Of a stretch of DNA of 64,000 nt, positions 1 to 64,000 are shown piece after piece. The notes under the pieces are model-generated. The model had not been told where the DNA came from, searched no databases, and was given only the letters and a program-made list of their open reading frames with translations. The translations under genes and the position numbers were made by a program. Position 1 is the first letter of the stretch, and the number at the start of each line of letters is the position of its first letter. The stretch comes from Amoebophrya sp. A120 (taxonomy: Eukaryota; Protista; Dinoflagellata). The DNA is taken from contig CAJINV010000007.1 of NCBI GenBank assembly GCA_905178155.1, forward strand, positions 3,143,151 to 3,207,150, given 5' to 3'.

Positions 1-3000
1 CCGCGGACGAGGACAGCGAGGGGAGTTTGCCGCTCCGCGACGTGTTGCGCATGCTGGAAGCGGTGTTCTGCAAGTCCGGCCCGTTGACGCAGTGGGACAT
101 CCGGGTTTTGCTGGCCCAGATGGAGTCGGAGCTGCGGTCCGACGGCATCATCCGGTCCGCAAAGCTGGTCACGAAGATTGTGCCGCCGCTCCGGCGCGTG
201 TACAACGAGTCGGTTTCGTTGAAACAAAAACAGATCGCAGCGGCGGCGGCGGCGGCACACCAGCAGCAGCAGCAGGTTGTAGACCACACGAACAATGAAG
301 AAGTGGACCAAGTGATCATCACCGCGGATCAAGTGCAGCAGATGGTGGCGTTGCTGCAAGGCCACGAGCTGACCCTGTTGCACGAGCTGATTCAGAAGAA
401 GTGCGAACCTCTGGCGGACTCCGCGCACCCGGAGTTGCTGCAACGACACCGGTTGAAATTCGTCTTGGACCAGCTGAACACCCGGATCTCGGAGCCGGAG
501 AAGTCTTTACTGCTGCAAATCATGCCCATGCGGGTGTTGTTCCGGTCCCCGGAGGAGGACAGCCCGGTCCCCGCGGACAAGAAGAAAAACAACAAGATTT
601 CCTTCGACATGTATCGTAAGGAAAAGTCCCCCCTCCCCATATCGGAAACGTACCCGTCTGAAAATTTGTGATGCGCATTTGGGACCTCAAATCCTGTCTG
701 TCTTGCCAGAAGGCAAGTCCAGAAAGCGCTCCGCATCCTGCAGGCGGTTTGTGATGCTGTTGGGCTTAGAGCATACGCGTTTGCCATGCTAGGCGCCTAC
801 GCCAACACCTCCCGACTGAGGCTTGGCATATGCCTGCAGTCGTCTCTAGCAAGACAGATCTGATTTGTGTACGCAAATCCAGCATCAGAAACTTCGTTTT
901 GATATGGGGAGGGGGGATTTTTCCTTTTGATAACATGTCACCGAAGTCCAAGGCGGACAACACGTTTCTGAACGGGTCCCTGGACAGTCCGATGGCGACC
1001 GCGAAGCCGAACAAGAAGCGGCCGGTCACCTTCATCAACTTCACGGAGTTCCACGACAATCTGGCCTACCTGCGCGCCGCGCGGACCTTCTACTGGCCGG
1101 ACAACCTGGCGCAGGTCCGCCACTCCCTGATCGAGATCGTGCGGTCGTTCAAAGCGCGGATTCCGATCTGGACCTACCGCGCGCAGGTGCTGGGGCCGTT
1201 GATGCAGCAGAAGCTGGTGTGGCTGTCCGCCGCGGAGCTGTTCGTGATCGGCTGCATGACCCCGGTCACCAAGGATGCCGGGCTGGAGTGCGGCTTCACG
1301 GACATTGAGGAGGCTATCAAATGCAAAAATGTCTGGGTCTGGAAGAGTCATGCTGTTTTTGCATGACACAGGATGTCTGTCCTGGAAGCCCTAGCATCAC
1401 AGATTTCGAGAAGCTTCCGCATTGCTTAATCGGCATTACAAATCCCCCACTTTGGTGACAGGAAATGGACACCTTTTGCTGCCTATGCATGAGAGATTTG
1501 TCTGTGTTGTGAAATGCGCATCACAAGCTCACATCCTTCCAGACCCAGACATTTTTACAATCCATAGAGGCGTTCGACATCCTCTTCTGTCTCGTGCAGC
1601 AGTGGCACGACAAGTTATCAAATGTAAAAATGTCTGGGTCTGGAAACTTGTGATGCTGGGTGGCGTCTCATGATGAGGCTACAAATGCTGGCTCAGCATG
1701 ACAAGTTTCTGAGCTCCTAGGTGTTGCCTATTCTGCATGACAAAGTGCGCTTCTGCATCACAGAAAAACGGAGCTCTTGGGTAACGTGCATGACAGATTT
1801 AAAAGTCATGCCAGACAAGCATGACAAACATGAATTCTTCCAGACCCAGACATTTTTACAGTTGATACAAGGATGCGGTCTACCAAAAGGGGGTCACCAT
1901 GGCGCTGGAGCTGGAAGCGGAGCGGAAGCGGAAGGAAATGGAGGAACTGCAGCAGTTTTCCGGTGCGAGCCCAAAAGCGAGTAACGAGGAGGCGAACCGC
2001 AAGGAGAAGTTTGTGCCGCTGGAATTGCGCGACAACCTGGAAGTGGTGGAACGAGCCCTGATGGCGCAGTTTTCGGTAGCGGATTCGGAACGGAAGGGCA
2101 TGATGCGACAGGACGAGGTGGCGGCGTTGCTGTTGGGTGATTGGGACGTGTACATCGAAGATGGCGGGTTGCTAGACAGTGAGAAGGCGGGGTATAATTT
2201 GCTTGTAGTTGTGAACAACCAGTTTTTTTAGCTTTATTTTTCCTCGGTTTCGGTTTTTGTGCACGATCGATGAAGAAAATCGAATCCGAGCTAGGTTTCT
2301 CATCGTGCCAACACTGTTTATGAGTAAATCGCAACCCCTACGTACCCCAGGTTGCTTGCCATGTGCGAGCCGGTGTTGGACGAAGATGGGAAGCAAACTT
2401 CCTACCTGCGCTACGACGAGCCGGTGAAGACCTTTTTGCCGATCTTGTTCGACATCCGGCAGAACCAGGGCTTTCGGGAGGTCCTCCAGCTGGAATCTCC
2501 CTTGGAGGAGTTGATGACGGAGGAGATCATGCAGCTGCGGCAACTCGGCCCGCTTCCGTATGAGAGTGCACAACTCCACCTCGTCCCCCTCATTTGTCAT
2601 GCAAAACCCCAAATCCAACTGTACTGCTGCCCTGTCGCACTCGCTGCATGACAGATTCTGGAAGGCCAAACAGTATGAATTTGCCATGCACAGGCTCCAC
2701 GTGTGCTGGTGATGGTGTTTGTATTGCTGCTCATGCTTTTCAAATGAGGGGGAGGGGAAGCTGTGCACTTTCATATGCCGACCCGAAAATCCACGACGGG
2801 GCGGCGCAGCCGGTTCTCGGTCGGCGCCGGCGGCGGACCGGGCCGGGTGTCCGGTGTGAGCGCTGCGGGCCGACCCTCGGCCGGGGGTCCGGGCCAGAAA
2901 AAGGGGGTGCGGAGAGTCCAGGAAATCACGATATCAAATGCAAAAATGTCTGGGTCTGGAAGATTCTGAGACTTGTCATGCATGTTTTGCATGACCCAGG

Positions 3001-3270
3001 ATGTCTGTAATGCACGACCTAGCATCACAGATTTTTAGAGGGCTTCCTGATGCCTACTTCGCATGACAAACGCACTCCTGACGCACTACTTAGCATCACA
3101 AGTTCCAACCGTCCAGACCCAGACATTTTTACAGTTGATACACGACCCGGGGCGGCAAACTGATCCCGAAGGTGATCGACATCGCGGCGTTGGTGCACGA
3201 AAGCCGGGCGGACAGGAGAAGGAGGATCGGGTCGGACGCCTGGTCGCAGTTGATTCAGAAAATCAAGTGA
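1..3270 (+). CDS. Multi-exon hypothetical protein, 5'-truncated by the window; weak resemblance to an ET/NET-like helical segment near 315-480
   Basis: Exons about <1-611, 938-1314, 1572-1615, 1873-2191, 2351-2558, 2781-2931, 3146-3270. Removing five TIR elements (each plus one TSD) and a GT-AG intron (2192-2350) joins the listed ORFs into one frame (SFDM|SPKS, IEEA|FDIL, LGPLP|TRKS, QEIT|TRGG), ending KIK-TGA. Confidence 0.8.
612..932. mobile_element. Introner/MITE-like element, family B (321 bp), forming a non-canonical intron
   Basis: TIR tatcgtaaggaaaagtcccccctccccatatc / gatatggggaggggggatttttccttttgata. Perfect 5-bp direct repeat ACATG at 607-611 and 933-937. Excision restores the frame. 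Confidence 0.93.
1315..1566. mobile_element. Introner/MITE-like element, family A (252 bp)
   Basis: TIR tatcaaatgcaaaaatgtctgggtctggaag / cttccagacccagacatttttacaatccata. TSD GAGGC at 1310-1314 and 1567-1571. Excision restores the frame (can be read GC-AG). Confidence 0.93.
1616..1867. mobile_element. Introner/MITE-like element, family A (252 bp)
   Basis: TIR tatcaaatgtaaaaatgtctgggtctggaa / ttccagacccagacatttttacagttgata. TSD CAAGT/CAAGG (4 of 5 match). Excision joins WHDK to the AVYQKGVTMALELE frame. Confidence 0.92.
2559..2775. mobile_element. Introner/MITE-like element, family C (217 bp)
   Basis: TIR tatgagagtgcacaac...ccccctcatttg / caaatgagggggag...tgtgcactttcata. TSD TTCCG/TGCCG (synonymous Leu difference). 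Colinear with the element at 52401-52618. Confidence 0.9.
2932..3140. mobile_element. Introner/MITE-like element, family A (209 bp)
   Basis: TIR tatcaaatgcaaaaatgtctgggtctgga / tccagacccagacatttttacagttgata. Perfect TSD CACGA at 2927-2931 and 3141-3145. Excision restores the frame. Confidence 0.93.
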
Positions 3271-4486
3271 AGATATTCATTGCGGAAAAATGGTGTATTT
3301 GCACCAAAAAAGAAGAAAGAAGATTCGCCAGAAGTTCTGTACAATAAAATAAAGATTTACATTTGTTATAGCACTTTGCTCGAGGTTGTGCTATTTGAAA
3401 ACCTATACGTAAAATTGAAAAAACGTTATTGTATCAAATTTCGCTTGCAGAGAAATGGAAATCTGTAAATCAGTTTTCCGCTCCTGCTCCACGAAGCTGT
3501 ATATCGTTGACGCATTGTATGAAACTTCTTTTAAAAAAGTATCAACTTTTGCTCGTATTACTAACTTCCAAGAATTTGTTGAGGCTGTACAAAAATATGA
3601 CACCAGCACACGACCAGCAAGATTGCACTTGCAATGTAGATACAAGTTGACATCGTTGAGAAGAATGTGTCTGCTTCGACGTCTTTGCTAGATGAAATTA
3701 AAGTTTGAGGATTTGTACCGTAGCGTTGACTCTAAGCGAGAATCAATGTCGTGCCGATTCTCGAAATTGTACCTGTCCTTGTCCTTTGCGGCTACCTATA
3801 AACAAACAACTATCTTACACACTCGAATTGCGCTCCTCTATTCAAAAATACCTTAACCTGTACAATTTACTCCAAAAGAACAAACAGACCCTTCTACGCC
3901 GGCGCACCACACCTGAACAGAATCTCTATTGCCCCAATCGAAAATAAGATTGCAGAACGAAAATTCAAAGAATTTAATAGCCATTTGATCTCCGTGTCCG
4001 TGTTTGTCGACAAATCGTGTCAACAGCGTGTTTCTGGGAATTCTGAAGACAGCTCGAAATAACAACCGTGCTGCTATGGATCAAAAGAAGGCCATCCCAA
4101 AAATTTGCAAAAGGCACAGCTTTCTGGATCAAAAACGCAGCTGAATTTTGATTTTTTTTTTGTGCATCACTACAAGCAACCGAATTATTTGATGTTACAA
4201 GGACCCATTTGCTGGATCAATTTTACGCTCTCGCCTGAATTAGACCCAAACAACCCACAGGAGTGAAACAACATTTGAAGCGCCAAGAACAAGTCATGTT
4301 TTACGGAGCGGTTTTATTCAGTTCCAGCATGTCCACCTGGACGTTTTTCAGCCCTCCTGTGTAGAAGCCGCGCTCGTTTTACTTATTTTTCGAGCAGTGG
4401 CGTTACTTGTATTTCACTACCCTCTCCCCCTCGTTCTTTCCCAGGACGACGACTTTCAGCGACTTTTCCCCATCCGAAAAAAAATC

Positions 4487-6719
4487 ATGACTGAACTGGA
4501 CGACGAGCTGGCTGCGATCCGGGCGAAGCGGCAAAAGGCCCAGGAGACCCAGCAGACCGCCATGTTCACCATTTTGCAGAAGAAGCGCGAGATGGAGGGC
4601 GAGGACCCCGCGGTGTTGGAGGCCAACGCCAAAAGGTTCAAGTCAGCGACGGGCTACGGGCAAAACCCGCCCGAGCCGGTAAAAAAGCACCCGACCGCCT
4701 GGCCCGGCGGGGTGCACCCGGCCATCGCGAGCGTACCGCTGGCCGCCGGCCTGCCGCATTTGACGGAGGAGGAGCGGGCGCAGGGCAAGAAGCTCCTATC
4801 AACTGTAAAAATGTCTGGGTCTGGAAGAGTGCCAGACGTGTCATGCAGGTTTTCCATGACCGATGAGGTCTGGTGTGTAGGACAGAGCATGACAGATTCT
4901 GCGAGAGTTCTATCATGCCTATCCTGCATGAGAAACTGCCTCTCGACTAGGTCAGAAGTTGACAGCTTTTGGCAATCATGCAACACAGATCTTTACATAA
5001 TTCAGATTTAGCATGACAAGTTGCATTCTTCCAGACCCAGACATTTTTGCATTTGATAGCTCCCCACCGACGACGACATGATCCACAGCCAGTACGACGC
5101 GCTGGCCAGGTACGGCGAGAAGGCGGTCACCGGGAACGCGATCGTGCCCGTGGTGGACGGGAACGGGACCGCGGTGGAGGAGTGGCTTACCACCGGGTTT
5201 CAGGCGCAACTGCGCAAGATGGAATCCGCGACCAATTTCAAGCACGGCATGAAGATTATCGAGAAGATCTGGATCCACCGGCACCGGCACATCCCCTACA
5301 AGGAACAGATCCAGCTCTACTCCATCCTGTTCACCAAACCCCTGACGCAGGACCTCATCGTTCACATCGACAAGGCGGGCGGCGACCAGGAGAAAAACGA
5401 CCGGTTTCGGGTCATTCCGAAGCGACTCGTGCAAGACCGGGCACGGCCCACCAGCGTGATGAAGATAAGAAACCGACCACCGGACAAGTTTATCCCCAAT
5501 GTGCCGGAGTGGATCGACGTCATGCACCTCATGAAGCCCATTGAGATCGGGTTGACGCAGAATTTGAAAGAAAAAACCACGGCCGACTTGATCAAAGCAC
5601 TCTACGCGGTGGTGAAGGTACTGATAGGGTTGATGATTTTATTGCGTTTTTGCATCGTGTCATGCGAAGAGGCCAGCACAGGCTGGGCTAGTATGTTGCG
5701 AATTCATTCGGTCCTCGCATGCATGATTTAGATAAGTAAAAGTTCTTCCTTGCACAAATTGAATTTCAGGTCCACCTTCTGGATGTGCCGTTTCAAAATC
5801 GAGCGACCTTCGAGCCAACCAGCGGCGAGAAGAACTGCATGCTGAAGCTCCAAGAGATGCTGAAAAGCAAAACCGCGGCAAATGGCGACGAGCTGAAAAC
5901 CCTGAGTGCCAAGGTGATCTGCATGTTGCTGTACAGCAACAGTCTGATCGCGAACCCGAATTTCATCTCAAATGTCGGCGCGTTGCAGAAATTGGCTCTG
6001 GACAAGGGACTGATAAGGTATATAGTACCTCAATGTTACTGCTTGCCTTTCGATCTTCCTATGTTGATCCGTTGTGTTTTTCGTCCCATTGCACATAATT
6101 GCAATTGCTCGTTGCAGAAGCAGCTTCATGTTGTCCGTTTGTTATTTATTTCATACAGTGTTCATTATTTCAATCTGAAACCAACAGAACCTTGTACCAC
6201 GACGTCGTCCGCGGGCAGCAGATTGCAGACATGGAATCTGCGCAGGTGTGCGAGCTGGCCTATGCCGTGGCGAAGTTTAATCAGCTGTACACACAAACGC
6301 TGGCCAGCAAGAACGATCTGTCCGCCGCCGCCGGGCTGGGGATTGCGCACCGGGAACCGGTGGAGGAGCAGGTGTTCAACAAGATCTCCGAGAAGATCCA
6401 GATGAGCAAGGACTCCATCAGTTTGAAGCATTTGGCGGACATTGTGTCGGTGTACGCCCTGTTCGGGCTGAAGGACGAGCAGTTGTTCCACTCCCTCGCG
6501 CCCATTTTCCTGACGGAAAAGGCCAAAGGAAAGCTGAACGACTTCGACTTCCAGCAAACGCTGAAGGCCTACATCAAGTTCAACCTGCCGCTCCGGGAGG
6601 AGGCGCAGGGCTTCCGGAACATCGCGGTCATCGGCAAGGGCGACTTTACCCGGCCCAGCGACAAACCAAAAAAGGAAAAGTTCGCCTACCACAGGCCGGA
6701 GCCGCTGCAGGACAGATGA
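4487..6719 (+). CDS. Hypothetical protein with C-terminal helical repeats (HPR/RAP-associated-like), possibly organellar RNA-binding
   Basis: Exons 4487-4796, 5064-5617, 5770-6017, 6188-6719 (one introner plus two GT-AG introns) give a continuous frame (KKL|PTDDD, VVK|VHLL, LIR|TLYH). The segment LKHLADIVSVYALFGLKDEQLFHSLA resembles helical repeats. Function is tentative. Confidence 0.7.
4797..5058. mobile_element. Introner/MITE-like element, family A (262 bp)
   Basis: TIR tatcaactgtaaaaatgtctgggtctggaaga / tcttccagacccagacatttttgcatttgata. Perfect TSD GCTCC. Same length as, and colinear with, 51206-51467. Confidence 0.94.
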
Positions 6720-7440
6720 GGCCGCGTTTGGTGGTGGTCGGCAGGCAAGCAGTTCTTGGCGCGGAGTGGCTTATTTGGTTTTCGACGATGAAGACGAAGA
6801 CCCGGTGCCATTTCGTTCCTGTGTAGATAGTCCTCTGCTCCGCACATCAGTATCAGACGACTGCAGTTCTGTATTACGGAACAGTGAATGTTGTTGGAAA
6901 AACTACGCGATTTATCAGAAGCAATGCGTCGCCAGCTGTGATTTCTACAGCAGTTTTCACTGAGGAGTTCTTGCTCTGTGTTCCTACTCGTGCTTGATGT
7001 TTACCCGATATCCTGGATCTCTGCGGAGTATTTGCAGCTTTTTCAGTACACAATGCTATATTGTTCATCTGCTGTTCAAATTCACTGCGGTAAGGGACCT
7101 CCTGCGGCGCTGCGCGCGAGCCCAGGACGCGGCTGCCCCGGCATCTGGTGGTAACGCGAACGCCCGCCGTCGCCGGGGCGACGAGGCGCATCTCGGGCGG
7201 ACCGGCGGGGCGTGTCCTTTTTCAGTTCGCAGCCTGACAGCATACGCCGTCTGCTTTCGTTAGCGGTCAAGCGGGATGTTCGTTTGTACTTACCAATCTG
7301 GAAGGCAAGGTTTTTTAGCGCTCTCTGAAGAGTACACTTGAAATACTCGGCGTCTCTACTACACTAAGCCGCAGTCCGCGCAGCTCTTACTGCGACTGAA
7401 ACAGTTCAAGCACATTTCGTCTACGAGAAGTATCAACTAA

Positions 7441-8217
7441 ATGTCCCCGCTTCCCGTCTCAGAGCCCGCACTCACCACGTTCCCTAGCGACGACGAACTT
7501 TTCGCAGCGGACAACTCCCCGCTTGCACCCAGTTTCGGAACCGCTGCCGTCCGCGCATCTGCTGAGAGCCAACATATCGATACTCGCCCCCCTGACATCC
7601 TCCAGCAGAATGCGGTGTCGGACGAGAGGTATAGTCGCAGTCTTCCAGAAGTACCTGCTGTAACTGCTTCCGGTGCTGGCCAGGTTCTAGTTGACGACCA
7701 GCAATCTTATCCTGCGCCAGGAGTGACACAACGGCAACCGCAACCGCACCCATCGAAAAATGTCCAGAAGCTCGCGGAGGTGCTTTTTCAGAAGCTAGAC
7801 CGCGCGAGGCGGGAGAACGCCAGCCTCGCGCTGCTTCTTCTCACCGATAGAATCCGGGTGTGCAGGGAAAGGAGGCTCCGAGAAGGGTTCGGTCGGATTT
7901 TACTCTATAGCCGTGGCTCTCCTGCTCTAGCTGCGTTCACCTCGTCGAGCACGGATTCTTTCTGCAAAGAGGAGCGAAGAAATCTTGGCAAAGTCGTGCC
8001 AGGGCGGGCGCCAGATGGGGGTGTACAACGACTGACGGATGAAGCAGACATGAACACCGACGTGGAAATGCAGGACGGCACCGAGACGAGAAGCACGACC
8101 TGCGACTCCCTGCAGTTAATGGACAAACTGACGAAGTTAGTGGACGGGTTCTCCGAAGAACTGACCGAGTATCGCTATTTGAACAAGAACACAGCGGGTT
8201 TTGGTGGGAGACGCTGA
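7441..8217 (+). CDS. Hypothetical protein (probably the 5' exon of a longer gene that may continue to about 10219)
   Basis: 258-aa ATG-started ORF with a helical, charged central part. No family recognised, and the 3' boundary is uncertain. Confidence 0.5.
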   Translation: MSPLPVSEPALTTFPSDDELFAADNSPLAPSFGTAAVRASAESQHIDTRPPDILQQNAVSDERYSRSLPEVPAVTASGAGQVLVDDQQSYPAPGVTQRQPQPHPSKNVQKLAEVLFQKLDRARRENASLALLLLTDRIRVCRERRLREGFGRILLYSRGSPALAAFTSSSTDSFCKEERRNLGKVVPGRAPDGGVQRLTDEADMNTDVEMQDGTETRSTTCDSLQLMDKLTKLVDGFSEELTEYRYLNKNTAGFGGRR

Positions 8218-9337
8218 GGATAATGAGAGCCAAAGCGCTTATTTCTCACGTAGAAAATAAAGTTGGACAAAAAGCTGCAGTGTTGAGTCGCACAACAAAT
8301 TTTGAAATTTGAAATGAAAGCGAAAATGTGGATCAATTCGTACTGCTTGGAAGTGTTTTCCAAGAAGAATCAATTTGCTTTCCTGTGTAAAGAAAAAGAA
8401 ATACTGGAGACGGCGAGCGCCAGCGGAAATAGTATACGGGAGGGCGGCATGCTTGATTTTTCAAAACTTGGCCGTGGCAGCTGCCCAGCCTGGCCCGGCG
8501 ATTCTCGGCTCACTGCGTGCCTTCTGTGCGCGGTCAACATGCGGGTTTTCGCTTGCTTGCTTCCGGCGAATGCACGTCCGTGTTGTGTGCTGCTATCCGG
8601 CAATGCCTTTCCCGGCTATCCGTTCGTAATTCAGCTCGAGCTATTTTTACTGCAGGCGTCTCTCTCGTTGAGGCCGTGTACGCGCTGAGGCGGGAATTTT
8701 AGGATACAGCTTTGGAGAGTTGTCCTGTATCATAGCCACATTGTTTTATTGAGGGCAACTCTCTGCACTCAGTCTCTATTCTTGTATGGCCATGTTTTCG
8801 AAGTAGGCCTCTGCTCTTCTGCTTCTGGTTTGCCTCACACGTCGCTGTTCGTGAAAAAAGACATTCGTATTCTTTTACCGGGCGCGGTGCTTTCGTCAGA
8901 GAGGACACAGAAAATACTGCTACAAACTATACATAGGTGAAGAATAAATATAAACATAAACTACGTGGTTGATAGAAGTTGTGCAACATTGAATAGTCTA
9001 CCTCGTAGACAAAGCACATTTTTGATCTGGAACAACAGAGAGAAGGGGGTCGTCTTCAATACATGTCCCCAAAGTGCCGGATCGTGGCTAGTGACGTGAA
9101 ATACCCTCGTCGAAAAATTGAAACCGGTATGCGTTAGTCCGTCAGCTCTGCGTCTATACGTTGCAACTGCGAAAGTCACGGAAAGCAAATGCGAGCTGTC
9201 TGACTCTGGACAGAAACTGTTTTGAGACTGCAGCACTAGAAATCGTTCAAATGTTAACTTGCGAACAATTTCTCCAAATCAGTTTTTTTTTTCGTACCGG
9301 AAAACTATCTGTTTCTGTGCTGCTCGCTGCAACGTAG

Positions 9338-10219
9338 TCGAGCAAGCCGAAATAAGAGAGATGACGCGTATCAAATCGAAGTGCGGGAAGCGCTTGAACG
9401 TGTCGGCGCAGTTGCTGGCCTTGCCGCTGACCGCGCCGGGGGAAGATCATCTGAGTAAGTATTTTTTCAGACGTCATGCGATGTTTTTGTTTTTGAGGAT
9501 GCAGTTCCTGGCTATCTATGGAAGTGCCGAGTTGAATGATTCCAATGGAGGAAGCGTGCAATATTTCGGAAATACATTATACATGTTCCAAATATCATGA
9601 ATGTTACCAAACTGAAAAAAAATCAGCGTGGTGCGTCAATGCGTACGAGAACTTGCGTGGTACGCAGAACATCCCCCCCCCCCCCCCGAGGATGAGGACG
9701 AGCAAACTGGCATTCCGTTGAGCGATGTGGTGCATGCGGATGGCTCGGTATTGGAACTAGATACTGTTTGTTGGTTGCTTCGTCTTGTGTTGTATGAGCA
9801 TGACCTTCTCGACGTTGATGTGGAGAAAGAAGTAAACAACGACGTATAAGAACCAACGTAACCACAAACAGATGTCTGTCTTGGAGAAGGAAACAGTCGT
9901 GAAAACCGGGAAGGAGAAGATGGTGGAACACCAGGAGAAGCGAGCCCCGGACGCGAGTACCGCAACCATAGAAGAGATTCAGAACCACGTCAGAAAGCTC
10001 GCAAACGAGAGCTACCGGTGGGAGCTGGAGGACTTTGACTTCGTGGAGGCTTTACTTGAACGTGCTGAGCCGCTCCGCCGTAGCCGTTGGGCCGATGACC
10101 GGGGGAGCCAGGCGAGCCACGTCGATGCCTATGCCGCGCGCATCATCTCCGCTGCAGACTTGGCGTTGCAGTATTACCACCGCCTCCACGACAACGAGGA
10201 AAGCGAGATCGAGCACTGA
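9338..10219 (+). CDS. 3' exons of a hypothetical protein
   Basis: Exons about 9338-9454, 9627-9747, 9872-10219 joined by GT-AG introns read QIEVREALERVG...RSSD|VVRQCVRELAWYAEHPPPPPED...DGS|MSVLEKE...EIEH*. The upstream exon is not fixed. Confidence 0.55.
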
Positions 10220-11476
10220 ACAGAGGAGGCCCCCAAAGTGACGGGTATTCGGGAGAATGAACCATTTTTATAGTTTTTGATTTTGCATGATTTAGGTTAT
10301 TACTTTTCTATGCCTTTTATGTTGTATTTCTCTGAGTACTGGACTGTAAGACTGAGCTGCATCTTTCACAGTTGAGTTACAACCGCTCCAGTCTTAAGTC
10401 CAGAGCAGCAGCGTTCCAGCCCGTACCTAAAAGCTTTCTTGTTTGTGTGCAAGAAGTCCTGTGACCGTTATTAACATATAATGCGATGCAGCGTTTTTCG
10501 CATGAAGAAGTCGCACATCCTGTACCAGCGAATGCGAGAGAAGAGAATTTTTATTTCGCAAAGTCGTGCTGCTCGCTAGGGGTAGGGAACCACATACGGT
10601 TTGCAGTAGTGAAAATCACTGCCGCTGTTCCGTATTGGAAGATTAATTAATACGAGGTTTGTAAATGGTGCGCAAATAATATGCCGGCTCTATCGATATT
10701 TTTATTTTTCTACTTTCCGCGTCTTCCGCTGTTGTGTTTGTAGTTGTACACAGAAACTACGATCGGAGCATCTTGGTATAGGTTTACCTTTACCCGTATG
10801 TTGTCCACAAGATTTGCATTGAAAATAAAAATATGTATGTAACAGATGACCATGAAACAGCAGCTGCAGTACCTTTTACTGTCGAAGATGGATGATGAAA
10901 ATGCGGTTACGCTGAGTGAAAACTTTTTCCGGGGAGGGATACTTTGTATCACCCAGAAACAAAATTTAACTAGCAATAGACACCATCTTTAAACTTTAGA
11001 CCGTCAGCACGTTCAAATTATAACAGCCTACTCGCATTCGGTTTTGACTTTTTACTACAGCAACAGACTTCCCAGTTAAACTTCAGACTTTTTAATACTC
11101 TTACTCGATCTGCCTATACTACTTAGATAGGCCGTGTGCAAACACGAAACTCGTTTAGAAAGCCGAACCCAAAATTTCCTCTGACCCGCAGATATGTGGC
11201 AACCGTATCCATTTGTCAAAATGATAGAGTTGCTGCTGTTCTGCTTATTTGGGTCGTAGCTGCCTATGCTCCTCGTAGAAAAGCTTTATGTTGTTTCTGG
11301 TAACTAGCAGGGCGCTCGCATCCGAAAGAGCAAAGATCTCTATGGGGATTTAAAAGGCTCGTGGTATGATTTCCCACATTTTCCATTTCGTCGTACTACG
11401 TCAAATTACATTATAAATTACCACTGAGAATGATACGAAAATTTCACACCGAGCAAGATTTCTGAACCGAAAAGTG

Positions 11477-12137
11477 ATGCCGCCTCGAAAAAAGAATAAA
11501 AGTAGGAATCTTTTTTTCTTTACCTCTGTAGTGTGAAAATAAGCTGACGACGCCGAGAAGGGCGAGAACAGCAACAAGAACTTGCGGGAGGCAAGAATTC
11601 TTATGCTCGCAGATATTGGTATCAAAGATCAAAAGGTGATCATGTATATGAGAAGTTTCCAAAAATTGAGATCTCAACAATGCCCGGCATTAGTCACTCG
11701 ACACCACAGGGCAAGCGCAAAAAGTGTCTTGCAGTGCGGCTGACTTGATATGGGCGAAATCTTGTTGTTCGCATTTGAAGCGGAGTGCCGCAACAGCAAG
11801 AACAAAATGAATTAGGAACTCAAATGAAATCAGTTCAGATTTCTATCGCATGCAACGTTCTTTCCGAGTGAAGAATGTGAAAGTCTGGAGAGAATCGGAA
11901 GAAAATTCTGTTTCGGTTGGTTATGAAGCAAACGTGATCAACCGTTGTCCTCGCAGATCGACCACAAAATGTCACTCTGAAGAGAAAGATCATACTATGT
12001 TCGAAATCGAAATGCAGAATCAGCAATTTCCACGATCGTCTTGGCCTCTTTCGATGCTGATCGAACCGATTTTTATTCCTGGCTCGAAGTCGAATTGGTA
12101 TTCGCTGAAATTGGTATTCGCTGCAGCAAGCTTGTGA
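11477..12137 (+). CDS. Possible small spliced hypothetical protein
   Basis: ATG 11477 MPPRKKNK, a short GT-AG intron (11502-11543), then TDDAEKGENSNKNLREARILMLADIG. Downstream exons are ambiguous. Confidence 0.3.
12093..12123. repeat. Tandem duplication of aattggtattcgctg (period 16)
   Basis: Identical 15-mers at 12093-12107 and 12109-12123. Confidence 0.8.
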
Positions 12138-12448
12138 TACCACATAACAGTTTTTGCACCAGAAGTTATTGAAAAGAATCTATCATATATCTTTGCGCAA
12201 CCAACACCAACACGTTTTTAATTATGTGAAAAAATTCACAAGATGTAGCACGCTTATTCAAGAACATCCCTCACTGTAATTGGATCGGTAAACAAACCAC
12301 GGAAGCTACGAACTTGAAAAACAAGTTTGGCCGATCATCCATACCCAATTACGCAATCATTGATAACCCGTGAGTGTCGGATTTCATTTGCTTGCTTGTC
12401 GCACACCCGTAAACCAATATTTTCGACGCATACTTCTAAAGCAAGACA

Positions 12449-15055
12449 ATGGAAGAAGGACCCAAAGGAAGTCCCGCAAGTAAGATTGCAAGCGCCTTCG
12501 TCGAAAACACGACCGCCGCTGCTGTGGATGAAACCGCAACTATGCAAGAAAATTTTCTCTCATCATGCGAAGAAGCAGAGCAATCCACGAACAAGCGAAA
12601 CGCCGCAGCTGTTACGACAACAGGCCCGTTCACTGTTACACCCTCCACGAAGATGAACCTCGAACAGGAGCACCAAAATCTCGTGGCCGTGAACATCTAC
12701 ACCCCGTCCGGCCGGCTGTTCACGTCTTGGTATGAGAAGTTGGACAAGACCTTGTCTTCGTCCAAAGCGAAATCTTCCGACTTGTCCGGCATGAGGACGA
12801 AAAGCACACTGAAATCCGGATTGTCGGGCGCGGAGACTACAACAACCTCGAATTTCTTCGACGACACCTCCGACTGCGAAACCGCGTCGACCTGTTCCTC
12901 GGACTCCACGCTGTGGAAAGCCTCGGGAGTAGAGGGTAAAAATCAACGAGGATCTACTACCACTTCATGTGCTTCCTTATCGACCACCTCTTGCAGTCTT
13001 TCTTCCACGTCTGGCGGATCAGACTCGGAGGTCGAAGTGGTGTTGCCAGAGGAGGAAGAAGACGGTAGCCCCGCGTTGCGCACCGAAAGTAGCGTCGAAG
13101 TAGACGAGGAGATTATTGAGGAAGACAATTTGATGTCACAAGACGTGTCGTCTTCGGCGGGCGCTGCTTGTTTATTAGCCCCGGCTCCAACGGGTACAAT
13201 TGAAAAGATCAAGATGTCGAGGCAGCCTGATCCAGGAACGACCGCGCAAAAGGATAACGCAGCTGAAACCGCCCCAACTTCGATCAAGCCGAAGAACTAC
13301 GTGAACCTGCAGAAAAACACGGTGAAGGACCTGTGCCGCCACGTGCGGAACTGCTTGTATGCGAACAAAACGCTGCACTTGGCGGAGCGGAAACACTGCC
13401 TGCAGCAGGCGTTCCCGGAAACGGACGTGATCGGGACGGAGAACCCCACGGAGGAGCACCGAGTCAACAGCTTTTTCTATTCCGCGGTGCAGCACGATAA
13501 TATCCAGGAACAAGAAGAAGAAGACCGCCTTGCTGGTGCACCGGGTGGTGAAGATGATGATGAGCAAGTAGAACCTCCCCCCCTCCGCAATGGCCAGCAG
13601 CAACGAGAAAACCCGCTCCGGGCGGAAGATTTTTCCCTGGATTTGGAGTGCGTCTGCTTGTTGAAATTGGACAATGTTTTTCTGACAAAGGCGGCGAAGT
13701 GCTGTCAGCTGATTGACGAATCTCCGAATGATGCGCAGGGAGGAGCTGGAATGGCAACGAAGAAGAAGAAAACCGCGCGCCGGGAAAATAAGAAGCGAAA
13801 GTTCTTCCTGAAATTCTGGCTGACGGACTGCGATCCCTTTGACTACTTGAACTATGAGGAGGAAAGGCGAAGAGCGGAGCAACAAACTGCTTTTTTTCTT
13901 CATGGTCCGGAAACGGCGGAGTACGGGGTCGAGCAGGTGTCCTCCACCGGCCCGAAATTTCTCAACTTCGCCGTCAGCTTGTACGCGGACAAGACTAGTA
14001 GTACTGGTCGCGCCGACATCGAGTCGTGCGGTGGTCGTTGTACAAATGCCGAAACTTCTGTCCGGGCTGGTAGTTGTGGTACTACTAGTACCACTGTCGC
14101 TGCTGTAACGTCCTCAACTTCTGATGAAGCAGAAGAACCTCCTTCTTCGGAACAGTACTACACCCCGTCGACTGCAGGACCTGTTTCGGACGGGGAGGAT
14201 CCAGGATTTTACGATGAAGAAGAAGAGGACGAGTGGGACGTGATTCCCAGTAATTTCGAGCATCTGGTGTGGACCTGGTACCTGATGTGCGACCAGACGG
14301 AGTTCGAACTGGGGAAAGAGAAGAATCGGCTCGTTTTCAAACTGCTCGACTCCTTCGCGGAGTTGGAGTTTGAAAAGGACGCAGATTTCGAGCTCTGCGC
14401 AAAGCTGCTGAACCTCGGGAAGAAGTTGTCGAACTCCAGAAACGTCGGGTTTGCGGAAGCCTTGCGACAGGTGGAGGAGTGTGTGTGGGCTGGACGTCAG
14501 AAGCAGAACCAGCAGGATGAGAGCAACAGCAAGAACAGGCTGGCAAGCGAGGTATTTTTTTCGTCCACTTGTCAGCACGGGAGGACTACAACATCACAGA
14601 AAACTAGCGGACCAGTGCCGAATATTGCGGAAAAATTGGAGGAAATAGATGCGGAATTCAGGGAGAATTTCGCCATGATGGGGAGCTGGGAGAAGTTGAG
14701 ACTGCTCCCCTGGACCGGGTTTGAGAGCAAAACCCTGGAAGAATTGGAGAAAATGAAATTGGTGGAGTGTTTGGAAAAAAGAGACGGCGAGAATCATAGT
14801 ACCATAAAATCGGAGTGCTCTTTTCACGACAGTGAAGATGAATTTGAAGGAAGTTTTTCCGAAGGAGACTTCTCGGATGAAGAAGTTTGCTGCCCCGAAA
14901 AAGAAAAGGGAGCAGAAGGTAGGAGTGGAGAGCTTCAATCGAAGGTGCAAGGCGGAACTGCGGGTACGAAACAGTCCGCGAAAGCAGACGATGGCACAAG
15001 GAAAAAATGTTACCCATTGGAACTGAATTTCTCCATTTGCGTTCCCATGGAGTAA
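12449..15055 (+). CDS. Hypothetical 868-aa Ser/Thr/Glu-rich protein with short globular islands
   Basis: Long uninterrupted ORF in which GC3-rich islands alternate with low-complexity linkers. No family recognised. Confidence 0.75.
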   Translation: MEEGPKGSPASKIASAFVENTTAAAVDETATMQENFLSSCEEAEQSTNKRNAAAVTTTGPFTVTPSTKMNLEQEHQNLVAVNIYTPSGRLFTSWYEKLDKTLSSSKAKSSDLSGMRTKSTLKSGLSGAETTTTSNFFDDTSDCETASTCSSDSTLWKASGVEGKNQRGSTTTSCASLSTTSCSLSSTSGGSDSEVEVVLPEEEEDGSPALRTESSVEVDEEIIEEDNLMSQDVSSSAGAACLLAPAPTGTIEKIKMSRQPDPGTTAQKDNAAETAPTSIKPKNYVNLQKNTVKDLCRHVRNCLYANKTLHLAERKHCLQQAFPETDVIGTENPTEEHRVNSFFYSAVQHDNIQEQEEEDRLAGAPGGEDDDEQVEPPPLRNGQQQRENPLRAEDFSLDLECVCLLKLDNVFLTKAAKCCQLIDESPNDAQGGAGMATKKKKTARRENKKRKFFLKFWLTDCDPFDYLNYEEERRRAEQQTAFFLHGPETAEYGVEQVSSTGPKFLNFAVSLYADKTSSTGRADIESCGGRCTNAETSVRAGSCGTTSTTVAAVTSSTSDEAEEPPSSEQYYTPSTAGPVSDGEDPGFYDEEEEDEWDVIPSNFEHLVWTWYLMCDQTEFELGKEKNRLVFKLLDSFAELEFEKDADFELCAKLLNLGKKLSNSRNVGFAEALRQVEECVWAGRQKQNQQDESNSKNRLASEVFFSSTCQHGRTTTSQKTSGPVPNIAEKLEEIDAEFRENFAMMGSWEKLRLLPWTGFESKTLEELEKMKLVECLEKRDGENHSTIKSECSFHDSEDEFEGSFSEGDFSDEEVCCPEKEKGAEGRSGELQSKVQGGTAGTKQSAKADDGTRKKCYPLELNFSICVPME

Positions 15056-16379
15056 AGATAACAGGAATGTTTGAAGTGAAAAAGGATAAAAAGCGGCGCG
15101 TTTACATGCGTCGACCAATCACCAGAGAATTTATCAGGTGAAACGCATTGCAACATCATAGATGAGCATCAGTAGTAGACTGCATGAAATTCAGAGCAAC
15201 ACACAAGCAGTCATTACATTTATCAATCCATCCCCATAAATTTACCCCTGAAGAATGGGAAGAGTGCAGCAGAAGTTTATTTCTTTGGACAGCTAGAAGT
15301 AGCGTTGTCTTCGCAAGATTCTTTCAGAAAGGAAAACTAACACAATGACAAAGATTGCACTGATGCAGAAGATGATTCTTTGCACAAAACTCCGAAACAG
15401 AGGAAAATATTTCATGCGGAATTTTTTTCGCACAACTGCACAGGTGCATTGTCTTATCTACTCTTGGCCGGGTCTACGGTAGTTTCTTGACTCAGTTGCA
15501 TAAAGATTTTTTTGGAGAGAGGTAAAGATATCTTGCTGTAGCATAGACACGTCAGCATCAACAGAGTAAAGCAGTACTTCTGATCCGCCCAAGGAACAAG
15601 AACATATTTCTGCAACCCATTCATTTACGCAATGTTATCTTTCCCTCCGTTGAGAAATAAAATCCAAAATTTTGTGCGGTGTAGCTTGCAACGCATGTTT
15701 GCGACAAAAATTAGTACGCCTTGTTCACGAGGATGATGTTTTGTCGATTTTCTTTCGGTACTGTTTTCAACGTGATTTTTCCCCAAATACTCGGTTGTTT
15801 TGTCGTGAAAAGGTCATGATTTCAATGGACCTTACAATCTGGTGCGCCTCCGTCCTCGTGCGATAAGAACAGTGCCTCCGTCCAATAGTTTTTTGTCGGT
15901 TCGTGTTGTTAAAAAGATTCGTTCCGGAAGATGAACAATTGTCGGTTCTTCCCGTGCCAGTTGTCGGTCGCGTCGTTGTCTGTATAATTATCGTGCATCA
16001 ACACGTAGTTCTTCACTACCGGTCGTACATTCATTTGTGAAGACGTTCTGTTTCTCCTCAGCATCGTGGTACAGCGCTACTCTCTTCGTGCGGTTGTTCA
16101 CTGTCCTTCTCGTGAGACCAATTCAAACGCTTTCTGTAGCTTTTGCGTTTGACTAAATGGAGTCCCAAAATACGGCAATTTGCTCCTTCTTTGTTTCATG
16201 CAGTTTTACATTCCCAACCCCTGCGCGACCTCGGACGAATTTACTTTGATTCACAACATATGTACCCCCAGCGAGCCATTTTCGTTAAACTTAAATTGCA
16301 GCTATGTGTCTTTACTGTGCTAATGACACAAGCACAACTATGCCTCTAGACATGATCTTCTCACCCCCCTAAGGACCAA

Positions 16380-19300
16380 ATGTCATCTTCTGCTCCTGCA
16401 ACGCAGGTGCCGCAGCGGTCGCCAACTTTCGGGGCGGAAGGCGAGCAAGCCGTCGCTTTTGAGCCGTCACTCAGCAAGCAGGGCAGCGTACTAGAAGCTG
16501 CTGGTTCTCACCCGAAGACGGCGAAGCTCTTCCAGTCCGCCGTCGCACACGTGATCCACCGTCGTAGATTGGACGATGAGCGGAAGATTGCGGAACAGTG
16601 CTTCAAGCGGCCCACCGCCGTCCTCGAGCACCAGCGTGCGACCCAAAACAAGCGAAACCACCCCACCGCGGGGATCGGGAATGTTGCAGGAGCTGCTTCA
16701 TCTGCTCCTGGTGCACCTCCAAGTGGCACCACTACTACACCAGGAGCCGGAGTAGAGAGTACCAGACAGGGTACGAAGAACACAATCAGCATTCCCAGCA
16801 CCGCGCCCGCGGCGGCCGGTTCTAGCGCGGAAAGAACGGGGGTTTATGCAGTGGACAAGGACGAGAAGGACTACAACATCCTCCGTGTGCCGGGGAGTGT
16901 GGGTTCTATTAACGGGACAAGTGGACGAGAAGACAACTTGGAAGACTACGAGGATTTCCCCGTTTCTGGCACGAGCGACTTCGAAGCCACGCGGGCCTCC
17001 GTGGACCACATCCTGGACGCACGGGAGGCAAACTGGAACCACTTGCAACAATCCATGCTGCACCGCCACCACGGGGCCCGGTCGTACCTGAAGGCCAAGA
17101 CCGCCCGGCTGTTTTCCCGGCGGAAGAAGAAGAAGCCCGGAGTCAGCGATGGGGGGCCGGGGAGTTCCTCCGACGGCGGACGAGAGCTCCACCGTCATCT
17201 CCATAAGGAACCATCAGAGAACAAATTTCACAAGGGCTCGCGATTTGCGAAGGCGCTGAAGAAGACGCCGTGCCCCAATCGGGTCGGCGTGGAGGTGCAC
17301 GCCGTGCAGCAGGAGCAGGTCGCGACCGTGGCGGCGGCGTTGCGGCAAGGCATCCTGGAGGTGATGGGCGGCGCGACTTCTGACGCAGCTGGTGCAGCTG
17401 GTGTAGAGATGCAAGAACCGTCTCCTGACGACGCTGACGATGTGGAGTTCAAAGACGCCGAGGCGGAGCTCTTGCAGCACGTGGGGAACACCCCGGGGGA
17501 CCAGATGCAGCTGGAGGCGTTGGTTCGGGACCGCACTCAGTCAATCTCCAGGTCCGACGCGGGAAAGGGCTCGGATACCTCCAATAAATCTCCAGAGGGG
17601 GAGGTGCACATGAAAAATGCTCCACCTGCTCCTGCTCCACCACCAGGGGGGACGACCACCAGCAATGTTCAACAACATCATCTTAGAGCGCCTAATAGTA
17701 CAACTACCCTGCCTAGTTCGGCTTCCCGAGGAGATGAAACGCAGACCACACACACCGTAAAGTTTCGCATTCGGAGCTACCAGCCGGCGAAGTTTGCGAA
17801 AGTGCAGAAAGCCTTCCACATCCCCGAGGACGAGTACAAAGACTCGTTCCTGCACGGCAAGGAGTTCTATTGCATTTCCACGGAGATGGCCGCGGGGCGG
17901 TCTCCTGCGTTCTTCCTGCTCACGACCGACCAGCGGTTCATCCTGAAGAGTTGCACGGCGCGGGAGGAGAAGCTGATGCTCGAGATTCTGCCCGATTACG
18001 CCGAGCACGTGGAACAAAGCTGTGGCGGGAGGACAACAGGAGTGGCCGGACCTCCAGGCTTGGAGGCCGGAAACAGTTACGACCGACGAGAGCCGACTAC
18101 AGGGGCGAACAAGCGGAGCCAGCAACTACGCGGTGCCACTAACACCGCTCCTGCGGAAACCACGAAAGAGAAAACCGCGGACCCGCAGCTCCAGCTGCCT
18201 TCGCAAAACTCTTTCCACACCGCCGCCAGTGTTGTCGGGCAAACATCGACGGAACATCATCAAACAAACAGGACCGATTTGTCAAACATGAGTGCTGCGA
18301 CGCCCGAAATAACTGATAGAAGTACAACAGGCGCGGCAGGTCGCGGCAGCAGAGGAGACGAATCACTGTCCCTAGGTTCCATCGTTTCGAACAACGTCTC
18401 AGATGGGGACGAATTCGGGCAGACTTCTACCTCTGCGGGAGCCGGGGGTGGTCCAGGAGCTACTTCCAAAAGGGGGCCTGGATTGGCTCTTCCGGTCCGG
18501 TCGCCCGGAACGACGTTCACGACTCCCGCAACGAGTTTGCTGCCCCAGTACTTCGGGTTGTACAAAATCGAGTTCATCGACGAGAACCCATCTAGTACTT
18601 CTTCCGGGAAGAAATTCGAAAAGGAGCACTTCACGTTCGTCTGCATGGCGAACATTTTCTGCGGCATGTACAAGATCAACTGCAAGTACGACCTGAAAGG
18701 ATCCACGGTCGGCAGAAAGGCGCGAAAAGGGGGTCATGCTCCAGGGCCTGCTCGTGCACCACCACCTTCAGGAGGGCAACACCAGCAAGATGGTGTAGGT
18801 ATAACAGTAGATCCTAGTACCAGCGGGGCGATTACTTCTAGTGCTTTTCCTCACGCGCAGCACCAGCACGGCGCAACAAGCGAGACCCATGAGCATGAGG
18901 AGGAGCAGCTGGTTTTGAAGGATCTGGATTGGATCGACGACCAAGCTTCCTCGACAAAATTGCGGCAGTTGAAAACCGTCCGGAACGCGAAGAAGTGCCT
19001 GCAAATCGTGGATTCGCTGGAGCGAGACGTCGCTTTTCTGCAGCGCAACAACTTGCTGGATTACTCCCTCCTCGTTGGGTTGCACTTCAAGCCGAAGGCC
19101 GCTTTGAACGCCAAGGGGACGGCGGGGAGTATGAGCAACATTCTGTACGGGCGGGAGGACTATGTGCCTTTCGGCGTGCAGGTGGTGGAGAATGACAAAC
19201 TGCTGTCTTACATCGGCATCGTCGACATCTTGACGACCTACGGCCTGCGGAAGCGGGCGGAGACCTGCCTCTTTTGCGGGACCTGCAGAAACATCAGCTG

Positions 19301-19721
19301 CCAACCCCCGGCCACGTACGGAAACCGCTTTTTAGAGTTTGCCCGGCACGCGGTGTTTCAAGTCGATCAGGAGGTGGTGGAGCCAGATGTGAATAGCAAA
19401 GCCAACCTGACAAAGGTAAAAGATGAAGCGGACGACAGCAATAGTAGAAATTGTACAACGCCGTTAGCTCAAGGACATAATCCTGCTAAACATCTCGCCG
19501 CTTCTAAAAGTAGAGAAGGCTCGTCTCCCGATAAACTTACAGCTGCAACGGCAGTCGAGAGAGGGGATAGTTCACAGGGGGCGATGACAGGTGAGCCGGC
19601 TACTAATAGTACTTCCCTGCAGCTGGTGTCACACGAACAGGACTCCGTAGGTAGGGACACGAAAGTTACATCGCGTAGCACGCAACTTGTTTCAATACAG
19701 GAAAGCGATCTTCGTGTATGA
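16380..19721 (+). CDS. PIP5K: Phosphatidylinositol-phosphate kinase (PIP5K family)
   Basis: Motifs GRSPAFFLLTTDQRFILKS, LLPQYFGLY, MANIF, KYDLKGS, LKDLD, DVAFLQRNNLLDYSLLVG, IGIVDILTTY and ISCQPPATYGNRF, separated by long inserts. Confidence 0.93.
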   Translation: MSSSAPATQVPQRSPTFGAEGEQAVAFEPSLSKQGSVLEAAGSHPKTAKLFQSAVAHVIHRRRLDDERKIAEQCFKRPTAVLEHQRATQNKRNHPTAGIGNVAGAASSAPGAPPSGTTTTPGAGVESTRQGTKNTISIPSTAPAAAGSSAERTGVYAVDKDEKDYNILRVPGSVGSINGTSGREDNLEDYEDFPVSGTSDFEATRASVDHILDAREANWNHLQQSMLHRHHGARSYLKAKTARLFSRRKKKKPGVSDGGPGSSSDGGRELHRHLHKEPSENKFHKGSRFAKALKKTPCPNRVGVEVHAVQQEQVATVAAALRQGILEVMGGATSDAAGAAGVEMQEPSPDDADDVEFKDAEAELLQHVGNTPGDQMQLEALVRDRTQSISRSDAGKGSDTSNKSPEGEVHMKNAPPAPAPPPGGTTTSNVQQHHLRAPNSTTTLPSSASRGDETQTTHTVKFRIRSYQPAKFAKVQKAFHIPEDEYKDSFLHGKEFYCISTEMAAGRSPAFFLLTTDQRFILKSCTAREEKLMLEILPDYAEHVEQSCGGRTTGVAGPPGLEAGNSYDRREPTTGANKRSQQLRGATNTAPAETTKEKTADPQLQLPSQNSFHTAASVVGQTSTEHHQTNRTDLSNMSAATPEITDRSTTGAAGRGSRGDESLSLGSIVSNNVSDGDEFGQTSTSAGAGGGPGATSKRGPGLALPVRSPGTTFTTPATSLLPQYFGLYKIEFIDENPSSTSSGKKFEKEHFTFVCMANIFCGMYKINCKYDLKGSTVGRKARKGGHAPGPARAPPPSGGQHQQDGVGITVDPSTSGAITSSAFPHAQHQHGATSETHEHEEEQLVLKDLDWIDDQASSTKLRQLKTVRNAKKCLQIVDSLERDVAFLQRNNLLDYSLLVGLHFKPKAALNAKGTAGSMSNILYGREDYVPFGVQVVENDKLLSYIGIVDILTTYGLRKRAETCLFCGTCRNISCQPPATYGNRFLEFARHAVFQVDQEVVEPDVNSKANLTKVKDEADDSNSRNCTTPLAQGHNPAKHLAASKSREGSSPDKLTAATAVERGDSSQGAMTGEPATNSTSLQLVSHEQDSVGRDTKVTSRSTQLVSIQESDLRV

Positions 19722-20525
19722 TCTTCGAGCTATCGTTTGGCGGTGAGAAAGGAGTTCACAAGAAAACAGCGTTAGATGACATTTAACATGAGCTTGACTC
19801 ACTACTGATTTTGATACCTACAACACTGGGGCGGACCCGTCCATTTTGATGTTTAGAAAGAAACGCAAAAAGACAAGAGCCCAAAGACGAATTTGCTGCA
19901 TTGCGATATTAAATGTGTTGATTTCAGCACATCATCCGGCCTTCCTGGTTGAGTGTTCAAAAACTGTATTGCTTGGTTCCCTCTGCATTTGTGAGTTTCT
20001 TTTACAACGTTCTTCTCGCAACCATCGTGTAGTGGACCACTGCAAGGAAATACAAAAAAAACATCAGTTTCAGTTCCTCTTTCAAAAAAATTAAAGTTTA
20101 GAATTCGTCTTCTCAATATGGTTGTGTCTGCGATGCGTTCCTTTGCATTCCAATCTTGATAATATGTTGTGTTGGGCCTGAGATTGAGATTTCCATCTGT
20201 ACAACATGTTGCATTTTTCGCCCCCCCCTCGAGAATAGAAGGTGGCTCTAACTGCTGTAAGTATGATCATCCTCGTCCTCACCTCTTTGCGATCGAGAGG
20301 AAACCAGCACGTAGCAACGGATGATGCCCGCGGATGATAAGTGATACTTGGTTCTTGTAGTCGCACCGCCGTGCAGGCGCATCGTTTGTGGTGTACCAAA
20401 GTGGATTTCTTTCCGCGCGGTTGCTTCATCTCCCGGTCGTATCATACAAGCTGCACCGATCCCTCGACGACCGTGCGGATTTGGTAAGCAGCAACCGTTC
20501 ATCGTTTCTCGTAGCGTCAGGCCGG

Positions 20526-23500
20526 ATGACAATGACGGTGGATTATCAGTATAGCGTCAACAAGAACTACCCGACGTACAGCCCCACGCCGCCACCACAG
20601 AACACCAGCAGTAGCCATCAAATGAACTACAACAACCCTGGAGCCGCTGCAGCTGTAGCGACGAGTAGCAGCATGTACAACGACATCGAAGGCGGGCAGG
20701 CCGGTGGGTACTATGGGAACAGCAGTTCGTCGATGGGCCAGAGCATGAATCATCCGGGCTACTACCCCAACAACGGGTTCGCGGACACGAACGGCTTGAA
20801 CAGTCAGAACAACAATTTTTACCATCCCAAGAGGAAACTGTCCTTGATCGAGCAACTGGCGATGAACGGGACCGTGTCGCCCTTGGTTCCCCTACTCGGG
20901 GTCTGCTTCACACTCTGTGTCGGGGTACAGATGTTTTCCGACAACGTGGGGCTGAAGGCCACACTGTGGGCGCTGTTCGTCTCCATCGTGGGGATGTGCT
21001 TTTCCTTCTGGCTCCTAGTGTGGATGTACCGCTTTGACGAGGGCACGGAGGCCATGCAGGTGATCTCCGACGCGATCTCAGAGGGCGCGGAGGGCTACTT
21101 CGCCATGCAGTACAAAACGATAAGAAACGTGACGCTGTTGTTCTCGGTCTTACTCTTCCTGCTGTTTTTGGGGAGGGAAGGAGGTAATGTAGCAAGTTGG
21201 GTCGTTTATATGCTGTATCATTTTTATTTTCTAACGCGGGGATCATGCAACAAGACGAACCACCAGCATGATAGAAGTGAGGAGATGACGGATCTCGGTG
21301 GTGGTAGACCGAGCTCTTGTTTTTTGGCTCTCTCGACCACGTCGTTGTTTTGCGGAACCACATGATACAGGTCTCAATAAGTTTCTTCAAACCAACACAT
21401 TCATTCTTTCTACCACAGGCACGGGCCCTGTAGGCCCATGGGTGATGGCTTTGGTTACGTCCCTCACCTTCCTCGTCGGCGCCGGGTGTTCCGCGCTTTC
21501 CGGATACGCGGGTATGTGGGTTTCTGTCCGGGCCAACATCCGGGTTGCCTCCGCCGCGAGACGCTGTTACAACGATGCTTTACAGCTTTGCTTTCGCGGT
21601 GGCGGCTTTACCGCGGTGATTAACGTCAGCTTGGTTGTCTTTGGGATCTGTGTCATGATGCTCTTCTTCCAGTTTTTCATACCGGAACTGGCGTTCGCGC
21701 AGATGCCGCTCTTGCTGGTAAGTACTAGGAGGGTTTAGCAGTGGTCGTGTTTTTGTCCAGGGTGGGCATGCAAGTGATTGTCGCAGCCTAAAAATAATGT
21801 AATTGCGAAAATGCCTCACAAGTTATTGCATTTTTTGCACAGTTCATGAAATAGAAATTGTGACCCATCAAGATCACAACTTCAGGTCGGCTACGGCTTT
21901 GGCTCGTCCCTCGTGGCCATGTTCTCGCAGCTCGGCGGCGGTATTTACACAAAGGGCGCCGACGTCGGTGCGGACTTGGTCGGGAAGGTAGAAGCCGGGA
22001 TTCCGGAGGATGACCCGCGGAACCCGGCCGTCATCGCCGACTTGGTGGGCGACAATGTTGGTGATTGCGCGGGCCAGTGTGCGGACACGTTTGAGTCAAT
22101 TGCCGCCGAGATAATGGCGGCCATGATTCTGGGTGGCGCCCTGGCCGAGGAAGCGAAGCTGCCGGCCAATTTTGGCGTGGGCTTTGTGGTGTTTCCGCTC
22201 GCAGTGCATTCCATGGACATCGTGATCTCTTCCGTTGGTGTGATGCTGGTCCGGACAAGAAGAGGACTGCCCGATCACGGCGCCGCACCCGAGGACGCGC
22301 TGGCGATCATGAAAAGGTTGGCCGATGTCTTCGGTTTTGATGCAAAACAAAAGGTCGTGTGAATGTGATTTGATGCTAAATGTAAATCTTGCATGGCGCT
22401 ATGGACACTTACACGATGAGCCTAGAGGAGGAGCTTCAAAAATAAGCACGAGCCAAAACGATGAAAAAAAATCCCCGTCATCAAATGATATTAAAGAGCC
22501 TACCTCGTCTCGCTGCTGCTCGGTGTCGGCGGCTTTTTTCTCTTGTGCCGACTACTCCTCTACTCCCCGGTCGCGCCGGACGCCTGGAAATGGTTTTGCG
22601 CGTGCGGGGTTGTCGGACTGGTCGCGGCGTACCTGTTCGTCATAATCACCCAGTACTACACGGACTACGAATTCTCCAAAGTTCGCGGCATCGCGGAGGC
22701 GTCGCTTTCCGGTCCAGCGACCAACGTCATCGCCGGAATGGCGGTCGGATTGGAATCAACGGGGGCGGCGACGCTGGTCATCGCCGGATCATTGGTATGA
22801 GGAAGAACTATTTTTTAGATCGTGTTTTAAGCTGAGTTCCTGTTCCGTCGTGACAGGAGATGAAGCGGCTTTTTCTGTGCTGCTTTTGGGAATGCGAAAC
22901 GGAAGAAACAATGGGAAAATACTTAAAAATCTTCTAGTGCCTCTCCTACAACTTCGGTATGAAATCGGGCATCACAAGTACCAATGGGAATATCGCCGGC
23001 CTGTTTGGCACTGCCGTGGCAACGATGGGCATGCTTTCCACCGCGGTGTTCGTGCTCGCGATGTCCTCCTTCGGCCCGATTGCCGACAACGCGGGCGGGA
23101 TCGTTGAGATGTCGCAGCAGCCGGAGAACGTGCGCGCCATCACCGACAGGCTAGACGCGGTGGGCAACGTGACGAAGGCCAACACCAAGGGGTATTCGGT
23201 CGGGTCCGCGGCTCTGGCCTGCTTTCTCCTTTTTTCCGCGTTCCTCGACGAGGTGTCACTGTACTCTGGGCACAAGTTTGAGAAGGTTGACCTCGCCATA
23301 CCGGAGGTCTTCGTGGGCGGGCTGATCGGGTCGATGTGTGTGTTCCTTTTCGCCTCCTACGCGATGACCGCGGTCGGGAAGGCGGCGCAGCGCGTGGTGC
23401 AGGAGGTCCGGCGGCAGTTCCGGGAAATCCCCGGGATTTTAGAGTTCAGGCAGAAGCCGGACTACCGCACGTGCGTCAACATCGTCAGTAACACCGCCCT

Positions 23501-23951
23501 GCGGGAGATGGTGAAGCCGGCTTTGCTCGCGGTGCTCGCCCCCATTCTCGTCGGCTTCGTCTTCCGCCACGTGGGCCAGCAGCGCGGGCAGCCACTGCTA
23601 GGCGCGGAGGCGGTCGCCAGCTTCATGATGTTCTCGACCGCAACCGGGATTTTGATGGCGCTGTTCCTGAACAACGCGGGCGGGGCGTGGGACAATGCGA
23701 AAAAGTACGTGGAAACCGGGGCGCACGGTGGGAAGAACAGCGACGCGCACAAGGCTGCAGTATGCGGCGATACCGTCGGGGACCCGTGCAAGGACACCGC
23801 GGGCCCGTCGGTACACGTGTTTATCAAACTCGTGTCCACCGTGACGATGGTGGTGACGCCCTTGTTCATCGACAAGAAGTCATTCGACGTCGCAGCCGGG
23901 GCGGGTGCGGCACCAATCATACCAGGGGGAGCTGGGGCACCGCCGAGATAG
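20526..23951 (+). CDS. Membrane H+-translocating inorganic pyrophosphatase, K+-independent type (AVP2/VP2-like)
   Basis: Exons 20526-21183, 21419-21717, 21886-22316, 22497-22794, 22938-23951, all GT-AG. Motifs [60 protein letters not shown] (Lys signature of K+ independence), GGAWDNAKK and [14 protein letters not shown]. Confidence 0.96.
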
Positions 23952-24665
23952 CGACAAGCGAGTTGTTATGGCTCCTGGGAGCCTCCGTTCGCGATACGCT
24001 TGTGAACGAGAAAAAATTAGTTTTTGAAAATTGAAATAAAAGATACATGTGTGAAAATTTCTAGGCGCTTCGAAGAGCCCACACGCGGTTAATAATATCT
24101 TGAGTTTACACTTGTGAGCAGTGGTTTGGGACAACTTCAAAAGTTCAAAGAACAACCTCGGATGCTGGGCTGTTTCAACACGGAAGAATTCCGATCAACG
24201 AAGACCCACGTTGAAGAGGAAACGCAGGATGGAAAATAAGTCATCCTACCACAGGCCATGCGCGCTGTAGGAACAGCAAGTTTTTACCCATTCTGCTTTT
24301 GAAATCGACATGACGAATAAGAAGAGAGCAGGGGCAGCGGCAGGGACACTAGCACATCATGTCGGCCGGCAAGATGTTGAGGGCGGATTTTATATTCTAG
24401 CATCTTGTTAAGTATTTCCTAATCCAATTGTTTATAATTTGTCAGACTCAGATTCAGAAGCTCGCGAGCAGCAGAAATGAGAGGCCTCGAATTCAATCAG
24501 AAATTTCATTTCAGGAATGCGCAGCGTCATTTTGTAGACCGTGAGCCACCTCCAGGAAAAAGATGTGAAACGAAGTAGACCCATACCCCCGAGTCCCAAC
24601 ATGGCGGCGCCGGTTTTACTACTGCTTTAGCCACAGGTTGTCGAGAGGCGCAGCGGCGAAGCAAA

Positions 24666-25394
24666 ATGCGCCGAGCACGAGCCGTTCTCTCGGCTGCTTG
24701 TGTTTTCTGTGGCGCAGTGACCCAGCTCACGACGCAAGCCGATGCCGTGCGTCTGAACACGATCCCCTTTTTGGATGACCCGGACGCAACGCCTATGGCC
24801 GGGGTCCCGGGACCGCCCGGGGCGATCGCGGAGTCTGCAAAGCCCCCGCTCGTGAAGGTGGAAAGCGTGCCGCCGCTGGAGCCGGAAAACCCAGATGCGA
24901 TCGGGGAGGTAGAAGAATCTTCTATGCACTGCTCAGTCGACGTTTGACATGTATACATAAATCAATGCGCTTCAACATTAAGAACTACTAGATGCTACTA
25001 ACTCGCTTTCCAGGGGTTGTTGATTGAACCGCAGATCGGTTCAGAATCAGGATGAAACGAAACCAAGGTGATCACCGGCGTGTTCTACGAAGCTCTGGAC
25101 AAAGACGATCGCTGGCACGTGGTGATGCCCACGAAGATCCTCGGCGACCACCGCTTTGACGCCCGGGTGGCCCCCTTCGGCGCGCACCAATACGGCATTC
25201 AGAAGCTCGTGCGGGAAAAGCAGTGGCAGCAGGACAACGGCGACCAGCAGGAGAGCGCCACTGCAGAGGATAGTTACTTCGCCAGTACCGGGTACCGGTC
25301 GATTTTCGAAGACCGGTGGCCCGTGGTGTACGAGAGGTTTGTCCGGAAGATTCCCATCGTCAACGATCCCTACCCGCCGCAGGGGTTTAGGTGA
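24666..25394 (+). CDS. Small, probably secreted hypothetical protein
   Basis: Exons 24666-24908 and 25068-25394 (GT-AG intron) join as IGE|VITGVFYE. The N-terminus is signal-peptide-like (AVLSAACVFCGAVT). Confidence 0.65.
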
Positions 25395-25816
25395 GCGGTT
25401 GGAATCCATGCAAAAAGTTTTGGCTTTGGTGCGGCCTTTCTGATTTTTCTTTTCCGAAAATTGAACTGGGTTTGTCTTTGTCAATCTTTGGTTTGCACTT
25501 TGTCACCTGGTCAAGAGCTTCATTTTTCTGCAAGGTGCAGTCCAAGTACTCATGCGAGTGAGTAAAGGACGTTTGACCATCGAACTTTTGCTCTGAATGT
25601 TCACTACCTGCTGCTGCCTCAGCTTTTTTTTTTTGAAGAGAAGTACTTTGTTTTCTGCATGAAAATCCCCAATACAGCACTACAATCTGGGACACTTTTT
25701 TTTCTAACCTTTTCAGGTTCTCGTAATCCTCTTAGATAGAAGTCGCACCTCGTACAACTTCCATTACCCAGTGCTACCACGATTGCTTCGTTTATGCGGC
25801 TGTCGAAGAAAGAAAC

Positions 25817-27451
25817 ATGTCCTGCTTCCGCGCGGAGCGTCTTTTCCCCATTAGCCATCGACTCCGTCTACGCGTGTTTTTTTTCGGAGAGGCACACAGT
25901 GCCGGCATTTCGTCGTCCGCGGAAAAATTCGACATTGTGAAGGCGATGAACAAGCCGAGTGCTGGCGCCGCTACTCGCGCAGCTGTGCTTTCACCAGGGG
26001 TCCTCGGCGACGGTGAAACAAGGTCTGCTGTTGATGTCTGTCACGGCTTCGGCATCGAAAGCCATGCGTCGGAACAGAAATGTTGGGAGGCGACGCCTTC
26101 AATCAACAAAGTTGTGACGGAACTTGCGAGAATGGATATGGTTCATCTGGGTGGAACTACAAGCAAAAGTGGAACGCAGAAGAATCACGAAAATGGCAAC
26201 CACTCCCGACAACTTCCGAAAATCCACCTCTACTGTCTGGACCGCGCCGCGAAAGACACGCAAAAGCGGATCTCTGCCAACGTGCTGCCACTTGAGCTCC
26301 TACGGTCGCGGCGGCACAGGGGCTGCGCAGAAATCTTCAAGCAAGGTGGAAAACAAGTCACTGATCGTCATGCTGATTGGCAACAGGCACTGCTTTCCTG
26401 GAGGCAGCGGTTTCAAAACGATTGCGAAATGTGTTTTCGGATTCTTCAGGCGGAGAGGGAGGAGCTGATGGCGCTAAACTTGGTTCTCGCAGCGGAGGAT
26501 CTGCTGTGCAAGAGAACTGCAAGCTTACAAGCGTATAATCCTGTCGACGTGCAGCCGAATGGCAATGCGGCTGCGGTACCAGTGGCTAATGAAACGCGAA
26601 AGTTTATGACCGAAGATGCGCGAGCGCGCAAATGTGGCCTTCCCATCGAGCACTTTCTGCTGCAACAGCGACAGCAGGAGTTTCAAGGACAATCGGACGA
26701 CATCAAAGTGTTGGAAGCCGAAGTAGACAAGGACACTTTAGGCAGAAATAGCCGCGCTGTTGAGATCCGTTTTGGCGTACTGTGCGGCGCCTCGCACATT
26801 TCGGGCATCACGACCTATCTGGAGAGGTTTTTCGGGAGTCGAGCCATTGGGGACGACGAGGACCGTAGTTTCTATAGCCACGCGTTCTGGAAAAACCCAG
26901 AAAACAGAGGTATTCTACCGCAGCTGACAAAGGAGATTTTGGGTAGGGCCCGGCCGGGACCATGTGTTAAAAAATCTAGTGGGGCAACCCCAGAGGAAGC
27001 GGCAAACACGAATGCAACATCAAGCGGAGAGCAGAGGGGCTTTGACATAGTTGAAAGCGAATGCGCCGAGGCTCTGCCCTGTCCACTTGTACTTCCAGAC
27101 GCTAGGAGGGATCGAGACCTGCTCTCACCTCCGTGCAGCAACGCGGACGAGGAGCAACTCATCGAGAGAAGCTGGGCTCCCCGTGACCAAAGGAGCATTC
27201 TCGACCGCAGACGGGAGCTGATGTCAGCAACTGGTGGGATCAGCACGGTATCTGCCAGAACCGGTGGAACAGCAAACAGTAGCGCGACGAGAATCATAAA
27301 GGGCGTTCTTCTGTGTTTACAACTCGGTTTCGCAGGGATCTGTTTCTACGTCCCCTATCGTATCGACATGTACCTTTTCGAACAGAAAATGCGAGAAATG
27401 GAGGATTCTGATAAAGCAAGTACACTCCCCTCGAGTTGTTCATCGACGTAA
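25817..27451 (+). CDS. Hypothetical protein with one C-terminal transmembrane helix
   Basis: 544-aa ORF (true start may be the later Met at about 25945). Hydrophobic segment IIKGVLLCLQLGFAGICFYVPY near the end. Confidence 0.6.
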   Translation: MSCFRAERLFPISHRLRLRVFFFGEAHSAGISSSAEKFDIVKAMNKPSAGAATRAAVLSPGVLGDGETRSAVDVCHGFGIESHASEQKCWEATPSINKVVTELARMDMVHLGGTTSKSGTQKNHENGNHSRQLPKIHLYCLDRAAKDTQKRISANVLPLELLRSRRHRGCAEIFKQGGKQVTDRHADWQQALLSWRQRFQNDCEMCFRILQAEREELMALNLVLAAEDLLCKRTASLQAYNPVDVQPNGNAAAVPVANETRKFMTEDARARKCGLPIEHFLLQQRQQEFQGQSDDIKVLEAEVDKDTLGRNSRAVEIRFGVLCGASHISGITTYLERFFGSRAIGDDEDRSFYSHAFWKNPENRGILPQLTKEILGRARPGPCVKKSSGATPEEAANTNATSSGEQRGFDIVESECAEALPCPLVLPDARRDRDLLSPPCSNADEEQLIERSWAPRDQRSILDRRRELMSATGGISTVSARTGGTANSSATRIIKGVLLCLQLGFAGICFYVPYRIDMYLFEQKMREMEDSDKASTLPSSCSST

Positions 27452-27805
27452 CGGGATTACAGAGTATTGCTCGGTCGGCCCGTAAGAAGTGCTGCACTTC
27501 GTCGATTCGACAACGTTATCGCGTTCGGAATGGTACATTTTTCGACTCGTCGACGGTGTCGTGTCGTGCAGTGGAATCGTGGCTGCGCATCGTCGTTGTC
27601 GTCTCCCCCACTCGCGCCATCGGCGGGAAGTCAAATTTTACGTGGAAACCATTTTTTTGTCAGTGTCTAGGAGCTCGTGGCGTCTCACGGGAAGAAAAGT
27701 TGGGCGCAAGTGGACTGTTTCCTTTTTGCAACAATCACGACTTTATCGCTCAAATAGGACAGTACAATCAACATTGCGCCCCGACTATTGGCATCGACTT
27801 AAGCG

Positions 27806-29663
27806 ATGGGAATCCTGTCACAAATTCCACCGTTGCAGGACCATCTGGAAGATGCGTTTTCTGCGCTTACGATACAGCAGCAGCCGAAGCAATCCGTGGC
27901 CGCAGCGCGAAGAGTTGGGTTATACAACGGGAATGTAACCACGAGCTTTGTTGTTGAGAACCACTTACAACGCAATTCGGCCGCCACGCATAATAATCCT
28001 TCATCCTTCTACGCAGCAACGTTTCATCCTCCTGCCGCACCAAGTGACACAGGAGGAGATGGAACAACCCTGCAGTTTCCCTTCTCATCCTCCTCCTCCC
28101 ACCAGCGACAGTTCCTCAACTTCCCCACCCACGGCTCCTTTCACACGCGGCGCACGTTCTTCACGCCGGAAGACGCGCTGCGAGAGGGCGAAAGCTGCCC
28201 CACCTGTGCGTGCGAGGGGTGCCAGACGGCCTTGGGGAGCAACGTGGGGTCGCAGGCGATTGAGTGCCCGAACGTGCCCCACCACAGCAAGGATCCGGTG
28301 GTGTCGAAAGCGTTATGGTACAGCCGCCTGGTGTTCATCTTTTTTGCGGGAATATCCTTGGGCGGCTACCTCGCCTTCTGGATTCGGGGACGGCAGGTCA
28401 GGAAGCGGGCGCAGTTGATGGACGACGACGGGGAAATCAAGCGGGTGGACATGTGGGTTGACGACGACGACGAGTCGTCGGACGAGGAGGGCATGAGCGC
28501 GGGCGATTTCTTCATGAATCTGTTCGGCGCCCCGGTGAAGCTGGCGAACGCGATGATCGAGCAGGCCACCGGGGTCAGGTTGTTGCCGGATTCCGTTTAA
28601 GCATTGCAAATATGTCTGTGCTCTTTGGAAGCATGCAAGGCTTGTCATGTTCGGTTAGCATGACGCTCAAGTGTCGTGTCTCTGCACACCACCCAAACGA
28701 ACTACTTTTCTGTCATGCAGGATCTACTTACGCAGTTTGTTGCCAGTCAGAGCAACACTCAATGTCAACACCTAGCACCTCGAAGACTTCTTGTCATGCT
28801 TCGCTGTTAATTGAGGTATCAATCCTCGTGATTCTCGTATCAGCAGGACAAGTTTGTTCCGGACCAAGGCGTATTTGCAATCTCCATACCGTCACGGAGA
28901 AGGTGCGGTTTTCGTTCCGCGATCGGGATATCCTTGAGCGGACCGACTTGACCGATATGGAGAAGGCGTTTTTGATAATGAAAGGCGACTACGAGGAGCA
29001 CATGGAGCTCAGCGAGCGGGAAAAAGCCATTTTGAAAGACAGGTATTTATAATAGGCCGCATATAGAAATTTCATTTGCTCAAAACCGTCCGCAATGCAA
29101 AAAGAAAAACTTAACAAGAAAACGTACTGTTCGAATAAAAATCATCAATCAGGTCCTTGACGGACATGGAGAAGGCGTTTCAGATGACCCGCGAGATGGA
29201 GGAGGTCAACCTCCCGGGCCACATGTCGGACATGCAGAAGGCCTTCCGCGAGCTGCAGGTGGACATGGGACTGCGCCCGGCGGACGACGGGGGCGTGATG
29301 GGGGCGCTGCTCGGCGAGGACGAACTGAGCAAGAAGCTGAAGGGCAAATCCGACATGGAGAAGGCGCTGGCGCTCCAGCTGAACGCGATGGGGGTGGAGG
29401 AGGAAGACCTGACCAGTGACATGCAGAAGGCCTTCAACCACGTTGCTGCCAAGTACGGGCTGGCGCCGGGCACGACCGAGGATGACCACGCGTTCGATGA
29501 GGACGGGAACCGGAAGAAAACGAAGAAGGAGGGCGGCGTGTTCGGTATGTTCGAGGAGGTTTTTGGGAAGTCCGACATGGAGCAGGCCTACGAGGAGGTC
29601 GCGGCCAAGGTGGACAAGAAGAAGAAAAAGAAGAAGGGGCTGTTTGGGGGCCTGTTCGGGTGA
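27806..29663 (+). CDS. Single-pass membrane protein with a Cys cluster and repeated (S/T)DM(E/Q)KA(F/L) motifs
   Basis: Exons about 27806-28597, 28894-29042, 29153-29663. Junctions PDSV|TEKV (introner) and KDR|SLTDM (GT-AG). TM segment LVFIFFAGISLGGYLAFWI. The start is uncertain. Confidence 0.72.
28598..28888. mobile_element. Degenerate introner element (291 bp, family E, distantly A-like)
   Basis: Imperfect TIR taagcattgcaaatatgtct / aggcgtatttgcaatctccata. TSD CCGTT/CCGTC (synonymous Val). Internal tgtcatgc motifs. Excision removes the TAA stop and restores the frame. Confidence 0.78.
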
Positions 29664-30681
29664 GGATGGGAAGTTATGCCTCGAGCAGCGGGGATGCTTT
29701 TCTTGATGCGGGACGAATTTACGACCAAGATGTTGCTACTCGCGTCAGACAAAATAAGTACGTACGAGTGAAGCTTTTCAACATATAGTGCTTTCAATCG
29801 AATAGATCGTACGTAGACAAAAGTAAAGTAGATCGATACGTCCAGATGTGCGCTTGTAGCTGCACCCCGAAACGAAATTCTCTGATGTTGGCGCACCGCG
29901 CATGGGGTTGTTCCGTTGTTTTATCCAGAAGGGTGATAAAAAAAGTATAAAAAATACGAGAAGCAGTAGCAGTGTGATCGCTAGAAGCTCGATGATCTTC
30001 CGCTGGTGTGGTGTTGTCAAAATTTTGTTTCTTTTTTGAGCACCGCTGCTGCGATCAACCCCGAATTGGGGGACCGCGAGATCAGAATACTGTAACCTAA
30101 AAAATTTTTTTACTCTGGGTACGTTCATCGAAAATGATCCCCACGCATTTGAATGAAAGCGACGTGGCGAGTTTTTCCTCATGACCTTCCGCCTAGCCGT
30201 ATTCGATGAAATCCCACAGCGTTTCACACTCTCTTTTGGCGGTTTCCATGATCACCATCTATTTTTTTTCATCATCAAAAAAATTCTCACAGGCGAACGA
30301 ACTGGAACTTACTAGGAAAGAGAGAGGTGAGATTTGGACCGACGGAAATGTAGAAGTAGAATTGAATCCGAATCCTAGATGAAGACGAAGAGAACAAGAT
30401 TGTTTGAAATAAGCGTGGCCCCTAGTTATTTTTTACAGTTTTTTATTTCATAGAAACAGAAACGAAACATATACAAGCCTGTTCTATTGATGTGTCGGAA
30501 GCGATACTGAAGTCATTTTTCGCAGTAACTTTGCTTTCAAAGAAAAGAGGCCACTAAATGTGTAGTCGGACCGGGATGACCGAAATCTAGCTGTTTTGTC
30601 AGCGCTGCTGCGCGATTAGAATCTTCTACTGTAACACTACTTGTGTGTTTACTTGAGAAGCAACGAAAGAAATTGAAGACG

Positions 30682-30714
30682 TGTAGTTTCAATCTGAATG
30701 TAGTTTCAATCTGA
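30682..30714. repeat. Tandem duplication of tgtagtttcaatctga (period 17)
   Basis: Identical 16-mers at 30682-30697 and 30699-30714, upstream of TGS1. Confidence 0.8.
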
Positions 30715-30980
30715 CGCAAGAACGAATCCCCTACTTTTACGAGCAAGCGACATCGATACTTTGTTTTTTTTTGTGACCAGCGCAGACAGTGCTCGGTATG
30801 TTAATTTGAATTTCTTTGTGTGCTACCTGTGGCGTCTTCTGTAATATCTCTTGTGACTTAGTATACAAATCAAAAACTTTCACGACCTCTCAGCTACAGC
30901 TGGTGGACCACCAAAACTTGGGGCATTGAGCGGAACAGGTGGTATTTGCGAGGCAAGAACCAGTCCACCGTGGCAACGAC

Positions 30981-33900
30981 ATGTTGGCTTTTTGTCAAGA
31001 CATCCTGGCGGACCTGACGAGTGATTCCGAAGATGCCGAACCTGCGGCCAGTTTTACCACCGGCGCAGATCGGCGCGGCAACGGGGAAAATGCAAAAACT
31101 CCGGGTAAGAGCGATGAAGTGTCGACGGCGGCGGGGACACGGGAGGCGGGCCAGCACGTGCTGCGTGAACGCAAAGATGAACAAGTGTTTGAATCTTCTA
31201 CCCCCGAGGAACTAGAAGAATTTTACAAGAACCGAGAGAGGAAAAGGCCGCTGAGATCGGCGGAGGCAACCCCATGTGCGCAGGTAGCAGTACCACCATC
31301 GGGAAATCAAAAAGAGGCTCGTGATACTCGCAGGTCCGACAGTTGTACCTCGTCCACCCATGAGTTGGATCATCTTCACGATGTTCACGATAGTACTACT
31401 GACGGGAAAGAGGAAGGAACCGATGCGGGTGAAAATGAGTTCGGTGCTATTGCAAATGAACTACTCCAGAAGTCTACAGCTTCTTCCTCTGAGCGCCAGG
31501 CTGTGGCCGGCACTACCAGCAGTAAAAATTCAACCGGAACAAGAACAAGCACAAGACCGAAAGGCCGGCTTCCTTATTTGAAGCAGTCTTTCACTGTCGG
31601 CGATGTGGAGAACGTGTTGTGTCCAAGCCCCGATCCGTCAAAGTGCTCCGTCTTGTTGACGAGTTTCGACGTGGCGCGCGGAAACTGTTGCAACAGCGAG
31701 GAGAGTGCGGCGGAGCGGCGGTCCATCCGCATGCACCTGACCACCGTCGAATTAGACATCAACCCGTTCAAAGGATCTTCTTGTTGTACCGGTAGTGAAG
31801 GAAAAAATCACGACAAAGACGGTTCTTGGACAAAATCTTCAACCGGCGATAGCAATATGACAACTGGTGTGAAGGCCGCGAGTGGTAACAAAAGCAAAGG
31901 GAAGAAGATGTTGAATTACGATGGCGACATGATAAACGATTTTAAGATGCAAGGCAAGGGGAACAACAACAAAGCATATCAAGGGAAGAACAAAAGTAGA
32001 AATAAGCGGAAGGGTGCAAACGATTCCCAGCGGCGTCCCGCGGGCGTGTCGGACAAGGATTGGAACCGGCGGTTCTACTTTTGGAGCCGGTACGACCTCG
32101 GGGTGCGCATGGACACCAGCGGGTTCTACGAGGTCACGCCGGAGAGCGTCGCGGCGTACGTGGCGCAACGACTCTCGCACTGCGAAAAGATCGTGGACGG
32201 GACTGCGGGGTGCGGCGGCAACCTGGTGCAGCTGGCGACGTTCTGCCGGAACGTGCGACTGGACGACCCGGAGATGCAGGCGCAGTTTGCGAACCAGAAG
32301 AGAACCCGGCTGGTTCTGGGCGTGGACCTGGTGCCCACCAAACTGCTGGACGCGGTGCACAATTTGAAGATCTACGAGTTCCCCGGCACGGTGCACGTGT
32401 CCGACGTGGCCGACCGCACGGAATTTTCGCGGGCCCTGTTTGAGGCGGAAAAATTCGGCACCGTGGATAAGCCCTCGGTCGTGGTCGCGCCGGGCCGCTT
32501 CGAGGTGGTGGCGGAGCAGCTGGCGCTGCTGTGGAACTACCCGCTCTTCTCGTACGAGAACAAGATCATGAGGAGTTTGAAACAGCAGGAGCAGGGGGAT
32601 TATGACAAAAACAAACACAAACTGATGTTCTCGATGAACAGCAAGGGTTCAACACCCGGGATGAAGACATTCAACTGTGCATCTTCTCAAGGTCGTGTGG
32701 TGGCAACGGCAAAAGGAAGAGACGATGTTGTGGAGCATCTTCACGCATCAAGTGAAGACCAGGCCCCCTTTGAAGACGACGAGATCGACAACCACGACGA
32801 GAACGACGACGGCAAAGCTTTTGCCGAACCGCTGCCTGCCCGAGGTACCACAATTGCTGCTCCCGCGTCCCTGTTGAGCACCTATGCCCCGCGGCGGCCC
32901 AACGCGCCCGGCCAGTACCGATTCCCCTTTGACGCGGTGTTTCTCTCGCCTCCCTGGGGCGGGCCGGCGCACTTGGAGGAAGAGATCTTTCGGTTCAGTT
33001 TCGCGGACGAGCAAATCGGGGACGACCTGATCCGCAACCTGTTTCACTACGCCACTAGCCTGGCGCCAAACATCGTCCTGTTCCTGCCCCGCCACCAGGA
33101 TCTTCGCGAAATCGCGGAACTCGCGGCCAAGTACGGATTTCCGGACGTGGAGGTAGAGTCGGTCTGCTACGCCAAACCGCACCGGCACCGGAAGATGCTG
33201 CTCTGTCACTTCGGGCCGAAGTGCGTTCTGCGCAACAACACCTGGCTCAAGAAGGGCAACCGCGGCGCAGCAGCAGCAGCAGTCCTTGGCCGCGGGACAG
33301 AACTTTTTACCAACAGTTCGGAGGTGGAAGAAGATGGTCGGAACAAAACTAGTGGGGTGGACGTCCTCGGGGAAGCAACCACTAAGAAGACGAGCAAGGC
33401 CGTAGGAGCTGCTGCAGCGGCCATCAAGCAAGACCACCCGACGCAATTGAAGATGTCACCGTCTTCAACTACCCCGGTGACGCCGGCACTGCATGCATCA
33501 ACATCTTCCTCCTCTCATGTACTACCGGTCCCGCACCAGTTACAGTTTTTTGTTCCCGGCCTCTCTGGGGAGGTTGACCGCGAAGTGAGTGTTGGACCGA
33601 CCGCGGGGGCTTCGTCGACGACAGAAACTAGCAGGGGGAGCGGGCGGCTCTCCTTTTCACCCCTCGACGACGTGGATCATCCGGATTTGATCGTGTCAAG
33701 CGGGCAACAAGTTGGAAATACTGAGCTGGGGAAAAATGTTCCTGTCGACGAGAATGAGGAAGTGGATGAGTGGGCAGTGGTGCGGATGGAACTCGAGCGC
33801 CTCGGCGTGATTCCCGTCACGGTCAGCGCAGCGACGAGTAGTAAGCAGAGTTCGAAGTCATTTCCGCAGGGTACAACGAGGACGGCAACCTCTACGCGCA

Positions 33901-34580
33901 CAGATGCGAGGACCAATCCGCGGCCAGAGGAGCCAGTTACAACTTCTGTCCAGGGCAAGAACAAGCAGACGGAGGTTTCTGCCGGTTGTTTTCCCGACTT
34001 GGACGCCAGTATCGACAACAGGAGTGGTTCCATTTCTTCCCCGCCGGGGCCAGAGCAAGAAGGCAGCTGCGACCGGGAAGATGAGAACTTCTGCGGAGGG
34101 CGAGAGAGTCGTCTTTCGGACGTTGATCTGAATGGTGCAAGGACGATTCTGGATAAGAATTTCTTGGACAACAAGAACATCAACAAGACTAAAGTAGAGA
34201 ACAAAGACAGCACGACCACTCCTAGAGGGCGGCGAACTGGTGTTGCGGATGCTGAAGAAGCAACTGCGGCTGACGATGAACCAGTGTTGTCTACCCCGAA
34301 GGCGGCCACGACCGCGGGCGGGCGGTGCAGCAAGCGCCGGAGCTATAACCCGTTCACCGCCATAATCGAGAAAAAGAAACGCGACCGCGCCAAGAACCGG
34401 CTCCTGGCCTCGGTGAAACTGGAGTATGTTCCTTTCGGCGTGAGCAAGCTGCGCGTGACCAAGAAGGCAAATCTGTCGGAGCGGCTCGTCCACAACACTT
34501 GTGTCCGCTTGCTGGAAGGGGGGCTGCACGTGGTGGACAGAGGAGGCCACGTCGGTGCAGGCGTTGCGCTGCACAGCTAA
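30981..34580 (+). CDS. TGS1: Trimethylguanosine synthase (RNA cap guanine-N2 methyltransferase)
   Basis: WNRRFYFWSRYDLGVRMD..GFYEVTPESVA, SAM motif IVDGTAGCGGN, catalytic DAVFLSPPWGGP and NIVLFLPR, embedded in long low-complexity extensions. Confidence 0.9.
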   Translation: MLAFCQDILADLTSDSEDAEPAASFTTGADRRGNGENAKTPGKSDEVSTAAGTREAGQHVLRERKDEQVFESSTPEELEEFYKNRERKRPLRSAEATPCAQVAVPPSGNQKEARDTRRSDSCTSSTHELDHLHDVHDSTTDGKEEGTDAGENEFGAIANELLQKSTASSSERQAVAGTTSSKNSTGTRTSTRPKGRLPYLKQSFTVGDVENVLCPSPDPSKCSVLLTSFDVARGNCCNSEESAAERRSIRMHLTTVELDINPFKGSSCCTGSEGKNHDKDGSWTKSSTGDSNMTTGVKAASGNKSKGKKMLNYDGDMINDFKMQGKGNNNKAYQGKNKSRNKRKGANDSQRRPAGVSDKDWNRRFYFWSRYDLGVRMDTSGFYEVTPESVAAYVAQRLSHCEKIVDGTAGCGGNLVQLATFCRNVRLDDPEMQAQFANQKRTRLVLGVDLVPTKLLDAVHNLKIYEFPGTVHVSDVADRTEFSRALFEAEKFGTVDKPSVVVAPGRFEVVAEQLALLWNYPLFSYENKIMRSLKQQEQGDYDKNKHKLMFSMNSKGSTPGMKTFNCASSQGRVVATAKGRDDVVEHLHASSEDQAPFEDDEIDNHDENDDGKAFAEPLPARGTTIAAPASLLSTYAPRRPNAPGQYRFPFDAVFLSPPWGGPAHLEEEIFRFSFADEQIGDDLIRNLFHYATSLAPNIVLFLPRHQDLREIAELAAKYGFPDVEVESVCYAKPHRHRKMLLCHFGPKCVLRNNTWLKKGNRGAAAAAVLGRGTELFTNSSEVEEDGRNKTSGVDVLGEATTKKTSKAVGAAAAAIKQDHPTQLKMSPSSTTPVTPALHASTSSSSHVLPVPHQLQFFVPGLSGEVDREVSVGPTAGASSTTETSRGSGRLSFSPLDDVDHPDLIVSSGQQVGNTELGKNVPVDENEEVDEWAVVRMELERLGVIPVTVSAATSSKQSSKSFPQGTTRTATSTRTDARTNPRPEEPVTTSVQGKNKQTEVSAGCFPDLDASIDNRSGSISSPPGPEQEGSCDREDENFCGGRESRLSDVDLNGARTILDKNFLDNKNINKTKVENKDSTTTPRGRRTGVADAEEATAADDEPVLSTPKAATTAGGRCSKRRSYNPFTAIIEKKKRDRAKNRLLASVKLEYVPFGVSKLRVTKKANLSERLVHNTCVRLLEGGLHVVDRGGHVGAGVALHS

Positions 34581-36116
34581 AGAAACCGAAAAAAACGGCG
34601 GAATAAACGGTATTGCAGAAGACCTGCCTTCGTCGTCATTCGGCATGTGAGGGACACTCTGCCGCCAGTTAGGGATCATCGCAATGAAAAAGTTGTGCGA
34701 CTTGAAGAAGAGATAGGCGGACAAATGAAAATGAAGTGCAGCGAAGTGAAGTGATTTTTTTCATTACAGTTTTTTTCTGCTCATAAATCTCGTCGCCTGC
34801 TCATTATCACTTCTAATCCGGGGAAAGAACGAGAAGCGGATAGTTCTTGTTAGTTTATTTTATTTTCCATTTTTTCTCTTGCTGAGCTGTGCTACTAGTA
34901 CTAGGTTGAAGCCAGCGGGTGACGAGGACCACGCGACGCGAACAAGCACGGGAAACAATGACAGCGTCGCAGTTGTGGAACAAAATAGCGATACATAAAT
35001 GATACGTTTATTCACTATCAAATCTTCAAAGAAATGCGAATTGCCCTTTTCAACCTCTCGTGTGTTAGTTGTTTTGTTACCTCTTTTTGAAAAGGTCCCA
35101 GCGACAGGCTCCCCGTCATCTACAACACGACTTATTGTACACGACTAATTATTTGTAGTAGAGTTTCTCTTGCCGAATTGGAATTTCAGGCGCGACCGGA
35201 ACCAGTTGAGCTAGAAGAGTTGTGTTTTGCAAAAATGATGAAGATCAAGATGCTGCATGATCACCATGTGTTGAGGAGTTGGCGTACTGTTCTTTTCGCC
35301 GACCCGCGACACATATGTATACTTCTTTGCGGGTACGCGTACTTTCTTACTTCCGACAACACGACGAATTGGTTCCTTTTTCGGTTGTTTTTACCTCCGC
35401 GGTTGAAGAATGATGGTGGTGTTCTACATTGCAGCCCAAGTGTGAAGGCAGCACGTTCACCCCGCCCTTGAGATTCTTCTCCAATAGAAGGCTGAATAAA
35501 GTCTGTTTCACCTCCTCCATGTGTGCGGGCAGGCAATTTTTGATGTCCATATCGTTGAGCAGTACTTCACCAAAACCACCGCAGCATAAACGCAGGGAAC
35601 CAGGGGGCATGTACGTAGAAAAGGGAGCAGACAAGCAAATGTACTTGCTTTCACGATGTCGATCTGTCACTTGGACTAGAATTATTTCTTGCAGTACTTT
35701 AAAGATAAAGAAGAACTACACGCGAAGTGAAAGTATGGGAACAGTGAGTGCAAAGTGACACATCACTGTGCCGCCTGTGATTTACGCGCGTCGGAAAAAA
35801 TTCGGTATGCTATTTTGGACGTTCTGGCCCTGCAGATGCTGCTTCTGATCTCTGCGTTTAGAGCTTTTAGGTCCGTCGTCCGCAATTTCATCCTGCATTC
35901 TTCGTTTCTCTTCGTTTGATTCCAGATAGAAAAGGTATTGAGAGGGCATCACGCGACTCCTTTTTTGTCACATAAAAAGTACCCTACCTGTGGGAGCAGC
36001 TCTTCTAGTAAGTACAAGTCATTTACAATTATTCTAAGTTCGTGCGTCTGCGTAGTCCCGTTCTTTTCCTCGAGACCATTCTTGTAAAATCAAAACCTTC
36101 AAGTTCAACACTAACA

Positions 36117-38738
36117 ATGTCGTCGCAGCCGCCAACCCCACCGCCCGCGGCCGCGACTCCTCCTGTGCGGGCGGAGTCTCCGCAGCTGGAAGATTTCATT
36201 TCCGACCGGGAAGTGAACAAGACCATCGGGAAAAACAACATTTTCCGCACGCTGTGGTGCAACATTTTCCTCTATCGCAAGAAAAAACTGTTTCACTGTC
36301 AACTTGTGATGCATAGAACGGAATGCAAATGTGTTTGTCTTGCTACACATGCAAGACATTGGATTTTTAGCTGTGTTTTCCCTTGAGAAGCGCGCATGCC
36401 CAGTTTTCTTTGTCATGTGTAACAAACTTGTGATGCAGATCTTGCAAAATCATCACAGTGAAGCAGTTTTTTCGTGGGATATCCTCGTGATCGGGTCCAC
36501 GATCACGTTTGGACCGGTGTTTGACAAGTACATCCTTCAACTTTCCGACAAGAATTGGGTGGTCGGCGTCGTGGAGTCCGCCTCGGGGATGACCTCGTTA
36601 CTGGTGTTCGTGCCGGTGGCCTACCTGGTCGACCACGTGTACGGCCCCCAGGACCGCGCGCGCCTGGTTCGCAACAGCGCGAACTTACTCTCCGTCGGCG
36701 TGGTGGTGTTAGTGTTTGCCATTCTGTTTGATTCCTTCTACCTGCTCTTCCCGGCGTTGTTTCTGAACGGCGTGTTCTACGAACTCTTTTCCTCCGCCAC
36801 CGAGGCGCTGTTTGCGGACTCGGCGGGTGTCACCGGGGACCGGGCGGGCTGGTACGTAAAGAAGCAGGTCTACATCACCATCGCCGCCGGCGTGGGCCCG
36901 CTGATCACCTTGCTCTTGGCATTTGCGGATAACAAAAATCATCTTCTTGCCCACGGAGGTTTGTCTTATGACAATCCGATGAATTATGCGGACGAGTCGT
37001 GGCCTACTGACCACAGGTGGGACATCAGCACAGCCGGGGGAAACGTTCATCATTTCGATGATGGTTCCACACCAATATCGGGCCCGTTTGCGGTAGCTCC
37101 AACCGGTAGTTCATCGTCGTGGCACATGTTCAATCCGTTATTTTCCAGATATCAGCTTCCAGGACCAGCTTTACGAATGAGTGCAGCTGCGGCCTCATCC
37201 GGCGGTACAGAAGAGATAAGGTCACCACGTCCAGCAGGTGCGATTATAGCGGGAAAAATAGAAACTGCTTCTGTTTCAGCCTCTTCCCGGTCTTTACTAG
37301 AACGCAACAGCGATACTAGCACAACGCTTGCTGGCGCCGGTGAGATGCTTCTGGGAAGCGGTGTTCTTGGTGTCCAGCGAGCGATAGGAGACGCTGCTGG
37401 CGCGGGGGCATTGAAGACTCTTCCATCGACACCATCTGAGGAGTCGAGCACTACAACGATGGTCGCTGGTAATCCTTCACCTTCGTTCTTCAGCGATAAC
37501 TTCTCCTCCAGCACTTGGACCTTATCGTGGATGCACTTCATTCTGCTCTCCGGCGTCGTTCTGTTCGCCCCGTTGTACTGCTTTCTCTACGGGTATCGGG
37601 ACCTGATCCAGGAGCAGGATGTCGAGGGGAACCAGAAGAAAACCGAGGACGAAGTGTTTACGACGAACCTGACCCGCGGCGAGAAGTGGATTCCGTACCT
37701 GTGCGGCCTGAGCGACTTTGTCGTGTCGATCGGGGCCGGAATGACGGTGAAGTTCTTCAACCTCTTCTTTATTCAGGACTACCACTTTCAGCCGTGGCAG
37801 ATATCCCTGCTGCAGACCGCCTACCCACTGACCATCGCGGTTTTCACGATACTACTCGGCAAAATCGCGAAGTACTGCGGCCGGGCGCAGACGAGCGCAT
37901 GTACTTCTCACTTTTACTCGGAGATCGTTAATACGTGCTGTTGTTTCGTAAAGGGGTGATGTTTCGTAGGCTTTGGAGTTTGAAATTTTTCCTGTACGGA
38001 CTGAACTGATAACAGCGGAGCACATTATGTTAAACAAAAAGATAAAAATGAAAATCCACTTCCCAGTCGCCTTCTCCCTGAACGCGCTGTGCATGATCCT
38101 CCTGGCTCAGCTGCAGGACGTGCGCGTTTTGCTGGCAATCTTCCTGATTCGGGGCGGCATGGCAAACGGCGTCGCGCCGCTCGACCGGTCCATTCTGATG
38201 GACTACACGCCGTCGAGTCAGAGGGGAAAGTGGAACGCCGTGGAGAGCTTCACGAGCATCACCTGGAGCGGGTCTGCCTTTTTGGGAGGCTACATTGCCG
38301 ACGTGCAGGACTATCGGTAAAGTGCTACTTCTATGCTTTCCTTTTTACAGGACTTTTTCGCACAAGTTCTGGCTGTGTGTTGTTCGTTTTCACAAATAGA
38401 CCAGAATGCTATCGCATGCTATCAAGAATGACTTCGTTTTACCAAAACCCAGGCAAACGTTCCGCTACACCGGCTTCATCTATCTGGTCGGGACCCTGAT
38501 CTATTCCCCACTTCTGTTTCTCGTTCCAAGGAAGGCAAAGAAAGATTCTAGTGGCAGCGGCACTGCAGCAAGTACCGAAGCAGGTAGTGGAGCTGCAGGC
38601 ACGCTACTCCCATCGGAGCCTGCGGAGCTGGAGAACCCTGTTGATAGTACAGCTCCAACATCACAGTCTTCTACTTCTCGCGGGGAGCCTCTGTTGGTCG
38701 TCAGGGGGCGCGCACTGTCGCGAGACTCGGATCATTAA
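36117..38738 (+). CDS. Major facilitator superfamily transporter
   Basis: Exons 36117-36272, 36487-37900, 38067-38316, 38453-38738. Many TM helices and MFS-like motifs (AYLVD..G, ILMDYTPSSQRGKWNA, GGYIAD). One introner plus two GT-AG introns. Confidence 0.88.
36273..36481. mobile_element. Introner/MITE-like element, family D (209 bp)
   Basis: TIR tatcgcaagaaaaaactgtttcactgt / acagtgaagcagttttttcgtgggata. Perfect TSD TCCTC. Excision gives NIFL|VIGSTITFG. Confidence 0.92.
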
Positions 38739-39331
38739 ATAAAAGCGATAGGAACTTGGTGATTTGAAACGAATGTTGAGTGGCTCTTTTTTCAAGAATG
38801 ACGCCACGAACATGAACCTTGAGGCAGTAGCGCATGTGGTTTTGCTTTTGGTTTCCGTTTGAAAATGAACCAATGTTGACGAGCGCGTTGTGAAGCATGA
38901 GAATGCGCTCGTTTCAATGTGAGTGTGACAACTGGCCGGTTGTCAGGATTAAGTACGTTTGAAAACGCAAGTCTTGTACCTCTCCGGCGAAAGTCGAGGA
39001 GGGGGAAAGCCTTCCTGTCCCGCCCGTGTTTCAGTTTACATCGATGGAATTTTAATCTAGCAAAAAATTTACGCTTGTTTTTTCTTAAGCAAGTATGTTC
39101 AGTCAGCGAGGTGAAAAGACAGGCGTTTGCCCATGCCGTTGATCACCGTGTAACGAGAACCCCTTGATACGTGCCACCTGGATAGAGCTCGTCCTATGCG
39201 TTGCTGCAACTCGTCCGAGTTGAAGATGGGTGAGCAGTGAACATTATCGACAGATTTTTCCGGTCGAGCAGTGAGGAGATCCTCTTCGAGAGAAATGCAC
39301 TTCTACTTTCGCCATCGCCGGCACGTCAAAG

Positions 39332-42300
39332 ATGTTGTCTCTCTTCATTCGCCCTAGCCGACTTGTTGGGAAGCACCAGCGATTTCTTGTCAGTGTCGCA
39401 CGCACGAAGAGGTCAGTGGAACAGGATGACGCCAGCAGAATCGGGGGCTCGTGCCACCAAGAAGAGTGTGCCATGGGAGGTCATCCACCGGAACAAGCAG
39501 CGCCATCGCTACTCGCACCGGATGAAACATCTTCAGCCGGCGCAGTCGTCAAAGTTGGGCGAGGAGATGCGACGACCCCAGCTACGGCATTCGCACACCT
39601 GGAGCCGCTGCGCAGAGAGCGTGAGAGTCAGACTGCGGATCCCGACCTGCCGACACCCCTGACGGAGTTCCAGATAAAGGCGCAGAAAGATGGAACCTAT
39701 CCGGGCTCCTTCGAGAACCAGCCGGAAGCCCCGCACGAGGTGGTCTTGCAGTTCCACGAGAGCGGGCCCCAGTGGGTCCCTCGGAGTCAGGTGTATCCGG
39801 AATTTTTTTCCGGGAGTGGGGACAGAATAAACGGTTGCGGAGACGCCAAAGAACTCACATCTTCTGATGTGTGCTCCGCAAGATTAGCAGCGAGTGGGGA
39901 TGAACCGGAGCAACAGAAAGGGATCCAAGTGTCAGCAGCTGAAACAAATGCAGAGGCAGGAAAAGTGGCTTTGCTCGCCGATAGAAGACAGGGTTCTGCA
40001 CCAGATGAGTTGTTATCCAGCACTCGCCCAACTACAACTTTACCCAGTGCGGCCGCGACTGCTTCCTCGTTGCAGAAGCCTGTACTTCATCCCATAATTT
40101 CTGATTACCCGAAGAACCGAGGGCAACTGCAGCCCAGGCTTTCCGAGTACGCGACGACGCAGCACTTTTACCGCAACGAGCTCCGGTCCTGGTACTGGCA
40201 GCGGAAGCAGGGCACGAAGTACCAGCTGTGGTGCCCCCCGGGGGTGGTGTTTGCGAAATTGTGGAAGTATCACTATGATCCCGGGCCGCAGCAGGTCCCG
40301 CCCCTGGAAAAGTGGTGGTTTCAAGATTCCGCGCGGGAAGGACAACAGGACGAGGATCACGATGGGGACGAAGCCCCCGCTTCTCGCTGCTGGGACTTCG
40401 CCGAAGACGCGGACATGGAGTATCAGTTTCACCGGAGACCAGCGACTGGGCTTGGAGTAGTTGTTTCCACTGCCGAGCAGGGACAACAGGAAAGTTGTTC
40501 TTCATCTTCTGATATACCTGCTTTTGACTATAGCGAAGATGGGGAAGGCAATAATCCTGACGCGGGTGTTGACAATGCTGAAGATAGTGGATACGCGGCG
40601 AGTAACGCACTCGGAACGGACGAGGAAGCTAGTTCACGAGAACGATCGAGCAAAATTGAAATGCCTGAGCAGCATCGAGAGCGGCCGCAGCACACACAGG
40701 AGGCGCAAGATGTTGAACTGCGGGACAACTATCGAAAACCCCTTCCTGAGCAGAATGTGGTCCCCACAGCACCTGCCTCCTCGTCGCGCTTTCATTATTC
40801 TAGATCGCATGAAAATGCAAATGGAAATGCCAAGGAGAAAACCTCTATCTTTCAGCGAGCGGAAGTTGCTTTCGACAGAGGTGGTCATGCATTGATGAAC
40901 GAAAAAATTATATCGAGCGGCACCAAAACCAATATCCCGGTAAACTTGGTGATTGGCGGCGGCACCTGGGCTGTGGCCACTGCTAAAAACACGCCACTGG
41001 AAAATTTCGTGCAGTTTGAGTCGAACGACGCAAAATTGTTTGTCTCCGTGTATATCAAAAGGAAAAATGCCCCCTCCCCATATCAAAACGAAAATCTGTG
41101 ATGCAGATTTGTGGCCACAAATCAGCTTTGTGATGCTAGAATGCAAAAGATGCGGACTGTAGTGCTGTCTAGCGTGGAAAAGCCTTGCAGCTCCAGGATG
41201 ACAGGAGGCAGCTGGAAGTGGGAAACAGCATGACAGACCACCTGCAATTTAGGCCGCAGCTTCGTCTCTTGGCCTTCTAGCAATACAAGTCGATTTGTGT
41301 ACTCAAATACAGCATCACAAATTCGCGCATCTTCCGTTTTCGATATGGGGAGGGGGGATTTTTCACTCTGATAGTGTGCCGTGCCTTTCAAGCCTTCGAG
41401 GGCAACCGGTCGGGCTTGCTCAGTCTGTTGAGTGGTGCTTCTTCTGCCGAAGATATGCTGGACCAGCAGGAGCACCAATTTTTCGAAAACCTTCGGTTCG
41501 TCTTCACCTGGCCTTGGCTTGCGCACCGTTTTCTCCCAAAGCAAATAGTGAAAAAAGCTCATCTGCACTTCGTGGACGAATTCGAGCTCGAGGACTGTCT
41601 GCCAGCACTGTTTCACGTGTTGAAACCGAATGGCACGATCAGCTTCACGTTTGAGAACAAAGAAAGCGCGGCGGCCGCTCTGCGGGAGGTGCTGCTGAAG
41701 AATTCCACGGTGAGAAATTTGATGCAGGGCGCAGCGGGCGCGGCGTATCCCGATCATGGGGCGACACGAACTCAAGGCACGGACAAACACGGAAGCTGCA
41801 AAACCAGCTCTTTAAACGTGAAGTTCGAGTGTCTCACGGTGTCGCAAAAATGCCGAAAGGACCAGAAATTAGCCGAGAGTTTGTTGAAAACGAAAGATGT
41901 GTCCAAAGCCGACGACGAATTTCTTGTCGCGCTCTTCTGCGAACGTGTTTTCGATCCGTTTTTGCAGGCTCCGGCCCACCGGGAGAAGAAGACCGGGGAC
42001 CGGGTGCGGTTTAACGCGCGAGTCGAGGACGTCGTGCAAGACGAAGAGTTCATTGCGACGACGCCCTGCAGAAGGGGGAAACCCATGAGCGGATACTGGC
42101 GCAGGAAGGAGGGTCATGCTGGTCCGGCGGTCGTGATGTCAGACGAGCTCGAGAACGAGGGAATAAACGGGCAACATGTTGTCGAACAAAGTGCAGTAGA
42201 ACAAGATGGTTCTTTGGTAAAGACGACAGAAGCTTCATCTGCGGGTGGCGGTGCTGTAGCGAGTGCAGCAGACAAAAAAGTAATGACCGCAAATGAACAG

Positions 42301-42498
42301 TCTCGTGATGTTATTTCTGACTCGCGATCTGAAGATGAGAGCACCAGGACAAGTACTTCCTCTTGCTACCCTCCGCAGCACCTTCAGGGATGGTTCTACC
42401 GGTCGGAGTGGCGGGCCATTCCTTCCAGAAAACCAAACCAGAAACTCCGTGACCCCGCTTCCTTTATCAATGTCAAGCACAGACTGCTGAAAAGATGA
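39332..42498 (+). CDS. Hypothetical protein, possibly mitochondrion-targeted, with a degenerate class I SAM-methyltransferase-like C-terminal region
   Basis: Exons 39332-41052 and 41379-42498 joined across a family B element (FVSV|xRAF). Basic presequence-like N-terminus. Motifs LVIGGGT and LFHVLKPNGTISF. Confidence 0.62.
41053..41373. mobile_element. Introner/MITE-like element, family B (321 bp), inverted relative to 612-932
   Basis: TIR tatcaaaaggaaaaatgccccctccccatatc / gatatggggaggggggatttttcactctgata. TSD GTGTA/GTGTG. Its start matches the reverse complement of the end of 612-932. Confidence 0.93.
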
Positions 42499-43150
42499 CG
42501 GTAGATTGATACATAGTGTATGTACCTTCCCGACGAGCCCACACGACATGAAGATCGCAGACCAAACGCTAGGTCTCTACCGCGATGATGCCCAGCTTCG
42601 CGGTTCAGACTATCTAATGTGTTGTAAGAAAGACTGTTGTATGTTGGCATCATTTTACTGCAAAATCGCTTTTATCAAAATGCAACTTCTACTACTGCGA
42701 CCTCCTCTGGTCTGCAGACACGTAAGTCGTATAAAATATAAGAGTGAAGACGAAGAGCTTGAATGAGGGTCGTTGAGAGATTTGCACGTGGGGCCTGATT
42801 CATGTATCTGCGTTCACTTCTCGCACTTTCTCGTATCGTGTCTCGTCGCAAAACTCAAAACGTACTCAAGCATTTTCGGGGGGAATCGAAATCAATACTG
42901 TCGAAATTTTACTAGCGCAACGATGATATTGTAGTCGAGGGTCACGTTGAGTGGTTGAAAACTACGCGTCTGTCATCGTGAGTTGTAATGGGTCCCACAT
43001 TCAAGTTTCCATTAGTCGGCCGCTTTTTTTATCCTCGAATGTACCACCAGAAATCGCGTAAAGGATGCGAAATTAAAAAAGGAGAATCCCAATAAAAGTG
43101 AGTCGTCGTGTTTGGCATTTCGACATCTCTGCAGAAACAAGAAATACACA

Positions 43151-45829
43151 ATGCCAGACGAGTCTAAGTCTGCATTTGTCCTGCCGCTCTCCGAGCTGCA
43201 GGCGATCCAGCACCGCATTCTCCCGGCAGAGCAGGTAGAGGATTTGGGTAGGAAAAGGGCTCTGAAACTGCACGAGAACAGCAAAAAGCGCGCGGGCACG
43301 TGGACCAACACACTAGAAGGGTCAAGAAAAGCAAACATAGCCGCAAGACAGCTTAGGCTAGATGCGGAGGAGGCAGGTACGGAGTACACTTGTTGTGGAT
43401 CATGATAAGAATGATAAACCACCTTCGATCATAGGTCTTCTTCCTCTACAATGTGAAAGACGCCTGTTTCTGAAACAGGCACCAGCAATAGAAGTTCAAT
43501 GCTATAATCGAAAACCAACATTAAAACAGAGCGTCAGAAGCTGGATGAGCAGGAGGCCGCCATCCAATTAGAGAACCGTAGAAGAATAATCGCGAGGGCA
43601 AACAGATTGCTGTACGACGAGTCCGATAGAATGAAGTCCTTCCACTCAAAAATGCAGTACTCGGACTGTCTAGCGGAGCGAGAAGCTCAGGTGCAGTTGA
43701 AGGATGAGCTGAGCAGGTAATCTGATGACTTTCTGGTGCACGCAGTACAAATTAATAAGGACAAACAGTAACTGAATTGGATTTCGTGTAAACGTCCTTA
43801 CCTCGGCAGGCCAGTACAAGTGTGACAGAATTTGCATCTGAAACACAATCTCAAGCTTGTGTTGAATTTCTTTGAGCCGAACAACCACTTACATGATTCA
43901 CAGGTTAGAGCAGATTCGGGAGGAGCGATTTCTGGATATCGAGAAGCACAACTACCGAAAAATGCTGGAGCGTGAACTGCGCGAGAAGATGGAATATGAA
44001 GACAAACTCGGCAAAGCAACGGTGGTCCAAAAGCAGCAACTGTTGGAGGCAAAAACAAAGCGACTCGCGTTTATCGAGGAGGACATCTTGGAGGGTACCA
44101 CTTATGATGGCACAATCATCTTCTTCGCACTTGGCGAATGCATGAAATTGAAAAAAGGAAAAGAGCAGGGGAAGACGTTTGACCTCAGAACGACGACAGA
44201 TGGCGCTGCATGGTGACAGAATAAAAGTTTTTTCGTCTGAGAAAAAGTGGCCAAACGAAAATTTCTTCAGGTGAGCTCCTCCGCAAGAAAGCCGCAGAGG
44301 ACGCGGAGCAGGAGCGTAAGAACATTTTGAAGAGACGAGCCGAGGCCACTTTGGCACTAGTGGAGACGCAGAAGGCAAACGCGTACCTGAAATCTTGCCG
44401 GGAAGAGGACGACAAGAGGAAAGATAGGGAACGTATTTTTGATTTTTCGATACTGCTGTAGCTGTGCCCGCATGCCAATTTCAATTATCATAGCTTGCCG
44501 CACATGTTGAGGGCTTCCTGCATTTCATCAAACGCCGCATATGATTTTATTTTACAAAACCTCAGAGCGCAAAATCAACGAATACGCTGCGGACAAAGAG
44601 CGGCAGATGCAGCTCCGCAAGGCCCGGCTGAAAGAAATCCACGACAACAAGATGGAGATTCAGAACCGGCTGATCGAGAGGCAAGCTGCGCAGTTGAAAG
44701 CCGCAGCGAATGCCGAGGACGCGAGAATCGAGGGCGAAGTACTGCAGAAGCAGCTCGCGGACGAGAAAAAGAGGCTAGCGAAGGAAGCCAGATTACAGCA
44801 AATGGCAGATGACGTAAAGATGTTTTTTGATTGAAAGATACTCGCAGTGTAGAAGCGTAAGCGATAGGAAATGCAGCTTCACTGTGTAAATCTATCACGA
44901 AATTAGCAGATGAACCTAAGCTCACTTAGATGAATTACTTTTAAAATCATTCTGATTTTTGCGTATTTCAGGTAGACAAGAGTCGGCAGCAGCAGATTAA
45001 GCGCAAGGTGCTGCAGAGACAGACGGAAAAGAAAGAGGAGGTTGAGATGACACAGTTCTGGTCGCAGTGGTGCAAGCACTTAGGTATATGTTTTACGACA
45101 ACTAGCTGCCTCGGTGCTTGTATACGAACTTGCCGTGCATCAGACCGCATCATTTTCATTATGGAATGAAATCGCAGGCCCCGTCTTGTGGTTTTTGTCA
45201 TGCGTCTTTCTGCAAACACCTTCAACCGCCATGTTTACATAAAAAACGACATTTTTTGACACTGCTTCTATTTAACAGAAAACGAAGAGCGGCAAGAGGA
45301 GGGGCTGAAGTTCGAGGCCGCGAAGAAGCTGCAGGCGGAGCACCGAAAACAAATGGCCCAGAACAAAACCAAACGGAACCACGACCGGGAAACGGAGCTG
45401 TTGGTGGTGGAGAAGGCGCAGCAAGCCATCGAGATGGATTCGCTATCGAATGAAAAGATGTCTGGGTCTGGAAGGTTGCAACTTGTGATGCTGTGTGTAA
45501 ATTCTAAAAAGATTTGTATTGCATGAGCAGCAGCAGGAGGAGGAGTCCAGTTTGTGTTACGCGGGGAGGGCATTTCTCATGCGGAATCGGCATCAGGAAG
45601 CCCTCTAAAAATCTTTGATGCTAGGTGATGCATTACAGGCATTCTGGGCCACGCAAAATATGCATGACAAACGTGGCAATCTTCCAGACCTAGACATATT
45701 TGCAGCTGATATTCGCTAGAGTACTACAAGTACGCGGAAGCAATGATCCGCGAATACGCGGAGGATGGCAAGAACGTCATCCCATTGATCAAGGAACTCA
45801 AGGAGTACCGGAAACGGGAGGGGATTTAG
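43151..45829 (+). CDS. CFAP210: Cilia/flagella-associated coiled-coil protein, CFAP210/CCDC173-like
   Basis: Exons 43151-43376, 43530-43716, 43904-44094, 44271-44432, 44566-44813, 44972-45083, 45279-45443, 45717-45829. Motifs WTNTLEGSRK, ANRLLYDESDRMKSFHSK..SDCLAEREAQ and C-terminal GKNVIPLIKEL. Long E/K/R coiled coil. Confidence 0.78.
45444..45711. mobile_element. Introner/MITE-like element, family A (268 bp), inverted relative to 2932-3140
   Basis: TIR tatcgaatgaaaagatgtctgggtctggaag / cttccagacctagacatatttgcagctgata. Perfect TSD TTCGC. Excision gives EMDS|LEYYKY. Confidence 0.92.
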
Positions 45830-47435
45830 GGATTCGCAGCAGGAGAGGTTCTCGTCATGTAGTACAACTTCTCGAGGATTTTTTTTCTGCTGCTCACCTC
45901 GTCCTGGCCTATCTTCGGTGCAGCACAGTTGTCTTAGAAATACTCTGTCAGATGACTCGGAGTTTTATACTAGAGAAATTTGCTAATGCTACGCAGCCGC
46001 AGAAATGCAACCGGTAGCAGGGAAAGCGAAATCAAATTTTTAGCATGTCAGCATCGGAAGAACTAAAACCTAATTTGCTTATCACCAGTTTAATACGCAG
46101 AAAAAGTAGTGTCTCGAAGCTACTGAAAGAAGTTTTTTACGCAATAGAGTTTACAGATACAGAATATCTCTCGTCGTGGATACGTTTATCCGTTTGATAC
46201 AAATTTGTTTCAGAGTTTGACGTTACCTGGTCCTGGTTCTTTGCAGAAACGGGTACTGCGAATGAAGTGTAGCTTTAATATCGGAACAAGCTTCGGAATG
46301 ACAAAACAGGCTTATTGAACTGTACACTTGGAAAAATATGAGAATGAAAAATCCAACAGAATGAATAAGGTCGCTTTGACATCAGGATTTGTGCAACCTA
46401 GGAAGGAAAAGAAGCGCGAGGCCGTTGCGAGGCAGGGATCGATGCTCGGTGTGACTCAGCAGGCTAGCGGTGACGGCGAACCGCGGTAAAGGAAAATAGC
46501 GGCCTCTGCGGAAGTAAATGTCGGTCGATGTCGTGTCGTCCAGCTTAGTTGTATGACAGGAAAACATGTGGAAAGACCCACTTCTCTCTGGTCTGCCGTG
46601 AATGTGGAAGAGTCCGACTACCTAGATGTACTATTTACACCATCTATTCCGGCTTTAGTACCGACTTGATTTTGATACTCTCTCACCAAAGTTGGTTCTA
46701 CTTACGTTTCTGCTTCTTGTTGACAAAAAGGTTTAAGGGCAAAAGAGGAGCTTCTACTTTTTGAGAAGTTGCAAAAGTTCTGGCCTAACGCTTTGTCATT
46801 TCGTAACAACATTGTCAAAATTTGAAGAGCAGCAGCAGGAAAAAATCGGGTTGGGTGTGTTTCTCTCCGCCGGTCTGGATGCTGTTTTAGTCTTCTCGCG
46901 GCAAGCCAAGGAACATATTCGGGGTCGAAAATAACGCACTGAGCAGGTAATTCTACAAGACGTGGTCTCCAGCGCAGCTTCCAGCGCAGGTCGGGGTCGG
47001 ACACGCGGCCTCCAGCGCGGGCATTCTACAACTTCCGCTCCAATTAGCGGGCAGTACGAGCTACTGCAAATCTTGCGAATCCTCGACCAGCGGCCGGCGT
47101 CAGTATCGACGTCGAATTAGAACGTGAGGACGACAGAAGCACTGACCGAAGCTCGCCCGTTCAAGCACAGAGTGCTCACGGCATCTTCTGCTCTCAACGT
47201 GGTGCAGGAGTCGAAAAAACATAAAACCGTAGTCCCACTACCATTTGTGCGCAACGTGCACCACCGGCGCCATCCTGCTACAGACGAGATTAATAAAACG
47301 TATCTTGCGCTGCACCAGCCAGCAGCTACCTGGTCGATCGTCTCTCGTCGCCGTCCACTTCCTTGGCGCTAGTAGCCAGCGTAGGTACAACCGCTAGGTC
47401 GACCACCGCTGCTTCGGCAGACGCCACGAGCAGCC

Positions 47436-49153
47436 ATGGCGTCCTCAAGCAGCGGCCCGTCGAGCGGGCCGAACCCGAAGAAGACCACACTGAAGCAAAA
47501 CATGAATCCGAAGGAGATCATCATCACCACTAAACTCGCCAAATCCGCACGAAACGCCATGTCGAAAAAGGTGCTGCAGCTCGGGTACTGCTCCCTCGGC
47601 ACCGAAACCATGGGCGTGGTGGTCAAGCATATGCGCTTACACCAAGTGCAGGAGGTGGACCTGAGGTGTAACGCGATAGGAGCAGATGGTAGGGAATATT
47701 GTTGGGCGAGCTCTTTGTTTTGGACAAAGGACAAGCAGTACAAATTCCCCTATTGATTGTAAAGATAATTGCACCCAGATCTATTACCGGTAAAGCGTTC
47801 ACTATTTCGTGGGTGCTGGAAAAAACAAGTATTCGAAAAATTGGAATTGCTCAAGATTATTTATTCCCATCTCCACACAGCTCTCGTGATTCTTGCGCAC
47901 GCGCTGCACCACGATCGGCTTGGGATACGAAAGCTGGGATTGAAACTGAATCACGTCGGCCAGGACAAAAACTTGCGCGGAACGGAGGCATTAGCGGACG
48001 CGTTGTCAGAGAACACAAAGCTGCAATACCTGGACTTGAGGTGATCATAGTGATTTTTTAGATTTGAGTTGTTTCCTCGTTGCAGAGTTTTCCCGCATAA
48101 AAAACGCTTCATCAAACATAAAGCGTTCCTAGGTTGTACGGCGGGTACTAACTACTGCAGGTATAACCGCCTCGCAGACGAGCACATGGGGAGCGTGAAG
48201 CGAATTTTGAGCACGAATCGGCACTTGCTCACCCTTTTGATCTCGTTCAACAACGAGATCACCGACAAGGGCGCGCGGATGATCCTCGACGCGCTGAAGA
48301 ACAACTTTACGGTCCAGCACGTGGAGATGGCCTACTGCAAGTTGTCCGACCCGATGCTGGAAAAGGTGGACGGTCGAGTGCAGAAAAACCGTGACTCGGT
48401 CGTGACCGTCGATCCCCACACGGGAGAGATGATCGTGAAAGCCAAAGACGTCTCCTCCGCCGCGGAACGGGCGAAAATCGTGGAGGACCCGTGCGTGAAG
48501 AAGGTCCGCATGCTCGGGTTTCCCTTGCAGCACATCTGCATCTATCTGGAGATGCTGCAGCTGGGAACCATGCAGGCGAAAATGGCAAAGTTAGAAGGGG
48601 AAGACAAGGAAAAAGTCCTGAATCACGCCGGCATGGAGAGGGAAGCGGGGTATAGAGATGAAGAGGTCATGTTGGGACAACGAGGACAAGGTGTTGCATA
48701 TGGACAAAATACAGGACGAAATGATAATAGCAGTCTCAGTGATCTACATTTGAGTTTCCCTTCCGCTTTCCGCATTTTGTTCGAATAACCTGAAAAACTC
48801 CAAGGTTCCTGAAAGAGATCCTGCAACTTGAGGAGCAACTCGTGCAATTCACGGTCGACAAGGAGGACACGGGCGGCGAACTGCAGAAATATCTCGAGTC
48901 GACTAACGAACTGTCGGCGGAGATTTCGGAACTCGAGCACAAGCGGAATTTCGTGCAACGGAAGATGACGGACAAGATGAAGTCCATGGACACGGTGATC
49001 AGGTCCGCCCGCACCGCCTGCGCCGGGCTGCAAGAGCAAAACTACATGTCCCAAGTGGAACTCGAAAACGAGAAGAAAGAGAACGCCAGGCTGCGGTTGT
49101 ACTTGCAACGCTGCAAGAAGGACATCGAAGACCAATTCCCGGACGCCACGTGA
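47436..49153 (+). CDS. RNI-like leucine-rich repeat protein with a C-terminal coiled coil
   Basis: Exons about 47436-47688, 47881-48040, 48161-48649 (possible extra intron 48504-48560), 48805-49153. Repeats VDLRCNAIGADA, LGLKLNHVG, LQYLDLRYNRLAD and LISFNNEITDKGA. Confidence 0.85.
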
Positions 49154-50022
49154 GGGCGGGAGGGACTGGCCTTCTGGGTTCTTGCACAACTACTTCAAGC
49201 TCCACATTGGTTAATATTTTGGTGTTGCTTTGTCATTCGCAGCACAGATCATTTGAACACACATGCTCAGCAGCAGCTTCTTTGTGGCTGGGAACAAACT
49301 GAACTGTCGAAACGACGGAAGCAACATAGAAAAACCAAAGCATTCCGCAAGAATGTTGTTGGACCAAGTGAAGCCATTTGGAACCACTATGAAGTGGGTA
49401 AAAACTGCTCTCTTCTGTCGCTGTCGTTGTTTCCACTTTGTTTCCATGCACCACGACATTTGTGAGCGAGCTGAGGGACGACGTGGTTGCACCAGCAGAG
49501 TCTCTTGTCTATTCTTCAATAATTGCTTTCGTTTGTTTTTCTCTTCGTTGCGAGTGAGATAACGGTTTTTCTTTCTACCATACAAGATCTGCTTCGTCGA
49601 CGTATTGAGCGCAAGTTTGATCTACCTCCGATCGTCGTATTCTTTTCGTGAAGTGCGCGTGTTCGCCTGGTGGTCTGTAGACAACCGAAAGAACTTGTCG
49701 CATTCGTCTTTCCCAGTCGCCGGCCATTCGAATAAAGTCTTCGAGAAATTATACATAGAGGATGCTGGCGGGTTTTCGAAGTAGTAGAACAAGAAAGTTT
49801 GCTTTTGGTTCTAGTAAGCTTCACAACATAACATCAATTACTTAATTTTTCTGATGCGACCTGCTGCCTCTGGTCCTGCGTCCTTGTTAACCCGCAAGGA
49901 AAAAATGACAGGGCCGCCAGCCCACCGCTTTATTACTTCAGTGCTCGCCCGCTGACGTGGCTGAGTCCTATAACTTCCAGTTAACTGAAACTCAGGAAGA
50001 AGACAACCTGTGAATTATCGCC

Positions 50023-53000
50023 ATGGAATCGCCGATCCTCCCCCTCGAGGGGAGTCCCTCGCGGACGATTTTACCGACGCCCGACCGCCTCCACGCTTAC
50101 TCTCTCATTACCTACGAGCCGCCCGAGGGGAATGGCCAGCGGGTCCGGGCGCAGTTGCTAATTGACGAAATTTTCCCTACGATAACCGATTTACCGCAAA
50201 TAAAGAATTCCGGAGCTACCGCTGGTGGCTCCTCGTCCTCTACTTCCAGTAGCGCTTTTTTGCTCTCCTCACCGAAACCCGGAAATAGGCAAACAGGGTT
50301 GTTCTTTGCCGCAGCTTCTGCGGGGGCCATTGTATCAAAAACAACCGCAGTTGTCGACCAAAATTCCCCTCCGCCGTCTCCGCCGGGCCTCGTCGTTGCA
50401 ACCCGAGCCCGGACCGTGCAGGATCTGGTCGCCAAACGCGCAAGACAGCGGTTTTGCCGGGAGAAGTGGCAGCAGTGGCGATTTGCGTACTCACAGTCGC
50501 GGTACAGCAAGGCGAAGCAGAAGCTGGCGACCTCCCTCTACAACGTCCGCGTACTGAAAAAGGCGATTTTGAGCTGGAAATTCGCCGCGTGCGAGCTCCC
50601 GACGACGCAGCTCCTCGCCGTGGAAGTTTCCTATTGCGAGAAATCGATTGCCCTGCTTCAACTCTGCCTCGACGAGTGGCTGAAGCAAGCGATCGCGGAA
50701 AAATTTCTGAAGCGGCCGGAGCTCTCCTTCGTGAACCTGTTCCAGTCGCGGAAGAATGTCCTTCTCTACTGGACGGAGTACGTGAAAAAAAAGAAACACC
50801 TGGAAAGGGCGGAGAAACTGACAAATATCCGGGTAAACCAGTCCCGCGTGCGCATCTGGTGGCTGGAATTCGGCTACCACCGGACCCTGCGGGTGAACTT
50901 GTTTTTGCTGCAAAAACTGACGCTTTCGCTCTGGCGGAAGGAAACGGTCCGGGACTCCAAGATCGTGAAGTCGTTTCAAGAACGGTGGTCTTACTTCAAC
51001 TACTTCAGCAACTTCTTGGAGTTCCTCTGGAACGGAATCCTGGATAAAAGAAACCGGGCGCGCATCCACTTCACGAAACGACAGAAGCGGGAGATTGTGA
51101 AGGCGTGGCAAACCTCGGCGTGGATCGCGAGACAGACGCGGAGGTTCACGAAGTTAGCCTCGGTGTTTTCCTCCTCGACCGTGATGCGCAACGCTTTCAA
51201 CCGGTTATCAAATGTAAAAATGTCTGGGTCTGAAAGGTTGCAAGACTTGTCATGCAGGTTGTCCATGATGCGCGAGGTCTGTCATACACGACCTAGCATG
51301 ACAGATTCTGTGCGACCTCTATCATGCCTATCCTGCATGAGAAATTGCCTCTCGATTAGGTCAAAAGTGGAAAGCTTTTGGCACTCATGCAACACAGATT
51401 TTTGCATGATTCGGATTTAGCATGAGAAGTTGCAATCTTCCAGACCCAGACATTTTTGCAATGCATACCGGTGGATCCAGTACCACGAGCAGTTCCAGTT
51501 CTTCGCGCAGCAGCGGCAGAAGGCGGCAGCGCATCACAACCTTGTCGTGTTCAAAACGGTGGGGAAGAAATGCTTGAAGGAGTGGGGCAAGCTGCTGAAA
51601 TTCGTGCAATCTGCAAGGGACAACGCGTTTCTCTTAGGCGAGAAGTCCAACGAGGACAGACTACAATTCACCTTTGAAAACTGGGTGCGGGCAGTGGAGG
51701 AGCTGAAGCACGAGCGCGAGTTGCTGAAGATCCTGCGGCGGGTGGAAACGCGGTTTTTCGTTTTACCGACGTTGGAGGCGTGGCGGAAGTTCACCCGGGA
51801 GGAACGACTCGGCAAGCACTTCGCACTACTCGCATCCGAATTCTCCGAGGGCACAACGTTGCGGCTAAACTTTACCACTTGGAGGACGAACGTGGTCGTG
51901 GAGAAGAGAGTGCGGGTGCACCGGGAGATGTGGCAGAACTTCGCGATACGGAGGGGGTACGGGAAGCGGGCGTTTTACACGTGGGAAGAAAACTTGAGAG
52001 CCCAGAAGAAAGTCCTGCAATTCTGTATTGTGGTTATTCTACTAGTCGTTTTCTTTCTGTTTTTCATCTTGAAACCGCATGAATTCCAATTCGATGTCCA
52101 ACTGTACTACTTACAAAGAAGTTCACATTACAACAGCCCGCCTGATCGCCTCCGGCAACCGCGAGACGTTGTTGAAGCTGCACCTGCTCGAGTGGCGAAA
52201 GTACGCAGAGGACCAGATTCAAGAGCGGCACCAGGAAGAAGTCGCGAAGGAGTACCAGAAGCGGTTTGTCGTGCAGAAGTACTTCGAGATCTTCGTGGAG
52301 ACGATCAAAAACGACAAGAAATTGAAGCACCTCTGCTCCGGCCTGATCGCGCAGTTCGGCGCCGGTCTGCAGCAGAAATTCTTCGACGCCTGGCGCAAGG
52401 TATGGGAATGCACAACCCCCCCTCCCCCTCATTTGCCATGCAAAATCCCAAATCCAATGGCGGCCTTGTGGCACTGTTTGCACGACAAATTTTCGAAGCC
52501 CAAACAGTACTCTACACGAGAAGCATGAATTTGTCATGCATAGGTTCCACGTGTGCGGATGTTTGTGTTGCTGTTCATGCCATGCAAATGAGGGGGAGGG
52601 GGGTTGTGCACTCTCATGCAAGGGGGTGAAGCTGAAGAAGCAGGACATGGAGAACGTCGGGAAGGGGGAGATGCTGGTGCAGAAACTGTTCTGTTGGAAA
52701 CTTTTCCGGCTTTGGAAAGAGTCGTTTTTGCTGCGTTTAAAACTGAAAGCGAAATTCTTCGAGTTCCACGAAAACCACCACCGGTACTTTGTGCTGCTGC
52801 ACACGATCAGGAAGTGGGAGAAGAACCGGGAACTGTCGGAAAACCACCGGAAGAAGTACACGAAAGCGGGCACCTTCCGGGTGGAGTGGTGGGGCTTCCG
52901 CCCCTGGAGACTGGCGGTGGAGCAGGCGAAGCGGTTGGCGTTTGGCGCGAAGTTCCTGGCAGAGAACAACGCGGGCTACTGTTTGCTGCAAGCGTTCAAG

Positions 53001-56000
53001 GACTGGAAAAGGTTCTGCAAGGAGCAGGAACGGGAGCGACAGCACGAGAAAATCGTGCTCCAGCACCACACCCTCCCGACCATCCAGGGGATCTGGAAGA
53101 CCTGGCGGTTATTCGTAATGACGGAGAACGCGGAGCGGGAGCGGATGCAGTACCTGCTCGAGCTGGCGAATGTGCATTTTCTCACCACAACCCTGTCCAA
53201 AACCTTCCACGGTCTGCGGCTCGGCGCGCGAAAGGAACGCAAGGCGGAGCGCATGATGGAGAGCTTCCTGAATGACAGCGACATGAGCCGGAAAAAGGTG
53301 GTCTTCAAGGAGTGGCACGTGAACGCGCACCAGGAAAAAAAGGAGCGGCGGAATGCCGCGAGGTGCCTGCAGCACTTGGTTTTTACCCTCGCGAGGCGGA
53401 TGTTTTCCGCCTGGGTGGCGTACTACGAACGGAAAAATAAGAAGTACGCGCGCCGGAAATTGGCGGAGCAGTCGTTTGTTACCCGCCTCTTCACGCGGTG
53501 GAAGCAAAACACACACGTGTCCGCTGTCTTGAACCGGATCAACCGGGTGATGCTCTCGAGGACCAGCGAGGGACTGCAGAGGCTCGGCTGGTTGGCCTGG
53601 CGGAAGTATTTGGAACGAGCCAGGAGAATACGCTGGGCGGGGGAAATGGTATAAAATAGAGAAAATGCAGACTTTATTTGTGGCTTTGGATTTGACCACT
53701 ACACGAGGTAAATCAATAGTTAGTAGTTTACGCGCGACTTTTTCTCTGCATAAGAAAGTTCGAAGAACACATGGACATACAGGTCTTTGGCAGAACGGGA
53801 AAGAAGTTGAAGCGCGCAGCCTTCCTATCGTGGCAGCGGGACCACGATTACAGAATGACTCTGAAATTCAAGCAAAACGACGTACTTGTTTCGCAACAAA
53901 ACTTTTGTTGCGCTATTTTCTCAGGTCTCTTTATGTTTTGCACGAGATAAAGCAGGCTTTTACTAGTCCAGCAACAGGAGCGTCTGTTGGCGCATCACTG
54001 TTGCTGAATTCATCAGGATATCAAGCACTATCACTACACATTTGAAACTATTTCTTCTCAGCTCCTTCGGCGTCTTTTCTACACCAGCCGCAAAGGAGCT
54101 TTCGACGCCTGGAAGATGATCACGATTGCGGAGAAAACGCTAGAGCAGCTCAGCGGACATTTGACCGCCAAATCCGAGGTCTCGTTGAAGAGACTCGTGC
54201 TGCGCGCGTGGAACACCGAGGCCATCTCGCAGCGAAAGGGGAAGCGCAAGCTGGAGTACAAACTGAAGCAGATCATGAGAGCGAAAAAGAGCCGGCTTTT
54301 ACACAAGTGGCACGTGTTGCTGATTGTCACCAGGTTCTGCGGAGACAACGCGGCGAAGTCGCTGGTACTGTACTCTAGGTTGGTAGTTTATTTTTGGCAG
54401 ATAGCACCAGGGTTTGAACGCTTTTTCGCCTAGCTCAAGATTTCTTTTGGGAAGATCAGATCTGCATCGATTTTCAAAACCCAAACTACCTCAGTGTCTC
54501 CGCCCCTTCCGGTCTTGGCACATTTTGACCAAGCAGCGGAAGCGAACCAACCAAGCCGCGAGGAAGATTCGGCAGAAACGCCAGAAGGAGTTGATCCGAC
54601 CCTGGATTTTCCTGACCAAGGAGAAAATCAGAGAGAAGCTGCGGGAAAGAAAGAAGGACAAGTGGAGACTGAAGCTTTTCTACCTGGCGTTTTGCAAAGG
54701 CTGCCACAAATCTCGGCTGTTGACCCTGAAGCAGCCGTTTTTGCTCTGGAAGTTCATAGCGGCCGCGAGATTGCGCACGCGAACGCTGATGTCCGAACTG
54801 TTTCAGGGGGTGTTCGTGCGAAGATGGGCCTGGAAGAAGCCGCGACGGGAAAAAGTGAAACTCTGTCGCAGGGTGCAAGGGAGAAGAAGACTGCACTGGG
54901 TGCTGGCTGGATGGTATAAGATGGAAAACTTTTTTCTTTTTGACGTTGAGGCGCATGTGAAACTTATGTTTGATGTCACATGCGGTGCCTTCGCCCCCCT
55001 TCTCTTTACTGTGTAATTCCACAACCCACTCCAGGCACGAGTCCATTTACCTGACCCGGTACCGCGAACAGCTGGTGACCCGGCGGGCGTTCTTCCAGAT
55101 CACCATTCAGCAGAAGCGCCGTGAACTGTGGCGGTTGTCAAAGCTGGCCGGATTTTTAAAGGCCCGACTCTGGGAATACTTCACGATTTGGAAGAAGCTC
55201 ATGGAGAAGACGAACGAAAATCTCCGCGTCGTGGCGTTGAAGCGGAAAATCCGGCAACGGGAGCGGGAGTCCAGGCCGAGTTTCTACTACAACATCTGCG
55301 AGTTCTGCATGAAGCAGTGGAAGCGGTTGTTTCTGGCCAGGAGGCAATACCGGCTCAAGTACGGCGTGCGGGTGCTGCAGTTGTGGAGCTCGGTGGCTTT
55401 GAAGAACCAGGACCGCATCGATCTGCTGAATCGGCGGAGGAACGTGCGGGATTTCTCCTACGTTTTTTCCTACTGCAGTTCCAAAGAGCGTGGTGTTGTA
55501 AGTGGAAGCTCTCTGAACGGCGGCAACGCCAGTTTGCTGAGTTCAGTCGTGGCTGCTGGAAGTTTTGGGGCCGCGACAGGCGGAGCTTATTCTGCCTGTT
55601 CTACGCCGAGGAACTACACTAAACCATCCCTGTCTCTGAAACAGCAGCTCGTGAACCGAAACGCCTACCGGGTCTCAAACTTCGCAAATTCAAGCAGTCT
55701 GCTCGTGCACAAATCTACTGCGACCGCGATGAAAAGTCCACCTGGGAACAAACTGCCGCTTTCTGTGGCCGACGGAGATGCTGTTGAGCTGCAGTCGGAT
55801 CAAATGATCGCGTCCCCTTCTTCAAAAATCGCCAGTACATCATCGAACGGCCCGCTCGGCCACATCGCGACGGCCTTTTTGCAACATCGGAAGGATAATT
55901 ACGACGTGATACTAAACACGAAGCAGAACAAGTTGCCCAGCCGCGGCCATTCTCGCAGCAAATCGTTGTCGCCACACCTCTCTCCTGCGCGGCTTGCGGC

Positions 56001-59000
56001 GGAGAATAAGAGCGAAACTCTTTCTCGTTACTCCTCGAAGGGATCCAACGTCGCGGGCGGCTCGTCGTCCAGTCGGATTTTCGTTGTTCCGACGAAATCC
56101 ACGAAGGCGCTGGGTGGCGCTTTTTCGGATAGCTGCCACAACCGAGCACTGTCAAAGGGGAAAGAGAGGCGGGGGGTGCCGGAGGGGAACGGCTTCGGCG
56201 TAACAGCTGGCCCGAGACAGAGTAGCGCAGGAGGAGCTTCATCTACTATGAAACGAGCGCACTCGAGGACCGCAAGCGTAGCCGGGAATTACGGCAACAC
56301 TGCGAGTCGGATGCGAAGTTGTACAGCGCGGAGTAGAAATTACGACGCCGATAATAAAAATGAAAGAATAGCAACAACTCTCGCTCCCAAAGGAGAAGAA
56401 GACCTCGTCATGTCCCCGCCCCGCAGGCCGCCCCTGGAGCATCCGCCGCCGAGCGCGCAGAAGCAGAACCCGGTAGAGCAGGCGCTATTTGGGCCTGTGA
56501 AGGCGCTCCAGCCGATCGGCGTGAACTTCTCAGACTTGCGGGACGAGAGTGCCCTCGAAGGGCAAGGACAGCTCGGAGAAAATGTTGAAGGCGGCGTTTT
56601 CAGTACCAGAACCCTCAAATCACCAAGGAGGGAAAGTACAACTACCGAGGGGAAAAAAACTTCGGCCGTCATTGACTACTTCCGGTACGGGTCGAGTCCT
56701 GGCTCGAACAACGTCGGTCAAGCAAAGCCGCAGGCTTTATTGCACAGCAACCCAAATGTAGTGGATCAGCATCGTGAGCCCAGTCGCAGCATTTCGCCAA
56801 AATCTAGCGACGGGCGCGCCATGCGGGAGTATGGTTGTGATTGGTTTGTGTCGGACGCGAAAGCACAACCAAGCACAGGTACAAGACTCTTGAAAAACTT
56901 TCAGCAGGGAGGGAGCAGCAGCAGCACGTCGAGGAGAGAACTTGTCATGGGAACTAGTAGCGTATCAAGTACGCAGCTACAAGGACCGGACACGAGCCCA
57001 CGACGCATTCTTCCGAGACCAACATCGCGCTCACCGCCGCGGTCGCATTTTTCGAAAGAAGTGAAGAACGAAATAGAGCAAGCGAGTAGTAAGCAAAGCG
57101 AGAGGAAGATGTTGCGCACATTGACGACAAAAGACCAACAAGGCATATCCGCTGCACCTCCCGTTGAGTTATCACTTCAGAGTCGCACCAGCTCGAAAGC
57201 CAAGAGCATTCACATGGTGAGTGACGGAAAGAATCCGTCGGGGAAGGAAGTGCAGCACTACTTCGAGCCCGCGCCCCGGGAGAACGCCGAGGACCTGTCG
57301 CCTTACATTCCAGCAGAATACAACACCAACAGTTCTTCGAAGGAAACAAGAAAGAAATCAAGGGACAGAGTGATCACAGCACCGGGTGGAGACGTCGCCG
57401 ATTGGAAGCTCAGCAGCATGTCTGTACCAGCGAAAGACACCAGCGAATATCGCTCCTCCACGAAACAAAGCAACGTCTCCTCGGTCTTCAGCTCGGCGGC
57501 TTCGGAAATGAAAATCGTACCCATTCAGGAGAATGCTGGCGCTGCGGTCTTGTCAAGCTCCTCGTCGAGAGGGCGAACGAAAGAGGATCTGGCTTTCTCC
57601 CCGGAATCGAGCCGAATCCTCCTCCACGCCCCGTCGGAGGAGCACTGCGCCGCGATTTTTCCGAATACGGTGACAAAAACCGGCAGCGTGTCGAAGAATT
57701 TGGAAAATTTCAGCCGGGACGTGAGTAAGCAGTCTTCCAGGATCGAGCAGCTGGCAAAAGAGATCCACTTGTTAGAGCAGAAAGCTTTGCGCGACCCCCA
57801 GTTCGGGATATCGAAAAACGGATTGCAAGACCCGGAGGAAGCGGAGCCGGTCGCGTGGAACCGACACCCGTCTGTTCTTGATTCCCGCGGAAGTAAGGGC
57901 CATAAAAGTTCGAACAGCGCCGGCCCTTCCTCTCCCGCAAGCTCTTCACGACATGCGGACAAGTACAGTGCCGTCGCTGCGAAACAGTACGTGAGTGACC
58001 TGCTGACCAACCCGGCCAACTTCGCTCCCGGTGGGGTTTTTGCGACAACGGGCGCGGTTGCGACGTCCCCTTCGTCCTCCCGCCGGGACCCGTGGGAGGT
58101 CTTTCCCCACGCGGTGGAATCCGCGAAGAAGGCGCGAAGTCCGGAAAGGAAAGTCATTTCGCAAGAAAGAGAAAGTAGAGCTAAACAACAACAGGGATCA
58201 GCAGGGGCTGCACCCACCACCTCTTCTTCGAAACACGTCCGAACCTTCGCGATCCCGGACTCTTCGAGAGATTTGATCGAAACGTTGGAAAGACAAAGGT
58301 CGAATTCTCCGAGTTCTACTAGAGAAGCTGCTGGTGGTGGTACAAAAACTGCAGCGAAATTGACGTCAAGAACGCCGTCACTGAGTAAAAATTCTCCACG
58401 AGCAGGACCGACAGGCAGCACACCAAACACGCCCTCGCCGCCACCGAAAACAAGCTTGCTCCTCCCCTCTGCAGGCCCGGGCGGAGCTGTGGTGCCATCG
58501 GTGTCGTGGGGTAGTGTCTCGAACAGGACGATATCGCCGGATGTCTCTGTCGCGTCGGAGGCAAACTTGACTTTGTCGCCGATGAGAGGTAGTACTACAA
58601 GGGGTGAAACCGCCGGGCACCAAAGGCGTGGTGAAGTAGGAGGTGCTTCTTCGAGTGCTACAGAAAGAGCAAATCGAGGAGCATCTTCTGGAACTGCAGC
58701 GCGTGATATCACGACGGGGGCAACTTCTGTCGCTACTTCTTCCACTACCGGGGCACGTCCACCTGGAAAACTCGAAGCATCTTCAACGTCGAAAATCAAC
58801 CAGAAGAACGTGATGTACTTCTATTCCGCGACTTCTGAACAACAAGCAGTGCCACAGGTCGTGGAAGAGGTCAGTTTCTCAAGCCAGAAACTGCTGCCGA
58901 ACACGTCTTCATTGACAATCGCAGAGGATGATGAAGATGACACTGACGGCGAACGTCGGGGAAGGATCAAGAATAACGAGAAAAGCCTGAATCCGGACCA

Positions 59001-59760
59001 AACCAGCAGCTGCAACCTCTCCTCCCGAAAGCCGAAGGGCGTTTATTGCGCTTCCCCAACGGAGTTCGATGTGGTGCCACAGGGAAGTGTGGTGAAAGAC
59101 TTGCACTCGTTGGAAGTAGAGGATGTGGTGGACGAAAAGTCTGAAGATAAAAATCGCGACTTAGCAGGACGAGGTCGACAATTTGTAAAAGAAGAACCAG
59201 AAGTCGTAGCTTCGTCCACTAATAATCTGCAGTCTTTCACCACCGTTTATTCCTACAACGGAGTCATGTCAGCACCGGCAGCGAAGTCTACTTCGGTAGT
59301 ATCTCCCCCTTCCCAGGATCGTACCAGCGCAGACGCTGCTCTTCAAGGTGCCACTGTAGTCGAAGACGCGACCCCGAAACCTGACCGCGCAACAGTAGGA
59401 GCCTCGTTCAGTAAAGACAAGGTGGTTCTTGTGAAAGGGAGTCTCGGCGGGAGGAAGGCTACAAGCTCCTCGTCCACGGCTTGTGCGGACCGTGAACACG
59501 ATAACGCGACGAGGCAGCAAGGTCGAGAAGGCGCAGCCACAGCCACCGCCAAACCCGCGGGGCCTTTCAAGCAAGGCGCGGCAAGCCGGCAACTGAGCAT
59601 TTCGCACCCGAAGTTGCGGCCCATCCAGGCGCCGTCCCTGCGCGTGTTGTCATCCTCGATCTCGGGCACTGCGTCGTTGATTGCCGCCAGTCGCGCGTCA
59701 TCCACGGGAAGAACGGGCGGGAGTGCGACTAACGGCAGTCACAGCAACGCAAGGAGCTGA
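50023..59760 (+). CDS. Sfi1-like centrin-binding repeat protein with a very long disordered C-terminal tail
   Basis: Exons about 50023-51205, 51473-52024, 52137-52399, 52623-53648, 53783-53881, 54062-54382, 54495-54913, 55035-59760. Dozens of L..(F/L)..W(K/R) repeats (VLKKAILSWK, LQFTFENW, LLQAFKDWK, KVVFKEW), typical of Sfi1 repeats. Confidence 0.78.
51206..51467. mobile_element. Introner/MITE-like element, family A (262 bp)
   Basis: TIR tatcaaatgtaaaaatgtctgggtctg / cagacccagacatttttgcaatgcata. Perfect TSD CCGGT. Colinear with 4797-5058. Excision gives FNR|WIQYH. Confidence 0.94.
52401..52618. mobile_element. Introner/MITE-like element, family C (218 bp); yields a canonical GT-AG intron 52400-52622
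   Basis: TIR tatgggaatgcacaaccccccctccccctcatttgc / gcaaatgagggggaggggggttgtgcactctcatg. Perfect TSD CAAGG. Excision gives WRK|GVKLK. Confidence 0.93.
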
Positions 59761-60867
59761 AACGAAGATTTTAATCCGGCAAAAACAAAATTGAGGAAAT
59801 TTGGTCGTGCGAGGTTGGAATAGAGCGCGTTCCACCTCCACGACACCTCGCCTGGTCCGGGGACTTTTCATGGCATTACCATCAGTATCCTATGTGAAAA
59901 ATCGGGAACGACGTCGTCTCGGTCTCCCACAGCGGGAGCTGAGAAAAGGCTGCCTCGATAGTTAGTGAGCTTTGACTTTCAACATTTTTCAAAATCAACC
60001 AGTGCTGTTGACCACGACATTGTAAATCACACAACCGAGGTTCTTGAAACACGCAGAACTTCACGGGCTTTGCTTCTGACATTCGTACGTAGACACTTTT
60101 CGCTCGAAAAAATAAAGACGCGCAAGTCGAACGGCAAGAATAGAAGTGCCAAAAAACGATGCTCTGCATCAAGTCGCGATGAAATTTCTCGGTAGTCAGA
60201 CCTGTGCCTACACCAGATGTATCCCATCCAGTGTTCTGTGTTCTTTTGCGCTACCCCAAAATTTCTCTTTCAATATCGGCTACATCACATAGTAGTACAA
60301 CCAACATGCGTGAAGAGTCAGATTCAACTGTTGAGCAGTTAATTTTAAACAAAAAGAGAGAGGCATTGGGACAATAGTTGTGAAGGTGAAAGAGCCGGAT
60401 CCTGATCATCTGGAGCGAATCAGGATGTTGCAAGGAAGTTTCTATTTACTCCACTGAGCACAGGACCCCACCAATGATTTGAATTTAGAAATATCGATGA
60501 CATGAGTTAGGTTCGAAGGGCGCAGTATAATTTACCTAACCTACCCAGGCACGAACCGCGGACGACGAACAAGGATGATTCGGTGAGACTTGCTGCTTCA
60601 AGTCGGTCCGAAACCTGTGTCGCAGCAGCGTTTATCTATCTATCAGAGAGAAGTGATAGAGCAACCACGTGCAAAGAAAGATGTTGTAGGAAGAAGTTTA
60701 TCTTCCATGACTTTCGGCCCGCGTAGAATCGCACCGGTTGTACTCATGCTTTGTCGGTAAGCCTTGGTGGTGGATCATAGCGACGTTTGAGGGTTCTTGC
60801 GAAGGTGCTGTGGGAAGATCACATCCTCGAGGCGACCAGAACGCGAAGGAATTGTGGAGCAAGATCC

Positions 60868-61637
60868 ATGTCTTGCGAAACGTTCTTCGTGCAGAATCCG
60901 AATGGACAGGTGTCCACCATCGCCGGAGCGGACGCCATCGAGCCACCACCCGCGAACCCTAGGATAACCTGCCACCATTGCAGGACGCTACTGGAGTACC
61001 CCGATGGAAGTACTGACTTAAAAAAAATACTTGATGACTCTATTTTCTATTGGAGCACAGCGGCCTCACTACACCCGCATGCTACCGCATTACTCGAATG
61101 ATTTATGGAAAACGATTGCGATTCCAGGACCAGGACTGGGATGTAAACTTGCATGTCAACAAGGGCACCCCCTCTGTGTGGCAAAAATGTACGTAAAACT
61201 AACAACAGGCTCCTACGTGCAGTGCTTTGTCTGTTCTGCCATGAATGCAGTCGTCACTACAGAAGCAACCGCAGAGGGAGAAGAGTACCCGATCGGAGGA
61301 AGGACAATCAACATGCTCTGTGCGGTTTGCGGAACATCGAATCTGGGTAAGTTTTTATCTGTCTTGCTAGTTGTCCGTGGCAAAAAGAAAGGCAATATAA
61401 ACTCCCCCTTGCGACTATCATGAAGACGTTCGGTCGTGATACTTAAATAAACTTGTCATCGTGCAACATGATTCAGTACACTACCTGTCACAATAAACAT
61501 TATCAACAGCTCCATGGGGTACGCACTACGTAAGATGTGGTAGCTGCGGCACGGTGTCGGACGTGAGCCATATCTACCACCGCGCCTCTCAGCACCGACG
61601 CTCGCATGGACAAGGGGCACAGAGCGGCGTAGGGTGA
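60868..61637 (+). CDS. LSD1-type (C2C2) zinc-finger protein with two fingers
   Basis: Exons 60868-61009, 61209-61346, 61510-61637 (GT-AG). CHHCRTLLEYPDGSSYVQCFVC and CAVCGTSNLAPWGTHYVRCGSC match the zf-LSD1 pattern. The start may lie further upstream. Confidence 0.82.
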
Positions 61638-62933
61638 AGGACGTGCTTCTCCGCATCAAATTGAGCCCAGTTTTGATTGCCGCAGAAGTCTTTGATCACG
61701 AAAAATAGAGAATCGATAGAAGAAGTTGATACTGAAAGCACACTTGTACTTTTTTTGTCCCTAATATTTTACGTTGTTTTATTCACCAGGCTCTGCTGGA
61801 TACTTTTGATGAAAGAAGAGTATCTCTTGTCACCCCTGTTGCAGGCGCGCACGTTGTCATATACACAGGACCTCTTGGTGGTGTTTGTAGGACTTGTGCG
61901 CGAAAGGATACAAAAAATACAGGAGATTTGAAAATAGATTGTACGTAGACAAGATATGACCCTTAGAGGAATCGGTGGTAGTACTGGAAATAGGAAGATT
62001 CCTTGGTACTAGAGACGTGATAGGCAAAGACAACGACGGAAAATACAAAAATTTCCGGGCACGGGACTAGAAAGAGATGTGATGATTTTGAGGAATTCTG
62101 AAACTGTTTTTTGCAAAGTCAAAAGAGCGCGGACATGATAGATCCACATAGAAATACGATCGGAAATAAGTAGTTGTGGTCCACACATAAACAGGATACT
62201 CAGACGAGAGTCCCTGAAGTGCGCCTCGTTGTGCTGCCGGCGCAGGGAGTTCGTACTAGCTAGCACCTGCTCGTGCTCCCGAAAATAAAGCTTGTTATCA
62301 ACGTAGACGACCACCAGTAGCATGTGGTCACCCTTTTTCTGGTTTTAACAAATGATCCTTCGGTACGCGATAAACCTGCAGTCGCGTGTTTTACAAAAAA
62401 AAGCATCCGTCATGGCATTGTCCAAATTGCCTCAGTCAAGGCTTCGTTTCAAAGCACGGTGATGAAGATCATTCCTTTCATATGGCGTATGAAAGGTTGA
62501 TACGCATGTCGTTTACGTTTTTAGCTTCACCATACCTTTGACCGATTAAAGAGGACAACAGTCGGTCAGCAGTACTTTCGTCGTTAGCATCTTCTCCATT
62601 GCATCCGTCCGTCGTCGTGGGGCTTCAGGGTTGATGTGCTTGCGTCTTCTGTCAAAAGGGGGGGTTTCTTTTGTCAGTCGCAGAAGAATTGAAAATCAAA
62701 ATTCGAAGAAATTTTTTCACAGGTCGAAACCCTTCAATCAATAGCATGCAGCATGTGAACAATTTCGCATTAACAAACAAGATCTGGTTGCGGGGTATAA
62801 AAATCGCGGTACGAACATGGTCTTAGTCTAATACTGAGCTGCTGCGCAATTACGGGTAGTGCCGGTGGGCTCTACAACGACGACACAGGAATATAGATTC
62901 CGAACTTTTAATTACTTTTCATCACCTGAGAAG

Positions 62934-64000
62934 ATGGCCGCTCGTAAGTTCAACGACGACGAGCGCCGGTTTGGCGATTCCAGTCCTCCGAAATTCGATT
63001 TTGCGAAGCAGGGGAGCTTACGCATCTCCAACGAGGCGGCCCAGCGGCTGGATTACAAACGGCGGTTGCAAGCGTCGATCCCCTTTATCGTGCGATGGAT
63101 CAACCACCTGAGTCTCCCCTTCGAGAACGTGGTGTTGCGCATGAAGTCCCAGGACGAGCGCCCGCGGCTGACGAACTACAATTTGTTTGAAGCACTGCAA
63201 AACGGCCTGCTCTTAATCGAAATACACGAGGCCACGAGCGGGGGCGGGACGGGCGTGGGAGACGACGCGAGCGGCGGGAAAACGTTGATTCGGGGAGTAA
63301 ACAAGAAACCGGTGACAAAACCAATCATGCTGAAAAACTTGGAAATTGCACTGAGGTACGATAAGTAGAATCGCTTCATCTGATCGCGACGATTTCAGAT
63401 TCATCTTGCCTAGTGCGGTTGAAAAAGTATAGAGAATTCATACGATTTTGTCTCTCCACAGTGCATGATCTAGAGATGACACCAATTACGAATCCCACCT
63501 TTTCCGCGGAAACGAGGGGAAACCAGATTTGAAGAAAACTCCAACACCAATTCCAGGTACATTTGGGGCCAGTGCGCTCGCGCGTCCAACATGTGCACGC
63601 CGTTAGATTTTTACCACGGTGAGGCGTCGAAGGTGCTGCCTTGTCTGCTCGAGATGATGGAGGTCTGGGTGTTCAAAAAGAACCGCATGATGATCAACCG
63701 CACGTTGCAGGACATAAACACGTTTTGTGGCCGGTACAACCGGGATTTTCTCCCCCGGACCGACGAGGAGGCGGCATACAACAACTATGACGACGACGGA
63801 ACAAATTCAAATACAAACGCAGCTGCGCAGCAACAGAACCGAAAATACGACCTGGACAACATGTTGGCCCCGGATTTCGCCGACGGGATCAACGTGGCGA
63901 TAGTGCTGACGTCGCTGGATTTCGTCACCGAGTCGGAGCTGCTGCCGAAGATGTACGGGCGGCCGCAGACGCAACAACAGTTCCTCTTCAACTACCGCCT
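62934..64000 (+). CDS. Calponin-homology domain protein, 3'-truncated by the window
   Basis: Exons 62934-63355 and 63557->64000. Motifs IVRWINHL, NLFEALQNGLLLIEI and LKNLEIALRYI, plus a second DFADGINVAIVL. Confidence 0.75.

Follow-up and report, generated by a model that had tools for sequence, protein, structure and literature searches.

Twelve short elements with terminal inverted repeats (TIRs) and a 5-bp flanking direct repeat (TSD) interrupt coding exons in the window, the whole stretch of 64,000 nucleotides of Amoebophrya sp. A120 DNA analysed here, and we are highly confident that they are introners of the A120 type and that they are removed at the RNA level. They belong to the published A120 introner class and are already known; the link to Amoebophrya introners that a first, sequence-only reading of this DNA had drawn is exact. 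What is new here, if there is one register, is the bracketing of the cut position from two imperfect TSDs. As a whole, the explanation that we prefer, in which these A120-type introners are probably non-autonomous DNA transposons probably removed by a spliceosome independent of GT-AG, stands in our judgement at about an even chance.

All 12 elements lie inside plus-strand coding exons and measure 209-321 bp, and the sequence-only reading had placed every start correctly, including the count of eight perfect TSDs and four with a single mismatch. Gene 1 carries the elements at 612..932 (321 bp; TSD ACATG at 607-611 and 933-937), 1315..1566 (252 bp; GAGGC) and 2932..3140 (209 bp; CACGA), and gene 2 the one at 4797..5058 (262 bp; GCTCC); those at 1616..1867 (252 bp; CAAGT/CAAGG) and 2559..2775 (217 bp; TTCCG/TGCCG) have imperfect TSDs. 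Those at 28598..28888 (291 bp; CCGTT/CCGTC; degenerate TIR and a TAA start), 36273..36481 (209 bp; TCCTC; in an MFS transporter gene), 45444..45711 (268 bp; TTCGC) and 51206..51467 (262 bp; CCGGT) were called from anatomy and frame, and the set is completed by 41053..41373 (321 bp; GTGTA/GTGTG) and 52401..52618 (218 bp; CAAGG). The ends are mostly of the TAT...ATA type (the 52401 element ends in ATG), and the TIRs, which contain mismatches, span about 26-38 bp; at 28598 an indel of 2 nt puts them out of step. A motif of TAT, 7 nt and at least three A stands at both ends of 9 of the 12, the exceptions being the degenerate 28598 element and the TATG..TGCAC subfamily formed by 2559 and 52401. Three related pairs occur in the window, among them 2932 with 45444 (87% identical, opposite orientation) and 51206 with 4797 (84% identical, same orientation). 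A strict scan recovered 10 elements in the window versus 1 in total across 30 shuffled windows; BLAST with related elements and the 12, together with a relaxed scan, gave no further copies in the window, and Rfam gave 0 matches there.

If kept in the transcript, each of the 12 would bring an in-frame stop, and removal of the element plus five letters leaves an open plus-strand frame at every site, as had been claimed; the resulting junctions are coding-like in 12/12 cases versus 369/676 background windows. The host genes proposed earlier fared unevenly: the MFS assignment held, with a Pfam match at E 9e-10 in the exon that follows 36273, whereas CFAP210 and Sfi1 had no matching Pfam family on the exon pieces tried, and Pfam returned no family for the predicted proteins P0001 and P0004 or for most exon pieces. 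With TIRs, a fixed-length TSD, a short non-coding body and insertion in either orientation, the elements show the traits of MITEs, an anatomy that makes the proposed label of non-autonomous DNA transposon likely; an autonomous transposon was not found.

Removal could be followed at six sites (612, 1315, 1616, 2559, 2932 and 4797) in RNA-like contigs, that is, cDNA-derived contigs of four runs (X1-X4) from two samples of one study, which are taken as RNA since the contigs lack GT-AG introns and not from the run records. There, 326, 257, 257, 222, 214 and 267 nt are skipped, respectively, with no other letters lost or gained at the joints, so the predicted skip of exactly element plus 5 nt was seen at all six sites and in all four runs. 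The same contigs also lose three ordinary plus-strand GT-AG introns, which serve as controls: 2192..2350 (159 nt, donor GTATAA), 5618..5769 (152 nt, donor GTACTG) and 6018..6187 (170 nt, donor GTATAT). No GT-AG register exists at any of the six sites, GC-AG being possible at one and AT-AC at one; across the window, a GT/GC..AG register exists in 2 of the 12 elements, namely GC-AG at 1315 and GT-AG at 52401, the sole GT..AG register of the 12, with the cut after TSD base 4. GTAAAA and TTTTTACAG look-alikes in some TIRs were considered as splice sites and rejected, since the RNA-like joints lie elsewhere.

On the DNA side, contigs of run X5 keep the elements, running from flank into element, and, of the 12 junctions between flank and element in 1-12000, 9 are crossed by its unitigs with no stop at the TSD (pieces 1-640, 909-1337, 1844-2595, 3118-4822 and 5034-9685); 22,810 contigs of this run match 1-12000, a figure that is not a copy number. 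In the raw-read RNA runs X8 and X9, coverage is confined to element ends and does not reach the host genes, so that these runs are uninformative on splicing here. At the protein level, the 41053 junction agrees with a public A120 protein that carries the right-copy Cys, and over 196 residues a window protein shows 100% identity with A120 protein CAD7956079.1, the A25 orthologue reaching only 46%. Orthologues had been suggested for comparison, and at the protein level those of strains AT5.2 and A25 have no element-size insert at the five gene 1 sites.

The position of the cut follows from two of the imperfect TSDs. At 1616, where the joint is possible at 1609-1614, the transcript has the right TSD copy at base 5 (Asp; P0001 reads HDKDAVY), and therefore the cut lies at or before base 4. 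At 2559, where the joint is possible at 2555-2558, the transcript has the left copy at base 2, and therefore the cut lies at or after base 2. If a single register applies, the cut is thus likely to fall within the 5-bp TSD, after base 2-4, a bracket made of these two RNA sites plus the assumption of one register. Farhat et al. 2021 (PMC7789003) describe the splice sites as variable, and all nine of the commonest A120 intron ends in their Table S4 start with NT; we rejected these starts as independent proof of register 4, since aligners favour such placements. Among 164 oriented elements, TSD mismatches by base 1-5 number 12, 7, 5, 9 and 7, with no asymmetry that fixes the register, and of the amino-acid-changing ones, judged by eye, none sits at a position conserved enough to show the surviving copy. 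The register bears on the way in which A120 disposes of some 30,000 introns whose end dinucleotides are arbitrary, and, since imperfect TSDs mark the surviving copy, the existing genome and RNA-seq data could fix it genome-wide.

A broader view came from 242 related elements of assembly JACKZZ01, called without use of the TSD. A perfect 5-bp TSD flanks 194 of them, a 4-bp one flanks 1 and a 6-bp one none, and of the 69 sites whose flank frames were called independently, 67 keep the frame after removal of element plus five. Related pairs share their orientation relative to the host gene in 883 cases and differ in 909. At register 4, GT..AG occurs in 3 of the 164 oriented elements versus 3.4 expected, and at this chance level the dinucleotides normally preferred by a spliceosome show no mark of selection. 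Four copies interrupt conserved blocks of RPB1, where they reach 972 bp; removal of element +5 is the best among +3 to +7 each time, and kept elements would add 4-16 stops to the protein. One further RPB1 copy lies within a GT-AG intron and 14/222 insertion sites in the related loci are AT-rich, so that the claim that ordinary introns are free of these elements holds inside the window and fails in the related loci. TIR mismatches on the transcribed strand comprise 114 G-U versus 137 A-C, counts that do not point to selection for pairing in the RNA. A search of 149 loci gave no transposase, inspection by eye of five elements that measure 457-1031 bp gave no convincing ORF, and the TIR pattern had 0 matches in viral contigs.

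Compared with the 29,850 A120 introner copies of Farhat et al. 2021 (PMC7789003), whose inverted repeats carry the motif TAT+7 nt+AAA and whose non-canonical introns average 240 nt, form a hairpin and have RNA-supported removal, the window elements are alike in motif, direct repeats (given as 5 bp in the legend to Fig. S19) and removal, with no difference in kind. However, the direct repeats are there given as 3-5 nt with the border left undefined, whereas here they are strictly 5 bp, with the cut bracketed as above. The A120 families of Gozashti et al. 2025 (PMC12130899) share the TIR DNA class, 5-bp TSD and TA ends with the window copies, and their lengths of 209, 252-261 and 319-321 bp match by description, consensus sequences not entering the comparison. 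One of those families, fam38 (TIR DNA, Ginger-like, '5-bp TSD, TA/TA termini'), differs in its length of about 810 bp and in having Copia-integrase-like homology, whereas the window copies have no ORF of note. The text of that paper denies Ginger termini and TSDs to the A120 element, whereas its dataset files fam38 as Ginger; the window ends read TAT..ATA.

Similar systems exist elsewhere. The MITE-derived introns of Fritillaria borealis (Henriet 2019) are likewise TIR/TSD transposons removed without GT-AG, but their ends are mostly AG-AC or AG-AT with U2 dependence shown, whereas the A120 ends come from a random TSD. Euglenid nonconventional introns (review PMC11282704) have a TIR stem joining the ends and TSD-like repeats, as here; in euglenids, the ends follow a pyrimidine-purine consensus and the introns leave as circles. 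The introners of Micromonas, Aureococcus and Polarella are also non-autonomous DNA transposons turned into introns by co-opting TSD bases, but use GT/GC-AG, a register available, in any position, in only 9 of our 164 oriented elements. A review of non-canonical splicing (PMC13149111) leaves Amoebophrya unmentioned.

Whether the removing enzyme is a spliceosome seems to us evenly poised. According to this explanation, an integrase-like DDE transposase would have inserted the elements through a 5-nt staggered cut, and the transcript would be cut at one fixed position within the TSD, after base 2-4. The likeliest place would be after base 4, which would give an intron with an N-UAU start and an end 4 nt beyond the terminal AUA. 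Such a start would resemble A120's own GUAU donors minus the G, and the symmetric element ends or their hairpin would set the 3' cut instead of AG. In favour, register 4 lies within the RNA bracket. The RNA-verified ordinary donors read GTAT, GTAC and GTAT, and the RPB1 introns read by eye have a GTA donor in 7/7, with GTAT in 4. In A25 the repeats start TTA and the commonest non-canonical introns TT, again N-T-A (Farhat et al. 2021, PMC7789003). U1 snRNA was found in strain Kv, with canonical introns, and not in strains A120 or A25, and its non-detection in element-bearing strains points to a changed spliceosome. In Fritillaria, the U2 spliceosome is required for the removal of TIR-transposon introns (Henriet 2019). 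Against a spliceosome stand the chance level of GT..AG and the fact that both orientations work, so that the element body holds no strand-specific branch signal. Moreover, the predicted folds bury the donor within a stem of some 30 bp, the null RNA-pairing test weakens the hairpin-positioning step, and an unbiased, though noisy, intron predictor had GTAT in no more than 6/20.

In a less likely rival, the same transposons are removed without a spliceosome: an endonuclease would read the symmetric TIR ends or hairpin and cut on both sides of the stem, 1-3 nt ahead of it and 2-4 nt beyond, which adds up to five, and the exons would then be sealed by an RNA ligase, as in tRNA/Ire1-type splicing or euglenid nonconventional introns. 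The chance-level sequence at the cut site, the irrelevance of orientation, the long RPB1 copies and the very stable predicted hairpins (-109.5 kcal/mol, z -8.5, for the 1616 element; -124.2 kcal/mol, z -10.2, for 4797) all suit such a nuclease and ligase, as does the exit of euglenid TIR/TSD introns as circles without a lariat (review PMC11282704). However, the RNA-strand pairing signature is absent, the terminal TAT is identical to host donors at positions +2 to +4, and the U1 result points to an altered spliceosome. We consider it rather doubtful that nuclear pre-mRNA in A120 is also spliced by a second, non-spliceosomal system, one that would read transposon ends whatever their orientation, cut inside the TSD in a staggered, sequence-blind manner and ligate the exons without a scar; if so, tens of thousands of DNA transposons would be harmless even in RNA polymerase II. 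Between the two, a cut after base 4, if true, would indicate a spliceosome that ignores G+1 and AG, and a different register, or one that floats, would indicate a new cut-and-ligate enzyme; either outcome bears on how transposons turn into introns.

The two other rivals place the loss outside RNA splicing. Excision from DNA in a transcribing life stage, by microhomology across the TSD, is very improbable: microhomology repair would leave precisely the loss of the element and one TSD, and run X5 may come from another life stage, but its pieces show no common empty form (contigs drop rare variants) and excised copies would be expected to vanish from a lineage without a separate germline. About as improbable is that the junctions are reverse-transcriptase jumps across a repeat-flanked hairpin ('falsitrons'), the mRNA keeping the element and the genes being dead or the ribosome hopping between matching codons. 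A hairpin with short direct repeats is a known substrate of this artefact, which can reach 70% of cDNA reads (PMC8240250), and the RNA evidence here and in published work is all cDNA-based. Against it stand the stops that kept elements would bring to RPB1 and the five breaks in gene 1, a gene conserved in three strains. Moreover, the transcript keeps the left TSD base 2 at 2559, whereas reverse transcriptase stalling at the stem base would be expected to copy the right one. Codon-matched hopping is further disfavoured by 10 of 32 imperfect TSDs, whose enclosed codons differ in their first two letters.

The twelve elements of the window (209-321 bp; named by their starts 612, 1315, 1616, 2559, 2932, 4797, 28598, 36273, 41053, 45444, 51206 and 52401) all begin where the sequence-only reading had placed them, and the 5-bp duplication (TSD) flanking them is, as it had reported, perfect at eight and carries a single mismatch at four. 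A scan for inverted ends and flanking repeats returned 10 of the 12, the strict version giving 10 elements in the window, whereas 30 shuffles together gave 1; the bounds of 28598-28888, with a 2-nt offset in its terminal inverted repeats (TIRs), and of 52401-52618, with the terminus ATG, were set by hand. No additional copies were found within the window. All host frames lie on the + strand, and the expectation that a retained element introduces a stop, and that removal of the element plus one TSD copy (element+5) leaves an open frame, held for all 12. The element junctions scored as coding-like in 12/12 cases, against 369/676 background windows. Regarding the proposed host genes, a domain search confirmed MFS at 36273, whereas CFAP210 and Sfi1 found no confirmation. 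The convincing coding frames of positions 1-64000 are apparently all on the + strand, which agrees with reports that Amoebophrya genes form co-oriented clusters, and exons at 21850-23948, resembling by eye an H+-translocating pyrophosphatase, are element-free. The subterminal motif GCAT[GC]A[CG]A, a candidate transposase-binding site, occurs 40 times in the 3082 nt of the 12 elements and 8 times outside them.

RNA-like contigs from two samples of one study (four sets), possibly the data underlying the public annotation, were aligned to positions 1-6800 at 99% likeness. All four sets skip 326, 257, 257, 222, 214 and 267 nt, so that exactly element+5 is missing at the six sites examined, as predicted. 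Since GT-AG introns of 159, 152 and 170 nt are missing from the same contigs, these represent spliced transcripts. By the record coordinates, exactly 43 and 149 nt remain for the two short exons, so no sequence lies in between. Contigs from a DNA run, on the other hand, pass from flank into element and retain the ordinary introns. The public protein at 41053 equals the predicted element+5 product. A diverged element end (4976-5058) appears on other flanks in reads of a 2026 RNA run with the same species label; these reads do not cover the window genes, and probably come from another strain or locus where the copy is retained or unspliced.

A 196-residue exon of the window is 100% identical to a protein labelled Amoebophrya sp. 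A120. The orthologues of the gene hosting the first five elements, from AT5.2 (54% identity) and A25 (46%), have no element-sized insert at its five sites. In the accessible text of Farhat 2021 (PMC7789003), A120 introner elements have a repeat of TAT, seven variable bases and three A, direct repeats of 3-5 nt and 29,850 copies; the Fig. S19 legend shows 5-bp repeats, and the Fig. 3 legend leaves the introner border unknown. The accessible part of Gozashti 2025 (PMC12130899) gives TIR DNA as the class of most among 38 of 58 A120 rows, and fam38 as "5-bp TSD, TA/TA termini". The feature is therefore already known, while the observation is real and its interpretation correct; no published resolution of the A120 removal mechanism or register was found, with subscription journals and bioRxiv supplements outside the search.

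A search with a 20-base TIR motif returned at least 151 stretches (149 loci), those listed all from one assembly, JACKZZ01, whose RPB1 has its nearest match (86%) in a EukProt protein named in the style of the AT5.2 protein. Elements were called from their ends alone, the TSD being unused, which yielded 242 unique copies among the matches listed: a perfect 5-bp TSD flanks 194, four of five bases match in 30 and three or fewer in 18, with one perfect 4-bp repeat and no 6-bp one. Among these matches, both flanks are independently coding-like at 69 of 202 scored sites, and 67 of those 69 are in frame after removal. Four copies (262-972 bp, with 4-16 stops each) interrupt conserved blocks of RPB1, and +5 is the best removal length for each. 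Element sites listed are coding-like in 200/222 cases (background windows, 2300/4052) and AT-rich in 14/222 (1213/4052). The exon preference is strong but not absolute: one copy, a 240-bp element (L072:6530-6769; TSD GATAG/AATAG), lies in an ordinary GT-AG intron of RPB1, a few bases in from the intron's edge, nesting one kind of intron in another.

For 164 of the 233 listed copies with at least three matching TSD bases an orientation could be assigned, the other 69 being dropped; related pairs have the same orientation relative to the host gene 883 times and the opposite one 909 times. The fixed 5-bp TSD, the TIRs and this indifference to orientation indicate a probable origin by DNA transposition. 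A stagger of 5 bp agrees with integrase-like DDE enzymes, and is consistent with fam38 of A120 (Gozashti 2025). The longer JACKZZ01 copies among the matches listed showed no transposase ORF. The 972-bp RPB1 element (L072:5014-5985), with no convincing ORF, is possibly a deletion derivative of an autonomous parent. At L065:3991-5021, an element of 1031 bp whose TSD is perfect contains a second complete element (about 4319-4598).

In the RNA-like contigs, the joint at 1616 is possible only within 1609-1614, so base 5 of the left TSD is lost, and that at 2559 only within 2555-2558, so base 2 of the left TSD is retained; right-copy base 5 is also present in the annotated protein spanning 41053. 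Assuming one register, these two RNA sites provide a lead, short of proof, that the 5' cut falls after TSD base 2, 3 or 4, which puts it within the duplication rather than at the edge of the element. This offers a testable handle on the removal mechanism. With a cut after base 4 (register 4), the intron begins N-T-A-T, and 52401 becomes a plain GT..AG intron; the donors of three RNA-verified ordinary introns are GTAT, GTAC and GTAT, and RPB1 donors read GTA in 7/7 by eye.

Since the elements interrupt RPB1, removal must be taking place in the cell; its signals must all be symmetric, which places them in the element ends. A relaxed spliceosome, for which the intron would start N|UAU, is the machinery we favour, on an evenly balanced judgement, given the N|UAU match, the undetected U1 and the Fritillaria precedent (bioRxiv 2025.08.15.670264; review PMC11282704, as far as accessible): the accessible text of PMC12005148 has U1 snRNA undetected in A120 and A25 and present in strain Kv, with canonical introns. 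Against it, terminal dinucleotides are at chance level (GT..AG at register 4 in 3 of the 164 listed oriented copies, 3.4 expected) and the donor would be buried. Its main rival, a putative hairpin-guided nuclease acting with a ligase, resembles machinery suspected for euglenid introns, and we hold it possible though doubtful; TIR mismatches in the listed JACKZZ01 matches (G-U 114, A-C 137) carry no RNA-pairing signature. Excision at the DNA level fits more poorly than either and seems very improbable, and a reverse-transcription artefact, of the sort described in the accessible part of PMC8240250, likewise fits more poorly and is rated lowest.

The TSD starts at a third codon position in 84 of the 164 listed oriented copies and in 6 of the 12 window elements, which, with register 4, yields phase-0 introns; this bias may reflect target preference.

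Follow-up and report, generated by a model that had tools for sequence, protein, structure and literature searches.

How an intron can be removed when its ends cannot form a GT-AG pair is the question raised by most of the twelve inserts found in a 64,000-nucleotide stretch (hereafter, the window) of contig CAJINV010000007.1 of the parasitic marine dinoflagellate Amoebophrya sp. A120. These inserts are introner elements of the A120 kind, an intron class already published for this strain by Farhat et al. (2021, PMC7789003), who also put forward the hairpin and noted the lack of a U1 snRNA. Strain A25 has such introns too, whereas AT5, in its present annotation, has none. Those authors described inverted ends made of TAT, seven looser bases and at least three A, direct repeats of 3–5 nt over the borders, a length of ~240 nt and a hairpin. 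The window elements are like them in ends, repeats over the borders, length, hairpin and GT-AG introns in one gene, with no difference in kind. A literature search, with most subscription journals outside its reach, returned no paper that establishes where the cut falls in Amoebophrya or what catalyses it. What we add is that mismatched target site duplications (TSDs), read against RNA data already at hand, can set the register of the cut, which provides a route to the question of removal.

Anatomy of the elements

All twelve inserts are flanked by a 5-bp TSD, with identical copies in eight of them; the twelve starts and TSDs listed in the initial annotation, including the mismatched ones at 1616, 2559, 28598 and 41053, were all reproduced from the sequence (Table 1). 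The terminal inverted repeats (TIRs) have TAT…ATA-type ends throughout, with a strict TAT start in 11/12 (28598 has TAA) and an A run in ten elements (it is missing from 2559 and 52401). A strict rule combining TIR and TSD recovered 11 of the 12 elements plus one nested duplicate, missing 28598 as too degenerate, whereas it matched nothing in any of 30 shuffled windows. The elements are repeated in the genome, with related copies inside the window, and in a DNA-like run the depth over them rose up to ~10,000-fold above that of the flanks, a figure that is not a copy number. P0002, 99% identical, carries a family element at a site that is empty in the window. With TIRs, a TSD of fixed length, short size and this insertion polymorphism, they have the features of MITEs or non-autonomous TIR DNA transposons. 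Farhat et al. (2021, PMC7789003) report no transposase in A120.

Table 1 Introner elements and gene features of the window (window positions; joints are those of RNA-type contigs)
Feature	Span	Strand	Details
Introner element 612-932	607..937	+	TSD ACATG/ACATG; AT-AC possible; contig joins 606 to 933
Introner element 1315-1566	1310..1571	+	TSD GAGGC/GAGGC; GC-AG possible; joint 1309>1567, 4/4 runs
Introner element 1616-1867	1611..1872	+	TSD CAAGT/CAAGG; joint 1609>1867, slide 5, 4/4 runs
Introner element 2559-2775	2554..2780	+	TSD TTCCG/TGCCG; joint 2555>2778, slide 3, 4/4 runs
Introner element 2932-3140	2927..3145	+	TSD CACGA/CACGA; no standard pair; joint 2926>3141, 4/4 runs
Introner element 4797-5058	4792..5063	+	TSD GCTCC/GCTCC; no standard pair; 267-nt skip at contig joint 4790>5058
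Degenerate introner element 28598-28888	28593..28893	+	Starts TAAG; TSD CCGTT/CCGTC, synonymous mismatch; frame restored by removal
Introner element 36273-36481	36268..36486	+	TSD TCCTC/TCCTC; inside MFS transporter gene
Introner element 41053-41373	41048..41378	+	TSD GTGTA/GTGTG; P0005 keeps right-copy base 5 (Cys)
Introner element 45444-45711	45439..45716	+	TSD TTCGC/TTCGC; orientation opposite to relatives 1315, 2932, 4797, 51206
Introner element 51206-51467	51201..51472	+	TSD CCGGT/CCGGT
Introner element 52401-52618	52396..52623	+	TSD CAAGG/CAAGG; GT-AG possible, cut after base 4
GT-AG intron, same transcript as elements	2192..2350	+	Joint in 4/4 runs
GT-AG intron (predicted)	5618..5769	+	248-nt middle exon fits RNA-type contig pieces
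GT-AG intron (predicted)	6018..6187	+	Fits RNA-type contig piece lengths
Conserved gene, 3' part (P0001, 842 aa)	1..3270	+	Contains five introner elements plus a single GT-AG intron

End dinucleotides and invariant letters

On the coding (+) strand, we tried every position of an intron of element plus 5 nt along each TSD. As the initial annotation had stated, GT-AG is possible only at 52401, GC-AG only at 1315 and AT-AC only at 612, whereas the other nine elements allow no standard pair at any position in the TSD. The cuts that these three pairs require follow TSD bases 4, 3 and 2, respectively. Ten of the twelve can therefore give neither of the U2-type pairs GT-AG and GC-AG, and GA-AG was not found within the TSDs on the + strand. 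Because the cut would have to fall at a different base for each of these pairs, a fixed cut leaves room for one of them at most.

The same freedom was seen in a second assembly, where perfect 5-bp TSDs accompanied 134 of 169 TIR pairs. A standard pair was possible in 11 of 101 elements (14.6 expected by chance), orientation was 44:35 among the 79 assignable elements, and TSD composition was that of the flanks, with no base bias at the junction. Standard pairs at chance rate and elements in both orientations indicate that the end dinucleotides are not read. According to Gozashti et al. (2022, PMC9860276), the canonical introners of Aureococcus, Micromonas and Symbiodinium are likewise non-autonomous TSD/TIR DNA transposons that become introns and leave mRNA length unchanged, but they carry or co-opt GY/AG sites. 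The window flanks matched none of the 151 second-assembly loci, and the element motif was not found in viral contigs.

The claim that removal must be guided by something other than splice-site sequence thus holds for the end dinucleotides but goes too far as a general statement: TAT at 101/101 5' ends and AT[A/G] at 101/101 3' ends of the second assembly are invariant, lie close to the cut with almost constant spacing and could themselves act as a sequence signal. In its full form, TAT would be donor positions +2 to +4, the TTGATA-like 3' end would be a branch site at a fixed distance from the 3' cut, and the hairpin would be a mere by-product of transposon origin. An asymmetry at TIR base 4 (TATG at nine 5' ends versus 27 3' ends; p 0.004 at this one out of 16 positions compared) agrees with this. 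However, recognition by a transposase predicts the same invariance and the predicted stems, being very stable, would bury the letters, so that we consider this explanation improbable.

Precise removal in RNA-type contigs

Removal was assessed in contigs assembled from four runs guessed to be RNA (two samples from one study). In all six elements that they cover, the skip corresponds to the element plus exactly one TSD copy, and none of these six can be GT-AG. The assertion of non-GT-AG boundaries was exposed to the possibility that cDNA joints fall on canonical GT-AG sites outside the TSDs; all six joints fell within them and the assertion stands. In-frame GT/GC-AG alternatives near the elements were ruled out for the same six, whose joints lie inside the TSD slide. 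Unspliced, the coding frame stops within 1–71 codons in 12/12 elements and reopens when the element is removed, and the orthologues P0003 and P0004 align gap-free at the junctions of 1315 and 1616. The joints support the view that element removal is precise and makes no use of nearby GT-AG sites. Raw reads from two further RNA runs of the same species name matched in 7 and 2 cases, each time in part, and say nothing about the junctions.

Template switching between short direct repeats across a hairpin is a known artefact of reverse transcriptase, and the anatomy of these elements is of the kind that invites it; alternatively, the elements might be removed from DNA, where a precise skip might lie outside the 15 of 438 joints listed. 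Both are highly improbable. All skips are held by a single contig per run, depth is 0–3.7 in unique element interiors versus 8–87 in exons, and the unspliced stops affect a gene (P0001) conserved in two other Amoebophrya. As for removal from DNA, contigs of the DNA-like run span the exon-element borders at a depth of 23–28 and include the elements.

Ordinary introns are present beside the elements. A crude gene finder, applied to the whole window and hence beyond the element-bearing genes too, predicted 28 or 37 GT-AG introns depending on the penalty, 25 of them common to both settings; this checks only roughly the initial figure of about 27, which was given for the element-bearing genes. RNA-type contigs agree with three of the predictions (Table 1), and their joints support within one gene the coexistence of two intron classes that had been proposed. 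Neither P0001 nor P0005 falls into a Pfam family. P0005, a protein that bears the label Amoebophrya sp. A120, matches window positions 41380-42099 with 100% identity; for another gene, identity to the A25 orthologue is 53%.

Cut register within the TSD

TSDs with mismatched copies had been suggested as a constraint on the cut, and with the RNA-type joints they do constrain it. At 1616, base 5 of the right copy is retained (P0001 reads HDKDAV), which places the cut at or before TSD base 4; at 2559, base 2 of the left copy is retained, which places it at or after base 2. Assuming one common register, these two loci show a cut after TSD base 2–4, where the legend of Fig. 3 in Farhat et al. (2021, PMC7789003) gives the border position as unknown. 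At 41053, P0005 reads VSVCRAF and keeps base 5 of the right copy, second-hand evidence as it comes from annotation. Orthologue comparison at one locus narrows the cut to base 3–4 and a weaker one favours 3: at locus L040 the left-copy Glu is conserved in the orthologue, and at L149, with a mismatch at TSD base 4, the orthologue carries the right-copy Lys, a single conservative Lys/Arg change that weakly favours a cut after base 3. From these sequences, the cut probably follows base 3 or 4. Codon effects by themselves did not reveal which copy is exonic. TSD base 5 was rejected as a general mismatch site: it accounts for three of the four mismatches in the window, but those of the second assembly are spread over bases 1–5 (3, 5, 4, 2 and 4, respectively).

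The register matters because it separates a donor-like start from a signal-free one. With a cut after base 4 the elements would have T at +2 and A at +3, whereas with a cut after base 3 this donor likeness is lost.

Predicted hairpin and candidate catalysts

The TIR hairpin invoked in the initial annotation is predicted for every element, with folding z-scores of -2.8 to -12.4 and mean end-to-end pairing probabilities of 0.68–0.94, although those of 28598, 51206 and 1315 have poorly predicted first stem pairs; Rfam had no match in the window. The cut is likely placed by its distance from this predicted hairpin. In the mechanism that we propose, a non-autonomous DNA transposon would have entered an exon, leaving the 5-bp duplication. 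Its ~30-nt inverted ends would pair in the pre-mRNA in either orientation, and cuts in the same register in both TSD copies (after base 2–4, by the two loci and the common register assumed above) would restore the original coding sequence. The catalyst may be a U2/U5/U6 spliceosome, relaxed enough not to read end dinucleotides, in which the hairpin would replace U1-type site choice. We regard this hairpin-positioned spliceosomal cut as evenly poised between acceptance and doubt.

Several facts support the spliceosome. Of 89 spliceosomal proteins, 83 were found in A120, as were U2, U4, U5 and U6 but not U1, and T is the +2 base of all nine leading A120 non-canonical types listed in Table S4 of the same paper (Farhat et al. 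2021, PMC7789003); this last pattern may be an artefact of the aligner placing ambiguous junctions, and one type of that table, CT-AC, is what GT-AG becomes when the strand is misassigned. The +3 base of the donor is A in 19 of the 25 shared GT-AG predictions, and the +5 base is G in just six. A review (PMC11282704) reports spliceosomal removal of the MITE-derived non-canonical introns of Fritillaria borealis, which are like the window elements in TIR, TSD and non-canonical ends; they have preferred ends (AG-AC, AG-AT), however, and the window elements show no preference. The spliceosomal reading is weakened by L149, by the rarity at 5' relative to 3' ends of TATG, which is closer to the textbook donor, and by the freedom of ends and orientation. 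Full freedom of both end dinucleotides and independence of orientation are unusual for a spliceosome.

These same freedoms, together with the unbiased TSDs, would suit a separate non-spliceosomal machinery (a structure-specific endonuclease with an RNA ligase, or another protein complex) using the same hairpin as a ruler to cut both TSD copies and join the exons, as proposed for euglenid nonconventional introns. L040 and L149 together favour a cut behind base 3, which would give N4N5-stem-N1N2N3 without donor likeness. The nonconventional introns of euglenids share with the window elements non-canonical ends, paired termini, TSD-like repeats, a probable MITE origin, coexistence with GT-AG introns and a set spacing; in Euglena a spacer of set length, counted from a paired motif, positions them, and they are reported to leave as circles (Nomura et al. 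2025, PMC12501133; PMC11282704). By inspection, however, the Euglena code N3CDG…CH'G N5-6|R does not describe the window elements, which have TAT…ATA ends, stems of ~30 bp and no purine rule at the junction. Moreover, the enzyme is purely hypothetical, a spliceosome is present and handles GT-AG introns without a detected U1, some family members are GT-AG compatible, and the base-3 placement comes from two single loci, one of them weak. We therefore hold a separate machinery to be possible but somewhat doubtful. In its strongest version, a signal-free, spliceosome-independent machine would measure from the hairpin and cut each TSD copy after base 3, and any TAT…ATA insertion would then be harmless either way round; this would represent a second independent origin of euglenid-type splicing, which we think rather unlikely. 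The removal of tens of thousands of introns that lack end signals bears on the evolution of the spliceosome and on the origin of introns.

Introner elements of the window

A protein labelled Amoebophrya sp. A120 matches one exon of the window with 100% identity. Over 60% of the introns of A120 are non-canonical according to Farhat et al. 2021 (PMC7789003), who describe many of them as hairpin-forming introner elements with inverted repeats that begin with TAT and direct repeats of 3–5 nt. A120 introners of several transposon classes have also been catalogued (Gozashti et al. 2025, PMC12130899). The phenomenon is thus already known, and our finding in the window is a rediscovery. Farhat et al. 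state that the position of the intron borders remains unknown; in our literature search, no paper pinned down the cut or the catalyst, and their Figures S19–S23 may bear on the former.

Searching for inverted ends flanked by duplications retrieved ten of twelve elements, the two looser ones being bounded by their own target site duplications (TSDs). Re-delimitation bore out the 5-bp TSDs of the initial annotation (eight perfect, four with one mismatch). A strict rule of terminal inverted repeats (TIRs) plus TSDs recovered 11/12 elements in the window and none in 30 shuffled windows. All long high-GC3 frames examined lie on the + strand and, sliding the junction through each TSD on that strand, we obtained the same splice pairs as the initial annotation; the three standard options require three different cut positions.

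Introner elements of the window and splice pairs allowed by sliding through the TSD
Element	Coordinates	Coding strand	Standard pair
612	612-932	+	AT-AC
1315	1315-1566	+	GC-AG
1616	1616-1867	+	none
2559	2559-2775	+	none
2932	2932-3140	+	none
4797	4797-5058	+	none
28598	28598-28888	+	none
36273	36273-36481	+	none
41053	41053-41373	+	none
45444	45444-45711	+	none
51206	51206-51467	+	none
52401	52401-52618	+	GT-AG

Six of the twelve are crowded into the first 5 kb (607-5063), five of these within one gene, and the exon between 1315 and 1616 measures only 44 nt; several loci of a second assembly show comparably tight spacing. At 30930-34577, a long ORF encodes an RNA cap guanine-N2 methyltransferase domain (PF09445); presumably Tgs1-like, it is probably a chance neighbour. 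No TIR element was found in the genes for PIP5 kinase (PF01504) and H+-pyrophosphatase (PF03030) at 16356-23948.

Probable removal from transcripts

On read-through, the coding frame meets a stop within 1–71 codons in all twelve elements, and deleting the element plus one TSD restores an open frame in every case. Assembled contigs from four runs classified by a tool as probable RNA (two samples, one study) cover six elements. In each run, a single contig skips 257, 257, 222 and 214 nt at 1315, 1616, 2559 and 2932, together with the GT-AG intron 2192-2350; in one run, 326 nt at 612 and 267 nt at 4797 are missing as well. All six skips equal the element plus 5 nt, not the displaced canonical sites with compensating codon changes that the initial annotation had set against its own reading. 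Contigs of a DNA-like run span exon-element borders and retain the GT-AG intron (among the joints listed, 15 of 438). The database protein of the first gene (P0001; five elements and one GT-AG intron) corresponds to the joined sequence, and alignments with two Amoebophrya orthologues run without gaps over the 1315 and 1616 junctions. That the skips are an artefact, or reflect a precise excision from DNA, is very improbable.

An unnamed protein, P0002, compared with 1100-1900 and 99% identical, continues uninterrupted across the 1315 and 1616 sites. It bears a family element, inverted, where the window has none; this likely reflects insertion polymorphism among close relatives, or else a transcript with a retained intron.

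Position of the cut

As the initial annotation anticipated, mismatched TSDs constrain the cut. In the probable RNA contigs, the joint at 1616 slides no further than 1614, so base 5 of the left copy is removed, and that at 2559 begins at 2555, so left-copy base 2 is kept; at 41053, the annotation-derived protein P0005 retains right-copy base 5. If the register is common to the elements, the cut falls after TSD base 2, 3 or 4.

Scanning the second assembly with a 20-base TIR motif yielded at least 151 loci (71 with shorter flanks) and, among those listed, 169 inverted pairs, of which 134 carry perfect 5-bp TSDs. The same families occur there (best matches 66–97% to the twelve window elements, among the loci listed). 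Since one locus also encodes a protein 82–95% identical to an A120-labelled one, the families extend beyond one strain. For two of the loci with mismatched TSDs we turned to orthologues, on the assumption that a mismatch altering an amino acid is more likely to have arisen in the intronic copy. At L040 (mismatch at base 3), a distant orthologue shows the left-copy Glu within a conserved block, which under this assumption would place the cut at base 3 or later. At L149 (base 4), the Lys of the right copy occurs in an A120-labelled orthologue and Cys in a more distant one, weakly suggesting a cut at base 3 or earlier. Pointing the other way, a cut after base 4 would give T at +2 and A at +3; it agrees with the GT-AG donors predicted in the window (A+3 in 19/25, background 18%) and with Table S4 of Farhat et al. 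(PMC7789003), whose nine leading A120 types have T at +2, although the latter pattern might stem from the way junctions were aligned. These donors (2192-55034, crude predictions) keep A+3 and have G+5 in only 6/25, a loss that would fit the reported absence of recognisable U1.

Element ends and possible catalysts

After 13 mis-delimited pairs were dropped, codon usage gave an orientation for 101 of the 156 left; these are sited in predicted coding frames and their splicing is presumed. Of these, 11 allow a standard pair versus 14.6 expected from column shuffles, and 5 or 6, depending on the method, allow GT-AG versus 6.1; at no TSD position does the composition depart from that of the flanks (loci listed). 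Among 79 elements assignable to a window family, 44 run in the same direction relative to the coding strand and 35 in the opposite one, and 45444 is an inverted copy within the window itself. TIR base 4 is asymmetric relative to the coding strand (27 have TATC at 5' and TATG at 3', and 9 the opposite; p 0.004 for one of 16 tested positions, loci L001–L151); 1315 and 51206 share the commoner pattern. All twelve elements are predicted to fold much more stably than their shuffled versions (25 per element; z −2.8 to −12.4), with paired ends whose outermost pairs are weak in three.

In the simplest reading, the paired ends would act as a ruler that juxtaposes the two TSD copies, both then being cut in the same register. 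The putative catalyst has about an even chance of being a relaxed spliceosome, favoured because the core machinery is present (most spliceosomal proteins plus U2, U4, U5 and U6) and already lacks a detected U1 (PMC7789003), and because a spliceosomal solution has likewise been reported for Fritillaria in a review (PMC11282704). A separate nuclease/ligase route, a respectable if lesser possibility, has a reported precedent in Euglena (PMC12501133) and agrees with the lack of any end constraint. Recognition of the invariant TAT/ATA as sequence is unlikely; like an artefact, it is less likely than either spliceosome or nuclease/ligase. The analysis adds to published work on this striking system by bounding the cut site and offering a clear test.

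Follow-up and report, generated by a model that had tools for sequence, protein, structure and literature searches.

The genome of the marine parasite Amoebophrya A120 carries tens of thousands of introners, which seem to fall into about 1,950 separate families (PMC7789003, passages covered). In the same passages they are non-canonical introns of about 240 nt whose splice dinucleotides are not fixed, with inverted repeats that start with TAT, continue with about seven variable bases and then an A-tract, and are flanked by direct repeats of 3-5 nt; passages of that paper and of PMC12130899 place them in co-oriented genes. The elements analysed here, from a stretch of 64,000 nucleotides referred to as the window, have the same inverted-repeat anatomy, 5-bp direct repeats and non-canonical splicing, and the A120 family lengths 252/260, 149, 305, 321, 208, 278 and 106 (PMC12130899; 21 of its 58 A120 rows, and family 38) match families found here. 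The published accounts treat the families as separate in the parts covered (PMC7789003, PMC12130899), whereas here the families are linked. Neither a motif repeated inside the elements nor a spacing of such copies was found in the passages and supplement text of these two papers, and full-text literature searches and passages of PMC11282704 and PMC9860276 likewise yielded no mention of the motif or its phasing; PMC12166617 does not mention Amoebophrya. Introners are already published; the motif and its phasing are new relative to the literature covered. One conserved, phased 12-bp site would collapse the families into a single system, and internal sites that stay fixed while terminal inverted repeats (TIRs) diversify turn round the usual rule, by which a family is defined by its TIR.

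IS3EU and GingerRoot elements resemble the window elements in their TA...TA termini, their TIRs and the lack of a target preference beyond G+C, but they usually have a target site duplication (TSD) of 6 bp, and the TIRs of GingerRoot measure 100-150 bp, against 5 bp and about 30 bp here; a phased internal motif was not found in the passages on these elements (PMC10045372, PMC6839031). Because the TSD is 5 bp and not the usual 6, the elements were not filed in IS3EU/GingerRoot. Passages on better-known systems describe Lemi1 proteins that bind cooperatively to subterminal repeats of the Emigrant MITE (PMC1636448), and TNPA and Ac transposase that bind subterminal repeats, the Ac/Ds site being AAACGG (PMC2613891, PMC3260210). 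Non-autonomous En/Spm, Ac/Ds and Emigrant copies need these sites in cis (PMC2613891, PMC3260210, PMC1636448), and the motifs of all three are family-specific, each going with one TIR; CACTA motifs differ between subfamilies (PMC2613891). En/Spm, Ac/Ds and Emigrant are like the window elements, in the parts of these papers covered, in carrying multiple short internal sites in both orientations. Unlike in those systems, at least 11 families here have one constant motif although the body of their TIRs differs, and this motif fills the whole element, phased at three turns. The En/Spm motif is 12 bp long and is bound as tail-to-tail pairs; the TSD is 8 bp in Ac and 3 bp in CACTA elements. With TAT ends and a 5-bp TSD, the elements lack the termini and the 3-bp or 8-bp TSD of CACTA and hAT transposons, and the likeness to these would be a functional analogy only.

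Elements of the window and their families

A scan of the window for inverted ends with flanking direct repeats identified 11 elements of 209-321 bp. A twelfth, at 28598-28888, was added by eye, its decay having put it below the scan. All 12 (3,082 bp in total) end in TA(T)...(A)TA or a one-letter variant, are bounded by a 5-bp duplication, and belong with the Amoebophrya A120 type of TIR introner, with TAT...ATA ends and a 5-bp target duplication. No Rfam match was obtained in the 64-kb window at the gathering threshold. The elements are as follows; matrix hits refer to the 12-bp motif described below.

612 to 932, unstranded: family B introner, 321 bp, TSD ACATG; 6 matrix hits
1315 to 1566, unstranded: family A introner, 252 bp, TSD GAGGC; 5 matrix hits
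1611 to 1615, forward strand: left copy of the 5-bp target duplication of 1616-1867, CAAGT
1616 to 1867, unstranded: 252-bp TIR introner of family A (A252 subfamily), TAT...ATA; inverted ends match at 29 of 30 positions
1868 to 1872, forward strand: right copy of the target duplication of 1616-1867, CAAGG, the copy retained in the spliced contig
2559 to 2775, unstranded: family C introner, 217 bp, TSD TTCCG/TGCCG; 4 matrix hits
2932 to 3140, unstranded: family A introner, 209 bp, with an internal deletion, TSD CACGA; 5 matrix hits
4797 to 5058, unstranded: family A introner, 262 bp, TSD GCTCC; 5 matrix hits
28598 to 28888, unstranded: A252 subfamily, decayed reverse copy, TSD CCGTT/CCGTC; 5 matrix hits
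36273 to 36481, unstranded: family D introner, 209 bp, TSD TCCTC, inside an MFS transporter gene; 4 matrix hits
41053 to 41373, unstranded: family B introner, 321 bp, TSD GTGTA/GTGTG; 5 matrix hits
45444 to 45711, unstranded: family A introner, 268 bp, reverse, TSD TTCGC; 6 matrix hits
51206 to 51467, unstranded: family A introner, 262 bp, TSD CCGGT; 5 matrix hits
52401 to 52618, unstranded: family C introner, 218 bp, TSD CAAGG; 4 matrix hits

The element at 1616-1867 is 92% identical to the A252 subfamily consensus and 97% identical to a copy in locus L071, and a GT-AG cut of it is impossible. The decayed copy at 28598-28888 aligns with the same subfamily at 66.5% identity in reverse orientation, and 2559-2775 belongs to the same family as 52401-52618.

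A 20-nt family-A TIR pattern was used to collect a second sample, which comprised 151 stretches from 145 loci, all in assembly JACKZZ01. Merging gave 130 sequences (590,901 bp), which have only elements in common with the window and played no part in the choice of the motif. In total 383 elements were called, 372 in the loci, which had been chosen for containing one, and 11 in the window. Of these, 352 were assigned to 11 TIR families, and the 31 left as 'other' include a few that are probably false calls. The TSD was perfect in 313 of the 383 and agreed at four of five positions in 70 (at least four of five being the calling criterion), and its composition indicated no target preference beyond G+C. 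End consensuses begin with TAT in all 11 families and continue with an A-tract in most, reduced to CACAA, CTCAA or GTCAG in families C, F and G. The elements are short, TIR-bounded, TSD-flanked, non-coding and present in high copy number, as MITEs are, and in DNA contigs their depth is thousands of times that of their flanks. The family TIR pattern was not found in viral contigs.

The families had been described in the first-pass annotation as unrelated TIR families, a view that the comparison of their sequences contradicts: they share TAT-N7-A-tract ends and a 5-bp TSD, and 28598-28888 falls in the subfamily of 1616-1867. With motifs and ends masked, interiors were still alignable above the shuffle level for families D and I/K (D with I, z 10.8), B and G (6.1), B and C (5.7), C and F (5.6) and H and I (5.1). 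Strict clustering was used, as looser clustering chains families E, I, D, G and K; it gave 20 cluster consensuses in 10 homology groups, with 32 singletons left out. The families are one superfamily, with TAT ends, TSD length and partial interior homology in common.

The shared motif and its conservation

Six copies of GCATSACA had been reported within 1616-1867, and all six were recovered exactly, starting at 1696, 1735, 1755, 1788 and 1819 in forward and at 1649 in reverse orientation. The full motif is GCAT(G/C/T)ACARRTT, 12 bp in length, and was ranked first by de novo 7-mer counts; the top 7-mer, CATGACA, is present in at least 40% of members in all 11 families. Its copies in this element are as follows.

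1645 to 1656, reverse strand: 12-bp motif facing the left end of the element, head-to-end distance 41 bp
1696 to 1707, forward strand: 12-bp motif copy
1735 to 1746, forward strand: 12-bp motif copy
1755 to 1766, forward strand: 12-bp motif copy
1788 to 1799, forward strand: 12-bp motif copy, first member of a 31-bp pair
1804 to 1811, reverse strand: degenerate inverted half-site, separated by a 7-nt spacer from the copy at 1819 (from the sequence; hit at 1805)
1819 to 1830, forward strand: 12-bp motif copy, head-to-right-end distance 49 bp

In the window, 38 matches to GCATSACA were counted, compared with a mean of 4.43 +/- 2.14 in 100 dinucleotide shuffles (largest 12), and 33 of the 38 lie inside the 12 elements (10.7 per kb). 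The claim that each named element carries several copies depends on how they are counted. Strict counts gave two copies each in 612-932, 2559-2775, 28598-28888 and 36273-36481 and one in 52401-52618, while a 12-bp matrix gave four to six hits in every one of these. The matrix was trained on the called elements, so its counts within elements are not independent; the strict counts in the loci are. By strict count, a copy was present in 319 of 352 family-assigned element interiors, at a density of 7.7-23.3 per kb across the 11 families. A lack of enrichment over a composition-matched background had been named as what would refute the idea; over dinucleotide shuffles the enrichment was 22-71-fold in every one of the 11 families in 590 kb of loci. 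An artefact of CpG decay was ruled out by this enrichment and by conservation outside CpG.

The first-pass annotation had held the motif to be rare in exons and in ordinary introns. This was borne out for exons, where no match was found in 11,903 bp of RNA-supported sequence, but not for introns. GCATSACA itself has two matches in 15 RNA-supported GT-AG introns; the motif was found 7 times in these introns against 1.7 expected, and 21 times against 5.1 in the 33 of 40 predicted GT-AG introns without a TIR remnant, so that ordinary introns carry it about 4-fold above chance. Intergenic DNA had 10 against 8.7 expected. Outside called elements, 429 matches were found in 558,574 bp of loci, 309 of them near TIR remnants, 19 at contig edges and 101 elsewhere.

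This distribution could reflect a host DNA-binding protein that recognises the phased array on the gene itself and thereby tags the element for silencing or for co-transcriptional removal independent of splice sites, the motif being retained because copies without it break genes. Such a reading would accommodate the persistence of the motif in GT-AG introns without a TIR remnant and not intergenically, and the spacing of 31-33 bp in four of five same-strand pairs in GT-AG introns. However, several of the GT-AG introns with the motif can be recognised as decayed elements of family E, 20 of the 33 introns without a TIR remnant carry no hit, and we estimate that neutral survival of some of the four to five copies per old element could yield a 4-fold excess. 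Decay of old introners could explain the motif in GT-AG introns equally well, and a host mark is considered unlikely.

Conservation was measured as divergence from the consensus in 12 clusters. Core positions diverged by 0.065 (A/T) and 0.092 (non-CpG G/C), compared with 0.171 and 0.207 in other interior columns, the motif columns having been called on the consensus, which gives some bias toward conserved columns. Conservation of the motif exceeds that of the remaining interior by a factor of 2-3, and most positions of the core hardly vary. Across the 11 families tested the motif is selectively conserved, and the idea that one motif unifies the families was upheld. The same copies could be functionless now, all families having retained the internally duplicated modules of one ancestor, and the shared ends and motif-masked homology do link several families; yet under that account cores would not be expected to diverge 2-3 times slower than context-matched neighbours.

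The ratio of core to other substitutions was 0.19-0.48 on internal branches and 0.44-0.69 on terminal branches, and was lower on internal branches in 7 of 7 clusters, a pattern that would be expected of selection at amplification. On terminal branches cores diverged by 0.038, TIRs by 0.048 and other positions by 0.070. Conservation of cores above TIRs on these branches is what a host mark would predict, but the strongest conservation lies on the internal, amplification branches, which argues against it. Because terminal branches contain both decay after insertion and transposition that was not sampled, they do not separate selection at the level of the transposon from selection at the level of the host.

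Orientation relative to genes was determined for the 233 elements whose gene strand could be assigned with confidence; a further 83 were ambiguous and were dropped. Family A elements were divided 54:54 and motif copies 466:524, indicating no strand-specific RNA signal, and a strand-specific RNA-binding site was ruled out. One trans-acting factor had been suggested, either a transposase or a protein that marks the element for removal; a transposition protein fits these data, and a strand-specific removal mark bound on RNA does not. The 12-bp motif is probably, as we predict from these results, a double-stranded-DNA site for one transposition protein that acts in trans on all families.

Spacing of the copies along the element

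Spacing tests were performed on 14 of the 20 consensuses, six near-duplicates being dropped. A same-strand pair 31-32 bp apart was present in 12 of the 14, compared with a mean of 1.5 under random placement. The best 2-bp window anywhere averages 4.5 under the null, and 12 was reached in 0 of 5,000 trials, look-elsewhere included. Phase at 10.25-10.5 bp was detected in the 72 same-strand distances of up to 130 bp (cosine 0.42; 0 of 2,000), and persisted when pairs of 30-33 bp were removed (cosine 0.29, P = 0.002). When each homology group was represented by a single consensus (8 combinations), the pair was retained in 8 of 10, P <= 0.006, and the phase without pairs of 30-33 bp had P = 0-0.036. 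The families have common ancestry, so these tests were not made on fully independent lineages. A phase of about 10-11 bp had been anticipated, with flat spacing named as the observation that would speak against it; the spacing is not flat.

Phasing is demonstrated by the cross-family tests only. The gaps of 39, 20, 33 and 31 bp in 1616-1867 are an inherited pattern of the A252 subfamily, found exactly in 11 of 46 members, where it is the commonest, and alone they amount to one observation; the 39-bp gap is off phase. Total element lengths gave no clean 10.5-bp period.

Outward-facing sites keep phase with the end of the element (R = 0.49, P = 0.0012) and cluster at 40-41, 48-51, 60-63, 71-73 and 79-84 bp from it, while inward-facing sites showed no phase to the end (R <= 0.28 at 10-11 bp). 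Phase relative to a DNA end fits a transpososome better than a spliceosome, a further point against the host mark. Upstream of the motif head, at a distance of 8 bp, there is a weak inverted copy (z 8.6; 6 or more of 8 positions match in 30%), and an opposed copy was found 24 bp downstream (z 5.8); tandem 12-7-12 dyads, each of 31 bp, have this geometry.

For the transposition protein predicted above, sites three turns apart would place bound proteins on one helix face and allow cooperative binding, and a dimer would be a good fit to a 31-bp dyad of the form 12-7-12, which would account for the spacing. Such an array would help to bend an element of 110-320 bp so that its ends come together. 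Cleavage would be directed by the TAT end, which is invariant, and the family-specific part of the TIR would be free to drift.

Spacing also bears on whether the motif is a functionless relic. Spacers of 19 pair modules were 34% identical between different clusters, compared with 27% when shuffled, so spacer length outlasts spacer sequence, and the phase is kept although site number, order and orientation differ among families. Within families, as a relic would predict, spacers of 30-33 bp carry no extra length constraint (21 versus 40 intervals, P = 0.094; 0.16 versus 0.17 background). Length retained in nearly unrelated inter-cluster spacers, phase retained through rearrangement and slow core divergence together leave the relic account already largely contradicted, and we regard it as highly improbable.

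The best period of 10.25-10.5 bp would also suit a DNA-bending or nucleoprotein-positioning signal, in which phased copies with AATT tails on one face are read by shape, and introners in general are related to nucleosome linkers in passages of PMC9860276. The A/T tail diverges by 0.136-0.205, however, against 0.065-0.092 for the GCATSACA core, and the conserved, near-invariant core indicates base-specific reading; recognition by shape has only a slight chance of being correct.

Mobilisation and removal from transcripts

The elements are short, non-coding inverted-repeat transposons that are spliced from host transcripts, and the predicted enzyme is a DDE transposase of integrase type (IS3EU/GingerRoot-like), to which the TA...TA ends point, or its accessory DNA-binding protein. 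By its published description, A120 family 38 is the best lead to it: in passages of PMC12130899 it is a TIR element of 808 bp that has homology to Copia/Gypsy elements and is annotated 'Ginger; 5-bp TSD, TA/TA termini'. Among 37 window ORFs and 195 locus ORFs of at least 200 aa, 232 in total and a small part of the genome, none gave a Pfam match to a transposase or an integrase, and a search of six frames for the integrase signature gave one unconvincing hit. No autonomous element was found in the window and loci, and two long TIR-bounded elements were without such a frame by eye. Long TIR pairs considered as autonomous candidates were rejected as nested elements, chance pairings of neighbours or elements that had taken up non-coding DNA. 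In the passages of PMC7789003 covered, putative transposases are reported only from A25, with none in A120, and transposase-mediated mobility is argued against. The motif could serve as sequence bait for pull-down of the factor, and as a signature for the autonomous element and for old, decayed introners among ordinary introns.

Removal was followed in RNA-like contigs, from runs presumed to be RNA of two samples of one study, in which GT-AG introns are skipped too. The element and one duplication copy are missing from them. Joints skip 214 nucleotides (209+5) at 36273, 326 (321+5) at 41053 and 273 (268+5) at 45444, and contigs X3 and X4 skip 612-932 and 4797-5058 with joins 606->933 and 4790->5058. 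For 1315-1566, 1616-1867, 2559-2775 and 2932-3140 removal was established by length arithmetic on the letters between contig pieces (43, 355); 1616-1867 is skipped on this basis in X3 record 9, and the removal of 2559-2775 is consistent with X4 record 12. Deletion of the element and one duplication leaves an open frame for 12 of 12 window elements.

A GT-AG cut is possible in only 9 of 159 gene-oriented elements, and U1 snRNA was not found in A120 or A25 (PMC7789003, passages covered), both of which would favour a host mark for removal. More specifically, a host or domesticated transposon protein that reads the phased array on DNA would license removal whatever the border dinucleotides; we rate this as distinctly unlikely. 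If correct, it would constitute a DNA-encoded, orientation-independent intron mark, retained in old introners that have turned into GT-AG introns.

Splicing would be a job separate from that of the motif, and is probably carried by the TIR hairpin. In the fold of segment 1606-1877 (z = -8.5) the TIRs are paired, and one stem contains the copies at 1649 and 1696. The fold raises the possibility that the copies are stem builders, those in forward orientation pairing with those in reverse in the pre-mRNA and extending the TIR hairpin that draws the exons together. In 10 of 11 families pairing is somewhat more frequent in cores than at the remaining interior bases, and hairpins are compatible with strand-neutral insertion; but pairing requires complementarity and not one fixed sequence in 11 families, and the 10.4-bp phase is the period of B-DNA. 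In families H and J, moreover, all copies point the same way in 7 of the 8 elements sampled, so mutual pairing is not the general reason for the motif, and core-to-core pairing was 0.12-0.13 in H and D. A stem-building role appears most improbable. In the raw RNA read set X9, matches were observed at element ends only and are uninformative about this locus.

Motif sites in ordinary introns

In ordinary GT-AG introns, the 12-bp motif repeated inside the introners, GCAT(G/C/T)ACARRTT, was found at approximately 4-fold the level in dinucleotide-shuffled sequence. Unlike these introns, intergenic DNA showed no excess of the motif over the shuffles.

Places noted for the motif in GT-AG introns (window coordinates)
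5618-5769
22969 (single position)
43377-43529
43717-43903
44433-44565
45084-45278
47689-47880
53882-54061

Old introners appear to account for some of the canonical introns, and the GT donor of these introns appears to derive from the final G of the target site duplication (TSD) together with the TAT end of the element. Several GT-AG introns in L025, L052 and L021, related contig loci chosen by their family-A TIR, resemble decayed family-E elements.

Length and interior of the elements

Element lengths peaked at 252 and 262 bp in family A and at 311 and 321 bp in family B, a difference of ten within each family. The site layout is the same in families C and F, with an offset of approximately 10 bp at both ends. 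Several family consensuses (interiors of H, C, F and B) also share a second short stretch resembling TGTAGTGCTGTTT, either a relic of shared ancestry or an additional site.

Host genes, long elements and a transcribed copy

Pfam-matched host genes in window 16356-38965 all lie on the + strand.

Host genes with a Pfam match (window coordinates)
16356-19718, +, PIP5K
20361-23948, +, H+-pyrophosphatase
30930-34577, +, cap guanine-N2 methyltransferase
36310-37956, +, MFS transporter

In the related locus L013 (2625-6080), a C5 cytosine DNA methylase is divided between two ORFs; an adjoining ORF of 1,100 aa had no Pfam match.

TIR-bounded elements of roughly 1 kb with perfect TSDs were found in L016 (505-1608) and L068 (11014-11985), each comprising a normal element start followed by unrelated non-coding filler; the latter breaks an RNA polymerase II largest-subunit-like gene. 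L056 contains a perfect inverted duplication of 2,156 bp (3279-5434 and 14921-17076) that takes in a family-A end and represents either a recent duplication or an assembly artefact.

In the raw RNA run X9, a family-A-like element is represented by approximately 120 reads in which its right end (matching window 4976-5058) is fused to different sequence. These reads point to a single element copy in that sample that is transcribed and left unspliced.
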